Below are positions 1 to 55,267 of a stretch of 55,267 nt of DNA, piece after piece. The notes under the pieces are model-generated. The model had not been told where the DNA came from and ran no database searches. It saw only the letters and a program-made list of their open reading frames with translations. This stretch comes from Candidatus Omnitrophota bacterium (lineage in GTDB: Bacteria; Omnitrophota; Gorgyraeia; JABMRN01; RBG-13-46-9). A program made the translations under genes and the position numbers. Numbering within the stretch: position 1 is the stretch's first letter; each line of letters starts with the position of its first letter. The stretch covers positions 1 through 55,267 of the forward strand of contig JBDRHE010000003.1 of assembly GCA_043817155.1 (NCBI GenBank), read 5' to 3'.

Positions 1-149
1 AATTGGTGTATTTAATATTTCTCGCCGCCTCCGGCGGCTTTACTCAATTGCTTTCGTTCGCGCACAAAATTTTCTGTCTTCAAGGCCACGCCGTAGCCAT
101 CTGCCTTAAGTTACACAAATGGAATTGACACAATATTTTTAACGCAACC
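1..149. mobile_element. Right part of family-F MITE, truncated by the window start
   Basis: 146/149 identical by eye to 48678-48826; ends in the same terminal repeat ...TTTTAACGCAACC. Confidence 0.85.
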
Positions 150-165
150 TGTATAGACAAAACTC

Positions 166-193
166 TTGAATAACTGACATATTATGTTATAAT
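166..193 (+). promoter_or_regulatory. Putative sigma70 promoter for the galT-like genes
   Basis: TTGAAT-16 bp-TATAAT with extended -10 TGn. Confidence 0.55.
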
Positions 194-218
194 CACGGTG
201 CAATATTATGGAGAACAT

Positions 219-1259
219 ATGGCGGAGCTGAGAAAAGATCCAATTATAGGAAGATGGGTTATTATTGCCACCGAGAGGGCTAAACGTCCGTCCGATTTCG
301 TCTTCGAAGACTCAAAGAGCGCTTCTCCGAAGGCAGGAAAATGTCCTTTTTGCGAGGGCAACGAATCTTTAACTCCACCGGAAATATTCGCCCTGAGAAA
401 GAAGCCCAGGAGCGCTAACAAGCCGGGATGGAGCGTACGTGTAGTTCCGTCCATCTCGCCCTTCCTAAAGAAAGACGGGGATCCGGACAGACACGGCAAT
501 GGCATGTATGATATTCTAAATGGAATAGGCGTACACGAAGTCGTTATTGCTACCCCGCAGCACAATTACAATATCTTTCTCGAAGATCCGGCGCAGATCG
601 AAAGACTGACCGGAGTGATCATTAAAAGGATAAAGGAGCTTAAGAAGGACACCAGGCTCAAGTACGTCCTTCTTTTTAAGAACCACGGCATCGTAGCGGG
701 AGGGAGTAGAATAAAACACCAGCATCTCCAGCTTATAGCGACCCCGATTACGCCTAAGCGCGTTAAGGAGAAGCTTGTCGGCGCGAAACGCTATTTCGAA
801 TATAAGGATAGATGTATATTTTGCGACATGATAAAGCAGGAGCTTGATAAGGCTGACAGGGTGGTAGCAGACGTTGACGATTTTGTTGCGATCAATCCAT
901 ACTGTTCAAGGTTCCCGTTTGAGACCTGGATCCTGCCGAAGAAGCATTCGTGCGATTTTGATTCCATGACCAAGAAGGCAATAAGATCATATTCAGAGAT
1001 CTTCGGACTGACAATGAAGATGTTGGCAGGAACGCTGGGCGATTTTCCATATAATATAGTTTTACACACAGCACCGTTCAGGCGTCGCAAGAAGAAGGGT
1101 TATTGGGATACTATTGCCGAAGACTACCACTGGCATATGGAGATAATGCCTCGGCTTACACAGGTCGCGGGTTTTGAATGGGGAAGCGGGTTTTATATAA
1201 ATCCAATGCCTCCCGAAGAAGCGTGCAGGTACTTGAAGGAGCATAATTCTAGCGGATAG
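219..1259 (+). CDS. galT: GalT-like (HIT superfamily) hexose-1-phosphate nucleotidyltransferase, paralog 1
   Basis: ELRKDP..WVIIATERAKRP, CPFC zinc site, HQHLQ active site, AGFEWGSG; start moved to ATG 219 after GGAG. Confidence 0.85.
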   Translation: MAELRKDPIIGRWVIIATERAKRPSDFVFEDSKSASPKAGKCPFCEGNESLTPPEIFALRKKPRSANKPGWSVRVVPSISPFLKKDGDPDRHGNGMYDILNGIGVHEVVIATPQHNYNIFLEDPAQIERLTGVIIKRIKELKKDTRLKYVLLFKNHGIVAGGSRIKHQHLQLIATPITPKRVKEKLVGAKRYFEYKDRCIFCDMIKQELDKADRVVADVDDFVAINPYCSRFPFETWILPKKHSCDFDSMTKKAIRSYSEIFGLTMKMLAGTLGDFPYNIVLHTAPFRRRKKKGYWDTIAEDYHWHMEIMPRLTQVAGFEWGSGFYINPMPPEEACRYLKEHNSSG

Positions 1260-1381
1260 GTTTGGCTCGAAGGATAAAGATTAGCGGATAGTGCATAGCG
1301 TATAGCGAACAGGTTAGAAATATAGATTTTTCCGAAACGTTAAATACTATCCTATACGCTAAACGCTATATGCTATTCGCT
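1250..1381. repeat. Family A heptamer-tandem inverted-repeat element
   Basis: TAGCGGA/TAGCGTA runs, conserved core GAAACG..AA.TACTA.CC, complementary arm CTATACG-CTAAACG-CTATATG. Confidence 0.85.
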
Positions 1382-1400
1382 CAACGATAAGGTACGAACA

Positions 1401-2386
1401 ATGTCACAACTCAGGCGGGATCCTATTACGGGACGATGGATAATAGTAAACTACGATAAGATATCGGGTCCGGGAGATTTTACCTTTGAAAAACCTGTAA
1501 AGTCGAGCAATTTGGCAAGCTGTCCTTTCTGTCAGGGGAACGAAAACATGACGCCGCCGGAAATCATTGCATATAGGAAGTTGGGTCAGCCGGATTCTCC
1601 CGGTTGGAGCGTTCGCGTTGTGCCAAACAAATACCCGGCTCTTAGCATCGACGGGGATCTGTGCAAAACAGGGTCCGGGGTGTATGACAAGATGAACGGG
1701 GTTGGAGCGCACGAAGTTATCATAGATATCCCCGATCACAAATTGGATATCGCTGATGTTGGAGATACGCAGGCTGAGGAGGTGATCCGGTCTTATCTGG
1801 GACGCAGTACCGACCTCAGAAAGGATGCGCGTTTTAAGTATATTCTGATATTCCGTAATTACGGCAGATCTGCCGGGGCGTCTCTGGAGCACCCGCATTC
1901 ACAGGTTATAGCGCTACCAATTGTACCGAAGCGCGTTAACGAAGAATTGCATTCTTCGATGAAATACTTCAATTATAAGGACAGGTGCGTATTTTGTGAT
2001 ATTTTAAATCAAGAGCTCAGTGACAAAGAACGGATAATTGAGGAGAATGAATTCTTCGTATCTTTTTGTCCCTTCATGTCAAGGTTCCCTTATGAGACAT
2101 GGATAATCCCCAAGAAACACGAATCCGCATTTGTTAGTCTGCAAAAGGAAGGGGTTAGGCCACTTGGCATCTTACTGCGTAATACAATGAAATGCTTAAA
2201 AAAAGTGTTGAAGGATCCACCGTATAATTATATAATTCATACTTCGCCCATAAATGGTTTAGAGAAAGATTACTACCACTGGCACATAGAGATCATACCG
2301 AAGTTAGTAAATGTTGCCGGGTTCGAATGGGGAAGCGGATTCTACGTCAACCCGGTTCCGCCGGAAGTAGCAGCAAGTAATCTAAA

Positions 2387-2396
<10 letters not shown>
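1401..2396 (+). CDS. galT: GalT-like hexose-1-phosphate nucleotidyltransferase, paralog 2
   Basis: CPFC, VVPNKYPAL, GASLEHPHSQ canonical motif, AGFEWGSG. Confidence 0.9.
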
Positions 2397-3606
<1,210 letters not shown>

Positions 3607-3633
3607 CTAACTATAGCATAAACCCGATAAGTT

Positions 3634-3680
3634 AAAAAAGAGGCAGTGGTAACCGAAAGAGACGGCCACTGTCTTTTTTC
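3634..3680 (+). terminator. Probable intrinsic terminator after gap
   Basis: AAAAAAGAGGCAGTGG...CCACTGTCTTTTTT stem followed by T-run. Confidence 0.7.
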
Positions 3681-3684
3681 TGTT

Positions 3685-4047
3685 AAGAAAAGAACAGAAT
3701 TCCTTCCCCAGAAAATGTTTACCTCGCCTGATTTAGAGAACGCCTTTTATTGAGATAAGAAGAGGGGATGCCGCAACTCACCCCACACAAAATGTGTGGG
3801 GTTCAAACATTGGCGGCATCCTTTTTGTATGAAAATGTTCCTACAAAGGAAACCTCTTCTCATCTCAATAAAAGGCTAACATTTTCAAATGGGGCCCCTT
3901 TGAATTCTGTTCTTCTTCTTTTTGGACGTGAAGAGGTCAGAGTAGATTGTCGGTAAAGAGAGAGAATTAAGTCGGCTACAGAATTGCCCCACACGAGCGC
4001 TGTTTGAGCATGTAAGCCAAAGGTGAGGGGCTTTGGTGCAGGCTCAG
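3685..4047. repeat. Family G composite palindromic element G1 (modules N, K, L)
   Basis: Nested stems 3685-3702/3902-3920 and 3742-3765/3853-3876; modules shared with the elements at 8.3, 27.6-28.0 and 51.5 kb. Confidence 0.8.
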
Positions 4048-4178
4048 AAACGTCCCTATCCATTATTAAAATTCTTGCAAGATTTCCTGAAAAAGTAGGT
4101 AAAGTTGGGTATACTTAGTAAATAATGTGATAGAGAGGCGCATAGTACTATACCACATAATATGTTTATAAGGATAAG

Positions 4179-6125
4179 ATGCCTACATATATAAAACTGT
4201 TAACGATAGCTGCCGGTGCGATCTGCATAGTGCGTATTTTCTACGGACTTATTCAAAAGAAGCGGGATAATAAGATAAGGGACGGGTTCGAAGGAAGGGC
4301 ATGCGAAATATTAGAGAACGCGCCGTTCGGTATGTATGTTGTAAACGATAATGGGGGCATTGACTACGTAAATATTGCCATGGCAAAGATGGCCGGGACT
4401 ATTCCCGAAAAGTTCAAAAGCATCAACGCGCTTACCCTGCCTACCTATGTGGAGATAGGATTGTCTAAAAAGATAGAAGAGGCATTGGCCGGTAACACAT
4501 TTGAAATGAGGTCCGTCAGGTATAGATCGTTCCCGGGCAACAAGAAGACCATAAGAAATTTTAGCGGCATGCCGTTTAAGGACGGTGAAGACAAGAAAGC
4601 GCTCGTCTTCGTAGAAGACATCACGGCTCACGTATTTACTGAAGAGGCGCTCGTTGAAGAGAAAAATATGGCCCAGGCCTATTTTGATCTTGCGGAGATG
4701 ATCGTTGTTATTCTGGATGTGAAAGGCCGGATCGCTCACATTAACCGTATGGGTATGGAGATGCTCGGTTCCGGCAAAGGGGAGCTGGTCGGGAAGAGCT
4801 GGTTCGACCTCTTCGATCCGGCGAAGACCAAGAAGGATATAAGCTCGATGTTCGAAGATCTCGTCTCCGGGATAACCGATAAAATAGAATACTTCGAAAC
4901 ACCCGTATTGACATCGAAGGGTGGAGAGGCAAGGATCATAGCATGGCATTATGTGACGCTCAAGGATTCAGAAGGCAATGTTGTAAACGTTCTCGGTTCA
5001 GGAGAAGATGTGACGGATCGCAAGGATGTAGAAGAGAAGATCAGGCGTCTGGCCAATTTTACATCAGAAAATCCTCAGCCGTCTTTGAGGATAGCCGAGG
5101 ATGGCGTACTTTTATACTCAAATGCCGCCAGCTTACCGATCCTGGCCGATTGGGGCGTGAAGGTCGGGGATTCTGTACCCGCCCAGTGGCGTAGCCTTGT
5201 TGAAGATGTGCTTAATTCGGGTTTAAGGGAGAACGTGGAGGTGAGGTGTAAGGGGCAAGTCTACGCATTTGCCGTAGTTCCCATAAAAGAGGCGGTCTAC
5301 GTGAATCTATATGGGCGGGATATAACGGAGGAGAAGAAGGCGATCGAAAAATTGAAAGCCGCCTACACCCAGCTTAAAGAGACGCAGTCCAATCTTATTC
5401 AGGCTGAGAAGATGCATGTGGTAGGTACCCTGGCTAGCGGTATAGCGCACGAGGTTAAGAATCCGCTGGCGGTAATAGCACAGGGTATAGAATTCTTTTC
5501 CAGGAACATTAAGACCAAAGACAAGAACCTGCATGATGTGCTAAAATATATGGATGAAGCGGTTAAAGGCGCCGATAACATAATAAAGGGTCTACTTGAT
5601 TTCAGTAGTGTTTCAAAACTAGATATGCAGCCGGAAGACCTGAACGCTGTTTTAGATCAATCACTGATGCTGGTAAAACACCAATCCGATAAATACGATG
5701 TTAAAATTGTAAAGGATTTCGGGGTACTTTCAAAGATAAAGATGGATAGAAACAAGATCAACCAGGTCTTTGTGAATCTATTTTTGAATGCTCTCTACGC
5801 GATGCCAAAAGGTGGAGAGCTGTCGATAAAGACTTATACTAAAAAATCTATCAGGAGGGGCTTCGGTTTAAAGCAGGAGAGCAAAGATGTTCTGGAGATC
5901 GAGGAGGAGATAACGATCGCTGAGATCGAAGATAGCGGAACAGGCATCCCGGCAAAGGATCTCGGCAGAATATTCGACCCGTTCTTTAGCACAAGGCGCG
6001 CCAAGGGAGGAACGGGTCTTGGCCTTTCGATCGTAAAGAACATAATCGATATGCATAACGGGAAGATAGAGATAGTGAATAGAGCCACTGGTGGGGCGAA
6101 GGTAACGGTCACACTTAGAACATAG
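4179..6125 (+). CDS. Membrane-anchored multi-PAS sensor histidine kinase
   Basis: N-terminal TM, PAS/PAC repeats (EDIT, EDVTDRK, RDITEEK), H-box AHEVKNP, N-box NLFLNA, DSGTGI, GTGLGL. Confidence 0.93.
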   Translation: MPTYIKLLTIAAGAICIVRIFYGLIQKKRDNKIRDGFEGRACEILENAPFGMYVVNDNGGIDYVNIAMAKMAGTIPEKFKSINALTLPTYVEIGLSKKIEEALAGNTFEMRSVRYRSFPGNKKTIRNFSGMPFKDGEDKKALVFVEDITAHVFTEEALVEEKNMAQAYFDLAEMIVVILDVKGRIAHINRMGMEMLGSGKGELVGKSWFDLFDPAKTKKDISSMFEDLVSGITDKIEYFETPVLTSKGGEARIIAWHYVTLKDSEGNVVNVLGSGEDVTDRKDVEEKIRRLANFTSENPQPSLRIAEDGVLLYSNAASLPILADWGVKVGDSVPAQWRSLVEDVLNSGLRENVEVRCKGQVYAFAVVPIKEAVYVNLYGRDITEEKKAIEKLKAAYTQLKETQSNLIQAEKMHVVGTLASGIAHEVKNPLAVIAQGIEFFSRNIKTKDKNLHDVLKYMDEAVKGADNIIKGLLDFSSVSKLDMQPEDLNAVLDQSLMLVKHQSDKYDVKIVKDFGVLSKIKMDRNKINQVFVNLFLNALYAMPKGGELSIKTYTKKSIRRGFGLKQESKDVLEIEEEITIAEIEDSGTGIPAKDLGRIFDPFFSTRRAKGGTGLGLSIVKNIIDMHNGKIEIVNRATGGAKVTVTLRT

Positions 6126-6140
6126 ATGGGAGGCAATTAT

Positions 6141-6524
6141 ATGGAGAGAAAACGGGTACTTATCGTTGATGATGAAGAGAACTTTGCGCATATAGTTAAG
6201 ATGAATCTCGAACAGTTCGGCGATTACGAGGTACAGGTTGAGACAAGGCCGCAAGCTGCCCTTGACAGCGCGCTACGATATAATCCTGATATCATCCTGA
6301 TGGACATAGTAATGCCGGACCAAAATGGCCTGGAAGTGCTGGAAAAATTAAAGAAGAACAAGAGGACCATGTCAATTCCTGTAGTTATGATGACGGCTGT
6401 CGATGACAACGATACAAAGATAAAAGCGTCACAAGAGTTCAGCGAAGGTTACCTTGTAAAGCCCGTAAACACAGAAGCTTTAAAGGCGAAGATAGAGGAA
6501 GTTTTAGGCAGGCGACCGAGGTAA
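6141..6524 (+). CDS. Single-domain response regulator (receiver)
   Basis: LIVDDE, MDIVMPDQNG, YLVKP; ATG 6141 follows GGAGG. Confidence 0.92.
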   Translation: MERKRVLIVDDEENFAHIVKMNLEQFGDYEVQVETRPQAALDSALRYNPDIILMDIVMPDQNGLEVLEKLKKNKRTMSIPVVMMTAVDDNDTKIKASQEFSEGYLVKPVNTEALKAKIEEVLGRRPR

Positions 6525-6532
6525 GGGGTTTC

Positions 6533-7933
6533 ATGAAGTTGCTATTTGCGTCTTCGGAGGTAGATCCTTTCGCCAAAACCGGGGGCCTCGCTGATGTAAG
6601 CGGGAGCCTCCCGAGAGCGCTCTTGTCTATTGGTTGCGAAACTACTGTTATCCTACCATTCTATAGATCCGTAAAGAAATTGGGCATCCCCCTGCCATCT
6701 TTAAAAATCGCAGAATTCGATTATAGAGAATATACAAAGGATGGCGTAAAATATATATTCGTTGTTAACGAAGAGTATTATGACAGGGACAATCTATATT
6801 CAGAGGCCGAGGGCGATTACGGGGATAACGATCTGCGTTTTTCACATTTTTGTAAAGCGATCGTAGCTTATGCGCTTGGAACTGATGCCGGCTGGGACAT
6901 CATACACTGCAATGATTGGCAGACGGGACTGGTCCCGATCTATTTGCAGCTTCGCAAATCTCCGATAAAGACGCTCTTTACCATACACAATATAGGTTAC
7001 CAGGGCCTGTTCAAAAGAGACGCGCTCGGCAAGCTGGACATCCCCGGGAGATTCTATAAAATAGAAGGGATCGAGTATTACGGCAAGATATCGTTCCTGA
7101 AGGCCGGTATCGTCTATTCAAGCGCCGTAAGCACTGTCAGCAAAGGATACAGGGACGAGATCCTTACGCCGGAATTTGGATGCGGGATGGACGGGATCTT
7201 AAGAACCCGCTCTTCCTGCGTATACGGTATTCTAAATGGGGTAGACTACAGCGAATGGGACCCTGTACAGGATAAGCACATTATATCCAGATACAATGCG
7301 GAAAGCATCGAAAAGAAGGTAGATTGCAAGAAGGATCTCATCGGGGCTATAAACTTTAGGAATGAAACCCTCGAAAGGCCGCTTATAGGCGTCATATCGC
7401 GACTAGCCGAGCAGAAGGGGATAGATCTTATAGTCGGAGCTGCCAAGGAGATCATAGACCTGGGGGCAAGTATCGTTATATTGGGAACGGGGGATGAGCG
7501 GTACAATAGCCTGTGCAAGAGCATGCAGGAAGGGCATCCGCTCTATATATCGAGTCAGATAAAATTCGATAACAGCCTGGCTCATAAAATAGAGGCCGGC
7601 AGCGATATGTTCGTTATGCCTTCGAGGTATGAGCCCTGCGGGCTGAATCAGCTGTACAGTTTAAGATATGGGACATTACCTATTGTAAGGGCTACGGGAG
7701 GTCTTGACGATACGATCGTTGATCTTTACAAGGATAAGGATAATGGCAATGGTATTAAATTCAAGGATGCGACCGAAGAGGATCTTGTAGACGCAGTTTC
7801 GCGGGCAATCGCCCTTTACAGGGATAAAGGCAGGTGGCAGAGTATATTGAAACGAATTATGAAGATGGACTTCTCCTGGAAGAGATCGGCCCTGCGCTAC
7901 AAAGAACTTTACGAAAAGATTCTTAAGTCATAA
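6533..7933 (+). CDS. glgA: Glycogen synthase (GT5)
   Basis: KTGGLADV, HCNDWQ, FTIHNIGYQG, PSRYEPCGLNQ. Confidence 0.95.
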   Translation: MKLLFASSEVDPFAKTGGLADVSGSLPRALLSIGCETTVILPFYRSVKKLGIPLPSLKIAEFDYREYTKDGVKYIFVVNEEYYDRDNLYSEAEGDYGDNDLRFSHFCKAIVAYALGTDAGWDIIHCNDWQTGLVPIYLQLRKSPIKTLFTIHNIGYQGLFKRDALGKLDIPGRFYKIEGIEYYGKISFLKAGIVYSSAVSTVSKGYRDEILTPEFGCGMDGILRTRSSCVYGILNGVDYSEWDPVQDKHIISRYNAESIEKKVDCKKDLIGAINFRNETLERPLIGVISRLAEQKGIDLIVGAAKEIIDLGASIVILGTGDERYNSLCKSMQEGHPLYISSQIKFDNSLAHKIEAGSDMFVMPSRYEPCGLNQLYSLRYGTLPIVRATGGLDDTIVDLYKDKDNGNGIKFKDATEEDLVDAVSRAIALYRDKGRWQSILKRIMKMDFSWKRSALRYKELYEKILKS

Positions 7934-7969
7934 TTTCGTTTCTCATTTCCAGCGCAAACTGAGCAGCCC

Positions 7970-8586
7970 GGGAGGCTTAAGCATAAAATATTATTCAAAG
8001 ATTCTCTTTTAGATTTATGACTCTCAAAACCGAATAAGAAGGCAAGCCCCGTTCCAAATCGCCCTATAAAAGCATTTGGATAAAGAAGATGTTCTCTGCG
8101 CAGAATACTTTTGCAATAGCTAAAAGTTCTAGTGGGCGATTTGTAACGGGGCTTGCCGCTCTCTAAGATGAACGATCATCTTAGAGAGCTCTCATCCAAA
8201 TTTCATATTGTCATAAAAGGACAAAAGATTGTCCTAAGATGTCATAATTCTTTATGGATCGATTGTATATGAAATTTGGAGAGTCGCTACAGAATTGCCC
8301 CACACGAGCATCATTAGAGCATGTCAGCCAGAGGTGAGGGGCTTCGGCGTGGGCTCATATTCTTCTTTTGTCTCTTTACAAGGTGAGAGTTGGTAATACA
8401 AGGTCTTCGTATATCTTGGCTTACGGTATTTCCTAAAGATACCAACGATCACCTTATAAAGAGACAAGATAGAAGAATCTCGGCATAATATTTTATGCTG
8501 AGCCTGTACCAAAGGCCCTCACCTACGGTGCGCTTTTTTACGGGGGATTCGGAAGAGCAAGCGGAAGAATTGTACTATAGCCGGCA
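7970..8586. repeat. Family G composite palindromic element G2 (modules L, M plus private hairpins)
   Basis: Hairpins 8041-8157, 8159-8188, 8196-8280; module L 8283-8357 resembles 3971-4047; module M 8332-8524 is the near reverse complement of 55082-55267. Confidence 0.8.
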
Positions 8587-8620
8587 AAATGTTTATGATG
8601 AATCTTAATGCATAGTAATA

Positions 8621-8649
8621 TTGACAATACAGCTAAATCTTAGTATACT
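8621..8649 (+). promoter_or_regulatory. Putative sigma70 promoter for pgk
   Basis: TTGACA-17 bp-TATACT. Confidence 0.75.
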
Positions 8650-8684
8650 ATTGTACTCATTGTATAATTTAAGGAGGTTTCTCT

Positions 8685-9863
8685 ATGAAGAAGACGATAA
8701 AGGATTTTGATATAAAGGGGAAGAGAGTGCTTATTAGAGTGGATTTTAACGTTCCCTTAGACGAGGCGCGAAATATAACGGATGATATCAGGATCAGGAA
8801 ATCTCTCGAAACCATAAAGTATGCCCTGAATGCGCCATCTAAAGTTATTCTTATGAGTCACCTTGGAAGGCCTGAGGGCGAGGTCAAGCAGGCTATGAGT
8901 TTAGCGCCCTGCGCTATTAGACTTTCACAATTGTTAGACAGAGACGTTAAGATGCTCAGCGATTGCGTAGGTTCCGATGTCGAAGAGGCAGTCGGCAAGA
9001 TGCGGGATAACGAAATAGCGCTTTTAGAAAACTTGAGATTTCATAAAGAAGAGACGAGGAATGACGCCGAATTTGCCAGGGCTCTTGCAAACCTTGGTGA
9101 TCTCTTTATAAACGACGCTTTCGGTACCTGCCATAGGGCGCATGCTTCTACAGCCGGGATAACGAAATTCCTACCAAGCGGCATGGGTTTTTTGGTAGAG
9201 AGAGAGGTAAAATATTTTGGCAAGCTGCTCGATAGTCCGGAAAGACCGTTTGCCTTGATCCTGGGGGGAGCGAAAGTCGCCGATAAGATGGGTGTAATTG
9301 AGAACATGTTAAAGATGGTAGATTACATTCTTATAGGCGGGGCGATGGCTTATACGTTCCTGAAGTCGCGTCTTAAAGGCGTGGGTAATTCGAGGATAGA
9401 AGTGGATAAGATCGAACTTGCATCCGACATCTTTAGCAAGGCCAGGGATAAGAATGTAAGCATATTTCTTCCCGAAGATCACGTTGTATCGAGAACAATA
9501 GCGCCAAATGCGAGAGCTAAAGTGGTAAGAGAACATGTACCTGATGGATGGATAGGACTTGATATCGGCCCCAGGACCATCAAAAAATATGAAGATGCAT
9601 TGAGAGATGTAAACACTGTGCTATGGAACGGCCCCCTGGGCTATTTTGAATTGAAACCTTTTAGAAAAGGAACAACAGAGATCGCAAAAGTCGTATCACG
9701 TCTTAAAGCTACAACGGTTATAGGTGGGGGCGATACTGCAGCGGCGATAAATGCTCTGGGGCTTGCGGATAAGATGAGTCATATATCCACAGGCGGCGGG
9801 GCATCCCTGGAATACCTGGAAGGCAAGGAACTCCCAGGGATAGCGGCGCTGAATGACAGATGA
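8685..9863 (+). CDS. pgk: Phosphoglycerate kinase
   Basis: RVDFNVP, SHLGRP, LLENLRF, NDAFGTCHRAHAS, HISTGGGASLE. Confidence 0.97.
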   Translation: MKKTIKDFDIKGKRVLIRVDFNVPLDEARNITDDIRIRKSLETIKYALNAPSKVILMSHLGRPEGEVKQAMSLAPCAIRLSQLLDRDVKMLSDCVGSDVEEAVGKMRDNEIALLENLRFHKEETRNDAEFARALANLGDLFINDAFGTCHRAHASTAGITKFLPSGMGFLVEREVKYFGKLLDSPERPFALILGGAKVADKMGVIENMLKMVDYILIGGAMAYTFLKSRLKGVGNSRIEVDKIELASDIFSKARDKNVSIFLPEDHVVSRTIAPNARAKVVREHVPDGWIGLDIGPRTIKKYEDALRDVNTVLWNGPLGYFELKPFRKGTTEIAKVVSRLKATTVIGGGDTAAAINALGLADKMSHISTGGGASLEYLEGKELPGIAALNDR

Positions 9864-9869
9864 TGAGAC

Positions 9870-10274
9870 CGTCTTTGCGAGGTGCCGTCGATATAGCTGC
9901 AGATTTTAAGCTACGAGGGACGAGGGACGAGAGACGATTCGTAATTACTCGTCTTTGCGAGGTGCCGTAAAAAGGTGAGCGCACCGAAGCAATTTGCTAA
10001 GTCTGTCTTTGCGAAGTGCCGTAATATAACGAGCGCACTGAAGCAATCATTTCTCCACTCGTCTTTGCGAAGTGCCGTAATATAACGAGCGCACTGAAGC
10101 AATCTCAGACTAGCTCGATGAGATTGCTTCGGCACGTTCGAATATTACGGTGCCTCGCAAAGACGAGGTGAGATGAGATTGTCCCGCCGTTACTATCGTA
10201 TGGCGGGACCCCACCATGCGAAGCATGCGGTGGGGCTTCGGCACACTCGAATATTCCGGTGCCTCGCAAAGACG
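9870..10274. repeat. Family B REP-like array with a nested family D hairpin and a short ACGAGGG heptamer run
   Basis: Four left arms GTCTTTGCGA(G/A)GTGCCGT..GAAGCAAT (first partial), two right arms GAGATTG..CCTCGCAAAGAC; D inside the last right arm at about 10182-10236. Confidence 0.9.
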
Positions 10275-10290
10275 AAGGAAAAGGCCATAT

Positions 10291-11070
10291 ATGAGAAGAC
10301 CGATAATAGCCGGGAATTGGAAGATGTACACTACCGTAGAAGAGTCTGTTACTCTGGCTAACGGCATAAAGAGAGGCTTGTCCGATCTTGATGGCGTTGA
10401 TGTCCTGTTGTGCCCGCCGTTCACGTCCCTTTGGGCCGTTTCCGGAATTATAAACGATACGAATATATCCCTTGGAGCGCAGAATATGTATTGGGATAGA
10501 GAGGGTGCTTTTACGGGAGAGATCTCCGCGTCCATGCTAAAGAGCGCCGGGTGCAAATTTGTGATAATCGGTCATTCAGAGAGAAGGGCCTATTTTGGTG
10601 AAACTAATGAGACGGTCAATAGGAAGGTTAAATACGCCCTCGCAAAAGGCCTGATGCCGATAATGTGCGTAGGTGAGAAGTTGGAAGAAAGGGAGGGCGG
10701 GAAGACATTCGACGTCATATCGTCTCACATAGAAGGTGGCCTCGCTGATCTTAGTGAAAAGGATGCAAAAGATATTATCATTGCCTATGAACCGGTTTGG
10801 GCTATTGGTACCGGTAAGAACGCGACGCCGGATCAGGCAGAGGAAGCGCATAAATTTATAAGGGGTCTGCTTGCAGATAAATTTGGCAAAAGAATTGCCG
10901 AAGAGATGCGCATCCAGTACGGTGGAAGCGTAAAACCCGACAATATAGAGATTCTCATCAAAGAAGAAGATATAGACGGGGCATTGGTTGGAGGGGCTTC
11001 TCTTAAGCCGGACTCTTTTATCGAAATAGTAAAGAAGACAGAGCAGGCTATAAAAAATAAAGTTGTATAA
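10291..11070 (+). CDS. tpiA: Triosephosphate isomerase
   Basis: IAGNWKM, GHSERR, AYEPVWAIGTG, YGGSV, LVGGASL; the ORF extension upstream of 10291 is repeat DNA. Confidence 0.97.
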   Translation: MRRPIIAGNWKMYTTVEESVTLANGIKRGLSDLDGVDVLLCPPFTSLWAVSGIINDTNISLGAQNMYWDREGAFTGEISASMLKSAGCKFVIIGHSERRAYFGETNETVNRKVKYALAKGLMPIMCVGEKLEEREGGKTFDVISSHIEGGLADLSEKDAKDIIIAYEPVWAIGTGKNATPDQAEEAHKFIRGLLADKFGKRIAEEMRIQYGGSVKPDNIEILIKEEDIDGALVGGASLKPDSFIEIVKKTEQAIKNKVV

Positions 11071-11085
11071 AAACGGAGAAATAAG

Positions 11086-11478
11086 ATGCTCTACGGTTTA
11101 GTCATGTCTGTTCACGTGATAGTATGCTTAATGTTGATCATAATAATACTTCTACAAGCCGGCCGGGGGGGCGGTTTGAGCGAAGCTTTTGGCGGTGATT
11201 CATCCCAGACCATATTTGGTACGAAAGTCTCGGTATTTTTAACAAGAGCAACGGTTGTTGCAGCAAGTTTGTTCCTTATGACGTGTCTGCTCTTGGGGAT
11301 AATGACCTCGAGAAGGGGGAAGAGTCTCATCGACTTACAAGGGAGCAGAGCGCTTCCGGCAACAATTCCTTTAACTGAAGAGACGCCAGTGGATACCGAA
11401 CAGATCCAAGAAGAAGTACAGCCGCTTAAGGAAGAGGTTGAGCCTCTTGCAAAATCCGAAGAGCCTGCACAGAACTAA
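11086..11478 (+). CDS. secG: Preprotein translocase subunit SecG
   Basis: Two TMs separated by ILLQAGRGGGLSEAFGG; conserved position after tpiA. Confidence 0.92.
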   Translation: MLYGLVMSVHVIVCLMLIIIILLQAGRGGGLSEAFGGDSSQTIFGTKVSVFLTRATVVAASLFLMTCLLLGIMTSRRGKSLIDLQGSRALPATIPLTEETPVDTEQIQEEVQPLKEEVEPLAKSEEPAQN

Positions 11479-13087
11479 AAGAATACCTTTAAACAGGATC
11501 GTTATCAAAGAGATACCGCTATGTATCATAATAGCGGTATTTTTTTTCACGTCCGTTTCTTACGCCCGCGACTACGGCGATGCATATGTAACCGGCCAGA
11601 TAGGAGACGCCCGAACCCTCGTCCCCATACTTGCTTCTGACAGTCCATCATCATACATCGTGGATCTCGTTTTTGACGGGCTTGTAAGGTACAACAAAGA
11701 CGTGGAATTGGAAGGTCATTTGGCGGAGTCGTGGGATATTGTAGACGACGGCCTTTCGATAGTCTTCCATTTGCGAAAGAACGTAAAATGGCACGACGGC
11801 CACCCCTTCACAGCAAAAGATGTGAAATTCACGTATGAAGCGCTGATAGACCCTAACGTTATCAGCCCTTATAGCGGTGATTTTAAGATGGTAGAGCGCC
11901 TTGAGATTCTGGACGACTACACGGTAAAAGCTACTTACAAAGAACCGTTTGCCCCGGGCCTTACAAGTTGGGGTATGCCTATTATGCCTGCGCATCTATT
12001 AGAAGGAGAGGATCTTAGGGCTACCGACTTTTCAAGGAACCCGGTAGGTACCGGGCCCTTCAAGTTCAAAAGGTGGAAGTCCGGCGATAGGATCGATCTT
12101 CTTTCCAATCATGAATATTTCAAACATAGACCGTATATAGAACGATATATCTATAGGGTAATCCCCGATACAGCCACCATGTTCCTGGAGCTACAGACGC
12201 TGGGTATAGATTCTATGGGGCTTACACCCTTGCAATTCACGAAACAGACCGACATATACCAATTTAAAAGCAGATTTCAAAAGTTTAAGTACCCTTCGTT
12301 CGGTTATACATACATGGCGTATAATTTAAAAAATGAAAAATTTAAGGATAAGAGAGTCAGGCAGGCGCTTAACTACGCTGTCAATAAGCAGGAGCTCATT
12401 GACGGAGTACTCCTTGGGCAGGGAAGGATCTGTACAGGCCAGTTCGTGCCGGAATCCTGGGCATTCAACAAGGACGTAAAGCCGTGTCCCTTCGATCCCA
12501 GTCGGGCGAAGCAGCTTCTTGATCAGTCCGGTTGGCGGGATACTGACCGAGATGGGTGGCTGGATAAGGAGGGCAAGCGATTCGAATTTACAATAATTTC
12601 AAACCTGGGGAATGATAATCGCATGAGAGCGGCGGAAATTATACAGGCAAGGTTAAAAGATATAGGCATAAAAGTTCATATAAGGATATTAGAATGGGCG
12701 GTATTCATAGATGAGTTTGTGAACAAGAAGAGATTCGAAGCATTGATAATGGGTTGGGGCCTTGGCAGGGAGCCGGATTGTTACGATATATTCCATTCCT
12801 CAAAAACGGAGGAAGGTGAATTCAATTTTATAAGTTACTCCAATCCCGAGATCGATGGACTTCTTTTAGAAGGTCGCCGTACATTCGATAGGGAGAAGAG
12901 GAAGGCCGTCTACCATAGAATCCATGAGATAATCTACGATGATCAGCCTTATATGTTCCTGTATATACCGGATTATCTGGTTGCGGTCCACAACAGGTTC
13001 CAAGGCATAGAACAATCTCCGATAGGCATACACTATAACTTTATAGATTGGTGGGTGCCGAAGGATCGGCAGAGGTACCAATACTAG
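11438..13087 (+). CDS. Peptide ABC transporter substrate-binding protein (family 5); start uncertain
   Basis: LRKNVKWHDGHPFTAKDV, PVGTGPF, signal-like hydrophobic stretch; TTG start overlaps secG. Confidence 0.9.
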   Translation: MSLLQNPKSLHRTKRIPLNRIVIKEIPLCIIIAVFFFTSVSYARDYGDAYVTGQIGDARTLVPILASDSPSSYIVDLVFDGLVRYNKDVELEGHLAESWDIVDDGLSIVFHLRKNVKWHDGHPFTAKDVKFTYEALIDPNVISPYSGDFKMVERLEILDDYTVKATYKEPFAPGLTSWGMPIMPAHLLEGEDLRATDFSRNPVGTGPFKFKRWKSGDRIDLLSNHEYFKHRPYIERYIYRVIPDTATMFLELQTLGIDSMGLTPLQFTKQTDIYQFKSRFQKFKYPSFGYTYMAYNLKNEKFKDKRVRQALNYAVNKQELIDGVLLGQGRICTGQFVPESWAFNKDVKPCPFDPSRAKQLLDQSGWRDTDRDGWLDKEGKRFEFTIISNLGNDNRMRAAEIIQARLKDIGIKVHIRILEWAVFIDEFVNKKRFEALIMGWGLGREPDCYDIFHSSKTEEGEFNFISYSNPEIDGLLLEGRRTFDREKRKAVYHRIHEIIYDDQPYMFLYIPDYLVAVHNRFQGIEQSPIGIHYNFIDWWVPKDRQRYQY

Positions 13088-13430
13088 CGTATAGCGGATA
13101 GGATATTAGAAAAATAACGTTTAGCGTATTGCGTAGTGCGTATTGCGTATAGCGAATAGCATATAGCGGATAGGTTGAAAAGATAGAAAATGGCGTTTAG
13201 CGGTTGCGTTTGCGTAACTCGAATCGTTGAACGTAATACGTCTCAGGTAATGGATCAGTGAACGGGTTTTGTTTGTGTTTGTCATCCCCGCGAAAGCGGG
13301 GATCCAGAGGTGGGTCATCGAGAGTACATCCATGGATTCCCGCTTGCGCGGGAATGACAGAGAGAAAACCCATGAAGACTCATCCATTACCGTATCATGC
13401 ATAACGTTTCGAGTTACGCTGGCCGAATAC
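13085..13430. repeat. Nested element: family A left arm plus a long hairpin enclosing a family C REP doublet (13281-13358)
   Basis: Heptamer runs 13085-13203; stems 13212-13240/13391-13419 and 13247-13255/13382-13390 surround the 78-bp doublet. Confidence 0.85.
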
Positions 13431-13448
13431 CGATAAACAGAAAAAAGC

Positions 13449-14417
13449 ATGCTAAAATACATCATCCATCGTCTACTCCATATTGTTCCGATACTTATCG
13501 GCATAACTATCATATCATTTGTCGTGATTAATCTTGCCCCCGGGAAATCGGCGCATCTTATGATGATGAATCCCAGGCTCGATTTTAAAGCGCTGGAGAA
13601 GATGAAGGAGGCCGAAGGGCTAAACAAGCCGTTGCATGTTAGGTATGCTTATTGGCTTAAAAACGCCGTGACCTTTAATTTTGGCAGAAGCCGCGTAGAT
13701 CACAGGCTTGTTACGGAGAAGATAAGAGAGAGGCTCCCGATCACCGTTCTGATCAACATTCTATCTATAGTGATAATATTCACACTCTCGATACCAATAG
13801 GCATAAAGAGCGCGGTTGGAAGGGGTTCTCTCTTTGATAAGACGAGTACCGTATTCGTTTTTCTGGGGTTTGCCGCTCCGAGTTTCTGGATAGGGCTTCT
13901 CCTTATGTCATTCTTTGGTGTCAGGCTTGGCATTATGCCCATTTCAGGCATAGTCTCTCTAGACTTTGAAAACTATAGCATCGCAAGAAAGATCCTGGAT
14001 ATCACCGGTCACCTGGCTCTACCTGTCTTTGTGGCAAGCATAGGGGGACTTGCGGGAATTTCACGATATATGCGCCAGAGCATGTTAAATGCCATAAACC
14101 AGGACTATGTAAGAACCGCCAGGGCAAAGGGTCTTAATGAGTTTACGGTCATATATAAACACGCGCTTAGAAATGCGTTACTTCCTATAATTACGATAGT
14201 GGGTCTCTCAATACCCGGGCTTTTAAGCGGGAGCGTCATCATTGAAACGATCTTTGGTATACCGGGAATGGGAAGGCTTATGGTAGAGTCTGTTTTTACA
14301 AGAGATTATAACGTGATAATGGCAGGTCTGGTGATAAGCGCATTCCTTACGCTTGTTGGGAATTTGGTAGCTGATATAACATATGCGTATGTCGATCCCA
14401 GGATAAGATATAAATGA
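13449..14417 (+). CDS. Peptide ABC transporter permease (OppB/DppB-like)
   Basis: DYVRTARAKGL, HALRNALLPIIT, PGMGRL, multiple TMs. Confidence 0.93.
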   Translation: MLKYIIHRLLHIVPILIGITIISFVVINLAPGKSAHLMMMNPRLDFKALEKMKEAEGLNKPLHVRYAYWLKNAVTFNFGRSRVDHRLVTEKIRERLPITVLINILSIVIIFTLSIPIGIKSAVGRGSLFDKTSTVFVFLGFAAPSFWIGLLLMSFFGVRLGIMPISGIVSLDFENYSIARKILDITGHLALPVFVASIGGLAGISRYMRQSMLNAINQDYVRTARAKGLNEFTVIYKHALRNALLPIITIVGLSIPGLLSGSVIIETIFGIPGMGRLMVESVFTRDYNVIMAGLVISAFLTLVGNLVADITYAYVDPRIRYK

Positions 14418-15235
14418 TAAAGAGAATATTTAAGAATAGACTTACAGTTCTCGGAATGGGCGTAATAGCATTATTGATATTTGTGGCTCTCTTTGCGCCG
14501 ATAATCGCAGGGTACGACCCTACGTCGATAAGTATTAAGGATGCGCTTTTGCCGCCCTCGCAGGAACACCCGCTTGGTACCGATATGCTTGGCCGCGATC
14601 TCTTCTCCAGAATGGTGCACGCAACGCATATCGTCCTGCTTATAGGCTTAGTGGCCGTGGGGTTGGCTACGTTCATTGGACTTATTCTGGGGGCTATGGC
14701 AGGTTACTTCGGCGGTAAAATCGACGCCCTTATAATGCGTTTTACCGATATAATGTTGTGCTTCCCTACATTCTTCGTTATCTTGTCGGTCGTGGCAATG
14801 GTGGGCCCCAGCATATACAATATAATGTTAATAATAGGCTTGACGAGTTGGATGGGTATAGCGCGTTTGATAAGGGCGGAAGTCTTAAGCTTGAAGACGA
14901 GGGACTTTGTGTTGGCCTCAAAGGCGCTCGGGGCCGGAAATGTCTTCATAATAACGAGACATCTAATTCCAAATGGCCTGGGACCTGTTCTTGTCAGTTT
15001 TGTTTTTGGGATAGCTGGCGCTATTCTTACAGAGGCGGGATTAAGTTTTTTGGGACTTGGTGTTCAACCTCCCGATCCAAGCTGGGGCAATATCCTTATG
15101 GAAGGCAAGGCGGTCCTTGGCGTTGGATGGTGGGTGATACTCTTTCCGGGTCTGGCAATTCTCATAACGGTCCTTGCTTTTAATCTACTGGGAGAGGGAT
15201 TGCGGGATGCGTTCAATCCAAGGCTGGAACGGTAA
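14414..15235 (+). CDS. Peptide ABC transporter permease (OppC/DppC-like)
   Basis: HPLGTDMLGRD, EAGLSFLGLG, PSWG, NLLGEGLRDA. Confidence 0.93.
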   Translation: MIKRIFKNRLTVLGMGVIALLIFVALFAPIIAGYDPTSISIKDALLPPSQEHPLGTDMLGRDLFSRMVHATHIVLLIGLVAVGLATFIGLILGAMAGYFGGKIDALIMRFTDIMLCFPTFFVILSVVAMVGPSIYNIMLIIGLTSWMGIARLIRAEVLSLKTRDFVLASKALGAGNVFIITRHLIPNGLGPVLVSFVFGIAGAILTEAGLSFLGLGVQPPDPSWGNILMEGKAVLGVGWWVILFPGLAILITVLAFNLLGEGLRDAFNPRLER

Positions 15236-15260
15236 TATCGTAAAGGAAGAGAGATCTCAG

Positions 15261-16823
15261 GTGGCGCTGATAAAGGTTCAGGACTTGCAGGTTTGCTTTG
15301 AACAGGACGCCGGAACTATAATGGCTGTTGACGGCATTACCTTTAATATCGGAAGCAATGAAGTCGTCGGTCTTGTCGGGGAGTCGGGAAGCGGGAAGAC
15401 AATTACATCGCTCTCTATAATGAAGCTCCTTCCTGAGAGGAGATGCTCTCTGGGGGGAAAGATAATATTCGAAGACAGGGACATCCTGGAGCTTAGCGAA
15501 CGGGAGATGCTGGCAATAAGATGCTCTAAGATAGCCATGGTATTCCAGGAACCGTTTACGTCCCTAAATCCCGTTATGACCGTGGGCGAACAGATCGATG
15601 AGGTTATGCTTGCGCATACGAATGTCTCAAAAGGAGAGGCCAAAAAGCGAAGCCTTAGCATTCTGGACAGGATAAAGATCGCCAGCCCCTTGCGGATATA
15701 TAATGCCTATCCGCATCTATTGTCCGGCGGGGAGAGGCAGAGGGCGATGATAGCTATGGCGGTAGCTCTTAAACCGAGACTCTTAATAGCGGATGAACCC
15801 ACGACAGCGCTTGATGTGACGATCCAGGAGGAGATACTTACACTTATATTGGATATCAAGAAAGAGCTTGGTATTTCAGTTCTATTCGTTACTCATGACT
15901 TTGGCATCGTAAAGAAGGTTGCGGATAGAGTCATAGTTATGAAGGATGGGAATATTGTAGAGAGTGGCAAGACAGATGTCATGCTCTTATCTCCCGGTGA
16001 CGACTATACTAAGCGGCTGATAGAGGCTATACCAAAGATCGATCTTACCGCCCCAAAAAAGAGAAGAGAAGAGAGACCTGCGGCCATCGATATAAATTCT
16101 CTCTCCAAGTCGTTCTTGATCGGGAAAGGGCTCTTTCAAAGAGAGCGAACCATTGTTAAAGCCGTAAATAACGTATCATTCAAGGTCGAAGAAGGCAGGA
16201 CGCTGGGTCTCGTTGGAGAATCCGGTTCCGGGAAGACCACTGTCGGTAAGATCATCGCGGGTATCATAGAAGCGGATTCTGGCCATATAAGGGTTAGCGG
16301 TTCCGGTACACGGCATAAATTACAGATGGTATTTCAGGATCCTTACAGTTCTCTGGACCCGCGAATGAAGATGCGCGATATTGTATTGGAAGGACCTACG
16401 ATACAGGGTTTGACGAAGGGCAGAAAGGAGACAATTCTAAGAGACGTACTCCTTAAGGTACGCCTTGACTACAAGGATAGCGCAAAATACCCGCATCAAT
16501 TTTCGGGGGGGCAGAGACAGAGAATATCTATAGCCAGGGCCCTTGCGGTCGATCCGCGGATTCTTATACTTGACGAACCCGTGTCAAGCCTCGATGTTAT
16601 AATTCAAAGAGATATACTTGATCTGCTTAAGGAGCTACAGAATGAGTTGTCACTTACCTACCTATTTATCTCTCACGATTTACGTGTGATCGAGTATATG
16701 GCCGACGATATAGCCGTAATGCAAAAAGGTGAGATCGTGGAGCTCGATACGAGTGACCGAATTTACCGTTCTCCCAAACACCCTTATACGCGCCGCCTCC
16801 TCTCCAGCATTCCAGAACTCTAG
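15261..16823 (+). CDS. Peptide ABC transporter ATPase with two fused ATPase domains
   Basis: Two Walker A GESGSGKT motifs, LSGGERQR and FSGGQRQR; GTG 15261 is the likely start. Confidence 0.93.
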   Translation: MALIKVQDLQVCFEQDAGTIMAVDGITFNIGSNEVVGLVGESGSGKTITSLSIMKLLPERRCSLGGKIIFEDRDILELSEREMLAIRCSKIAMVFQEPFTSLNPVMTVGEQIDEVMLAHTNVSKGEAKKRSLSILDRIKIASPLRIYNAYPHLLSGGERQRAMIAMAVALKPRLLIADEPTTALDVTIQEEILTLILDIKKELGISVLFVTHDFGIVKKVADRVIVMKDGNIVESGKTDVMLLSPGDDYTKRLIEAIPKIDLTAPKKRREERPAAIDINSLSKSFLIGKGLFQRERTIVKAVNNVSFKVEEGRTLGLVGESGSGKTTVGKIIAGIIEADSGHIRVSGSGTRHKLQMVFQDPYSSLDPRMKMRDIVLEGPTIQGLTKGRKETILRDVLLKVRLDYKDSAKYPHQFSGGQRQRISIARALAVDPRILILDEPVSSLDVIIQRDILDLLKELQNELSLTYLFISHDLRVIEYMADDIAVMQKGEIVELDTSDRIYRSPKHPYTRRLLSSIPEL

Positions 16824-16847
16824 CTCGAACACCACATTATTAAGTTC

Positions 16848-16876
16848 TTGCAAACCCATGGATCATAATATATAAT
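16848..16876 (+). promoter_or_regulatory. Putative sigma70 promoter for otsA
   Basis: TTGCAA-17 bp-TATAAT. Confidence 0.6.
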
Positions 16877-16900
16877 ATATTTCTTAATCAGGAGCAAACC

Positions 16901-18370
16901 ATGCATTGGAACAAAACTCAGCTGAACAGGACCATCAAGAACATTATAGGCAATCGTCTGCTTATCATTGTGTCCAATAGAGAACCTTATATTCACCAGT
17001 ATAAGGAGGGTAAGATAGAACATATACAACCGGTCGGAGGAGCTGTTACCGCGCTCGATCCCATAATGAGGGTGTGTAAAGGCACCTGGGTCGCATATGG
17101 AAGCGGTACTGCCGACAAGGAGGCTGCAAACAAGAAGGGAGAGGTAATGGTCCCTCCCGAAAGCCCCAAATATAAGCTAAAGAGAATATGGCTCAGTAAA
17201 GACGAGGAGAACGGGTACTATTATGGTTATTCGAATAAGAGCATATGGCCCTTATGTCACAGCGCCTACACAAGGCCGAATTTCGATGAGATAGACTGGG
17301 CGTACTATAAAATAGTAAATAAGAAATTCGCCGATACCATCTTAGATATAGTTAAGGACAAGAAAGCTTTTGTCTGGATACAGGATTATCACCTCCTGCT
17401 TCTCGGGAAATTGCTTAAGAAGAAGAATAAGAGACTCCTTACAGCCCATTTCCTGCACATACCGTGGCCTAATCCGGAAGCGTTCAGGATATGCCCCCAA
17501 AAGCGTGAGCTTCTCGAAGGGCTACTCGCGAACGACCTTGTTGGTTTTCATATAAGATACCACTGCGCCAATTTTATGGATACTGTAAAAGCGGAAATGG
17601 AGGCGAGGGTCGATACTGAGAGGACCTCAGTAACATATTGTGGCCACGAAACATTGATACGGGCGTTTCCTATAAGCGTTGACTTTGATGAGATATCCAG
17701 GAGCGCTGATACAAAAGAGGTGAAGAACATTGCCGGGAAACTGAAAGACGAGCTTTCTATAGATGATGGGTCCTTTATTATGGCGGGCCTGGACAGGATA
17801 GATTATACCAAGGGGCTTATCGAAAAGATACAGGCCATAGATCGTTTCTTCGAAAAGTTTCCTGAATATAAAGGCAAAGTGACTTTTATCCAAAAAGGGG
17901 GCATCAGCAGGATCCATATAGGTAGATATAAAGAGCTGAACGAAGCGCTTAACAATGTTATCGAAGAGGTCAACTGGAAGCATTCCACCAAGAAGTGGAC
18001 GCCTATAATCTTCATAAAGAGGCATATGTCGAGAAACGAGATCATAGCGCTGCACAAGATAGCCGATGCCTGCTTGGTGAGCCCCTTACATGACGGGATG
18101 AATCTTGTATGTAAGGAGTTCGTAGCCGCGAAGAATGATCTAAACGGCGTATTGCTGCTTAGTCAATTTACCGGTGCGGCCAGAGAGCTCGAAGACGCCA
18201 TATTTGTCAATCCCTACGACAGGGAGAATTTCGCTGTGGCGATAAGAGATGCTATCGAACTTCCGAAGGAAGAGAAAGAGAAGAGAATGCGGCGTCTCAG
18301 GGCTGTTATAAAAGAGAACAATATCTATAAGTGGGCAGGGAAATTTCTGGAAGAATTGAAGAAACTTTAA
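16901..18370 (+). CDS. otsA: Trehalose-6-phosphate synthase (GT20)
   Basis: IVSNREP, WIQDYHL, FLHIPWP, DRIDYTKG, DGMNLVCKEFVA. Confidence 0.92.
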   Translation: MHWNKTQLNRTIKNIIGNRLLIIVSNREPYIHQYKEGKIEHIQPVGGAVTALDPIMRVCKGTWVAYGSGTADKEAANKKGEVMVPPESPKYKLKRIWLSKDEENGYYYGYSNKSIWPLCHSAYTRPNFDEIDWAYYKIVNKKFADTILDIVKDKKAFVWIQDYHLLLLGKLLKKKNKRLLTAHFLHIPWPNPEAFRICPQKRELLEGLLANDLVGFHIRYHCANFMDTVKAEMEARVDTERTSVTYCGHETLIRAFPISVDFDEISRSADTKEVKNIAGKLKDELSIDDGSFIMAGLDRIDYTKGLIEKIQAIDRFFEKFPEYKGKVTFIQKGGISRIHIGRYKELNEALNNVIEEVNWKHSTKKWTPIIFIKRHMSRNEIIALHKIADACLVSPLHDGMNLVCKEFVAAKNDLNGVLLLSQFTGAARELEDAIFVNPYDRENFAVAIRDAIELPKEEKEKRMRRLRAVIKENNIYKWAGKFLEELKKL

Positions 18371-18490
18371 CCCGCCTTCGTCCGCCGCCTACGGCGGCGA
18401 GACTTCGGCGAGGTTTTTCCCGCAAGTTCATTCGCGTAGCGGGACCCCGCCACACGATAGTAGCGGCGGGGCGCTCAGTCGAAGCGAAAA
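18371..18490. repeat. Family E hairpin plus reverse family D element
   Basis: CCCGCCTTCGTCCGCCGCCTACGGCGGCGAGACTTCGGC...GCGGGACCCCGCCA...GGCGGG; close match to 42928-43065. Confidence 0.8.
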
Positions 18491-18537
18491 GAAAGATTCC
18501 TCGGGTGTATACCCGCGTGAGCTTCAACTAAAGAGAT

Positions 18538-19221
18538 GTGATAAAAATGTCAAGATGGACTAAAAAAGCTTTGAATCCCTTTCAGTTCTCCACAAGCGTG
18601 AAGCTCAAGGAGTTGACCGGCCGAAAGGCAAGAAACTTACGTGAACTCGTGGAGACCATAAAAGAGGTTCCCGGGTCGGTTATTTATTTCCATACCCATG
18701 TATTCTTGCAGAAACACAGACGGCTGTCTCCGGAACCGCCAAACGATTTCGCATACTGGGTATCAGAAGCATTGGGAGAGTACAGGCTTGGCGAGGAGCT
18801 GGCATGCATAGAGATATGCGAATTCAGCACTATTATGGAGTTGAGAGAACGGATCATTAACATCATCGAGAATCATCTCTTTGAAATGAAGGAGTCGCTC
18901 CGGTATGCGCCGAAGGGCAGAGAGTTCGAATTCGTGAAGGCCCACAGCTTTGTTTTGCCTACCGGATTGGAAGCGCAAAACCTTAAACAGTTTGCCGAGG
19001 TCCTGGAGAAGGTTACTATTCATTCTATATATTTTCATATATTTGAGGCTAAACTTAGATTGGAAAAGGGGATAAATGATTTCTCTTTCTGGATAGGGAC
19101 TTCAGCGCATGCCCCGGATATAGCCAGGACCATTGCGGCCCTCGATCCGTACACATATACGATGGAGGGACTAAGACGTAAATTAATAAATATTGTGAAG
19201 GATTGGTGTAACGCAGAATGA
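18538..19221 (+). CDS. DUF5752-like protein with internal duplication, TreT-associated
   Basis: Two copies of A.NL....E.....S.I(Y)FH...NDF..W; overlaps the treT start by 4 nt. Confidence 0.75.
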   Translation: MIKMSRWTKKALNPFQFSTSVKLKELTGRKARNLRELVETIKEVPGSVIYFHTHVFLQKHRRLSPEPPNDFAYWVSEALGEYRLGEELACIEICEFSTIMELRERIINIIENHLFEMKESLRYAPKGREFEFVKAHSFVLPTGLEAQNLKQFAEVLEKVTIHSIYFHIFEAKLRLEKGINDFSFWIGTSAHAPDIARTIAALDPYTYTMEGLRRKLINIVKDWCNAE

Positions 19222-20435
19222 AGATAAGCGATTACGAGAAGATAGTAGGAAAAGATATCATAGATGAGCTGAGGCTTATAAGCAAGAAGCTGGGGCGCAA
19301 GAAGATACAATGCATAAATTCAACAAAGGTTGGCGGCGGAGTGGCGGAGATACTCATGAGCGTCATCCCTTTACTTAATGATCTTGGTGTGCAGGCAAGC
19401 TGGGATGTGATAAGCGCGCCTGCCGATTACTACAATGTTACAAAAGCTTTTCATAATGCTTTGCACGGCAGGAAGGTTTCGATCGACCAGAGCATGTTCG
19501 ACACATTCGCTTCAACAGGGCAATCTATCCTGAAGGATACGAAGATCTATGGTGATATAGTATTTGTGCATGACCCTCAGCCCATTATGCTTATCGAGGA
19601 GAGGAAGAGAGCCGATAAATGGATATGGCGTTGCCATGTCGACGTATCAAATCCCTATATGGAGGTTTGGGAGTACCTTAAGAAGTTTATCGATCAGTAC
19701 GATGTCTCCGTATTCTCGAGCCCTAAGTTTGCCAGCGAATTGGATATTCCTCAATTCTTTATTACGCCGTCCATAGATCCTTTTAGTGAAAAGAACAGGG
19801 AACTTACCAATGACGAGATAGACGGTGTAATGGCGAGGTATGGCATCGAGAGGAATAAACCGATCATTGCGCAGGTTTCCAGATTTGACTTCCTGAAAGA
19901 TCCCGTGGGGGTTATAGAGGCGTATAAACTTGTAAAGAAATATATAGACTGCCAGTTGATCCTGGCCGGCAACCGGGCGGCTGATGACCCCGAAATGGAT
20001 ATGGTGCTAAATGAAGTAATGGAGAAGAAGGGCAAGGACCCGGATATTCACGTTCTGCTTGTAGAACCCGAACATAATGATCTCGATATTAATGCCATTC
20101 AGCGCGTTTCCGATGTCATTGTACAGAAATCCATAAGAGAGGGTTTTGCCATAACTGTAACCGAAGCGCTCTGGAAAGCTAAGCCTGTTGTTGCTTCGGC
20201 CGTTGGTGGCATACCGCAGCAGGTAAGCAATGGGTATAGCGGCGCGCTTTGCTATAGCGTGGGAGGCGCCGCTCTAAGAATTCGTGAGCTTCTCAATAAT
20301 CCGGAATACGCAAGAAGGCTTGGCAGGAACGGCAAAGAGCATGTTCGTCGCAACTTCTTGTCAACAAGACACTTACGTGATTATATGCTACTATTTCTCT
20401 ACCTCTACAACCCCGAAGATATTATCTACCTATAA
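19218..20435 (+). CDS. treT: TreT-like trehalose synthase (GT4 glycosyltransferase)
   Basis: INSTKVGGGVAEIL, FHNALHG, VHDPQP, WRCHVD, QVSRFD, QKSIREGF. Confidence 0.85.
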   Translation: MKISDYEKIVGKDIIDELRLISKKLGRKKIQCINSTKVGGGVAEILMSVIPLLNDLGVQASWDVISAPADYYNVTKAFHNALHGRKVSIDQSMFDTFASTGQSILKDTKIYGDIVFVHDPQPIMLIEERKRADKWIWRCHVDVSNPYMEVWEYLKKFIDQYDVSVFSSPKFASELDIPQFFITPSIDPFSEKNRELTNDEIDGVMARYGIERNKPIIAQVSRFDFLKDPVGVIEAYKLVKKYIDCQLILAGNRAADDPEMDMVLNEVMEKKGKDPDIHVLLVEPEHNDLDINAIQRVSDVIVQKSIREGFAITVTEALWKAKPVVASAVGGIPQQVSNGYSGALCYSVGGAALRIRELLNNPEYARRLGRNGKEHVRRNFLSTRHLRDYMLLFLYLYNPEDIIYL

Positions 20436-20450
20436 TATTATAAAAATAGT

Positions 20451-20504
20451 AAAAATAGGGACGTCACCCATTTTCTGCACAAAATGGGTGACGTCCCTAT
20501 TTTT
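20451..20504. terminator. Perfect 24-bp inverted repeat; bidirectional terminator or REP-like element
   Basis: AAAAATAGGGACGTCACCCATTTT-ctgcac-AAAATGGGTGACGTCCCTATTTTT. Confidence 0.7.
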
Positions 20505-20526
20505 AAGAATAATCCGTAGAAAACGA

Positions 20527-20554
20527 TTGCATTTTATCCATAAAATGGTAAAAT
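20527..20554 (+). promoter_or_regulatory. Putative promoter for the leu operon
   Basis: TTGCAT-16 bp-TAAAAT with TGn extension. Confidence 0.5.
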
Positions 20555-20577
20555 GTCGCCCTATACATAGGAGAACC

Positions 20578-21858
20578 ATGGGTTACACTATAGCAGAAAA
20601 GATACTACGAGCGCATGCCGGCAATAAGTCCATAAAACCCGGTGATTTTGTAAATGCCCGGATAGATTTTTGCCTCGGCAACGATATAACGGCGCCTATC
20701 GCGATAGAGCATTTTGAGGCTATAGGCGCAAAGAAGGTTTTTGATAAGACCCGGATCGCCCTTATACCCGACCACTTTACACCGGCCAAGGACATGAAGA
20801 GCGCCAATCAGGCCAAAGTTTTAAAGAACTTTGCCGCGAAACACGATATCCAGCACTATTACGAGGTAGGGAGGATGGGTGTTGAGCATGCGCTTCTTCC
20901 GGAACTTGGCCTGGTGCTGCCCGGGGATCTCGTAATTGGCGCGGACTCCCATACATGCACGTATGGGGCGCTTGGATCTTTCTCCTGCGGAGTAGGCTCC
21001 ACAGACCTCACAGCTGCTTTTATAACAGGTAAATGCTGGTTCAGGGTTCCCGAATCGATAAAACTTATCTATCATGGGAAGCTCAAGAGGTGGGTTAGCG
21101 GAAAGGATCTTATACTTCATACGATAGGAGATATTGGTGTAGACGGGGCTCTTTATAAGTCGATCGAATTCTGCGGAGATGCTATAAAGGATCTATCTAT
21201 GGATGATAGGTTCAGCATGTGTAACATGGCCATAGAAGCCGGTGCCAAATGCGGGATAATCGAACCAGACCAGATCACTTTACAGTATGTAAAGAACGCC
21301 ATAAATAAGCACAGTCCTAAAAGGAAGGGTATAAAGCTGTACAATAGCGATAAGGATGCAGCCTACTCACTCGTAAAGGAATATGATGCTTCGAAGATAG
21401 AGTTGCAGGTGAGCTTACCTCATCTCCCGAGCAATGCAAAACCGGTAACGAAGGTCAAGGGTATTGCTATCGATCAGGTTGTTATAGGGTCTTGTACGAA
21501 CGGAAGGATAAGCGATCTGGAGGTAGCTGCCAGGATCTTGAAAGGGAAGAGGATAAGACATGGCCTTAGATTGATAGTTATACCGGCAACCCAGTCAATA
21601 TATCTGAAAGCAGTGAGACAGGGCCTGGCAAAGATATTTGTGGAAGCCGGCGGTATCTTTTCAACCCCGAGCTGTGGCCCGTGCCTAGGAGGACACCTTG
21701 GCATACTCGCGGAAGGGGAGAAGTGCATATCTACTACGAATAGGAATTTTGTTGGCAGGATGGGGCATCCTAAGAGCGAGGTCTATCTTGCCTCACCGGC
21801 CGTTGCCGCTGCCAGTTCCATAAAAGGGCGCATAGCGCATCCGAAGGAAGTCATGTAG
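20578..21858 (+). CDS. leuC: 3-isopropylmalate dehydratase large subunit
   Basis: GADSHTCTYG, IGSCTNGR, CGPCLG, STTNRNFVGRMG; ATG 20578 follows AGGAG. Confidence 0.93.
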   Translation: MGYTIAEKILRAHAGNKSIKPGDFVNARIDFCLGNDITAPIAIEHFEAIGAKKVFDKTRIALIPDHFTPAKDMKSANQAKVLKNFAAKHDIQHYYEVGRMGVEHALLPELGLVLPGDLVIGADSHTCTYGALGSFSCGVGSTDLTAAFITGKCWFRVPESIKLIYHGKLKRWVSGKDLILHTIGDIGVDGALYKSIEFCGDAIKDLSMDDRFSMCNMAIEAGAKCGIIEPDQITLQYVKNAINKHSPKRKGIKLYNSDKDAAYSLVKEYDASKIELQVSLPHLPSNAKPVTKVKGIAIDQVVIGSCTNGRISDLEVAARILKGKRIRHGLRLIVIPATQSIYLKAVRQGLAKIFVEAGGIFSTPSCGPCLGGHLGILAEGEKCISTTNRNFVGRMGHPKSEVYLASPAVAAASSIKGRIAHPKEVM

Positions 21859-21874
21859 ATTGGATCGAAACAAA

Positions 21875-22144
21875 CGTCTTTGCGAGGTGCCGTAATACAC
21901 AAGCGCACCGAAGCAATCTCAGACTAGCTCGATGAGATTGCTTCGGCACGTTCGAATATTACGGTGCCTCGCAAAGACGAGGTAAGCTTGAGATTGCTTC
22001 GGCACACTCGAATATTACGGTGCCTCGCAAAGACGAGGGAAGCTGGGATTGTCCCGCCGTTGCTTTCGTATGGCGGGACCCCGCCATGCGAAGCATGCGG
22101 CGGGGTTTCGGCACACTCGGAAAATATCGGTGCCTCGCAAAGAC
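21875..22144. repeat. Family B array (one left arm, three right arms) with nested D
   Basis: Same arms and AGACTAGCTCGAT spacer as at 10.1 kb; D at about 22052-22105. Confidence 0.9.
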
Positions 22145-22159
22145 AAAAAGGTAATAGCA

Positions 22160-22651
22160 ATGAAGTATAAAGGCAAGGCGCACAAGTTCGGGGACAATGT
22201 CAATACAGATGAGATCATTCCGGCGAGGTATCTAAACACAGTGGATCCTGCAGAGCTTGGCAAGCATTGCATGGAAGACGCGGATGAGCATTTTGTAGAG
22301 AAGGTGGAGAGCGGGGATGTAATAGTCGCCGGCAAGAATTTTGGATGCGGATCCTCGAGAGAACATGCGCCTATCGCTATAAAGGCTTGCGGTGTGTCGT
22401 GTGTTATCGCGGAGAGCTTTGCCAGAATATTTTACAGGAATTCTATAAATATCGGTCTTCCTATAATCGTATCAGAGAGTGCAAGCAAAGATATTAAAAA
22501 TAACGACAAGGTGGAGATAGATACCGGGACCGGTAGAATAAGGAATATTTCAAAGAAGAGAGAGTATAAAGCTGAGGCGTATCCGCCTTTCCTGCAGAGC
22601 ATAATCAAAAAAGGCGGATTACTCAATTCTATCGGCAAGAGGAGAGATTAA
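22160..22651 (+). CDS. leuD: 3-isopropylmalate dehydratase small subunit
   Basis: [30 protein letters not shown]. Confidence 0.93.
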
Positions 22652-23697
22652 TGCATAAGATCGCAGTTATACCCGGGGATGGAACGGGCCCGGAAGTTGT
22701 AAGGGAGGGACTCAAGGTCCTGAAAGCGGTAGCATCGAAGGCGGGTTTTAAGTATTCTACAGTAATGTATGACCTTGGAGGAGAAAGGTATCTGAAGACA
22801 AAAGAGGTATTGCCGGATTCGTCTTTGGAGGAGCTAATGAAGGCCGATGTCATATATCTTGGCGCTGTGGGACACCCGGACGTTAAACCCGGCATTCTTG
22901 AGAAGGGGCTACTATTGAAGCTCAGGTTTGACCTGGAACAGTACATCAATTTAAGACCCGTTAAGTTATATCCCGGGGTATGGACCCCTCTTAAGGATAA
23001 GGGTCCCGATGACATAGATTTTGTAGTTGTTCGGGAGAACAACGAAGGGCTGTACACCGGCGAAGGAGAGTTCATCAAGAAGGGAACGAGTGACGAGGTT
23101 GCGCTTCAGGTCTCACGCAATACACGCCGCGGAGTTGAGAGGTGCCTGAGATTCGCGTTCGAATATACAAAGAACAGGAATAAGGATAGGAAGCTTACGC
23201 TTTGCGGGAAGACTAATGTCCTTACATATGCCTGGGATCTTTGGGAACGGACATTTTATGAGGTTGCGAAAGATTACCCTGATATTAAGACAGACTATGC
23301 GCATGTTGATGCGACGTGCATGTGGATGGTAAAGAACCCGGAATGGTTCGATGTTATCGTCACAGATAACATGTTCGGTGACATTATAACCGATCTTGGG
23401 GCAATGATACAGGGAGGTATGGGTATAGCTGCGGGTGGCAATATAAATCCCGGAGGCGTCTCCATGTTCGAACCCATAGGTGGATCCGCGCCGAAGTATA
23501 CGGGCAAAAATGTCATCAATCCGCTAGCAGCGATATGCGCGCTTTCGATGCTTCTTGAGAATATTGGCGAATCGAAAGCGTCTTCGATGGTCGAAGATTC
23601 AGTTACTAAGGTTACCACTAAACTTAAGTCCATGGCAGCAGGCAAGATGGGGTACTCGACGAGTGAAGTGGGGGACCTGGTGGTTGAGAATCTTTGA
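22651..23697 (+). CDS. leuB: 3-isopropylmalate dehydrogenase
   Basis: [41 protein letters not shown]; leuCD context. Confidence 0.92.
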
Positions 23698-23703
23698 CCA
23701 ACT

Positions 23704-23905
23704 GTCTTTGCGAGGTGCCGTAATGTAACAAGCGCACCGACTTGTCTCTCCGAAGCCACACGCGAAAGCAATGTGGCGAAGGAGGAAGCAATGCTCCACT
23801 CGTCTTTGCGAGGTGCCGTAATACACAAGCGCACCGAAGCAATCTCAAGCTAGCTCGAATGAGATTGCTTCGGCACGCTCGAATTTTCCGGTGCCTCGCA
23901 AAGAC
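23704..23905. repeat. Family B array with an E-like insert in the first left arm
   Basis: Two left arms and one right arm; insert CTTGTCTCTCCGAAGCC..GGCGAAGGAGGA interrupts CCGA^AGCAAT. Confidence 0.9.
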
Positions 23906-23934
23906 GAAGCAGAACGTATAAGGAAGTTCGAATT

Positions 23935-24990
23935 ATGTTAAAAAAACGAGATAAGTATAACGTCGCCATAATGGGCGCGACCGGGGCAGTTGGTGCGCAG
24001 TTCCTCTCCATCCTCGCGGAGAGAAACTTTCCGATAGACAATCTTAGGCTACTGGCTTCCGCGAGATCCAAAGGTAAAAAGATAAGGTATAAGAAGAAGT
24101 CCATACCTGTTGAAATATTGAGCCACGATTCATTTAAAGGGATCGACATTGTACTCTCGAGCGCGGGCGCTTCGAGAAGCCTCGAATTCTTACCGAGCGC
24201 CGTAAAGGCCGGAGCCGTCTGTATCGACAATTCCAGCGCCTTCAGGATGGATAAGGATACCCCGCTTGTAGTTCCTGAAGTTAACCCGCACAAGATCGAG
24301 AGCCATAAAGGCATTATAGCAAATCCCAACTGTTCGACTATTCAGGCAGTCGTTGCCTTATGGCCTATCCACAAGGCCGTGGGGATCAAGAGACTTGTAT
24401 TTTCTACTTATCAATCCGTTTCCGGTGCCGGACAGCAGAAGATACTGGAGATGGAGAAACAGAGCCAGGCCATTGACAAGGTTGTCGATAATTGGATGGT
24501 TGGTAGCCACCGTGTGGACAACTTTCTAATAAAAGAATTTCCCCACCAGATAGCCTTTAACCTTATACCGCAAATCGACGTCTTTCTTAACAATTCGTAT
24601 ACTAAGGAAGAGGAAAAACTTGTTAACGAAACCCGTAAGATAATGGGAGATGAGGGTATAAGGATCACAGCAACTTGCGTAAGGGTGCCGGTCTTCTTCG
24701 CGCATTCCGAGAGCATAAATATCGAGACAGCGAAGGCACTAAGTCCGGATAAGGCAAAGATGCTGCTTTCGAAATCACCCGGGATCAAGGTTATTGACGA
24801 TGTGAAGGGTAGTAGATACCCTATGCCCCTTGATGCTGAAGGTAAGAATGAAGTATTTGTAGGTAGAATTCGCAAGGATGAGTCGGTTGAGCACGGGCTG
24901 AACCTCTGGGTTGTAAGCGACAATCTTCGTAAAGGCGCCGCGCTAAATGCCATACAAATAGCAGAAGTTCTTATTAAGCACGCACAATAA
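23935..24990 (+). CDS. asd: Aspartate-semialdehyde dehydrogenase
   Basis: GATGAVG, DNSSAFRM, NPNCSTIQ, DNLRKGAALN. Confidence 0.96.
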   Translation: MLKKRDKYNVAIMGATGAVGAQFLSILAERNFPIDNLRLLASARSKGKKIRYKKKSIPVEILSHDSFKGIDIVLSSAGASRSLEFLPSAVKAGAVCIDNSSAFRMDKDTPLVVPEVNPHKIESHKGIIANPNCSTIQAVVALWPIHKAVGIKRLVFSTYQSVSGAGQQKILEMEKQSQAIDKVVDNWMVGSHRVDNFLIKEFPHQIAFNLIPQIDVFLNNSYTKEEEKLVNETRKIMGDEGIRITATCVRVPVFFAHSESINIETAKALSPDKAKMLLSKSPGIKVIDDVKGSRYPMPLDAEGKNEVFVGRIRKDESVEHGLNLWVVSDNLRKGAALNAIQIAEVLIKHAQ

Positions 24991-24995
24991 TACTA

Positions 24996-25062
24996 AGTAG
25001 CGAGTAGAGAGTAGCAAGTAGCAAGAAGGACTCTCTCTACTCTCTACTTGCTACTCGCTACT
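24996..25062. repeat. Heptamer inverted-repeat element, AGTAGCG variant
   Basis: AGTAGCG-AGTAGAG-AGTAGCA-AGTAGCA...CTACTCT-CTACTTG-CTACTCG-CTACT; sister copy at 31684-31747. Confidence 0.85.
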
Positions 25063-25075
25063 CACAGAAAAGAAC

Positions 25076-25816
25076 ATGCCAAACATACGCCTTACGATCG
25101 CCTATGACGGTACCAGATACGGCGGTTGGCAAATCCAAAAAAATACAAGAACCATTCAGGGAGAAATAGAAGAAGTTTTAGGCGGACTCTTTAAAGAGAG
25201 GATACGCTTGATAGCGGCAAGCAGGACTGATGCCGGCGTACACGCCAGGATGCAGGTAGCAAATTTTATAATTAAAAGAACGATCGAGCCGAAGAAGATC
25301 AAAGCCGCGCTAAATACCAACCTTCCCAAAGACATCTGTATCATCGATTCTAAAAAGGTAAATTATAATTTCCATTCTCGTTACCATGCTAAGAGCAAGG
25401 TCTATAAATATACGGTGTATATCAACCAAAATGACGACCCTTTCAGGCGCAACTACTATTACAGGGTGCCATATGCGCTTAATATGGCGGGAATGAAAAA
25501 GGCCGCTAACGCATTTCTGGGAAAGCATGATTTTAAATCGTTTCAAGCAAAGTCCGCCCACTCCAAGATAAAGGACACAACAAGAACGATAAAAAGAGTA
25601 ACCATCAAGAAGGAAGGGCTTTTTATAGGCATTGAAATCGAGGCAAATGGTTTTTTGTACAATATGGTTCGTAATATCGTAGGTACATTGATCGAGGTGG
25701 GCAGGGGACGCCTGCCCAAAGATAGCATGAAACGAATAATAGATCTGCGCGATAGGAGAGAGGCAGGGCCTACTGCGCCCGCTAAGGGCCTGACACTTTT
25801 TAAAGTTAAATACTGA
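25076..25816 (+). CDS. truA: tRNA pseudouridine(38-40) synthase
   Basis: YDGTRYGGWQ, SRTDAGVHA, HDFKSF, FLYNMVRNIVG. Confidence 0.96.
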   Translation: MPNIRLTIAYDGTRYGGWQIQKNTRTIQGEIEEVLGGLFKERIRLIAASRTDAGVHARMQVANFIIKRTIEPKKIKAALNTNLPKDICIIDSKKVNYNFHSRYHAKSKVYKYTVYINQNDDPFRRNYYYRVPYALNMAGMKKAANAFLGKHDFKSFQAKSAHSKIKDTTRTIKRVTIKKEGLFIGIEIEANGFLYNMVRNIVGTLIEVGRGRLPKDSMKRIIDLRDRREAGPTAPAKGLTLFKVKY

Positions 25817-25831
25817 AGATAAGGAGCTTCG

Positions 25832-27379
25832 ATGCCAAAAGAGCGGGAGACCTGGAGATCTCATTGGGGGATGCTGGTAGCCATGATCGGTACCGCCATC
25901 GGCCTTGGGAATATATGGAGATTTCCCTATCTTTGCGGAAAATTCGGTGGCGCATCTTTCTTAATACCGTATGTTCTTCTACTTTTTGGCGTTGCTATCT
26001 TCGCCATGATGTGCGAGTGGGTTCTCGGCCGCCACACAAAGAGAGACCCTTTTGGCGCTTTCGATAAGATAAAGTTCCCATTCGGAAAGGACATCGGGGC
26101 GTGGGGTATTATCGGCCCATTCTTTCTCTATTCTTATTATATTGTTATAACGAGCTGGGTCCTATTTTTTATCTTTGCGTCCTTTGAAGGGCTCTATTTT
26201 GGAAAGGATACAGCGCAGTACTTCTCATCATTCCTGGGAAGCAAGTGGATTTTTCTCGCGCATATTATCGCGGTCTGTATTACGAGTACCATTCTTGCTT
26301 CCGGCGTACAGAAAGGTATCGAGAGGGCGTGTAAGATAATGATACCTACGCTCTTTATACTTTTAATCGCTGTTGCGATAAGAAGCGTAACCCTGGAAGG
26401 CGCTTCTGTAGGTATAGAATTTTATATGAGGCCACGCTGGGACGGTTTGCTGAACCCACAAACTTGGATAGCGGCTTTGGGCCAGGTCTTCTTTACTTTA
26501 AGCCTGGGCATGGGAGCGATGCTGATTTACGGTTCTTACATGAAAGATGAATGGGGCATACCGATGAACGCCCTATGCGTTACGCTCGGGAATACCTCCG
26601 CAAGCATCTTAGCAGGTTTTGCCATATTTCCGGCAGCTTTTGCGCTCGGTTTTGGAGAAGTAGTAGGAGGAGCGGAATCCATAGGGCTTACATTCTTTGT
26701 GTTACCGAAGGTATTTGAGGTTATGCCGGGCGGACATCTATTCGGCGGAGTCTTTTTCATTCTGCTGGCATTTGGAGCTATATCCAGCGCTATTAGCATA
26801 CAGGAACCCGCGATCGCTTGGCTTAAGGATGAAGTCGGATGGTCCAGGCGAAAAGGCGCTTACTTTACAGGGATAGTTCTTTGGATCATGGGATTACCGT
26901 TTATCCTTAACGGGTTCGTTAAAGGAGGCATAGGGGACAAATTGGCCCTTCTCTCTAAGATGGATACGATCATCGGCCAGCTGGCTATACCCGTATTTGG
27001 TATATTAGCAATAATAGCTGTCGGTTATTTCATGGGTAATCGCGGTTTTGATGAAATGAACAAGAATGCCAGAATAAAGATAAGCAAGACATGGGTAAAG
27101 TTCTGGGTTAGAGCCGTAGTCCCGCTCTTTGTGGCTCTTATGTTTGTACTCTCGCTTTTACGCATCCTGCAGGAGAACGGTGTGATACCCACTATCATGC
27201 CTATGGGCGATGTCTCTGCCGGTTTCGTTTCGGTCGGCGTAACTCCGCTAACGATCGTGATGACATCATTCATCTGCCTTCTATTTTGGGGTGGCTTTAT
27301 ATATTTTACAGTAAGGGTGCTAACCATCGAGAAGGATAAGAAGAGGAGGGTAAAGCGTGGACTTCACCATTCTAGCTGA
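25832..27379 (+). CDS. Sodium-dependent transporter, NSS/SLC6 family, with a MetS-like C-terminal helix
   Basis: GTAIGLGNIWRFPY, QVFFTLSLGMG, YGSY, many TMs. Confidence 0.92.
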   Translation: MPKERETWRSHWGMLVAMIGTAIGLGNIWRFPYLCGKFGGASFLIPYVLLLFGVAIFAMMCEWVLGRHTKRDPFGAFDKIKFPFGKDIGAWGIIGPFFLYSYYIVITSWVLFFIFASFEGLYFGKDTAQYFSSFLGSKWIFLAHIIAVCITSTILASGVQKGIERACKIMIPTLFILLIAVAIRSVTLEGASVGIEFYMRPRWDGLLNPQTWIAALGQVFFTLSLGMGAMLIYGSYMKDEWGIPMNALCVTLGNTSASILAGFAIFPAAFALGFGEVVGGAESIGLTFFVLPKVFEVMPGGHLFGGVFFILLAFGAISSAISIQEPAIAWLKDEVGWSRRKGAYFTGIVLWIMGLPFILNGFVKGGIGDKLALLSKMDTIIGQLAIPVFGILAIIAVGYFMGNRGFDEMNKNARIKISKTWVKFWVRAVVPLFVALMFVLSLLRILQENGVIPTIMPMGDVSAGFVSVGVTPLTIVMTSFICLLFWGGFIYFTVRVLTIEKDKKRRVKRGLHHSS

Positions 27380-27476
27380 CACAAAATTCGGTTGGACCTT
27401 TATCCTGTCAGAGATAATCCTGCTATATCTCTTTTTCCTATTCATACACCGGGTTATTGATAAGAAGTTAAAGTAA
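27357..27476 (+). CDS. Uncalled 39-aa single-TM small protein (MDFTILADTKFGWTFILSEIILLYLFFLFIHRVIDKKLK)
   Basis: GAGGAGG SD at 27343-27349, GTG start overlapping the NSS gene end, hydrophobic helix followed by a basic tail. Confidence 0.6.
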   Translation: MDFTILADTKFGWTFILSEIILLYLFFLFIHRVIDKKLK

Positions 27477-27550
27477 AGCATTTCTAACCCCCTCTCTCGC
27501 CTCGCACCCCTTCTTTTTTACCTCAGCCTATTGCCTATAAGACATCGTTA

Positions 27551-28362
27551 TAGTAAAAAAGAAGAACAGAATTCATTCCCCAAAGTATGTTTACCTCTTT
27601 ATATTTTACATGACGAAAGGCGATGGGGTGTTCTCCAGGCTCAGCATAAAAGATTATGCAAAGATTCTCTCTTCTTGCCTCTTTATAAGGCGATCGTCGG
27701 TATTTAATGAAATACTGTATGCCAAAATATACGCATACCTAAATTACCGACTCTCACCTTGTAAAGAGACAAAGAGAGAATATTCGCCTAAGGAGAACGC
27801 CCCATTGACTTTCGCGCAATCTGCTTCATACTCATTGATGCAACCTAAAGATAAGCAAAAAAGCTGGGCAGAGATTCTGGAAGCATTTGAAAGATTTTAG
27901 TCTCTTATCTTATGGCTTTAGAGGTTTTCTTTGTAAGAATATTTTCATACAAAAAGGATGGCGCCTATGTTTGAACCCCACACCTTTGGGTGTGGGGTGA
28001 GTTGCGCCTATCCCCTCTAAAGACATAAGAGAAGAGACGGTGACTGCCGGAGGCAGCCAAAAATCTTTCAGCTGACGGAATCTCTGACCAGCTTGCGTTG
28101 GATGTTTTGACCGATGTAATAGATAAGATAGAAGAATCTCGGCATAATAGTTTATGCCGCCCTGTAGAAATTTACCGTTTGTTTGTTAAGGTAAATTTCT
28201 GCAGGGCAAGCGGAAGAATGCATCCCAAAGCAGAGACTTCGGGATTTTGGCTCAGAATACTCTAGCACACTCCAGGCTACTTCATAATCTAGTTGAAGGG
28301 GGCAAGCCACGATTAAGCGCAGCCCACCTTTTGAATTATAACTGACAGAGCCAAATTAATCC
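27551..28362. repeat. Family G composite palindromic element G3 (modules N, M, reversed K, M fragment)
   Basis: N 27556-27597 resembles 3685-3725; M 27623-27805; K 27920-28018; 28121-28157 resembles 8463-8499; closing hairpin 28242-28362. Confidence 0.8.
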
Positions 28363-28391
28363 TTGACATAGCGACGGCAATATGGTATTTT
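28363..28391 (+). promoter_or_regulatory. Putative sigma70 promoter for rplM-rpsI
   Basis: TTGACA-17 bp-TATTTT with TGn. Confidence 0.65.
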
Positions 28392-28413
28392 AACGATTCT
28401 AATTGAGGTATAT

Positions 28414-28842
28414 ATGAAGACGACTTATGTAAGAAATGAAGATGTAAAGAGGAAGTGGCATCTTGTCGATGCAAAGGACAAGATACTCGGAAGACTTGCT
28501 ACTAAGATCGCTACGGTCCTCATGGGTAAACACCGGGCTACCTTTTCGCCGCATGTTGACTCCGGCGACGGAGTGGTTGTTATAAACTGCGAGAAGATCA
28601 AGGTTACGGGTAACAAGCTTAAGGCCAAAGAGTACAAGAGATTCTCCGGTTATCCGAGCGGCCTTAAGATAGAAACGCTCGAGACCGTTCTAAAGAAAAG
28701 GCCTCAAGATGTATTGAAGCATGCTGTGGACGGCATGTTGCCAAAGAACAAACTTGGGCGGAAGATGATAAAAAGACTAAAACTGTGCGTGGGGGATAAA
28801 CATCCACACATAGCCCAAAATCCGAAGGAGCTAAAGATATAA
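28414..28842 (+). CDS. rplM: 50S ribosomal protein L13
   Basis: WHLVDA..LGRLA, GDGVVVIN, GMLPKNKLGR. Confidence 0.98.
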   Translation: MKTTYVRNEDVKRKWHLVDAKDKILGRLATKIATVLMGKHRATFSPHVDSGDGVVVINCEKIKVTGNKLKAKEYKRFSGYPSGLKIETLETVLKKRPQDVLKHAVDGMLPKNKLGRKMIKRLKLCVGDKHPHIAQNPKELKI

Positions 28843-28844
28843 TA

Positions 28845-29261
28845 ATGGTAGAGGCAAAAGAGACGAAGACAAAGAGCGCTACTATAATGACGATCGGTCG
28901 AAGGAAAGAGGCCGGCGCTCGCATCTATCTGCGTGAGGGTGAGGGCAGGATCAGGGTAAACAAGCGTTCTTTTGAGGAGTATTTTCCGAGAGAATCTCAC
29001 AGGCTGATCATTAACCAGCCGATCAAAGCCGCCAATCTTGAAAACAAGCTTGATATTCGCGCGACTATCGACGGCGGTGGAGTCAGCGGACAGGCCGGTG
29101 CGCTAAGACACGCAATAGCCCGCGCGATCGTAAAGCTCGACGAGACCAAAAAGCAGGTTATCAAGAAAGCCGGCTACTTAACGAGGGACGGCAGGGCAAA
29201 AGAGAGGAAAAAATACGGAAGAAAGCGCGCAAGAAAGAGATTCCAGTACTCAAAACGTTAA
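28845..29261 (+). CDS. rpsI: 30S ribosomal protein S9
   Basis: GRRKEA, GGGVSGQAGA, ERKKYG, QYSKR. Confidence 0.98.
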   Translation: MVEAKETKTKSATIMTIGRRKEAGARIYLREGEGRIRVNKRSFEEYFPRESHRLIINQPIKAANLENKLDIRATIDGGGVSGQAGALRHAIARAIVKLDETKKQVIKKAGYLTRDGRAKERKKYGRKRARKRFQYSKR

Positions 29262-29270
29262 TCATCATAT

Positions 29271-29327
29271 AAGAACCTATCCTGTTGTTTTCTCGACGAG
29301 AATAAATATTGACAGGGTAGGTTTTTT
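29271..29327 (+). terminator. Probable rpsI terminator overlapping the argC promoter
   Basis: AACCTATCCTGT...ACAGGGTAGGTT followed by T-run. Confidence 0.6.
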
Positions 29328-29337
29328 GTTTTATAAT
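29309..29337 (+). promoter_or_regulatory. Consensus sigma70 promoter for the arg operon
   Basis: TTGACA-17 bp-TATAAT, perfect consensus. Confidence 0.8.
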
Positions 29338-29390
29338 CAGTGTACTGTTTTTTAAGCAATATATATATTTATATATAGATGGAGGAGAAG

Positions 29391-30419
29391 ATGCTGAAAG
29401 TCGGAGTGATCGGCGCTACCGGATATACGGGTGAAGAGCTTGTTAAGATATTGGTGCGCCATAAAGATGTAAGCTTAACCGTCCTGCAGGCGATCGTTGA
29501 AAAAGATCTGCCGATATCCCGGATAATTCCAAGTCTCGCAAAAGAGACCGATCTCATTTGCAAGAAACCCGACTATAGGGAGGCATCGGAAAAGGCGGAT
29601 CTGTTATTCCTTGCGCTTCCGCACACAGTTTCAATGAACGTAGCCCCGATATTGCTCAAGGCAGGATCGAAGGTCATAGATCTAAGCGCAGACTACAGAT
29701 TGAGCGTAAATGAATATGAGAAGTGGTATGGTACGGGTCATAAGGATAAGTCCAATATCAAAGAGGCTGTATACGGATTGCCGGAACTATTCAGGGACAA
29801 GATAAAGCGAGCCAGGCTGATCGCAAACCCCGGATGTTACCCGACAGGAGCGTCCCTTGCTATAATACCATTGGCAAAGGATGGATTGATAGATACCAAA
29901 AGCGTGATCATCGACGCCAAGAGCGGTGCGACAGGTGCCGGAAGAAAGGCGCACATCTCCCTGATCTTTCCAGAAGTCAACGAGAGTATAAAGGCTTATA
30001 AGATAAACGAACACCAGCACAAGCCGGAAATAAATATGGTAATAAGCAAGGCTGGCGGCGAGAAAGCGGATGTGGTCTTCGTCCCGCACCTTATACCGGT
30101 GAATAGAGGGATACTCTCAACGATATATATGGACCTTTCCCAGAAAGGGATAAAGAAGAAGCTGCGAACAAAGAATCTAGTGGCTCTTTATAGGGAGTTC
30201 TATAAAGGTAAGCCGTTTGTGAACGTCTCAGATGTCGGCAATTTCCCTGCGCTGAAAGACGTGCAACATACCAACTATTGCAACATAGGCGTCAAGAGCC
30301 AAGGGCATAGGATCATTGCTGTAAGCTGCATCGATAATCTCTTAAAGGGCGCGGCCGGTCAGGCCGTGCAGAACATGAATATCATGTGCGGCTTCGACGA
30401 AAAAGAGGGGTTGATCTAG
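29391..30419 (+). CDS. argC: N-acetyl-gamma-glutamyl-phosphate reductase
   Basis: GATGYTG, DLSADYRL, ANPGCYPT, DNLLKGAAGQAVQNMN. Confidence 0.96.
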   Translation: MLKVGVIGATGYTGEELVKILVRHKDVSLTVLQAIVEKDLPISRIIPSLAKETDLICKKPDYREASEKADLLFLALPHTVSMNVAPILLKAGSKVIDLSADYRLSVNEYEKWYGTGHKDKSNIKEAVYGLPELFRDKIKRARLIANPGCYPTGASLAIIPLAKDGLIDTKSVIIDAKSGATGAGRKAHISLIFPEVNESIKAYKINEHQHKPEINMVISKAGGEKADVVFVPHLIPVNRGILSTIYMDLSQKGIKKKLRTKNLVALYREFYKGKPFVNVSDVGNFPALKDVQHTNYCNIGVKSQGHRIIAVSCIDNLLKGAAGQAVQNMNIMCGFDEKEGLI

Positions 30420-30466
30420 GATATACATCTGCGCAATCCTTTTCACTCCGTATAATCAATAAAAAA

Positions 30467-31657
30467 ATGAAGAATACATTACCAAAAGGTTTTCTTGCCA
30501 GCGGTATACACTGTGGCATAAAGAGGTTTAAGAAGGACCTGGCTCTCATCTATTCTAAAAGCGGCTGTAAAGCCGTAGGGGTATTTACGAAGAACAAAGT
30601 TAAAGCAGCCCCGCTTGTGGTTTCGAGATCAATATTGAAAAAGGGAGGCCCCATAAGGGCCGTTGTGGTAAATAGCGGCAATGCCAATTGCTGCACGGGT
30701 TGGTACGGCACAAGAGACGCCAAAAGGATGATAAGCGCCGTTTGCAGGGAGCTAAAGCTAAAATTTAACAATGTTCTTGTTTCGTCTACAGGCGTTATAG
30801 GTAAGAGACTTCCGATAGAATTGATAGAGAAAGGGGTTATCAAGCTCGTCAGGGGACTATCCGCCAAAGGGTTGCTTTCGGCAGCTAATGCGATATTGAC
30901 TACAGATAAGAAGGTCAAGGTCGCATCTGTGAAGATAGATGTAGGGGGTAGAGCGGTTGTCATCTGTGGCATAGCCAAGGGCGCCGGCATGATCGAACCC
31001 AACATGGGAACGATGTTATCATTTATCATGACAGACGCCCGGATCGATAAGGACGCCCTCAAATTTGCGCTAAGAACATCTTGCGATGGCTCATTCAATT
31101 CCATAACGATCGATGGGGACATGAGCACCAACGATATGGTACTACTTATGGCCAGCGGCGCTGCCAATAATCACACGATCAAACGAAGGACGAAGGAATT
31201 CCGGGCATTCCTGGGGGCCATTAAGAAGATAACTTACAAACTGGCCAAGAGCATAGTTGAGGATGGCGAAGGGGCAACGAAATTTGTAGCCGTTAATGTA
31301 AACAGCGCAAGAAGTCAGAACGAAGCCCGCAAACTGGCCAGGCGGGTAGCGAATTCATGTTTGGTGAAGACCAGCATACACGGGGAGAATCCCAATTGGG
31401 GCAGGATAGCCGCATCTGTAGGCGCGAGCAAGATAAAAGGTTTAAAGCCTAACAAGTTTGAGATCTGTTTAGATGGCGTTTGCGTATTCAGAAATGGGAA
31501 GTTCAACACGTCTTCTTCCGGGAAGCTTTCCAGGATATACAAAAGAAGGAACGTTGAAATTACGGTGAATCTGAACCTCGGCAAGGAGAGAGCTACGATA
31601 TGGACGTGCGACCTGTCGAAGAGATATGTCGAGATCAACTCTCATTACATGACCTAG
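30467..31657 (+). CDS. argJ: Ornithine acetyltransferase / N-acetylglutamate synthase
   Basis: NSGNANCCTG, STGVIG, KGAGMIEPNMGTML, DMSTND, DGEGATK. Confidence 0.95.
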   Translation: MKNTLPKGFLASGIHCGIKRFKKDLALIYSKSGCKAVGVFTKNKVKAAPLVVSRSILKKGGPIRAVVVNSGNANCCTGWYGTRDAKRMISAVCRELKLKFNNVLVSSTGVIGKRLPIELIEKGVIKLVRGLSAKGLLSAANAILTTDKKVKVASVKIDVGGRAVVICGIAKGAGMIEPNMGTMLSFIMTDARIDKDALKFALRTSCDGSFNSITIDGDMSTNDMVLLMASGAANNHTIKRRTKEFRAFLGAIKKITYKLAKSIVEDGEGATKFVAVNVNSARSQNEARKLARRVANSCLVKTSIHGENPNWGRIAASVGASKIKGLKPNKFEICLDGVCVFRNGKFNTSSSGKLSRIYKRRNVEITVNLNLGKERATIWTCDLSKRYVEINSHYMT

Positions 31658-31683
31658 TGATGCTAATCATGGAAGAAAAACAG

Positions 31684-31747
31684 AGTAGCGAGAAGAGAGT
31701 AGCAAGTAGCGAGAGTTCTCTCTACTCTCTACTTGCTACTCGCTACT
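31684..31747. repeat. Heptamer inverted-repeat element, AGTAGCG variant
   Basis: Right arm identical to that of 24996-25062. Confidence 0.85.
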
Positions 31748-31769
31748 TACGCTATTTTAAGGAAAAAAG

Positions 31770-32657
31770 ATGGAAGAAGCTATAAGAAAGAGCGCCGTAC
31801 TCATAGAGGCCTTACCGTACATTAAGAAGTTCTCTAACAAAATATTCGTTATTAAGTTCGGCGGGTCGGCATTATCTAACGAATCGGTACGTAAAGGCGT
31901 CCTGGAAGATATCGTATTTATGAAATATGCCGGCATGGATCCCGTCCTGGTTCACGGCGGAGGTCCATTCATATCCAGGAAGATGGAGGAAGCTAAAAAG
32001 AGACCTAAGTTCGTAAACGGCATCAGGGTCACCGATAGAAAGACGATGGAGATAGTGGATGATGCGCTTACAGAACTTAATGGGATACTGGTGAGCGAAT
32101 TAAAGAGTATGGGAACGGAAGCTTTCGGACTAAGCGGCAAGGAGAATAAGCTTATTGTTGCCAAGAAGATCGATTGCATAGAGGACGTCGGTTTCGCGGG
32201 CACCGTCGAATCCATAGATACAACAGTCCTGGCAAGGCTTATCGAGACGAACATAATTCCGGTTATTTCACCCGTTGCAACAAGCAATAGCGGGGACCTC
32301 TACAATATTAACGCTGATGAGGCTGCGAGCCACCTGGCTATGGCATTAAAGGCGGAGAAACTCTTTATATTGACAAATGTCCGGGGCATCATGAAGGTAA
32401 ACGGCGACCTTGGCACCCTTTACAGATCGCTCAGCCTGATCGATGCGGAGATCCTGGGCAAGAGAGGAATTATAGCTGAGGGGATGATCCCTAAGACAAA
32501 GGCGTGTATCAATGCTTTGGAGGGCAAGGTGAAGAAGGCTCATATTATCGATGGGAATCTGCCACATGCGCTACTTTTGGAAATCTTCACGGATAAAGGA
32601 ATAGGGACCGAAATTATTAATTTAGGAAGAAGGACTAAGGCGACGGAAGGACTCTAA
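31770..32657 (+). CDS. argB: Acetylglutamate kinase
   Basis: EALPYI, IKFGG, VHGGGP, NINADE, LLLEIFTDKGIGT. Confidence 0.96.
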   Translation: MEEAIRKSAVLIEALPYIKKFSNKIFVIKFGGSALSNESVRKGVLEDIVFMKYAGMDPVLVHGGGPFISRKMEEAKKRPKFVNGIRVTDRKTMEIVDDALTELNGILVSELKSMGTEAFGLSGKENKLIVAKKIDCIEDVGFAGTVESIDTTVLARLIETNIIPVISPVATSNSGDLYNINADEAASHLAMALKAEKLFILTNVRGIMKVNGDLGTLYRSLSLIDAEILGKRGIIAEGMIPKTKACINALEGKVKKAHIIDGNLPHALLLEIFTDKGIGTEIINLGRRTKATEGL

Positions 32658-32737
32658 AATACCAGCATAGTAAATATAACGAAATATTAAAAATAAAAAC
32701 AAAAATTAAAAACAAAAACCAAAATGGAAAATTATTG

Positions 32738-33922
32738 ATGAAGACTAAAGATGTTGTAAGGCTGTACGATAAGTATGTAATGAAGACCTATACGAGGGTA
32801 CCGCTCGTTGTGGAGACGGCAAAAGATTCTCGCGTTATAGATATCGATGGCAAAGAGTACCTGGACTTCTTTCCCGGTTGGGCGGTAAGCGGCATAGGGC
32901 ACTGTCATGACACGGTCATAAAAGCGCTTTCAAAACAGTCGAGGAAGCTTCTCCATGTGTCCAACAATTATTACAGCGTTCTACAGGGAGAACTTGCGCA
33001 GAAGATAATATCTCATGGGTTTCCCGGGAAGGTATTCTTCTGTAATTCGGGTGCGGAGGCTAATGAGGGAGCCGTGAAACTCGCGCGAAGATATGGCAAT
33101 GAGAGGGGGAGATTTGAGATCATTACGATGAAGGGATCCTTTCACGGCAGGACGCTTGCAATGATAGCCGCAACAGGTCAGGATAAGGTTAAATCCGGCT
33201 TTGAACCGATGCCGGAAGGCTTTGTCCATGTCCCGTTCGGAGATATAAACGCCATTAAGAACGCTATAAACGATCGGACGGCAGGTATCGCGCTTGAATT
33301 GATCCAGTGCGAAGGTGGTATAAAAGTAGCGACAAAGGAATATATAGATGAAGTAAGAGACATTTGTGATGCAAGCGATATTGTGCTTATTTTTGACGAA
33401 GTGCAAACGGGTATCGGAAGGACAGGGAAGATGTTCTGCTATCAGAATTATAAAACAGTTCCGGATGTGATGACTCTTGCAAAATCGCTCGGAGGCGGCC
33501 TTCCAATAGGAGCAATCGTAGCAAGATCAAAATTCAGCGATGTTCTGACGCCCGGATCACACGCGTCCACTTTTGGCGGTAGTCCCATCGTGTGCGCGGC
33601 TGCACTCGGCGTTTTTAAAGCGATCGAGGAAGAGGGTCTCTTGCAAAACGCTGTTAAACAGGGCAGGTACCTGATTAAGAAGCTGTCGGCCTTAAAGAAG
33701 AGATATAACGTCATAAAAGAGATAAGGGGTATGGCGCTTACTGTAGGGGTAGAACTCTCTTTGGACGGGCAAGAGATATACGAAAGGGTCCTCGAAAGGG
33801 GATTACTGATAAATTGTACACAGAAGAATGTCCTCAGGATCATGCCACCGCTAACGGTCACGAAGTCACAAATCGATAAGGCGATTGGTATACTGGACGA
33901 AATATTAGCGAATAGCGGATAG
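32738..33922 (+). CDS. argD: Acetylornithine aminotransferase
   Basis: NSGAEANE, SFHGRT, DEVQTGIGRTG, TLAKSLGGG. Confidence 0.93.
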   Translation: MKTKDVVRLYDKYVMKTYTRVPLVVETAKDSRVIDIDGKEYLDFFPGWAVSGIGHCHDTVIKALSKQSRKLLHVSNNYYSVLQGELAQKIISHGFPGKVFFCNSGAEANEGAVKLARRYGNERGRFEIITMKGSFHGRTLAMIAATGQDKVKSGFEPMPEGFVHVPFGDINAIKNAINDRTAGIALELIQCEGGIKVATKEYIDEVRDICDASDIVLIFDEVQTGIGRTGKMFCYQNYKTVPDVMTLAKSLGGGLPIGAIVARSKFSDVLTPGSHASTFGGSPIVCAAALGVFKAIEEEGLLQNAVKQGRYLIKKLSALKKRYNVIKEIRGMALTVGVELSLDGQEIYERVLERGLLINCTQKNVLRIMPPLTVTKSQIDKAIGILDEILANSG

Positions 33923-34079
33923 GTTATTAGAAAAATAACGTTTAGCGTATTGCGTGATGCGGATTAGCGTATTGCGTGATGCGGATTGCGTATTGCGTAT
34001 AGCGGATAAGTTAGGAAGATAAACTTTTCGGAAACGTAAAGTACTAACCTATACGCTATCCGCTATATGCTATACGCTA
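33906..34079. repeat. Family A heptamer-tandem inverted-repeat element
   Basis: TAGCG/TTGCG heptamers, core GAAACGTAAAGTACTAACC, right arm CTATACGCTATCCGCTATATGCTATACGCTA. Confidence 0.85.
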
Positions 34080-34101
34080 GAAGTTAAAGAGAGTTAACAA
34101 A

Positions 34102-35016
34102 ATGAAGAAAGACCTGATCACAATTAAGGATCTCTCCAAGGCGCAGATCCTGGAGCTCTTCAAACTTGCAAAGGCATTAAAGAAGAAGCCGTTATCCAAG
34201 AGTAACAGTTTAAACGGAAAGTCACTCGCGCTCGTCTTCCAAAAACCTTCCAACAGGACACGGGTATCGTTCGATGTAGGCATGTTCCAGCTTGGTGGGA
34301 ACGCAATATATCTTGGACCTGACGAACTGAAGCTCGGGGTAAGGGAATCCGTTAAAGATGTTGCTAAGGTTCTGGCAAGGTATGTTGACGGTGTTGTTGT
34401 AAGGACGCACGAACACCAGGATGTCATAAGCATGGCAGAGGCAGCGACTGTGTCGGTTATAAACGGGTTGAGTAAGCTGCTACATCCTTGCCAGGGTTTA
34501 AGTGATCTGTTTACAATAGATGAGTATTTTAACGATAGGAAGATCAAGATCTCGTTTATCGGAGATGGGAACAATGTGCTCCATTCGCTTCTTCTGGGAT
34601 GCAGCATACTGGGGAGAGACCTTTCAATTGCAACGCCGGTGAATTGCGAGCCCGATCCTGGGATAGTAGCCGAAGCAAAAAGGTGTGCTTTTGCCAACAA
34701 GTCTACCATAGAGCTTACGAATGATCCTAAAGAGTGCGCACAGAATGCGGATGTGATATATACAGATGTGTGGGTCAGCATGGGTCAGGAGTCTTCGCAT
34801 GAAGAGAGGATGAACGCATTTAAAGGATTCCAGATAAACGCTGAGCTACTCGCTTGCGCTAAGGAGAATACCTTGATCATGCATTGCCTTCCGGCTCACA
34901 GAGGTGAGGAGATCACCGACGAAATATTAGATAGTAAGAATTCCATAGTATATGACCAGGCGGAGAATAGGCTTCATGTGCAGAAGGCCATATTGTTGAC
35001 TTTGCTCGGGGGATAA
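34102..35016 (+). CDS. argF: Ornithine carbamoyltransferase
   Basis: KPSNRTR, HPCQ, YTDVWVSMG, HCLP, QAENR. Confidence 0.95.
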   Translation: MKKDLITIKDLSKAQILELFKLAKALKKKPLSKSNSLNGKSLALVFQKPSNRTRVSFDVGMFQLGGNAIYLGPDELKLGVRESVKDVAKVLARYVDGVVVRTHEHQDVISMAEAATVSVINGLSKLLHPCQGLSDLFTIDEYFNDRKIKISFIGDGNNVLHSLLLGCSILGRDLSIATPVNCEPDPGIVAEAKRCAFANKSTIELTNDPKECAQNADVIYTDVWVSMGQESSHEERMNAFKGFQINAELLACAKENTLIMHCLPAHRGEEITDEILDSKNSIVYDQAENRLHVQKAILLTLLGG

Positions 35017-35020
35017 CGAT

Positions 35021-35234
35021 TAGTGTATTGCGTGATGCGTACTGCGTATAGCGGATAGGTTATTAGAAAAATAACGTTTAGCGTGTTGCGTGATGCGGAT
35101 TGCGTATTGCGAATAGCGTTTAGCGGATAGGTTGAAAAGATAGCGTATAGCGAATAGCATATAGCGGATAGGATAGGAAAATAGGCTTTTATGAAACGGA
35201 AAGTACTAACCTATACGCTATCCGTTATATGCTA
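35021..35234. repeat. Family A heptamer-tandem inverted-repeat element
   Basis: Same subunits as the 13.1 and 33.9 kb copies. Confidence 0.85.
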
Positions 35235-35267
35235 GAAATATGCTAGAATAATAATTCAGGAGCCAAT

Positions 35268-36440
35268 ATGAAAAAAGTTGTGTTAGCGTATTCAGGTGGA
35301 CTGGATACGTCGGTTGCTGTTAAATGGCTAAAAGATAGAGGTTATGATGTCGTATGCTACCTTGCTGATGTGGGCCAGGGCCAGGATCTTGGGATCGCCA
35401 GGAGGAGGGCTCTTAAAACCGGGGCAAGCAAAGTTATAATAGGCGACTTAAAGAAGGAGTTCGTAGACGATTTTATATGGCCAACTTTAAAAATAAACGC
35501 AGTTTATGAGTCTAAATATCTTCTTGGAACAGCGCTTTCTAGACCATTAATAGCGAAGAGACTTGTTGAAGTGGCGCACAAAGAGCATGCCCAGTATATT
35601 GCTCACGGATGCACCGGCAAGGGCAATGACCAGGTAAGATTCGAAGTCTCTATTGGGGCGCTAGATTCAAAGATAAAGGTTTTGGCCCCTGTAAGAGAAT
35701 GGGACCTTCCTACGAGGGAAGCAGAGATCAGGTATGCCAAGATTAACAGGATACCCGTGGATGTTACAAAGAAGAAGCCTTATAGCATAGACAAGAATCT
35801 TTGGGGTATAAGCATTGAAAGCGGCAGGCTTGAGGATCCGTGGTTCGAGCCCAGGCAAGACGCTTACCAGATGACAAGATCTATAGAAGAGTCGCCGAAC
35901 AGGGCCTGCTACCTCAAGATATACTTTAAGAAAGGCATTCCAAGGAAGATTAACGGTAAGAGTTTTAGCGGTGTTGGACTAATTAAGAAACTGAATGAAA
36001 TCGGGGGCAAATACTCTGTAGGAAGATCCGACCTTATAGAGGATAGGCTGGTCGGCATAAAATCGAGGGAGATCTACGAAGCCCCCGCTGCTTTGATCCT
36101 GCTCGAAGCCCATAAGGCTCTCGAAGGTTTGGTGCTGGATAGAGAGACCCTTAATTTCAAGGAGCTCGTCAGTTTAAGGTACGCTAGATTGGTATACGAT
36201 GGGCTCTGGTATACGCCGCTCAAGAGCGCTATGGATAAATTCATAGATCACACCCAGAGAAACGTTGAAGGAACGGTAAATGTAAAGCTCCTTAAGGGCA
36301 ATGTTATAGTTGCTGGCAGAAGATCACAAAACTCGCTATACAAGAGGGAGCTAGCAACCTATGGCAAGGGTGACAAGTTCGACCAGAGCCTGGCGAAGGG
36401 TTTTATTGAACTTTTTGGATTACCCTACAAGAAAAAATAA
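35268..36440 (+). CDS. argG: Argininosuccinate synthase
   Basis: AYSGGLDTS, HGCTGKGNDQVRF, GIKSREIYEAP. Confidence 0.97.
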   Translation: MKKVVLAYSGGLDTSVAVKWLKDRGYDVVCYLADVGQGQDLGIARRRALKTGASKVIIGDLKKEFVDDFIWPTLKINAVYESKYLLGTALSRPLIAKRLVEVAHKEHAQYIAHGCTGKGNDQVRFEVSIGALDSKIKVLAPVREWDLPTREAEIRYAKINRIPVDVTKKKPYSIDKNLWGISIESGRLEDPWFEPRQDAYQMTRSIEESPNRACYLKIYFKKGIPRKINGKSFSGVGLIKKLNEIGGKYSVGRSDLIEDRLVGIKSREIYEAPAALILLEAHKALEGLVLDRETLNFKELVSLRYARLVYDGLWYTPLKSAMDKFIDHTQRNVEGTVNVKLLKGNVIVAGRRSQNSLYKRELATYGKGDKFDQSLAKGFIELFGLPYKKK

Positions 36441-36517
36441 TATGAGAATGTCGAAACTCTGTCCGCAAAAGATGCGGCCGGAATTTCATCATTCTCACTA
36501 TATAGACGGAGGATACG

Positions 36518-37861
36518 ATGACTAAGAAGTTATGGGGCGGAAGATTTGGCAAAGAGACCGACTCTTTAGCAGAAGAATTCACAAGATCCATAAGTTATGA
36601 TCATAAGCTGGCCAAATACGATGTCCTGGGATCCCTGTATCACCTCACAGTTTTAAAAGACAGTAAGCTTATAACTCCTAAGGATGCCGCTAAGCTCGGC
36701 GCTTCTTTAAAGAAGATATACGACCGGATGGAGAAGAATAGATATTCTGTGAACGAGGATTGTGAGGATATTCACACCGATATCCAGAACACCGTGGAGA
36801 AGGACGTAGGGGAGCTGGCGCTTAAGCTGCACACCGCGAGATCCAGGAACGACCAGGTCCTGTTTGACCTGAAGTTGTTCAGCATCGCAGAAGTGAGCAA
36901 TATCGAGGGCCTATGTTTAATGGTTATACAGTCCTTAAAGAGAGCGAGCAGGAAAGTAAAGGGTGTCATAATGCCGGGTTTCACGCATTTGCAGCACGCT
37001 CAGCTTGTTTACCTATCCGATTATGTGGCAAGTTTTGTCGAGATGCTGAAGAGAGATTGTTCCAGGTTAAGGAGCGTAAAGGAGAATATTGCGCTGTGCT
37101 TTGGATCCGGCGCGCTTGCCGGTACGCCGATCTACGCAAAATTATATAATAAGAAGATGAAGGGGCTCAAGATAACGTCTCCGGCGAATTCACTCGATAC
37201 GGTTAGCGACAGGGATTTCGTGATCGAGATACTCTCCGCCTTATCGATCCTGGGGATGCACCTATCCAGGCTTTCGGAGGATCTCATAATATGGTCTACG
37301 AAAGAATTCGGTTTTGTTACCCTGGACGACGCGTTTGCGCAAGGCAGCAGCCTGATGCCGCAAAAGAAGAATCCGGATGTACTTGAGCTTATAAGAGGGC
37401 ACACAGGCACTCTTTACGGAAACCTGGTGAGCGTACTTACAATGATGAAGGGCCTGCCGCTTACCTACAACAGGGATATGCAGTTGGATAAGCCGCCGCT
37501 CTTCAATTCCTTCGAGATCATGGAAAAAGCGCTCAGGGTATTGCCGGGGCTTATAAGCACTTTAAAATGGAACAAGGGCGTTATTGCGGCAAGGGTGCGA
37601 GAGGACGAAACCATATACTCGACAGACCTTGTTTATCATCTCGTAAAGAAGGGGATGCCATTTAAGAAGGCGCACGACATCATAGGTAAACTGGTCAAGT
37701 CCTCTGTTGATGCCGGCAGCAAGATCAGTGATATGGGAGACGAGGAACTCAAGCTATTTTCGGACAAACTTAAACATAGCGAAGTAGTGAAGCTTATGGA
37801 TCCGGTCGTATCGGTGAGATCAAGAGTCTCTGTAAAGAGGCCTAAAGCCACACGTGTTTAA
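36518..37861 (+). CDS. argH: Argininosuccinate lyase
   Basis: LWGGRF, LHTARSRNDQ, GSSLMPQKKNPD, YNRDMQ. Confidence 0.96.
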   Translation: MTKKLWGGRFGKETDSLAEEFTRSISYDHKLAKYDVLGSLYHLTVLKDSKLITPKDAAKLGASLKKIYDRMEKNRYSVNEDCEDIHTDIQNTVEKDVGELALKLHTARSRNDQVLFDLKLFSIAEVSNIEGLCLMVIQSLKRASRKVKGVIMPGFTHLQHAQLVYLSDYVASFVEMLKRDCSRLRSVKENIALCFGSGALAGTPIYAKLYNKKMKGLKITSPANSLDTVSDRDFVIEILSALSILGMHLSRLSEDLIIWSTKEFGFVTLDDAFAQGSSLMPQKKNPDVLELIRGHTGTLYGNLVSVLTMMKGLPLTYNRDMQLDKPPLFNSFEIMEKALRVLPGLISTLKWNKGVIAARVREDETIYSTDLVYHLVKKGMPFKKAHDIIGKLVKSSVDAGSKISDMGDEELKLFSDKLKHSEVVKLMDPVVSVRSRVSVKRPKATRV

Positions 37862-37914
37862 ATTGGAAGTCTTGTGCAGAGATGGAGCTGCTGTTTTGCA
37901 AGTCCAAAAAACCT

Positions 37915-37992
37915 GTCATTCCCGCGGAAGCGGGAATCCATGGATAGACTCACTACGAGTTCGCTCTGGATCCCCGCTTGCGCGGGGATGAC
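37915..37992. repeat. Family C REP doublet (78 bp, reverse orientation)
   Basis: GTCATTCCCGCGGAAGCGGGAATCCA-26 bp-TGGATCCCCGCTTGCGCGGGGATGAC. Confidence 0.9.
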
Positions 37993-38024
37993 ATGTGGGA
38001 AAACGAGAGGCTAAGATACGGATT

Positions 38025-39269
38025 GTGCATCGATTTAAATATAGAGGAAAATTTCTTTACTGCGAAGATGTAAGGGTTTCTGACATAGCAAAGAGGCAAG
38101 GGACGCCTCTCTTTATCTATAGCAAGAATACATTACTTGATCACTTTGGCAAGATAAAGAACGCGCTTAGAGACCTTACTCCTCTTATATGCTTTTCTGT
38201 CAAGAGCAACTCCAATCTTTCGGTACTTAAAACGCTTGTCAGCGCCGGAGCGGGACTGGACATCGTTTCGGGAGGGGAGCTATTTCGCGCAAAGGTCGTC
38301 AAGACGCCTCCGGAGAGGATCGTCTATGCCGGTGTCGGCAAAAAGCGCGATGAGATAATGGACGCTATTCGTTACGGCATATTCTTCTTTAACATAGAAT
38401 CGGTTGAAGAACTGGAGCTCATAGACAGGTGCGCAAAAGAGGCAGGGAAGAAGGTAAACGTTGCTGTCAGGCTAAATCCTGACGTGGCAGTTTCCACCCA
38501 TGACTATATAACTACCGGAAAAGGCGGCACTAAATTCGGTGTCGATTTTAAGACCGCAAAGAGTATCTTCCGGGCAAGCCGGAGATACGGAAGCTCCAAA
38601 CTTTGCGGAGTGCATATACATGTAGGCTCGCAGATCCTGAAGACAGATCCTTTTCGAAGCGCCATAAAGAAGGTTTTGCGTTTCCTGAAGGAGAATGAGA
38701 TATCGGTCGATTATCTCAATATAGGAGGCGGGCTCGGCATAGTATACTCAATGGAGAGACCGCAAACAGCGTTAGGGTTTGCCAGGTCGATAGCGCCTTT
38801 GATGAAGAGTTCAAACTTAAAGCTCATTCTCGAGCCCGGCAGATTTATATCTGGTAATAGCGGCGTAATGGTCACAAAGGTTCTATTCCGGAAGAAGGCC
38901 CAGGGTAAAAAGTTTATCATAGTAGATAGCGGTATGAACGATCTCATAAGGCCCAGCTTATATGAGGCCTATCACCATATCCTGCCTGCTACGAAACCTA
39001 AAAGTAATTCGAAGAGAGAAAAGTACGATGTGGTGGGTCCCATATGCGAAAGCGGGGACTTTATCGCCAAGGATAGGCTGCTCCGGGCGCCACATAAGGG
39101 AGATCTGCTTGTGGTTATGGGAGCCGGCGCGTATGGATACACGATGTCGAGCAACTATAACTCGCGGCCGCGCGCGGCTGAGGTAATGGTTGATGGGGAG
39201 AGCTTTTTCGTTGTGAAGAAGCGTGAGACATACAGGGATCTAGTAAGAGGCGAGTCTATTAAGGTTTAA
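38025..39269 (+). CDS. lysA: Diaminopimelate decarboxylase
   Basis: VKSNSN, DIVSGGE, HVGSQ, EPGR, GPICESGD, SNYNSR; GTG 38025 is the likely start. Confidence 0.95.
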   Translation: MHRFKYRGKFLYCEDVRVSDIAKRQGTPLFIYSKNTLLDHFGKIKNALRDLTPLICFSVKSNSNLSVLKTLVSAGAGLDIVSGGELFRAKVVKTPPERIVYAGVGKKRDEIMDAIRYGIFFFNIESVEELELIDRCAKEAGKKVNVAVRLNPDVAVSTHDYITTGKGGTKFGVDFKTAKSIFRASRRYGSSKLCGVHIHVGSQILKTDPFRSAIKKVLRFLKENEISVDYLNIGGGLGIVYSMERPQTALGFARSIAPLMKSSNLKLILEPGRFISGNSGVMVTKVLFRKKAQGKKFIIVDSGMNDLIRPSLYEAYHHILPATKPKSNSKREKYDVVGPICESGDFIAKDRLLRAPHKGDLLVVMGAGAYGYTMSSNYNSRPRAAEVMVDGESFFVVKKRETYRDLVRGESIKV

Positions 39270-39270
39270 T

Positions 39271-40155
39271 ATGAGGATAGATTTTGCGAAAGCAGTTGCC
39301 AGCGGAAACGACTTTGTAGTCGTAGACAACCGGGGCGGCAGGCTTTCAGATAAAATAAGCGGTCTTGCGGATCTTGCAAAGGTCGTTTGCAGGCGGAGGC
39401 ACTCAATAGGGGCCGATGGGCTTCTCGTACTTGAGGATTCAGCGGCTTGCGATTTCAAGATGAGGATCTTCAATCCTGATGGTTCCGAGGTGACAATGTG
39501 CGGTAACGGTATACGATGTAGCGCACTTTACGCGCAAACGAAAGGCTGGTTCCGTGGCCCGGTCAAGATCGAGACCGGCGCAGGTGTGTTGCATGCGGAA
39601 ACTGCCGGAAAAGAGAAAGGGAGCGCTTCCGGCGAGGCGCGCTTGTCTGATAACACTGCCAGGCATGGAATATGCGACAGTGTGAAGATAAAGATGACCC
39701 AGCCATGCGATATTAAGCTGGATATGAATATAGGGATAGGCAAGACTATCATCATAGTTCATGCTATCAATACCGGCGTTGCGCATGCGGTCCATTTTGT
39801 CGAAAATATAAATGGCTACTCTGTTAAGGATATCGGATCGAAGGTTAGACATCACACATCATTTCAGCCGGATGGCACGAATGTTGATTTTGTAGAGACG
39901 ATCGGGGAGTCCAGGATAGCTGTTAGAACTTATGAGAGAGGGGTAGAAGATGAGACGCTTGCCTGCGGGACAGGAGTAGTAGCCTCGGCCATAATCTCAT
40001 CACTCGCGCAAAATATAAAACAGCCCGTTGAAGCTTTAACGAGAAGCGGAGAAGTCGTGAAGGTCTATTTTAAAAGAGAACATAATCATTTTACGGACGT
40101 TTATCTGGAGGGCGATGCGTCGATCGCTTTTGAAGGGGGGCTTAACTATGTTTAG
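39271..40155 (+). CDS. dapF: Diaminopimelate epimerase
   Basis: GNDF, NPDGSEVTMCGNGIRC, ERGVEDETLACGTG. Confidence 0.95.
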   Translation: MRIDFAKAVASGNDFVVVDNRGGRLSDKISGLADLAKVVCRRRHSIGADGLLVLEDSAACDFKMRIFNPDGSEVTMCGNGIRCSALYAQTKGWFRGPVKIETGAGVLHAETAGKEKGSASGEARLSDNTARHGICDSVKIKMTQPCDIKLDMNIGIGKTIIIVHAINTGVAHAVHFVENINGYSVKDIGSKVRHHTSFQPDGTNVDFVETIGESRIAVRTYERGVEDETLACGTGVVASAIISSLAQNIKQPVEALTRSGEVVKVYFKREHNHFTDVYLEGDASIAFEGGLNYV

Positions 40156-41011
40156 CGGTTCATTTGTTGCGCTTGTAACACCATTTAAGAAAGGGAAGAT
40201 AGATAAGAAGAAATTAGCCGAACTGATCGAATTCCACATCGAAAATGGTACGGATGGGTTAGTTCCGGTGGGGTGTACGGGGGAGGCAGCCACTCTTACA
40301 CATGAAGAGCAGAAGACCCTGATGAAGCTTGCTTGCCAGATCGTAGCTAAGAGGATCCCTGTGGTGGCAGGAGCCGGCTCTAACAGTACAAGCGAAGCGA
40401 TCAGCCTTACTAAACACGCTAAGAGAGCGGGTTGCGACGGCGTGCTATCGATAACCCCTTACTATAATAAGCCTACGCCCGAAGGACAGTACAGGCATTA
40501 TCAGAAGATAGCCAGGTCAGCCGATATTCCTATTATGGTATACAATGTTCCGTCGAGGACCGGCATATCATTAAGCCCGGAGACTGTAGCCAGGCTTTCG
40601 AAGATCGAAAACATTGTAGCGATCAAAGAGGCAAGCGGGAGCCTCGATCAGGTAAGTCGCATCCTCGAGCTTTGCGATATAACTGTTATGAGCGGCGACG
40701 ACTCTCTTACGCTTCCGATGATGTCCATCGGTGCTAGAGGGGTAGTAAGCGTTGTGGCAAATATTATTCCGCGCGAGGTTCATGAGATGGTATCCTCCTT
40801 TCTTGAGGGTGATGTGACTGCCGCAAGAGAGATGCACTTTCGGATCCTGCCGCTATGCAAAGCAATGTTCATCGAAACCAACCCTATACCGCTTAAGACC
40901 TCCATGAAATTATTGAAGAGGTTGAATGGTGAGCTGCGTCTGCCTCTCTGTGAGATGGCAAGCGAGAATCGGGAGAAACTGAAGAAGACATTGAAAAGAT
41001 ACGGGTTGTAA
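40148..41011 (+). CDS. dapA: 4-hydroxy-tetrahydrodipicolinate synthase
   Basis: ALVTPF, GCTGE, PYYNKP, YNVPSRT, IKEASG, ETNPIP. Confidence 0.96.
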   Translation: MFSGSFVALVTPFKKGKIDKKKLAELIEFHIENGTDGLVPVGCTGEAATLTHEEQKTLMKLACQIVAKRIPVVAGAGSNSTSEAISLTKHAKRAGCDGVLSITPYYNKPTPEGQYRHYQKIARSADIPIMVYNVPSRTGISLSPETVARLSKIENIVAIKEASGSLDQVSRILELCDITVMSGDDSLTLPMMSIGARGVVSVVANIIPREVHEMVSSFLEGDVTAAREMHFRILPLCKAMFIETNPIPLKTSMKLLKRLNGELRLPLCEMASENREKLKKTLKRYGL

Positions 41012-41026
41012 TCCAGGAGGATTATT

Positions 41027-41725
41027 GTGGTAAAGGTAATCGTGAGCGGAGCGCTTGGAAGAATGGGGAGGAGAATCACCGAGCTTGCCGAGAAAGATAA
41101 GGATCTTCTGGTTGTCGGGGGCGTGGATCTAAAAGCGGACCCGAATGTCAATGTTGTAGATAGTCTCGATAGCGTAAAAGATTATTTCGATTGCATTATT
41201 GAATTCACAACCCCCACCGCTACGATAGAACATGTGAAGCGTTGTACGACGTTCAAAAAATCCATGGTTATCGGGACAACGGGTTTATCTGAGGAGGAGG
41301 CCGGGCTTATTAAGGACGCTGCAAAGGCTATACCGATAGTCTACTCTCCAAACATGTCCGTGGGCGTGAACGTGCTCTTCAGTCTTATAGAAAAATCCGC
41401 TCTTGCGCTCGATGATAGCTACAAGATCAGTATAGAAGAGGCGCACCATATTCATAAGAAGGATAAACCGAGTGGGACCGCCAAGCTTATGTCGGATATC
41501 GCGAAGAAGGGAAGGGCCGATGATGATGTCCCTATAAATTCCATACGCAAAGATGAGATAGTAGGGGATCACACGATAGTATTCGAAAGCAGCGTTGATA
41601 TATTAAGAATTGCTCATAGCGCAAAGACTAGAGATATATTTGCGCTCGGTGCATTGAAAGCGGCGAAATTTGTTTGCGGAAAGAAGAAAGGATTATTCTC
41701 CATGAGGGATGTCCTGGCTTTGTAG
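41027..41725 (+). CDS. dapB: 4-hydroxy-tetrahydrodipicolinate reductase
   Basis: GALGRMG, IGTTG, PNMSVG, EAHHIHKKDKPSGTA. Confidence 0.95.
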   Translation: MVKVIVSGALGRMGRRITELAEKDKDLLVVGGVDLKADPNVNVVDSLDSVKDYFDCIIEFTTPTATIEHVKRCTTFKKSMVIGTTGLSEEEAGLIKDAAKAIPIVYSPNMSVGVNVLFSLIEKSALALDDSYKISIEEAHHIHKKDKPSGTAKLMSDIAKKGRADDDVPINSIRKDEIVGDHTIVFESSVDILRIAHSAKTRDIFALGALKAAKFVCGKKKGLFSMRDVLAL

Positions 41726-41757
41726 GAGACCTCTTTTAAGAAAAACGAGAGGATTGA

Positions 41758-42927
41758 ATGGGCATAGAGATCAAACTATCGGAAAGGCTTGAAAAGTTAC
41801 CACCGTATCTTTTTGTAGAGATCGATAGGGCAAAGAAGAAGGCCGAAGAAGAAGGAAAAGATATAATCGATCTTGGTGTGGGGGATCCTGATCAACCAAC
41901 GCCAAGGTTCATAATTGACGCTCTCCATAAAGCGAGTCTCAACCCCGCAACTCACAGATACGCTCTGGATAGAGGTGTGTCCGAGCTGCGAATGGAGATA
42001 GCCGGGTGGTACAGATCCAGGTTCGGGGTAGAGCTTAATCCCGATACCGAAGTACTTCCCCTCATAGGTTCGAAAGAGGGCATAGCCCACATACCAATGG
42101 CTTTCATAAATAACGGGGATGTCGGGCTAATTCCGGATCCATGCTACCCGCCCTATAATTCCAGCATCATATTTGCAGGCGGGGAGCCTTACCATATGTC
42201 GCTTCTGGCTGAAAACGCTTTTTTACCTGATCTTGAGAGCATCGAATCCGGGGCTTTAAATAAGGCAAAGATCATGTTTTTGAATTATCCGAACAACCCT
42301 ACCGCAGGTGTTTGCGATAAGTCATTCTTTAATAGGGTGGTTAAGTTCGCGGAAGATAACGGTATAGTGGTCTGTCACGACGCTGCCTACAGCGAGCTCT
42401 CTTATGATGGATCGAAGATGTCAAGTTTTCTTGAAGTGCCGGGCGCGAAGGATGTAGGCGTAGAATTCCATTCTTTTTCAAAGATATTCAATATGACAGG
42501 TTGGCGCCTTGGATTTGCTTGCGGTAATTCGAAAATAATAGCTGCGCTTGCGAAGGTTAAATCAAATATCGATTCCGGAGTATTTAATGCTATACAGGCT
42601 TCGGGTATCGAAGCGTTAAAGCGGATCGATAAAGTTGCGCGCGCTATACAGAAATTATATGAAAGCCGCAGGAACGTTTTTGTGGATGGTCTGGGCAATT
42701 CCGGCTGGAAGGTGCCAAAACCGAAAGCAACCTTTTATGTGTGGGCTCCCGTTCCGAAAGGCTATACATCGAAGAGTTTTGCAGCAGTCTTGCTGGAAAG
42801 AGCGCAAGTGGTGGTTACACCCGGAAACGGATTTGGCAAGAGTGGCGAAGGCTATGTAAGAATGGCTTTAACGGTAAGTGAGTCAAGATTGAAAGAGGCG
42901 GTAGATAGGATCAAGGGGATCCTTTGA
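41758..42927 (+). CDS. dapL: LL-diaminopimelate aminotransferase
   Basis: LPPYLF, GSKEGIAH, NYPNNPT, SFSKIFNMTGWRLG; dap operon context. Confidence 0.85.
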   Translation: MGIEIKLSERLEKLPPYLFVEIDRAKKKAEEEGKDIIDLGVGDPDQPTPRFIIDALHKASLNPATHRYALDRGVSELRMEIAGWYRSRFGVELNPDTEVLPLIGSKEGIAHIPMAFINNGDVGLIPDPCYPPYNSSIIFAGGEPYHMSLLAENAFLPDLESIESGALNKAKIMFLNYPNNPTAGVCDKSFFNRVVKFAEDNGIVVCHDAAYSELSYDGSKMSSFLEVPGAKDVGVEFHSFSKIFNMTGWRLGFACGNSKIIAALAKVKSNIDSGVFNAIQASGIEALKRIDKVARAIQKLYESRRNVFVDGLGNSGWKVPKPKATFYVWAPVPKGYTSKSFAAVLLERAQVVVTPGNGFGKSGEGYVRMALTVSESRLKEAVDRIKGIL

Positions 42928-43065
42928 CCCGCCTTCGTCCGCTGCCTACGGCGACGAGACTTCGGCCCTCGGCTTCGCCGAGAGGCGAGCTCGGTTTTTC
43001 CCGCCAGTACATTAGTGTGGCGGGACCCCGCCATGTGATAGCAACGGCGGGGCGCTTCGCCAAAG
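42928..43065. repeat. Family E hairpin plus reverse family D element
   Basis: Sister of 18371-18490 with an extra CTCGGCTTCGCCGAG hairpin; starts immediately after the stop codon. Confidence 0.8.
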
Positions 43066-43111
43066 AATGCCGAATGGATGTACAGATGTAAAGCTGCGGA
43101 GCTCAAAACAT

Positions 43112-43534
43112 ATGCGCGACAGGAGATCTTCGGTATATATAGGTATCGGGTCAAATCTGGGCGACAGGAACGCCAATATAGACAAGGCCCTCAAGCTCGT
43201 AAGCATGGTGAAGGGTGTAAAGCTGCAAAAGGTATCTTCGATCTATGAGACAGAGCCGTGCGGCGGACCTTTGCAGGGTAATTTCTTAAACGGCGTATTT
43301 AACATAAAGACCACGCTCGATCCATTTAAGCTCCTGGCAGAGCTCGGGAAGATAGAGAAGAACCTTGGAAGAAGACGAAGCGCGCTAAACGGCCCGCGCA
43401 CGATAGACCTGGATATCCTACTATTCGGTTCGCGAAGGATAGATACAGAAAAACTCAAGATCCCGCATCCCAGAATGCATAAGAGGGAATTTGTATTAAG
43501 GGGACTTAGGGAATTGAATGCAAGAGTTGTTTGA
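43112..43534 (+). CDS. folK: 2-amino-4-hydroxy-6-hydroxymethyldihydropteridine diphosphokinase
   Basis: IGIGSNLGDR, SSIYETEP, GPRTIDLDIL, IPHPRM. Confidence 0.95.
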   Translation: MRDRRSSVYIGIGSNLGDRNANIDKALKLVSMVKGVKLQKVSSIYETEPCGGPLQGNFLNGVFNIKTTLDPFKLLAELGKIEKNLGRRRSALNGPRTIDLDILLFGSRRIDTEKLKIPHPRMHKREFVLRGLRELNARVV

Positions 43535-43546
43535 TCTAATATCACT

Positions 43547-44404
43547 ATGAAGATAATTACCGACATCGACAAGATGAAGACCCACGCCAAGATCATAAAA
43601 AAAGTGAGGCGGTTGGTCGGGTTTGTGCCGACCATGGGTTATCTCCATGACGGGCATATGAGCCTTATAAGATCTGCCAAAAAACAGTCCGATATAGTTA
43701 TAGCCAGCATATTCGTTAATCCTATACAATTCGCTCCTGGTGAGGATTTCGCAAAGTATCCGCGTGATAGCGCGCGCGACGAGGGCCTTGCGAAGAATTG
43801 CGGGGTGGACGTCTTATTCTGCCCGAAGCCTGAGGAGATGTATCCGGATGGCTTTTCCACCTATGTTAATGTAGAGGGGCTGACGAGTGGTCTTTGCGGC
43901 AGATCGCGATCCGGTCACTTCCGCGGGGTAACGACCGTTGTGCTGAAGCTACTGGAGATCATAAGGCCGGATATCGCATATTTTGGACAGAAAGATGCAC
44001 AGCAGGCGATAGTGATAAAGAAGATGATAGAGGATCTGAATATGGATATGGTCTTGAAGATCCTACCTACGTTGCGGGAGGCGGATGGCCTGGCGATGAG
44101 TTCTCGTAACGCATACCTCTCAAAGGCCGAAAGAAGAGATGCTAATGTGTTATTCAAGGCGCTCAAGCTGGCCGAAGAGATGGTTGATCAAGGAGAGAGG
44201 AATTCCAGAAAGATCATTGAAGATATGAGAGACCTGATAAAGGATTCGCCTTCGGCAAAGATAGACTACGTATCGATAGTGGACACGACTCGCCTCGAAG
44301 ATGTCTCTGAAATAGACGGCGAGGTATTGATAGCGCTTGCTTTGCGTATAGGTAAGACGAGGCTTATCGATAACGTAATTTTAGACGCAAAAGGAAAGGC
44401 ATGA
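43547..44404 (+). CDS. panC: Pantoate--beta-alanine ligase
   Basis: PTMGYLHDGH, FVNPIQF, FGQKDAQQ, GLAMSSRN, TRLIDN. Confidence 0.97.
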   Translation: MKIITDIDKMKTHAKIIKKVRRLVGFVPTMGYLHDGHMSLIRSAKKQSDIVIASIFVNPIQFAPGEDFAKYPRDSARDEGLAKNCGVDVLFCPKPEEMYPDGFSTYVNVEGLTSGLCGRSRSGHFRGVTTVVLKLLEIIRPDIAYFGQKDAQQAIVIKKMIEDLNMDMVLKILPTLREADGLAMSSRNAYLSKAERRDANVLFKALKLAEEMVDQGERNSRKIIEDMRDLIKDSPSAKIDYVSIVDTTRLEDVSEIDGEVLIALALRIGKTRLIDNVILDAKGKA

Positions 44405-45375
44405 CCGGAAATTCTAAACAAGATATTTTATACAAGGAAGATCTGAAGAGAAAGATACGTAAGCTCAAGGCCGAAAAGAACGCAGTTATAATTGTGCACA
44501 ATTATCAGCGTGACGAGATACAGGAGATAGCTGACATCTCGGGAGACTCCCTTAAGCTGTCGCAGGCAGCCGTAGACACGAAAGCGGATGTCATAGTCTT
44601 CTGCGGCGTCTACTTTATGGCTGAGAGCGCTTCGATCCTGAATCCTGACAAGAAGGTACTTTTGCCGGTTAAAGAGGCGGGATGTCCGCTTGCTGACATG
44701 ATCACGGTTAAGAAGCTGCGCGAAAAGAAGAAGGAGTATCCTGAGGCTGCGGTGGTCTGCTATGTCAATTCAAGCGCAGAAGTCAAGGCTGAAAGCGACA
44801 TAAGTTGTACGTCCTCCAATGCCATAGATGTAGTACGGTCCATAAAGAGCAAGATGGTCATTTTTGTTCCGGACAAGAACCTGGCCAGGTACGTGCAGAG
44901 CCAGGTGCCTGAGAAGAAGATAATATACTGGGAAGGGTTTTGCCCTACTCATATCAGGCTTACGGAAGAGGATGTTTTAAAAACAAAGAAGAGCTTCCCT
45001 AAAGCTGAATTTGTAGCGCATCCTGAATGCAGCCCGGAAGTGCTGGAGTTGGCGGACCATATCTGTTCTACAGGGGGTATGTTTCAGTATGTTAAGGCGA
45101 CAGATTGTAAGGAATTCATAATCGGGACCGAAAGTGGCATGCTCTACAAGCTGAAGAAGGAGAACCCCGGCAAGAAGTTCTACATGCCTACAAATCACCT
45201 GATATGCGCAAACATGAAGCTTACAACGCTCGGTTGGGTGGCTTATTCATTGGAGAACCTTGTTTACGAGGTAAAGGTTCCGGACAAGACCAGGCATAAA
45301 GCGAGGCTCACGCTGGATAGAATGCTCAGCGTAACAGAAAAAAAATGTGCCCGCGCAAGTCTTTCTTTCAGGTAA
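44401..45375 (+). CDS. nadA: Quinolinate synthase
   Basis: HNYQ, GDSL, FCGVYFMAE, YVNSSA, AHPEC, CANMK. Confidence 0.96.
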   Translation: MTGNSKQDILYKEDLKRKIRKLKAEKNAVIIVHNYQRDEIQEIADISGDSLKLSQAAVDTKADVIVFCGVYFMAESASILNPDKKVLLPVKEAGCPLADMITVKKLREKKKEYPEAAVVCYVNSSAEVKAESDISCTSSNAIDVVRSIKSKMVIFVPDKNLARYVQSQVPEKKIIYWEGFCPTHIRLTEEDVLKTKKSFPKAEFVAHPECSPEVLELADHICSTGGMFQYVKATDCKEFIIGTESGMLYKLKKENPGKKFYMPTNHLICANMKLTTLGWVAYSLENLVYEVKVPDKTRHKARLTLDRMLSVTEKKCARASLSFR

Positions 45376-45437
45376 TCTTAGAATTTGATATGAGGGTTGA
45401 ATGTTCGGGATAAGGGTAGCAGTGAGATCAGAATAGC

Positions 45438-46250
45438 ATGGGGAGACTAAAGGTCGGGATCATAGGATGTGGCGTGATAGGCGCCGAAATAGCTATTGCA
45501 TGTCAGGATAGACTTAGCGCTGAAACAGAACTCATAGCCCTATATGACATAGACGTAAAAAAGAGCGCTGAACTTTCCAGTTTGCTAAAGAAAGATGTCG
45601 TTGTATCATCTTCCGAAGAACTGATAGATAGGTCGGACCTGGTTATCGAAGCCGCAAACAGTAGCGCAGCGCGAGAGATCGTAAAGAGATCCGTAGAGAC
45701 CGGAACGGATGTTATGGTCATGAGCATAGGTGGTTTGATCGATTCTTCAGGTCTCCTGGAAGCTGCAAGAAAAAAGAATGTTAGAGTCTTCTTTCCGAGT
45801 GGTGCATTATGCGGCATAGATGGATTAAAGGCGGCAAAGTTATCTTATATTAAGAGCGTTACTCTTACAACTAGAAAACCGCCGAAAGGCTTAGAAGGTG
45901 CGCCTTACTTGAGAGAGAATGGGATCGAAGTCAGCAATATAAAAGAGGAGACGGTCATCTTTGACGGAACGGCCGATAATGCGGTTAAGGGCTTTCCCAA
46001 GAACATCAACGTAGCCTCGCTTTTAAGTCTTGCCGGCGTCGGAGCGGATCGAACGAAGGTGAGGATAATAGCGGTGCCGGGATCCAAAAAGAATATACAT
46101 GAAGTTGAGATCGAAGGTGAATTCGGAAAGATAGTGACGAGAACCGAGAACGTTCCATCACGCAAGAATCCTAAAACGAGCGAACTCGCGATCCTTTCTG
46201 CTATCGCTACTTTGAAGAATATGACAGATAGCGTTCGGATGGGTACGTGA
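45438..46250 (+). CDS. nadX: L-aspartate dehydrogenase
   Basis: GCGVIG, SGALCGID, TTRKPP, FPKNINVA, NPKTS; adjacent to nadA. Confidence 0.9.
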   Translation: MGRLKVGIIGCGVIGAEIAIACQDRLSAETELIALYDIDVKKSAELSSLLKKDVVVSSSEELIDRSDLVIEAANSSAAREIVKRSVETGTDVMVMSIGGLIDSSGLLEAARKKNVRVFFPSGALCGIDGLKAAKLSYIKSVTLTTRKPPKGLEGAPYLRENGIEVSNIKEETVIFDGTADNAVKGFPKNINVASLLSLAGVGADRTKVRIIAVPGSKKNIHEVEIEGEFGKIVTRTENVPSRKNPKTSELAILSAIATLKNMTDSVRMGT

Positions 46251-46258
46251 GGGAATGG

Positions 46259-46444
46259 TCCCGCCGTTACTTGCGTATGGCGGGACCCCGCAATGCGTTC
46301 TTCTTCGCTACGTATTTACATGCGTAGCTTCGAAGCAACTTAATAGTTTCTACTACGCTTGGCACATTAAGTGCTTAGCGTAGTAGAACGCAAGCACGGC
46401 GGGGCAAATGACTCGCCCTGTACGCCGCAGGCGGGCGAAGAGGC
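46259..46444. repeat. Family D/E element carrying a 95-bp hairpin insert
   Basis: Matches 49996-50091 except that 46297-46391 replaces the loop dinucleotide CT. Confidence 0.8.
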
Positions 46445-46480
46445 GGATGTTGATATTAACATTGAAGGGAGGTGAATCAA

Positions 46481-46735
46481 ATGGCCAAAAAGATGGTGTG
46501 CAAATGTGGCATAAAGAGAAAGAGCGGTTATCTCTATTTCGTAGGCAAAGATGGTTGCGCGTACGAGGTTAAGATGGCTCGCGGCAAGAAGAAGGGTGGA
46601 GGAAAGAAGAAGATCCACGATTGTCGCATAAAGAAAGAGAAGGGCTATCTTTATTTCATCGAAAAAAAAGGAAACGTCTCTGCAGCTGAGATGCAGCGTG
46701 GCGGAAAGAAGAAGAAAAAGAAGAAAAAAAGATAA
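46481..46735 (+). CDS. Small, highly basic protein with an internal duplication; candidate nucleic-acid-binding protein
   Basis: AGGGAGGTGA SD; two IK...GYLYF..K.G......M.RG units; poly-Lys tail. Confidence 0.8.
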   Translation: MAKKMVCKCGIKRKSGYLYFVGKDGCAYEVKMARGKKKGGGKKKIHDCRIKKEKGYLYFIEKKGNVSAAEMQRGGKKKKKKKKR

Positions 46736-46749
46736 CCACTACGCAGATG

Positions 46750-46826
46750 GCGGCATGCGGCATGCGGCATGCGGTTAGAAGGCCAGAGATGCCAAGCTAA
46801 CCGTACACCGCATGCCGCAAACCGCA
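46750..46826. repeat. Heptamer inverted-repeat element, GCGGCAT variant
   Basis: (GCGGCAT)3GCGGTTAG...CTAACCGTACACCGCATGCCGCAAACCGCA. Confidence 0.75.
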
Positions 46827-46832
46827 CTTTGA

Positions 46833-47621
46833 ATGAAGATCGAAAATGAGAATATATATGTCCAGGTAAAGTATTCAGATCTCGCCTGTGACCCCAAGAA
46901 TATAGAGAGATACTTTTTTGGATTCGGAGGAGAACTGTACTTTAGTTCCGGGGAGATCTATGATCACGATCACAAGATAGCCGGAGAGATCAAATCATTC
47001 GTTAAAAGCAAGAACCTCGCCTTAAGGCTTCACGCCCCTATTATCGAGATAGACTATTCTGAGCTCCGCGATATTAAACCATACATCCATTCTACATATG
47101 ATCGAGTTATAGATATCTGCCGGGCGCTTAGCATTAAATCAATTGTCGCGCATGCGGAGTTCAATTACAGGATCAACTTTTCAGTAAAGAGACAACTTGA
47201 CGCTGCCGTTCTTCTATGGCGAGAGCTGTGTGATAAATGCGAAACGAAATTGATAGACCTGAATATGGAGAATCATAACGAATTGTTCGCGGACGATCTT
47301 GTAGCTTTGGCCAAAAAGATCGATTCGAAGCATTTTGGTCTGTGCTTTGATGTGGGGCACATAAATGCATTCAGCAATTCAAGCCCGGATGAATGGATAG
47401 AGAGTTGTCCCGGGCATCTGCTAAAAGAGGCCCATCTGGCTGATAACATGGGAGACGATGATACGCACTTACCATTGGGAGAAGGGACGATAGATATTAA
47501 GAATTTCGTTAAATCTTGTATTGAACTTAACAGGGATTCTGTTTTTGTGCTTGAACCGAGAAATGTCGAGGAGACAGAGAGGAGCCTACTCTTTTTGCGA
47601 AGAGAGGGCATTATTGATTAA
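46833..47621 (+). CDS. Sugar phosphate isomerase/epimerase-like TIM barrel (AP endonuclease 2 family)
   Basis: LHAP, MEN, CFDVGH, HLADN.G.DD.HLPLGEGTID. Confidence 0.85.
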   Translation: MKIENENIYVQVKYSDLACDPKNIERYFFGFGGELYFSSGEIYDHDHKIAGEIKSFVKSKNLALRLHAPIIEIDYSELRDIKPYIHSTYDRVIDICRALSIKSIVAHAEFNYRINFSVKRQLDAAVLLWRELCDKCETKLIDLNMENHNELFADDLVALAKKIDSKHFGLCFDVGHINAFSNSSPDEWIESCPGHLLKEAHLADNMGDDDTHLPLGEGTIDIKNFVKSCIELNRDSVFVLEPRNVEETERSLLFLRREGIID

Positions 47622-47633
47622 GGGGGATTAACT

Positions 47634-47904
47634 CGTCTTTGCGAGGTGTCGTAAAGAACTAGCGCACCGAAGACCCGCCGCATGCTTCGCATAGCGGGAT
47701 CCCGCCATAAGAAAGTAACGGCGGGACAATCTCCATGTTTGTCATCCCCGCGAAAGCGGGGATCCAGAGTAGGCTTGTAGAAAGTCCATCCATGGATTCC
47801 CGCTTGCGCGGGAATGACAGACTATTGAAAATGAGATTGCCTGCCTACCTGCAGTATGCAGGCAGGCTTCGGCACACTCGAATATTACGGTGCCTCGCAA
47901 AGAC
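47634..47904. repeat. Family B doublet with reverse D in the left arm, a C doublet (47741-47818) in the spacer and a CCTGCC..GGCAGG hairpin in the right arm
   Basis: Direct reading of arms and inserts. Confidence 0.9.
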
Positions 47905-47931
47905 AGAAAAACGAGCCACAGAGATCAGATT

Positions 47932-48600
47932 ATGAGAAACAGAAAAAATAAAAGTAAACTGCTGCAAATCTACAGGCGCCTATATGCCCATTTCGGGCCC
48001 CAACGATGGTGGCCGAGTGAAACGCTTTTCGAGATGATCGTAGGCGCTGTACTTACCCAAAATACCGCGTGGGCAAACGTTGAGAAAGCAATACATAATC
48101 TAAGGGAGAAAGATCTCCTCGATCCGCAAAGAATAGCCAGTGTAAATATGCGCAAGCTGCGCTTGGCGATAAGGCCTTCGGGTTTTTATAATGAGAAAGC
48201 AAAGAGACTAAAAGAGGTTACAGGGTTCTTGATAAGGTCCTGCAACGGAAAGATCGGCGAGCTTCGGGGCATTGATAAAGGAATCTTGAGAAGAAGATTA
48301 CTGGAAATATACGGTATAGGTCCGGAGACCGCCGATAGTATCTTACTTTACGCGCTCAGGAAACCTGTCTTCGTTGTTGATTCCTATACGAGAAGGCTCT
48401 TGTTCAGGCACAGGCTAATTGGCGAAGCCGCAACTTACGACCAGATCCAGGCCTTATTTATGGATAATATCCCAAGACGCGCCGGACTCTTTAATGAATA
48501 TCACGCCCTTATTGTAAAGACCGGTAAGGAGTATTGCAGGAAGAAGAGGGGTCTTTGTCATGCTTGCCCTCTCTTAAGATACAACGGCCACATGCGGTAG
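47932..48600 (+). CDS. HhH-GPD endonuclease III-related DNA glycosylase
   Basis: GPQRWWP, GAVLTQNTAW, GIGPETADSILLYA, VDSYTRR, C-x6-C-x2-C; stop codon lies in the MITE end. Confidence 0.9.
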   Translation: MRNRKNKSKLLQIYRRLYAHFGPQRWWPSETLFEMIVGAVLTQNTAWANVEKAIHNLREKDLLDPQRIASVNMRKLRLAIRPSGFYNEKAKRLKEVTGFLIRSCNGKIGELRGIDKGILRRRLLEIYGIGPETADSILLYALRKPVFVVDSYTRRLLFRHRLIGEAATYDQIQALFMDNIPRRAGLFNEYHALIVKTGKEYCRKKRGLCHACPLLRYNGHMR

Positions 48601-48826
48601 CGTATAATATTCTGTGTAAATTCAACATGGCAGATGGCTACGGCGTGGCCTTTCAGACGAATTTTGTGGCTCACTGCAATTGGTGTATTTAATATTTCTC
48701 GCCGACTCCGGCGGCTTTACTCAATTGCTTTCGTCCGCGCACAAAATTTTCTGTCTTCAAGGCCACACCGTAGCCATCTGCCTTAAGTTACACAAATGGA
48801 ATTGACACAATATTTTTAACGCAACC
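48596..48826. mobile_element. Family F MITE (231 bp) with 8-bp target-site duplication CCACATGC
   Basis: Imperfect TIRs GGTAGCGTATAATATT / AATATTTTTAACGCAACC, internal stem GGCAGATGGCTACGGCGTGGCCTT / AAGGCCACACCGTAGCCATCTGCC, direct repeats at 48588-48595 and 48827-48834, second copy at 1-149. Confidence 0.88.
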
Positions 48827-48925
48827 CCACATGCAGAAAATCTGCACGCGGAAGAAAAATGTGATATAATATATTCCAATAAGAGATGCCGCAATTCACG
48901 TTCCAATTGAAACCGGAGGTGCATC

Positions 48926-49216
48926 ATGATCTTTGGTCTGTTTAAAAAGAAGAGATCTCTTGCAGAACTCGGCAAGCCTATAGGGGAGATAACACATTTT
49001 TTTCCACATGTCAAGGCAGCGGTCATAAAATTAAAGAGTAGTACCCTATCCGTAGGCGATATCATTTATGTAAAAGGCCATACGACAGATTTTGAGCAGA
49101 AGGTAAATAGTATTCAGGTAGATCACGCCCCGATAGACGAGGCAAGGTCTGGCCAGGAGGTCGGGTTGAGAGTTAGATCGAAAGTGAGGCACGGAGACAA
49201 AGTATATAAAGTTTAG
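48926..49216 (+). CDS. Small beta-barrel protein resembling EF-Tu domain 2 / peptidase U32 C-terminus
   Basis: IGEITHFF, LSVGD.I...G..TDF.Q.V.SIQ, GQEVG, GDKVY; GGAGGT SD. Confidence 0.75.
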   Translation: MIFGLFKKKRSLAELGKPIGEITHFFPHVKAAVIKLKSSTLSVGDIIYVKGHTTDFEQKVNSIQVDHAPIDEARSGQEVGLRVRSKVRHGDKVYKV

Positions 49217-49319
49217 TAAATACCTTTAATCGATCTATATGCAGATATGGATCAGAAACCAAAAAACAAACCCAAAAATCATCTGTCAAACACATTTAGA
49301 AATGTCCTAAAAAAACATC

Positions 49320-49348
49320 TTGATATAAGAGGAAACATAGGGTATAAT
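49320..49348 (+). promoter_or_regulatory. Putative promoter giving a leaderless transcript
   Basis: TTGATA-17 bp-TATAAT, ATG 7 nt downstream. Confidence 0.6.
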
Positions 49349-49355
49349 CTCGGTC

Positions 49356-49619
49356 ATGAAAAACAGAATCTATAGAAAGGTGCTGCTTGGGTTGGGTTTC
49401 GACTGCAAGGACGGGCATGTCCGTATAACCAAAGGTGGCAACTTTCGTCTTTATGGAGGCTCGAAAGAGACACATTCGCTTATGCAGGAGAAGGCCATAA
49501 AATTCAACGAACAAATGGAGAAGAAGCATAAGTCGCTGGAGAATCTAAGCAAAAAAGAGTTCTTCGATATAGCCAAGAAGATCGGTCTTGCACTGCCCGA
49601 AGATCGTAAAGATAAGTAG
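49356..49619 (+). CDS. Hypothetical protein (DGHVRIT motif)
   Basis: LLGLGFD..DGHVRITKG.NF.L.GGS.ETH..MQEK looks like a conserved family; has its own promoter. Confidence 0.7.
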   Translation: MKNRIYRKVLLGLGFDCKDGHVRITKGGNFRLYGGSKETHSLMQEKAIKFNEQMEKKHKSLENLSKKEFFDIAKKIGLALPEDRKDK

Positions 49620-49784
49620 TAATTTTCCCCGGATCGCGATCCATCCTGCCAATATATGTTTAAATCCGATTACAGATTTAGGTTGTCTCTCCTGAAATGT
49701 ATGGTATCATATCTGTTAAGCAAAAGGGGCCTTTCCGAGCATGGTAAAAGGGAGGGGCAGGTCTTATTGAAGGGGGTGAAATAA

Positions 49785-49967
49785 ATGGCAAAAGTTTCTG
49801 TAGATGATAGCCTTTGCACGGGTTGCGGACTTTGTGCATCGCTATGCGAGGATATATTCGAAATGGGAGACGACAATATCGCGAAAGTTAAGGGAGACTC
49901 CAGCGAAAAATGCGATCTGAACGAGATAGCATCCCAATGTCCGGTTGAAGCGATTAAGGTCGAATGA
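49785..49967 (+). CDS. Single-cluster [4Fe-4S] ferredoxin
   Basis: CTGCGLC...CPVEAI, acidic, 60 aa, SD GGGGTGA. Confidence 0.93.
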   Translation: MAKVSVDDSLCTGCGLCASLCEDIFEMGDDNIAKVKGDSSEKCDLNEIASQCPVEAIKVE

Positions 49968-49995
49968 TATAAATATACAACATTGATCAGAATGA

Positions 49996-50091
49996 TCCCG
50001 CCGTTACTGATGTATGGCGGGATCCCGCAATGCCTAAGCACGGCGGGACAAATGCCTTCGCCCTGATCGCCATAGGCGGGGCGGAGGCATT
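49996..50091. repeat. Family D/E element without insert
   Basis: TCCCGCCGTTAC..TGGCGGGATCCCGCAATGCCTAAGCACGGCGGGA plus hairpin GCCTTCGCCC..GGGCGGAGGC. Confidence 0.8.
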
Positions 50092-50108
50092 TAAATTCTA
50101 AGAAAAGA

Positions 50109-50888
50109 ATGCACATAAACAGGTACAAAAAAGTAGCGATCGATGCAGCCCTCAAAGCCGGAGCCTTTATTAACAGGCATGTCGGTAAGATCAAGGAGAT
50201 CCGCTATAAGGGTGAAATAAACGTCGTCACCGATATCGATACCGGGGCCGAGGAGATCATTGTACGTACCATCGGTAAGGTTTGCCCCGGCCACACGTTC
50301 TTTGCTGAAGAGGGGAAGTATGGCAAGGGGGCATCTGACTTTACATGGATAATCGACCCGTTGGATGGTACCACGAATTTTTTGCATGGATTTCCTTTCT
50401 TTTGTGTTTCAATAGCGCTTGCGTATTGCGGCAGGATCATAATGGGCGTGGTCTACGATCCTTCAAAGAATGAGCTTTTTCATGCCGCAAGAACACAAGG
50501 GGCCTTCCTGAATAGGAGCGCTATAGCGGTATCTAAGGCCAGCAGGATCGATAGATCTCTACTAGCCACCGGATTTGCATATAACGTTAAACGAGTTAGA
50601 AACAATAATATAAAGAATTTCGTAAACTTTCTTAAGGCCTCCCAGGGGATCAGGAGAGGCGGCTCGGCTGCGCTTGATCTCTGTTATGTTGCGTGTGGTA
50701 GATTTGATGGATTTTGGGAACTATTTCTTAATCCGTGGGACACTGCCGCAGGCGCCCTCATAGTCGACGAAGCAGGCGGCAAGATCTCAAAATTCGATGG
50801 CTCCAAATACAATGTTTATGATAAGAATATCATAGCCTCAAACTCACTTATTCACTCCAAAATGGTTCGTATCCTCTCTAAAGACTAA
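50109..50888 (+). CDS. suhB: Inositol monophosphatase family protein
   Basis: AEEG, WIIDPLDGTTNF, GSAALDL, PWDTAAG. Confidence 0.92.
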   Translation: MHINRYKKVAIDAALKAGAFINRHVGKIKEIRYKGEINVVTDIDTGAEEIIVRTIGKVCPGHTFFAEEGKYGKGASDFTWIIDPLDGTTNFLHGFPFFCVSIALAYCGRIIMGVVYDPSKNELFHAARTQGAFLNRSAIAVSKASRIDRSLLATGFAYNVKRVRNNNIKNFVNFLKASQGIRRGGSAALDLCYVACGRFDGFWELFLNPWDTAAGALIVDEAGGKISKFDGSKYNVYDKNIIASNSLIHSKMVRILSKD

Positions 50889-50934
50889 TAGAACAATTAA
50901 ATATTTATACTCAAGAGCTATACCGTAGATAGTA

Positions 50935-51806
50935 GTTCAGCTCCCGGAGCTCGCAGTCTGTCTGGGTCGAGAGCTCCGGGAGCTGAACAGCGTTTCTCAT
51001 ACTGCTGTAAAACAGAACAATCGCTATAACAATTTGGCCAGCGGAAGCCATCCACTGCCTTAAAGTACCTTTAACAAGCCTTCTACCGCCATGGTTTGCT
51101 ATAGGAGAGACGGGAAAGAGGGCTAGCTTCGAAGAAGGCCTCTGATAATAATCTGACAAGTAAAAATTATCCTTTGCCATCTTCTATTGTCTTGGGTCGC
51201 CATTTTGTAGAGGGAGAGAAGAAGGAGCCTTCAAGAACTCGCCCCGATAGAAGCGCCTAAAGAGGCGCTAATCGGGGCTCAAACATTTGAAGGCCCTTTT
51301 CGCCTCATATATTACCGCTCTCTCTATAATTCTGTCATACAGAGTAACGGATGTGGCAAATGAAACTTCTTCTCTCCCTCTACAAAATGCCTTAATTTTT
51401 AAGGCTCTTCCAAGCTAGCCCTCTTCCTCGTCTCTTTATGCTAGCCTTAAGGATAAGGAAGGTGCACCCTCTTTGAACGAGCCCTTAAAATTCAGGCATG
51501 TATGTTAGGCCTATTCAAGGTTTTCTTTGTCACATATTATGAGACAAAAAGGATGGCAGATGTTTGAGCCCCACACCGATATTGAGTCTTACGGACGTGT
51601 GTGGGGCGAGTTCTGCCATCCCCTTGAAGAGGCCTAAAATCATGCCGGTCCCGCATCCTTTGTCACTAGATGAGGCGGGAGAATTTTACTTATCTGCATA
51701 TTTGCAGAGGGCTCATCAAAGAGGGTGCACCTTCCTTATCTTGTAGTCGGATGGTTAGCAGGATGAAGGGAGTGCTTGCTTCCGTTGGTTAAACTGTTAC
51801 AATCGC
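50935..51806. repeat. Family G composite element G4, a large multibranched structure with two K modules
   Basis: Perfect stems 50935-50952/50971-50988 (18 bp), 51201-51224/51366-51389 (24 bp), 51452-51476/51716-51740 (25 bp); outer stem 51028-51048/51778-51798. Confidence 0.8.
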
Positions 51807-51844
51807 TAGCTTTGTTAGGTATGAAAAAAGCAAGAAAAATAATC

Positions 51845-51873
51845 TTGACAAATGATTACACGTCTGTTACAAT
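51845..51873 (+). promoter_or_regulatory. Putative sigma70 promoter
   Basis: TTGACA-17 bp-TACAAT with TGn. Confidence 0.75.
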
Positions 51874-51914
51874 TAAGTTAATAAAAAGGTATAAAGTTAA
51901 AGGGGGTAATAAGC

Positions 51915-52133
51915 ATGAAATACAAGACCATAATTGAAGTAACAAGTGACGCGAGAAATAATGATGAGGCTATCTATATCGCGGGTGAATATTTAAGGGG
52001 AAACATCGAAAGCGGTGTTGAGATTAGGTGCAAGAGTCACCCCAACAGAGCATTCGTGTTAACGGGGTTGACCATCTCACTGGCTCTTGCAATTACTGCG
52101 ATATTTATATCGTCTATCGGGATATGCAAGTAA
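51915..52133 (+). CDS. Small hypothetical protein with C-terminal TM helix
   Basis: Own promoter, AGGGGG SD, hydrophobic C-terminus. Confidence 0.65.
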   Translation: MKYKTIIEVTSDARNNDEAIYIAGEYLRGNIESGVEIRCKSHPNRAFVLTGLTISLALAITAIFISSIGICK

Positions 52134-52237
52134 CGCCGATATCGACACTTTACCCTGATAGGAGAGCGTTGGAATTTTGAAGAGACTATTAAGATATAGG
52201 AGCAAATAAAGAGATAAATAGATCATGGCATAAAAGT

Positions 52238-52283
52238 CCCGTCTTTCTGCGAAAGGGTAATTTTGTGGAAAGATGGGTTTTTT
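52238..52283 (+). terminator. Probable intrinsic terminator
   Basis: CCCGTCTTTCTGCGAAA/TTTTGTGGAAAGATGGG stem plus T6. Confidence 0.65.
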
Positions 52284-52339
52284 ATTGTAATAGATGGAGC
52301 ATTGGTGGTAAAATAGGTATAAATAATGGAGGTGTATAT

Positions 52340-52708
52340 ATGGCAACGTTATTATTGTATGTTATTGGAATATTGTGGATAGTCTCGGGAGCGCTCCTGG
52401 TATTTGCTCCCGATGTATTAAGGAAGAACCTGTTCAATAAATTCAAGAAGATGAATTTAAAGAGGATAAGCATAGTCCCTATAATAGTCGGCATACTTCT
52501 GCTCTTTTCAGCTTCCCAGCACAGATACACCTTCTTAATTATTCTGTTGGGCCTTCTGGCTATCGCTAAAGGGTTCTATGGAATACTGGCGACAGATAAA
52601 GCAACAAAGTTCATGAACTGGTGGATAGATAAGGCCGGGAGCGCCGTCTACCGGGTTCATGGCATACTGGCCATTATCCTTGGGTCTATCGTACTTGTAG
52701 GTATCTAA
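52340..52708 (+). CDS. Four-TM membrane protein (DUF2065-like, uncertain)
   Basis: GGAGGT SD before ATG 52340; four hydrophobic helices. Confidence 0.7.
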   Translation: MATLLLYVIGILWIVSGALLVFAPDVLRKNLFNKFKKMNLKRISIVPIIVGILLLFSASQHRYTFLIILLGLLAIAKGFYGILATDKATKFMNWWIDKAGSAVYRVHGILAIILGSIVLVGI

Positions 52709-52751
52709 AAGCATATCTTTCGATCTTAATTTAAAAGAAGACCCCTTTTTA

Positions 52752-54188
52752 ATGATCGTCAAGACCGATCCTTCGTTTATAAAGTCCTATCTCGAAGATT
52801 CTTCAAACCTCCCGAACGGCCATGCCGATAAGGTGGTACTACCAGAGTCCATAGAAGAGGTGTGCTCGTGTTTGCGGGAAGCAAATGCTAAAAAGACACC
52901 CGTTACGATCTCCGGCGCGGGGACAGGCCAAGCCGGAGGACGCGTTCCGCTCGGCGGGATACTCCTGTCTATGGAGAGACTGGACGTTATAAGGGCGATA
53001 AAGAGATCGGTATCAGGCGGTTACGCTGTCGTAGAGGCGGGAGTCTCGATCAGGGACCTCAAAAGGGAATGCGAGAAGGAGAACCTTTTCTACACATATG
53101 ACCCTACTGAGCAAGGCGCCTTTGTTGGAGGCACTATCGCTACAAATGCCTCCGGCGCGCGTTCATTCCGTTATGGTTCAACACGTAGACATGTTATTGG
53201 CCTCAAGATAGTTCTGGCGGGGGGCGACGTTCTTGAACTTGAACGTGGAAATAACATGGCGCAGGGCAGGGCTCTTGGCGTCAATGCCGGTAATAAACGG
53301 TTCAATGTTAAGCTTCCTTCATACACGATGCCCGATACTAAGAATTCCGCGGGTTATTATGCAAAAGAGAATATGGATATCGTGGATCTCTTTGTGGGCC
53401 AGGAAGGTACGCTTGGTGTTATTGTGGAAGCCAGGATCGGGCTTTTCGAGAAACCCGGAGGTTTCTTTGCCAGCTTCATATTCTTCCGGTCTGAAATAGA
53501 AGCTCAGGAATTTGCCACCTGTGCGTCATCGGCAGGTCCGTTATCCATAGAATACTTTGATAAGGGGTGTCTTGAGTTATTGCGAAAAAAATCCGGCAAT
53601 GTACCGGCCCGGTCCGTATCCGCGATATTTATTGAAGACGAGATCCTTGAGAGCGAAGACGCGATCCTCTCTAAGTGGGAAGGGCTTTTGTCAAAGCATG
53701 CTATATCTTTGGAAGATACATGGGTCGCCATGAGCGAAAAGGCGCACATGGATTTTCTGGAGAAGAGGCGTTTTATTCCGGAACATATGAGTGAAATGGC
53801 AAGAGCATCCGGCTTCCCGAAAGTCAGTACGGATCTTTCGGTTCCTAAGGATAGATTGCACGAGATGATTAACTTTTATAAGGATCATTTAGATGGAGAG
53901 GGAATTGAGTATTTTATCTTTGGGCATATAGGTGATGCTCACCTGCATGTGAACATGCTCTCGTCCGATGATAACTCTTACGATAAATCTAAAAGGGTGC
54001 AGCTTGAATTTGTAAAGAAGGCAATATCCTTAGGAGGAACCGTATCGGCCGAACACGGTATAGGGAAGACTAAAAAAGAATTCTTAAAAGTTCAGTATGG
54101 GGCGCGAGGGGTAGAGGAGATGATCGCCGTCAAAAAAGTTCTCGACCCTAACCTGATCATGGGTCGGGGGAACGTCTTTGACTGTTAA
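52752..54188 (+). CDS. FAD-binding oxidoreductase, GlcD / D-lactate dehydrogenase family
   Basis: GAGTGQAGG, GGTIATNASG, GQEGTLG, GHIGDAHLH, SAEHGIG, DPNLIM. Confidence 0.92.
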   Translation: MIVKTDPSFIKSYLEDSSNLPNGHADKVVLPESIEEVCSCLREANAKKTPVTISGAGTGQAGGRVPLGGILLSMERLDVIRAIKRSVSGGYAVVEAGVSIRDLKRECEKENLFYTYDPTEQGAFVGGTIATNASGARSFRYGSTRRHVIGLKIVLAGGDVLELERGNNMAQGRALGVNAGNKRFNVKLPSYTMPDTKNSAGYYAKENMDIVDLFVGQEGTLGVIVEARIGLFEKPGGFFASFIFFRSEIEAQEFATCASSAGPLSIEYFDKGCLELLRKKSGNVPARSVSAIFIEDEILESEDAILSKWEGLLSKHAISLEDTWVAMSEKAHMDFLEKRRFIPEHMSEMARASGFPKVSTDLSVPKDRLHEMINFYKDHLDGEGIEYFIFGHIGDAHLHVNMLSSDDNSYDKSKRVQLEFVKKAISLGGTVSAEHGIGKTKKEFLKVQYGARGVEEMIAVKKVLDPNLIMGRGNVFDC

Positions 54189-54996
54189 GATACTCTACCT
54201 TCTCAAGCGTGGCAGTGACCTCCCCAACAAGCGGTATTTTTAGTATCTTGAGTACTATGTATAATCCAAGACGTTTCTCGTCACTCGAGATGTAACCCCA
54301 GGCGCTTGCGTCCCTTTGCCTCTTTCCTTCTTTCATGACGTACGGTTTCAGGAGGAACGCGTCGAATGCGCCGATCCCGGGGAAGACGACCTCGGCCCTC
54401 TTGCTTATATTAGCGAATATCTCATAGTTTCTCTCATTAAGGTTAACGGTTATCTTTATCGTATCTCCTACCTTTGCCTGGATGGTCCTGAAGAAGAATG
54501 CGGCGCTTACAGGGTCCTGCACATTCTCTTCTATTTTACATGTCTTTACACTGCCATCCAGTAGATTTTTATATATAGCGATCTTCTTATCAAAATCATA
54601 ATCGACTACGAGATCCTTTTTATATCTGCCTTCCCGTTGTATCGACTCATAGTGCCGGCTTATGAGCTTACCGGTGTCTATGTAGGATATGAAGGTATCC
54701 TCCACCTTATAGAGTCTAGATAAAAATTCGTTTGTTCTGGCTATGGCTACTACCTTGTAGACTTCGTAACCTTTGAACGATGTAAGTTCCTCAATGGTTA
54801 TTGTGCCTGTGCCTACCCGTATACCTTTCCACGCAACCATATATGTCAAGCGTTCACCTACGGTAAAAGCCGGAGATGGATCCTCGATCTTTTCCGATAG
54901 GGCTATCTTGGCGGAAGGGCGCCTTATTCTAGCGGTTTTTGCGCAACCCGCAAAAAAGAGAGATGCGAGTATTATAAAAAGAAGTATTCTCTTCAT
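54157..54996 (-). CDS. DUF3108-like lipoprotein
   Basis: MKRILLFIILASLFFAGC lipobox, GE.L.Y...W.GI.VG, QDPVSA; start 54996 or 55005; overlaps the oxidoreductase 3' end by 32 nt. Confidence 0.75.
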   Translation of the reverse strand: MKRILLFIILASLFFAGCAKTARIRRPSAKIALSEKIEDPSPAFTVGERLTYMVAWKGIRVGTGTITIEELTSFKGYEVYKVVAIARTNEFLSRLYKVEDTFISYIDTGKLISRHYESIQREGRYKKDLVVDYDFDKKIAIYKNLLDGSVKTCKIEENVQDPVSAAFFFRTIQAKVGDTIKITVNLNERNYEIFANISKRAEVVFPGIGAFDAFLLKPYVMKEGKRQRDASAWGYISSDEKRLGLYIVLKILKIPLVGEVTATLEKVEYLNSQRRSPDP

Positions 54997-55074
54997 GTCA
55001 CTCATATGATAGCGTAAGCGCTGAGAATTGTAAATCATAAAGTCAGCTGAACAAATACACAGATTGGATCAAGT

Positions 55075-55267
55075 GCGCCAGAGGTGAGGGCCTTCGGTGC
55101 AGTCTCAGCATAAAAAATTATGCCGAGATTCTTCTATCTTGTCTCTTTATAAGGTGATCGTTGGTATCTTTAGGAAATGCCGTAAGCCAGGATATACGAA
55201 TACCTTGTATTACCAACTCTCACCTTGTAAAGAGACAAAAGAAGAATATGAGCCTGCGCCGAAGCCC
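55075..55267. repeat. Family G element G5 (module M), truncated by the window end
   Basis: Near reverse complement of 8332-8524; similar to 27636-27790. Confidence 0.85.

Follow-up and report, generated by a model that had tools for sequence, protein, structure and literature searches.

The contig JBDRHE010000003.1 of assembly GCA_043817155.1 (Candidatus Omnitrophota bacterium) contains five gene-poor loci, at 3685-4047 (locus A), 7970-8586 (locus B), 27551-28362, 50935-51806 (locus D) and 55075 to the contig end, which raise the question of whether they are large structured RNAs, a new class of composite element or mobile DNA of a known kind. The window, meaning the whole stretch of this contig that was analyzed, is 55,267 nt long, and the genome to which it belongs, labeled G000, comprises 1.93 Mb in 92 contigs (labeled C plus a number) and is 92% complete. 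The explanation that we favor, with a probability of about 0.7, is that the loci consist of DNA-level, non-autonomous, MITE/REPIN-like hairpin repeats that have accumulated and nested in intergenic landing zones, as a lineage-specific form of known small mobile DNA.

The loci are mosaics of several repeat families

As originally described, all five loci are poor in open-reading frames, with only two of at least 80 amino acids inside them, at 27610-27900 (+) and 50911-51180 (−), neither of which gave a match in a Pfam scan. All five also folded far better than their shuffles, and modules K, M, L and N were indeed common to the loci, in both orientations and at the coordinates originally given. 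The proposal that the five loci belong to one family did not hold, as they are composites of separate repeat families. At least six of these make up the mosaics, namely M, K, N, P, a T/L motif and a set of small hairpin cassettes, and they sit in the hairpin centers of one another. The module list itself stood for K, M, N and L, except that L turned out to be a single arm within a longer inverted-repeat motif and that a MITE in locus B, P (8047-8151), had not been named.

In locus A, an N element encloses a K composite at 3685-3925 (+), with arms at 3685-3725 and ~3877-3925, an outer stem at 3743-3766 and 3853-3877, and the K core at 3767-3852. Paralogues with 80-93% identity were found in C75 and at three places in C59, and at C37:26589-26685 the N element is present with no K composite in it. 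The left arm of another N element lies at 27556-27597 (+), where 27562-27597 matches 3690-3725 at 89% over 36 nt by BLAST. K at 3761-3857 matches 28018-27920 at 90% over 99 nt; this reversed K (27920-28018) sits in its own basal stem at 27891-28045 (−), which is unlike that of locus A, and its segment 27922-27984 matches 51518-51577 at 83% over 63 nt. At 3971-4047 (+), the T/L motif is combined with the left arm of a type (iii) M basal stem, truncated and without an M core after it, and here L (3975-4046) matches 8286-8357 at 85% over 72 nt. The fold of locus B places a hairpin, Q (8158-8189), beside a branched hairpin, R (8190-8283), at 8158-8283 (+) within a recurring block of ~480 nt, and 8046-8524 has matches of 96.5% identity at C85:5115-5593 and of 97% identity at the end of contig C59.

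Locus D begins with a near-perfect, terminator-like palindrome at 50935-50988, directly after an inositol-monophosphatase gene and recognized from sequence and fold, and continues with a nested branched composite of ~780 nt at 51027-51803 (+) that contains a K variant (51227-51294), with the K hairpin layout as read from the sequence, and a reversed K (51518-51624). Folded as single-stranded DNA, this composite reached −204 kcal/mol (z = −15.7), a value matched by none of 20 shuffles. Its paralogues are in C38 (88% over 552 nt) and C81, the latter lacking 294 nt of the locus D composite and having its K hairpin enlarged by an additional hairpin pair of 82 nt.

Presence of the repeats varies at orthologous spacers

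Modules M, K, N and P were found again in other genera of the same family, and the same architecture is present in G011, a relative whose genome is a complete single contig. A comparison of orthologous spacers for presence and absence, as had been suggested, showed them to be 72–186 nt long in element-free relatives against 750–1000 nt in G000. The glgA-pgk spacer measures 113 nt in G001, 121 nt in G005, 306 nt in G011, 521 nt in G002 and 751 nt in G000. Upstream of rplM, two members of one genus have spacers of 72 nt (G002) and ~600 nt with M and an N-like element (G011), and in genus g2 the corresponding spacer is 186 nt in G001 and ~800 nt with K in G013. Metagenome contigs queried with the pgk protein gave best matches of at most 62% identity, farther than the family relatives. 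Four DNA read sets yielded only short contigs of low depth over 2500-10000, whose few joints fall within genes or stem from other organisms and carry no usable signal of presence or absence.

Module M is a three-way junction with a variable but paired basal stem

The M core occurs in G000 in 24 copies plus 4 partial ones, and is a three-way junction of a basal stem (P1), a long imperfect hairpin (P2) and a small conserved hairpin (P3). The window contains a type (iii) copy at 8322-8535 (+), with P1 at 8322-8356 and 8507-8535 and a core at 8357-8506 that holds P2 and P3 (8483-8498), a reversed type (i) copy at 27613-27810 (−; core 27636-27783), and a reversed type (iii) copy at 55071-55267 (−) that is cut by the contig end. 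The last of these is 93% complementary to 8339-8535 over 197 nt, and the first two match at 82% identity between 8338-8506 and 27803-27636 (BLAST), with 79% over 86 nt between 8439-8524 and 27618-27703. Fragments are present as well: a reversed-M remnant at 7949-8010 (−) is a repeat block with a type (ii)-like basal-stem arm and P3, and 28118-28225 (+) combines half an M (right P2 arm and P3, 28118-28166) with a hairpin cassette (28160-28210), found in other repeat contexts too, and a T-like motif. Folded as single-stranded DNA, M with its stem (8322-8535) gave −50.9 kcal/mol (z = −10.45), equaled by none of 200 shuffles.

The basal stem is paired in every copy and differs in sequence between copies, with ~20-30 bp in 17/17 fully flanked copies. 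In other genera too, the sequences of the junction and P3 are conserved, and P1 and P2 change but remain paired. A count of the P3 motif in 401 genomes of the class gave more than one copy in G000 (22), G011 (11) and G013 (3) only. Single matches to it in other families of the class were set aside, as all 8 that were inspected, and likewise one extra G011 site, were without M architecture, which was also absent around a single match in a Hymenobacter genome. P3 may resemble a Xer/dif-like recombination site; the spacing of its half-sites looked too short for one, and this reading was set aside. No M-free version of the three basal-stem types was found in G000, where C18 has a short terminator-like hairpin that is similar to the first part of type (i), and the ends of aligned M, K and N copies, whose outer boundaries are uncertain, showed no direct repeats that would mark a target duplication.

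This layout might mean that M, K and perhaps the cassettes form an undescribed Y-shaped hairpin element, whose junction and small apical hairpin would be recognized in trans by a Y1/HUH enzyme or a tyrosine recombinase and which would integrate specifically into the tips or centers of other DNA hairpins. We regard this as unlikely; were it true, the basal stem would always be the invaded palindrome, the genome would fill with doll-within-doll structures, and the families would have been inherited vertically across Candidatus Omnitrophota genera.

The conserved junction and the pairing of P1 and P2 despite their variation would also be expected if M and K were genes for multi-copy structured RNAs, with selection on the RNA fold producing the covariation. 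The arm-to-arm change originally quoted, GTTGGTA/TACCAAC versus GTCGGTA/TACCGAC, is real, the corresponding columns (59/113) being C-G in 9, U-A in 6 and C-A in 1 of 16 aligned copies, and an alignment of the M core has 98.7% paired cells, with 5/43 pairs changed on both sides and an observed score that none of 500 shuffles reaches. In K, two changes between the G013 copy and 51518-51624 are each matched on the other arm, as read from the sequence. An RNA of comparable setting, multi-copy, associated with REP arrays and built, like M and K, of two hairpins on one basal stem, is described in a 2026 preprint (10.64898/2026.09.22.753630). Paired inverted repeats would pass covariance and R-scape-type tests under DNA or RNA constraint alike. 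Against the RNA reading, 29/43 M-core pairs are invariant and the five covarying pairs separate sub-families, so that the changes reflect few events. In P1, the 76 mismatches among 561 aligned positions comprise 39 transversions and 37 G·T mismatches, of which 20 are on one strand and 17 on the opposite one, with no wobble excess and no strand or RNA-type bias, and the conserved non-Watson-Crick positions of P2 favor different strands. Orientation is equally unbiased: relative to the local coding strand (the purine-rich strand), 11 M copies point the same way and 13 the opposite way. No Rfam family was matched in the window at gathering score, and in E-value mode, across four loci, the sole hit that fell on an element, between M and a microRNA precursor, is a chance similarity of hairpins. 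The elements also nest in each other and end contigs as repeats do. Together with the short spacers of element-free relatives, these observations run against the suggestion of large structured RNAs, which we consider quite improbable, and the caveat raised alongside it, that arms may be corrected against each other at the DNA level, fits the covariation data better than selection on RNA. For annotation, the loci should be masked as repeats rather than called as RNA genes.

Module P and the hairpin cassettes indicate nested insertion

Module P behaves as a MITE of ~105 nt with 22-bp terminal inverted repeats, which in locus B occupies 8043-8155 including its flanks CAAG and CTTG (element 8047-8151). 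Copies were located by the 18-nt core of the near-perfect 22-bp ends, as inverted pairs ~105 nt apart, giving 8 full copies and one short, internally deleted copy in G000; these are 96-99% identical in BLAST, except for a copy in C4 (85%). A direct 4-bp repeat, CTTG or CAAG, flanks 5/9 of them, the other 4/9 having inverted or mixed flanks. A site in C85 is filled by P with CTTG on both sides and the same site is empty in C59, C71 and C27. Outside G000, a copy in G002 is flanked by CGAG/CGAG and one in G012 by CTTG/CTTG, so that the 4-bp direct duplication is seen in three genera. No autonomous IS with P ends was found in G000 or in 18 genomes of the order, where paired ends were all ~105 nt apart and other ends were single.

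Nesting is also seen in the remaining modules, with N elements that have or lack K and extra hairpins within K loops. In G000 as a whole, 173,001 bases (9%) have another copy. Candidatus Omnitrophota are uncultured and have small genomes, in which ~9% of nested palindromic repeats is unusual, and it is because of this load that assemblies break at these sites. Between paralogous repeat copies, 194 indels of 20-200 nt were found, and 128 of the inserted segments (66%) have a folding energy of −0.40 kcal/mol per nt or lower, compared to 2% when shuffled; the junctions of 115/194 share only 1-2 nt. The commonest cassette is present at the same sequence position in 46 copies of other repeats, which looks like targeted insertion.

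Some of these cassettes resemble re-copied arms of the enclosing hairpin, with 7-nt direct repeats at the junction, and palindromes that were never transposed could grow and be corrected in place by replication template switching at hairpins, spreading by recombination or gene conversion between repeat copies already present. Near-perfect basal stems in spite of copy-to-copy sequence differences would fit such a process, as would the chimeric P flanks in C3, C66 and C72, which suggest exchange between copies, and the lack of an autonomous element in our searches. Against it, neither the loci of the copies nor their flanking sequences are related, P shows both an exact empty site and a direct duplication of 4 bp, and the recurrent cassette position looks like insertion into other repeats; template switching is an unlikely account of these loci. 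That the repeats arose as artefacts of assembly or binning in this metagenome-assembled genome is hardly credible, since despite the 92 contigs and the 7/24 M copies that touch a contig end, many copies are deep in long contigs between ordinary genes, the complete single-contig relative has the same architecture, and 8131-8479 and 3759-4022 are each found in independent public contigs that differ by 0-4 letters.

Candidate mobilizing enzymes and a possible mechanism

NCBIfam and Pfam scans of the window revealed no transposase, recombinase or reverse transcriptase, in agreement with the original statement that no mobilizing enzyme is in the window. The inventory was taken at the genome level with eight transposase/recombinase Pfam families. 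Y1_Tnp was detected in 12/14 genomes of the family; the four M-bearing genomes all have it, as do relatives without M, and profile searches of G000 gave no match to RVT_1, IS110, the TnpB zinc-ribbon family or DDE_Tnp_1. Next to the five Y1_Tnp matches in G000 there are either other low-copy hairpins or no repeats, and M, K, N and P do not flank them. Copies adjoining a Y1 transposase, which had been proposed as a lead, did not materialize: Y1 genes are 2-7.5 kb from M in G000, G011 and G013, with ordinary genes between. The Y1 proteins of M-bearing genomes share only 25-45% identity, and none of them form a group peculiar to these genomes; we judged the proximity to be chance. A cognate autonomous element was found for none of the modules in G000, nor for M in the complete G011.

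Under the favored explanation of MITE/REPIN-like hairpin repeats, several hairpin-forming families without open-reading frames would accumulate in gene-free spacers, with new copies landing in or next to the centers of existing palindromes, and each locus would come to fold as nested, branched stems. Mobilization would take place in trans. P would be mobilized by a staggered-cutting transposase, and M, K and N by a hairpin-recognizing enzyme, for which Y1 (HUH) is the only candidate class in every M-carrying genome. Arm pairing may be kept because the enzyme needs a hairpin or two matching ends for recognition, or alternatively because the arms correct each other during replication.

Comparison with known systems

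A full-text literature search found no published description of these repeats, and the words palindrome, MITE and intergenic do not appear in a preprint of 2026 that surveys complete Omnitrophota genomes. A set of 176 complete Omnitrophota genomes is announced in 10.64898/2026.06.07.730766. One comparison is with TwoAYGGAY-type RNAs (10.64898/2026.09.22.753630), which are similar in overall shape, multi-copy occurrence and association with repeats, whereas the modules here have no Rfam match, shared loop motif, orientation preference or wobble bias. Palindrome-associated elements of the IS200/IS605 type share the dependence on hairpins, the presence of Y1 and perhaps, for M, K and N with their uncertain boundaries, the lack of a target duplication, but here orientation is unbiased (11 vs 13), G000 has no TnpB-family match, and distinct left- and right-end hairpins were not recognized.

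REPINs and REP-BIMEs (RAYT, Y1) are another comparison. PMC3116915 states compensatory changes across the REPIN hairpin, and extragenic hairpin doublets, higher-order mosaics, persistence in related lineages and Y1 genes are further points in common. In M, inverted doublets with compensatory changes were found, with all 17 stems paired and five core pairs double-changed. The differences are that the Y1 genes are not flanked by the modules, that copies number tens rather than hundreds, that the units are larger (~100-210 nt), and that no conserved short tag was found beside the hairpin foot.

The likeness to MITEs extends to short, ORF-less, multi-copy, intergenic elements with terminal inverted repeats, long hairpin folds and copies inside copies, and for P also to the 4-bp target duplication and exact empty site. 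A parent IS with the same ends was not found, M, K and N may differ in that no target duplication was visible at their uncertain boundaries, and M has a conserved junction on a sequence-free basal stem where the usual layout is fixed ends and a variable middle. The proposal of composite non-autonomous elements whose hairpins stay paired when both arms change is supported. That they are a 'new class' does not follow from the data, as P is a MITE by definition apart from the cognate IS and compensatory changes in hairpins are already described for REPINs. Conserved across genera, these families lend themselves to asking how hairpin repeats persist and what recognizes them.

Repeat content of the window and composition of the gene-poor loci

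A self-comparison of the source genome, G000 (1.93 Mb, 92 contigs, 92% complete), identified 173,001 bases (9%) as repeated DNA, and nearly all of the longer spacers of the window, which is one entire contig (C3), coincide with repeat blocks. The genes of the window are ordinary bacterial housekeeping genes, nearly all on the plus strand; a tRNA search found no tRNA genes in it, and no Rfam family matched it at gathering score. The original prediction had assigned five gene-poor loci (A, 3685-4047; B, 7970-8586; C, 27551-28362; D, 50935-51806; E, 55075 to the contig end) to one family, Family G, proposed to be undescribed composite non-autonomous elements or large structured RNAs built from shuffled, covarying modules. 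All of the shared-module matches that it named were recovered at the same positions, and the two ORFs of at least 80 aa inside the loci have no Pfam match, in agreement with the absence of credible ORFs. The loci also fold much better than shuffles do, with z = -10.45 for module M plus its stem (0 of 200 shuffles as good) and z = -15.7 for the 777-nt composite of locus D (0 of 20). These observations are real and well described, but the grouping into one system was not borne out, since the loci are mosaics of unrelated repeat families: M (150-nt core; 24 copies aligned over 100 nt or more, and 4 partial ones), K (about 10 copies), N (inverted-repeat arms of ~40 nt), P (about 105 nt; eight full copies and one short, internally deleted copy), the T/L motif, which is one arm of a longer inverted repeat, and the hairpins Q and R and small hairpin cassettes. 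Larger blocks are copied whole, as 8046-8524 is 96.5% identical to 5115-5593 of contig C85, and locus D has two paralogues, one in C38 and one in C81.

Other repeats were noted in the same contig. An 86-nt element, in which two short G+C-rich palindromes are inverted relative to each other, lies at 13276-13361, 37910-37995 and 47736-47821, and in form presumably resembles the small inverted repeats bounding mosaic intergenic elements of Neisseria. Degenerate ~7-nt repeat arrays in both orientations lie directly 3′ of several genes (1240-1390, 2384-2595, 13055-13200, 33876-34088 and 35013-35250), including between two adjacent paralogous galactose-1-phosphate uridylyltransferase-like genes (198-1259 and 1401-2396). 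The contig start (1-149) is 98% identical to 48678-48826, which adjoins a 96-aa ORF (48926-49216) with a weak, sub-cut-off match to elongation factor Tu domain 2 that may be a gene remnant.

Module P and candidate mobilising enzymes

Module P is a MITE. Its 22-bp ends are near-perfect, and in C85 it interrupts a sequence left continuous in C59, C71 and C27, with CTTG on either side. A direct 4-nt repeat is present at five of the nine G000 copies; the flanks of the other four are inverted or mixed, which we read as exchange between copies. Single copies in two genomes of other genera, G002 and G012, have the same ends as in G000, different interiors, and direct repeats of CGAG/CGAG and CTTG/CTTG, respectively. 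No long, ORF-bearing version of P was found among 18 genomes of the order.

Domain scans of the window proteins supported the earlier statement that no mobilising enzyme is encoded there. Pfam searches of the genomes, covering eight enzyme families, returned five Y1_Tnp matches, two rve matches and two Xer-like recombinases in G000, with no match there to RVT_1, IS110, the TnpB zinc-ribbon family or DDE_Tnp_1. Y1_Tnp is present in 12 of 14 genomes of the family, and therefore in all four M-bearing genomes but also in M-free ones, and the Y1 genes of G000 are flanked by low-copy hairpins of their own. Two of these genes (C22:26189-26966 and C6:20620-21222) each lie between short palindromes of their own, which for the first occur at about 4-5 genomic sites (13 motif matches, mostly overlapping) and for the second just twice in the genome. 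These look like small REP/RAYT-type pairs unrelated to Family G.

Architecture and distribution of module M

All 17 M copies with full flanks share one form, a three-way junction in which a basal stem of about 20-30 bp (P1, distinct from module P), a long imperfect hairpin with ~38-nt arms and conserved bulges (P2), and a small hairpin (P3) are linked by short conserved junction sequences. At least three sequence types of P1 can be distinguished, besides singletons, and each copy is nearly perfectly paired; none of these types was found in G000 without an M. Across 16 aligned G000 copies (that of C64, with flanks near-duplicate of C63, was left out), 98.7% of core cells are paired; both sides have changed in 5 of the 43 pairs, and none of 500 shuffles reaches the observed score, while 29 pairs are invariant and the changes separate sub-families. 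The compensatory base pair cited in the original prediction is among those seen in aligned M copies.

The P3 motif occurs in multiple copies in just three of the 401 genomes of the class, G000 (22), G011 (11) and G013 (3). The M elements of G011, G002 and G013 have the architecture, P3 and junction of G000, with different P2 and P1 sequences. G011, a complete 1.43-Mb chromosome of Candidatus Omnitrophota, carries eight full or nearly full and five partial M copies, none split around an ORF, as well as an N-like element. The K of G013 clearly aligns with that at 51518-51624, from which it differs by two changes that are mirrored on the opposite arm. Elsewhere in the class, eight of eight inspected single P3-motif matches lacked the M architecture, as did one additional site in G011. 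Housekeeping proteins are only 65-77% identical among the element-bearing genomes, indicating that the element cores are conserved by something; most simply, this would be recognition by an enzyme.

Action at the DNA or RNA level

A selected RNA stem would give a one-sided excess of G·U pairs. The mismatches between P1 arms are two-sided (of 561 aligned positions, 20 have a G·T on the plus strand and 17 one on the minus strand, and 39 have a transversion), which argues for DNA. M lies 11 times along and 13 times against the purine-rich (coding) strand, and different conserved non-Watson-Crick positions of P2 favour different strands. The element-bearing spacers are short in relatives without the elements, the glgA-pgk spacer being 113 nt in G001, 121 nt in G005 and 751 nt in the window. 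Within single genera, the spacer upstream of rplM measures 72 nt in G002 versus about 600 nt in G011, where it holds an M and an N-like element, and 186 nt in G001 versus about 800 nt in G013, where it holds a K. Taken together, these sequence comparisons point to maintenance as DNA rather than as a large structured RNA, and compensatory changes across a hairpin have already been described for REPINs (PMC3116915).

Two further spacers were noted. The pgk-tpiA gap (9864-10215) holds about 350 nt of repeats; in four of the five relatives, the gap between pgk and the following ORF is at most 61 nt. Just before rplM, a promoter-like sequence (28362-28413 and loci L066-L070), in which hexamers of -35-like and -10-like sequence stand 17 nt apart, is conserved in six genomes, and the repeat clusters stop directly upstream of it in all six.

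Nesting of hairpin elements

Paralogous copies differ by whole hairpin units, present or absent. The N element of locus A encloses a 133-nt K composite that is missing from N at C37:26589-26685, and in other contigs M sits inside N in its place; the K copies of C59 and C81 have additional hairpins inside the K hairpin or its small side hairpin. Genome-wide, paralogous repeats differ by 194 indels of 20-200 nt, and 128 of the inserts (66%) are strongly self-complementary, compared to 2% of shuffled segments; the junction pair shares just 1-2 nt in 115 of the 194. The commonest cassette occurs 46 times at the same position within one unrelated, very abundant repeat, indicating that nesting at defined sites is a general trait of G000 repeats. 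The abundant repeat is ~47 nt long, has 139 motif matches in the genome and forms inverted pairs (in the window at 9951-10275, 21875-22150, 23704-23907 and 47634-47906), and its one fixed position is either empty or occupied by one of several hairpin cassettes.

Comparison with known elements

Full-text literature searches yielded no account of repeats like these in Omnitrophota, and palindromes, MITEs and intergenic repeats go unmentioned in the main text of a 2026 preprint about complete Omnitrophota genomes. It is improbable that the elements represent a genuinely new mechanism of hairpin targeting. The reading that fits best is that non-autonomous palindromic elements, forming a lineage-specific set, are piled up and nested in a few spacers. 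The set is unusual in that M and K have a conserved three-way-junction layout whose basal stem is free, and in its strong tendency to occupy the centres of other palindromes; in terms of known systems, the set is best read as one classical MITE together with several REPIN-like or MITE-like hairpin elements.

Follow-up and report, generated by a model that had tools for sequence, protein, structure and literature searches.

The closest described system to the repeats analysed here is Ssn/NTS-SRM (cd10448), where inverted hairpins tagged with CGTC or TGTC stand on either side of a small single-domain GIY-YIG gene and also lie scattered in hundreds of copies (PMC11893778). The description of Ssn nucleases dates from 2025, and the mobility of their hairpin repeats has only been hypothesized (Chenal et al. 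2025, PMC11893778). According to that report, the enzymes bind such hairpins as single-stranded DNA (ssDNA), not as RNA, and cleave the DNA nearby at a constant position; in the one Ssn mapped in detail, this position lies upstream of the CGTC tag, at a distance of 3 nt. Terminal CGTC/TGTC tags, head-to-head heterodimers and no reported transposase association also characterize the CGTC-tagged REPs, some families of which regularly reside inside larger palindromes (PMC3733652). The NIMEs of Neisseria, like the BIMEs of E. coli, are intergenic arrays in which a hairpin repeat is variously combined with other short motifs, and the NTS-class hairpin dRS3 is a specific mobile-element target, serving as the integration site of the filamentous prophage Nf1/MDA (NIMEs and dRS3: PMC3898611). 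Oriented, duplication-free insertion with a single-strand logic and hairpin ends is known from IS200/IS605, its miniatures and REP/RAYT (see also PMC11893778).

The DNA studied here, a stretch of 55,267 nucleotides from a Candidatus Omnitrophota bacterium (the window), belongs to a 1.93 Mb MAG of 92 contigs, many of whose ends fall in the repeats in question. The genome shares with Ssn/NTS-SRM both the gene layout and the scattered hairpins. Its P family matches the NTS motif itself and its B family shares the outline GTC-(A/T)TT..AAT-C (PMC11893778), although the B stem is interrupted and its loop is of 13-14 nt. The preliminary description had likened B to the CGTC-tagged REPs; tag and tail bear this out, but the published range of an 8-9 bp stem with a 4-5 nt loop (PMC3733652) accommodates P and leaves B outside. 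The cited parts of the Ssn report describe no smaller hairpins at a fixed repeat bond (PMC11893778), and in the CGTC-tagged REPs a small REP is the guest of one palindrome, whereas in the present genome one bond receives several guest families (PMC3733652). The linkers of NIMEs and BIMEs are not reported, for NIMEs in the portion of PMC3898611 cited here, as separate exact-ended hairpin elements with other hosts, and what dRS3 receives is an entire prophage that brings its own recombinase, as opposed to a hairpin of 20-64 nt (PMC3898611). Compared with IS200/IS605, the guests are only 20-64 nt long, their hairpins are terminal rather than subterminal, and neither a fixed tetranucleotide nor a cognate Y1/TnpA was found. 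GIY-YIG homing endonucleases such as I-TevI cut at a specific site, and if the occupied allele is then copied, an exact duplication-free joint would likewise result. These enzymes differ, however: their substrate is double-stranded DNA, they have a DNA-binding domain, and they reside in the element that they spread. In the literature outside subscription-only journals, no paper was found that describes hairpins nested by insertion in the palindromic repeats of bacteria.

Hairpins at a single bond of the B arm

B has the sequence outline (C/T)GTCTTTGCGAGG...CCGAAGCAATCTC, with an unpaired terminal CGTC/TGTC tag and a short tail at the opposite end. The arm can be drawn with a TTGC:GCAA base, a GA/GAA internal loop and a 5-bp apical stem below the long loop; when folded, single arms are no more stable than shuffled sequences (z -0.3 to -1.2). 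The intact B 16-mer GAGATTGCTTCGGCAC occurs six times in the window at ≤2 mismatches, compared to 0.02 occurrences expected from shuffles.

Genome-wide, 330 family-B cores were examined. A hairpin lies exactly at GAGATTG^CTTCGG, the B bond, in 98 of them (D, 37; F64, 26; F31, 20; G27, 8; G24, 7) and 157 are intact; 15 contain an E hairpin whose joint lies 2-4 nt beyond the bond used by D, and the remainder comprise other inserts (11), tandem read-throughs (11), cores without the GAGATTG anchor (20) or without CTTCGG (14), and cores cut by contig ends (4). Counted from the guests, 46/46 F cores, 9/11 G27, 7/9 G24 and 46/74 D loci sit at the B bond, and 16/16 E copies sit at GATTGCTTC^. Insertion points, which the preliminary description had proposed to map over all B copies, are thus not scattered. 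The 164 B clusters fall into 89 architectures. In two copies of B an 8-nt deletion begins at the B bond, and a further hairpin, H, takes the place of the entire central module between CCGAAG^ and ^CTTCGG.

At D, F and G joints, GAGATTG and CTTCGG directly abut the insert with zero duplicated bases, and E joints have at most a 2-nt TC overlap; a classical MITE, with terminal inverted repeats and target-site duplication, was rejected on this basis. In the window E hairpin a 2-nt GA/TC overlap places the joint 2-4 nt from the D bond.

The window features are listed in Table 1. All five sites previously reported as occupied at or near one B position were recovered to within one base, among them D in two right arms and reversed in a left arm and the E-like hairpin nearby, as were the four D copies outside B (18.4, 43.0, 46.3 and 50.0 kb). 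Several kinds of insert do share one fixed bond, but they number at least six types genome-wide instead of the three first distinguished. The hairpin at 47840-47866 indeed occupies the same bond but was wrongly called unrelated: CCTGCC-type hairpins (20, 24, 27, 31 and 64 nt) form one family with ends in common. The P dimer in the centre of the 47.6 kb cluster was absent from that account.

Table 1. Repeat arms, guest hairpins and D-family copies located in the window
Feature	Position	Strand	Remarks
Three B2-type arms, left half of cluster 1	9951..10107	-	CGTC-tagged strand on +; last arm ends CAATCTC
GAGATTG + intact B1 arm	10120..10168	+	empty bond between 10126 and 10127
GAGATTG anchor preceding D	10175..10181	+	
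D, 54-nt double hairpin, at bond	10182..10235	+	preceded by GAGATTG
B1 arm after D	10236..10277	+	
B2-type arm, left arm of dimer	21875..21920	-	empty; CAATCTC end
Two tandem units of GAGATTG + intact B1 arm	21934..22038	+	period 56
D at bond	22052..22105	+	anchor GGGATTG 22045-22051; arm 22106-22147 begins TTTCGG
B2-type arm split by E hairpin	23703..23797	-	E ~23741-23784, 2-4 nt from D bond
Plain B dimer	23800..23909	.	B2 arm, CAATCTC, loop, GAGATTG (23861-23867), B1 arm; both bonds empty
B2-type arm	47632..47672	-	CCGAAG end
D reversed, same bond, left arm	47673..47726	-	between CCGAAG and CAATCTC (47727-47733)
P dimer, two NTS-type hairpins	47740..47819	.	80 nt; centre of the 47.6 kb B dimer
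G27 (CCTGCCTACCTGCAGTATGCAGGCAGG), CCTGCC-type 27-nt hairpin at bond	47840..47866	+	anchor GAGATTG 47833-47839
B1 arm after G27	47867..47906	+	
D-family copy outside B	18418..18471	+	GGTTTT^D^CGCTCAG
D-family copy outside B	42999..43052	+	CGGTTTT^D^CGCTTCG
D-family copy outside B	46259..46297	+	second hairpin interrupted or truncated
D-family copy outside B	49996..50049	+	

D consists of two adjacent hairpins in 54 nt (-18.4 kcal/mol as ssDNA, z -4.4). Beyond the B bond it is hosted by P-hairpin loops (6 loci) and by tRNA-fragment loops and other sites (22 loci); D sites have a loose TT(N)^C context, with no conserved target tetranucleotide seen. The 20-nt CCTGCC hairpin is likewise found both at the B bond and in six P loops. 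F31, F64 and E have no copy outside B in the genome, so that F31 and F64, taken alone, could be B variants. The hierarchy of nested repeats postulated earlier is real and reaches three to four levels here: F64 is composed of F31 and a 33-nt hairpin, the loop of the E hairpin holds another hairpin, and D and CCTGCC hairpins lie within P loops. Two paralogous pairs allow filled and empty sites to be compared, both without duplication: CACCAGACTT[D]CGCTCTGAAGG versus the empty CACCAGACTTCGCTCTGAAGG (C24), and GATTTT[D]CATTCTG versus an intact tRNA-Glu. A chimeric junction, P-left/D/B-right, shows recombination through D.

Repeated insertion and preference for B1 arms

The composites arose by many insertion events and not, as the preliminary description had allowed for, by descent from a single one. 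The 26 copies of F64 show 0 differences over 64 nt, yet 23 different combinations of flanks surround them; divergence among their right arms is 0.069 per nt, and 7 of the 13 right-arm haplotypes also occur on empty arms. The commonest D variant is present in six identical copies with six different flank combinations. D at the B bond comprises 20 sequences among 37 copies, which indicates that repeats of this size were not flattened by assembly. Composites also multiply as blocks, as seen in tandem D+B1 units (period 109-110) and in the order F-B1-D-B1 at ≥3 loci.

The ratio of B1 to B2 arms is 33:3 for D, 25:1 for F64 and 20:0 for F31, as against 78:68 among empty arms (Fisher p ~1e-5 for each of the three guests). 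Strand-only targeting was considered as the source of this bias and rejected: 7 of 13 B1 arms on the opposite strand are filled, and 0 of 8 B2 arms on the gene strand. The preference of D and the CCTGCC-type hairpins tracks the arm type, B1, and not the DNA strand. It is not due to shared homology, because B1 and B2 have an identical 13 nt around the bond. The structure-specific integration site proposed earlier is only half right: occupancy follows B1/B2 type and local sequence, not structure alone.

GIY-YIG genes among the hairpins

The genome contains 12 matches to PF01541, 11 of them in short open frames (49-123 aa; two cut at contig ends). The GIY-YIG gene C12:23339-23551 (64 bits, residues 4-75; 95-aa ORF) lies in the centre of a B dimer, flanked in inverted orientation by one B2 arm and three B1 arms, so that the search for a B-flanked GIY-YIG gene suggested in the preliminary description was successful. 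Its protein is 49% identical to that of C37, whose flanks match the NTS motif, which points indirectly to cd10448 as the group to which C12 may belong. Among the best 80 of 539 loci with C12 homologues, which span many phyla, mostly the frame GTCATTGCGAG-[apex]-CGAAGCAATCTC is found beside the gene. The 372 frames taken from these 80 loci and the metagenome contig L022 (≤600 nt of flank each) have no guest hairpin at CGAAG^CAAT, the bond that corresponds to the one in B.

The P family, TGTCATYCCCGCG...GCGGGRATCC with a 4-nt GNAA loop, matches the published Ssn target motif NTS; the count is 193 P hairpins with a plain 4-nt loop and 17 whose loop holds an inserted hairpin. P hairpins stand on both sides of the C37 gene and flank other GIY-YIG genes as well. 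D travels with a tRNA-nested GIY-YIG cassette, and a D-bearing tRNA-Glu cassette with its nuclease (56-65% identical) recurs in two other genera. B and P are members of hairpin classes tied to Ssn-type GIY-YIG nucleases, and GIY-YIG, named earlier as the alternative to RAYT, is the candidate that fits.

The B arm pattern was found in 0 of 40 relatives and gave 0 matches in the genome-contig collection, so no orthologous empty/filled pair is available for the B arm; D is present in 4 of the 40 relatives. A B-like arm, related but different, occurs in one metagenome contig only (L022). One public run, which may be the source sample, contains part of the window (0.23 of sampled words); contigs from this run and from two others of that study are short and of low depth, and their apparent 'joints' are other repeat copies.

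Proposed mechanism and rival explanations

The observations to be accounted for are an exact bond, joints without duplication, multiple events, the B1 preference and genes set between hairpins. We propose, with a probability of roughly 0.55, that tiny hairpin elements enter B1-type arms at a single bond and leave the target unduplicated, the bond probably having been cut first by a GIY-YIG nuclease that reads hairpins; it is the enzyme and the joining step that we infer. B arms would be the terminal hairpins of a mobile-looking unit whose sole gene encodes an Ssn-type GIY-YIG nuclease of 95 aa with a single domain, and ordinary B dimers would be gene-less miniatures of such C12-type units. D would be the hairpin partner of the separate, tRNA-nested GIY-YIG cassette. 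D, the CCTGCC types and E would be separate tiny elements that entered B arms many times, in one orientation and base-exactly, D and the CCTGCC types at GAGATTG^CTTCGG and E 2-4 nt beyond. The bond would be opened in ssDNA by the nuclease, and the hairpin either joined directly or acquired through repair copied from an occupied arm, in a homing-like fashion. Against this reading, we know of no GIY-YIG nuclease that joins DNA, and the published Ssn cut, being upstream of the CGTC tag, is on the opposite side of the hairpin from the B bond. The 372 guest-free frames, the block-wise multiplication of composites, the confinement of F31 and F64 to B, the missing orthologous pair for a B arm and the fragmented MAG also weigh against it.

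A mosaic array of the BIME/NIME kind, in which modules spread as ready composites and are reshuffled by homologous recombination or gene conversion with no dedicated insertion, would account for the recurring and tandemly duplicated composites, the confinement of F31, F64 and E to B, and the chimeric junction through D; neisserial NIMEs, which join dRS3 hairpins and other repeats in arrays, are a precedent (PMC3898611). We consider it rather unlikely, as the polymorphisms flanking the identical F64 copies in their 23 combinations begin 10 nt from the joint and conversion tracts would have just 7 nt on one flank and 9 nt on the opposite flank in which to end. Moreover, D and the 20-nt CCTGCC hairpin have equally exact ends in unrelated hosts, and shared homology cannot explain the B1 bias. 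Quite improbable, in our view, is movement in trans by a Y1/HUH transposase (RAYT or IS200/IS605 TnpA), with D and its two similar hairpins as a minimal palindrome-associated element. Exact, oriented, duplication-free joints beside or inside hairpins are an IS200/IS605-type signature (see also PMC11893778), the loose context of D sites would suit such an enzyme, and the genome has five PF01797 matches. However, the RAYT/HUH link drawn in the preliminary description fails, with B, D and F motifs near 0 of these 5 loci (C22, C6 and C24 have their own low-copy palindromes alongside) and with the three scanned ORFs at 52-70 bits, below the NCBIfam RAYT cut-off of 80. The hairpins of D run right up to its termini, whereas those at IS608-type ends are subterminal, the lack of a conserved tetranucleotide also counts against such an enzyme, and CGTC-tagged repeats are reported without tyrosine transposase association (PMC3733652).

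An RNA role, with B as a structured intergenic RNA and the 'inserts' as a variable helix tolerated at one junction, would suit the orientation with transcription of ~89% of the B dimers between co-directional ORFs and the position of 4/4 window clusters in gaps between same-strand genes. This is nevertheless very improbable: at gathering thresholds the window matched 0 Rfam families, the inserts are discrete, highly conserved families found in other hosts too, and the loops are of the stable DNA mini-hairpin types GCGAAGC and GNAA. The known partner enzyme of the hairpin family, furthermore, acts on ssDNA and not RNA (PMC11893778).

A broader and more tentative possibility is that hairpins of 20-64 nt could be free-standing mobile DNA, the smallest known, moved via ssDNA by Ssn-type GIY-YIG nucleases, with the B, P and tRNA-nested D systems invading each other at enzyme-defined bonds. 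Ssn nucleases would then drive a new pathway of the cut-and-join or homing-like type, the site of cleavage could be read off as GAGATTG^CTTCGG, and one 1.9 Mb genome would hold three nuclease-hairpin systems. In this genome, base-exact insertions into such repeats are naturally recorded many times over; the predicted cleavage bond and the arm-type specificity (B1 versus B2) are open to simple testing. The D, CCTGCC and E hairpins are candidates for the smallest mobile DNA units, and the 'transposase-less' CGTC-tagged repeats (Di Nocera 2013), long unexplained, are tied to GIY-YIG genes in a phylum distant from those studied before.

Occupied B arms in the window and the genome

B repeats are hairpin arms that form dimers, and the intact arm motif (GAGATTGCTTCGGCAC) has six matches in the window at up to two mismatches, against 0.02 expected. 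The bond at which arms are interrupted lies at GAGATTG^CTTCGG (reverse complement CCGAAG^CAATCTC). The five occupied sites proposed in the preliminary description, and the D copies that it placed outside B, were each borne out by reading the window sequence. The guests are D, a 54-nt double hairpin, G27, a 27-nt CCTGCC-type hairpin, and E, a hairpin seated slightly off the bond. All four B clusters of the window, at 9.9, 21.9, 23.8 and 47.7 kb, occupy gaps between same-strand genes. In the last of them, a B dimer, D fills the left bond and G27 the right one, and the centre holds an 80-nt dimer of P, a second hairpin repeat family.

Hairpin elements of the window and their settings
Feature	Position	Setting	Basis
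D, 54 nt	10182-10235	between G(A/G)GATTG and (C/T)TTCGG	sequence read directly
D, 54 nt	22052-22105	between G(A/G)GATTG and (C/T)TTCGG	sequence read directly
D, reverse-complemented	47673-47726	between CCGAAG and CAATCTC, left arm	sequence read directly
CCTGCC...GGCAGG hairpin (G27), 27 nt	47840-47866	in same bond	sequence read directly
E hairpin	~23741-23784	joint 2-4 nt from bond, 2-nt overlap	sequence read directly
D-family copies outside B	18418, 42999, 46259, 49996		
P dimers	13276-13361, 37910-37995, 47736-47821	hairpins fit published Ssn target motif (NTS)	

Units resembling TAGCG(G/T)ATAGCG also form short tandem arrays in the window, with a conserved 60-100-nt tail (1240-2600, 13055-13200 and 33876-35250); these are the repeat families D1, D2, D6, D7 and D12, which have no relation to any of B, D and P. 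Positions 1-149, at the contig start, and 48678-48826 are the two copies of a 149-nt direct repeat, 98% identical and 48.7 kb apart.

A search of the metagenome-assembled genome (1.93 Mb, 92 contigs, the window being contig C3) with the 16-nt arm core at up to two mismatches found 330 B arms, 157 of them intact. Guests sit exactly at the bond in arms carrying D (37), the CCTGCC-type hairpins F64 (26), F31 (20), G27 (8) and G24 (7), each named by its length, and 15 arms bear E. Other inserts of 19-200 nt, several of them further hairpins, occur in 11 arms; 11 are tandem read-throughs, 20 lack the GAGATTG anchor, 14 lack CTTCGG and four are cut by contig ends. Counted per insert, the bond holds 46 of 46 copies of the core shared by F31 and F64, 9 of 11 G27, 7 of 9 G24 and 46 of the 74 distinct D loci, while E is found at GATTGCTTC^ in 16 of 16 copies. 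Given these counts, insertion points are not scattered, and the single fixed site proposed from the window holds across the genome-wide tally.

Guest contexts and nesting

The 26 copies of F64 are identical across 64 nt, yet their surroundings differ: the 20-nt left contexts are of 16 kinds, the right arms of 13 haplotypes, and the flanks form 23 combinations. Seven of these haplotypes are also present on empty arms of the B1 stem type, and the first polymorphic arm positions are 10-11 nt from the F64 joint. D at the bond is variable (20 sequences in 37 copies), which indicates that the assembly does not erase differences among repeats of such length; F64 is thus probably truly uniform and not flattened by assembly. 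The six identical copies of the commonest D variant have six different flank combinations. With guests in so many settings, a single founding event for the composites is excluded. Block copying is also evident: tandem D+B1 units recur with a period of 109-110, the order F-B1-D-B1 occurs at at least three loci, and the 164 B clusters show 89 architectures. Both separate insertion and block copying of composites operate.

Outside B, D occupies P-hairpin loops at six loci, and tRNA-fragment loops and other sites at 22, its ends being constant in every host. Two filled/empty pairs, CACCAGACTT[D]CGCTCTGAAGG on C24 with the same sequence lacking D 3.8 kb away, and GATTTT[D]CATTCTG in a partial tRNA-Glu with the intact tRNA-Glu, show zero target duplication and zero base lost. 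Among 40 related genomes, the D hairpin pattern was found in four, at 1-3 copies each, and the B pattern in none. At C87:28851, outside the window, a chimeric junction runs from a P-loop left flank through D into a B CAATCTC right flank, which suggests recombination between D copies of different hosts.

The layered nesting seen by the preliminary description extends further. Across the genome, the loop is a plain 4-nt GNAA in 193 P hairpins and has a hairpin inserted in 17: D after loop position 1, and CCTGCC hairpins of 20 or 27 nt after position 4/5. Each guest type is confined to its own bond, and one loop holds both. F64 is itself F31 plus 33 nt, and the E loop carries another hairpin in some copies. 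For CGTC-tagged repeats, Di Nocera et al. 2013 (PMC3733652) found no transposase; they also mention REP dimers that in some cases lie within larger palindromes. PMC3898611 describes NIME arrays, with dRS3 as a prophage integration site. Our search of the literature outside subscription-only journals listed no paper describing small hairpins lodged at one fixed bond of repeats like these.

Arm type, candidate enzymes and access to the bond

B arms have two stem types, B1 (GGCAC/GTGCC) and B2 (GGTGC/GCACC), in the dimer order B2-centre-B1. Occupancy is strongly skewed to B1 (B1:B2 of 33:3 for D, 25:1 for F64 and 20:0 for F31, versus 78:68 for empty arms; Fisher p ~1e-5 each), and E shows no bias (8:7). 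Dimers follow transcription: between co-directional ORFs, 122 of 138 B1 arms share the gene strand and 81 of 90 B2 arms lie opposite to it, an orientation that could reflect either insertion bias in exposed single-stranded DNA or selection on transcripts. Strand was rejected as the cause of the occupancy bias: opposite-strand B1 arms are occupied in 7 of 13 cases and gene-strand B2 arms in 0 of 8, so occupancy goes with arm type. Since B1 and B2 do not differ in the 13 nt around the bond, the acting factor must read the stem beyond it. As single-stranded DNA, arms on their own have weak folds (-6.4 and -7.1 kcal/mol, z -0.3 and -1.2), whereas a dimer closes into a single long hairpin (-41.3 kcal/mol, z -11) with the bond 7 bp below the loop, and D and G27 form independent side hairpins. 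Two B2 arms outside the window (C13:221 and C81:11957) lack 8 nt (CTTCGGTG), the deletion beginning exactly at the bond (GAGATTG^CGCTAAC); as both have the same flanks, this may be one event.

PF01541 (GIY-YIG) has 12 hits in the genome, 11 in short open frames. The gene at C12:23339-23551 (95 aa, 64 bits) lies exactly central in a B dimer, between ...CCGAAGCAATCTCAAGCGAG and ACTTGAGATTGCTTCGGCAC..., and ordinary B dimers are therefore gene-less versions of this unit. Of the two enzyme classes considered in the preliminary description, GIY-YIG thus does occur flanked by B. The C8 gene, 71% identical to that on C12, is followed by a B variant. P hairpins, which fit NTS (CGTCATTCCCGCGMAVGCGGGAATCYRG), stand on both sides of the C37 gene and on the one visible side of the partial C31 and C60 genes at contig ends. 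On C88 (16000-16650, outside the window), a partial 5' tRNA-Glu whose anticodon loop holds D and whose D-loop holds a D-like hairpin precedes a 91-aa GIY-YIG gene and an intact tRNA-Glu. Two further genera of the family carry the same cassette, with nucleases 56-65% identical, and these three loci link D to the tRNA-nested cassette as its own partner.

The genome has five PF01797 hits; the three full Y1 ORFs that were scanned score 52-70 bits against the NCBIfam RAYT cut-off of 80. B, D and F motifs are absent near all five loci, and other low-copy palindromes lie alongside three (C22, C6 and C24). Y1/HUH was rejected as the mobiliser on these grounds, the suggested RAYT link fell away, and a Y1 enzyme acting in trans is improbable. 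The IS200-like Y1 gene at C22:26189-26966, outside the window, is bracketed by its own palindrome TTCCAGGCCCGGGGCCTGGAA (4-5 copies in this genome, low-copy), and the two make up a small REP/RAYT-like pair of their own. Guest joints recur exactly and in orientation, duplicate no target bases and favour one arm type; a recombining mosaic of repeat modules is an unlikely source of them, and an RNA role of the elements highly improbable.

The repeats that host the guests are part of GIY-YIG nuclease units, and we favour, at a probability of about 0.55, repeated guest insertion through a hairpin-reading GIY-YIG nuclease. The enzyme would open the bond in single-stranded DNA, and the guest hairpin would then be joined directly, or an occupied arm would serve as template in a homing-like manner. 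Against this reading, GIY-YIG nucleases are not known to ligate DNA, and the mapped Ssn cut and the bond are on opposite sides of the hairpin. Contigs from three public sequencing runs, short and of low depth, also yielded no population polymorphism. According to Chenal et al. 2025 (PMC11893778), Ssn enzymes bind their hairpin as single-stranded DNA only, cut 3 nt upstream of the tagged end and tolerate altered or extended loops; their genes are hairpin-flanked in an arrangement 'identical to' insertion sequences, mobility being put forward only as a hypothesis.

The B frame in other phyla

The C12 protein has 539 confirmed relatives, the best 80 of which are 49-65% identical; the phyla include Ignavibacteria, Chloroflexi, Cyanobacteria, Nitrospira, Alphaproteobacteria and Bacteroidota. 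Among the best 80 of the 539 loci, most genes are flanked by (C/T)GTCATTGCGAG-[variable apex]-CGAAGCAATCTC, with a shortest frame of 29 nt. In this shared frame CGAAG^CAATCTC marks the bond, which falls within the basal stem on its 3' strand, and none of 372 frames (the 80 related loci plus metagenome locus L022) holds a hairpin there. Since the same frame flanks relatives of the C12 gene across many phyla, B represents, in this genome, a widespread class of hairpins that is tied to the C12-type nuclease subfamily.
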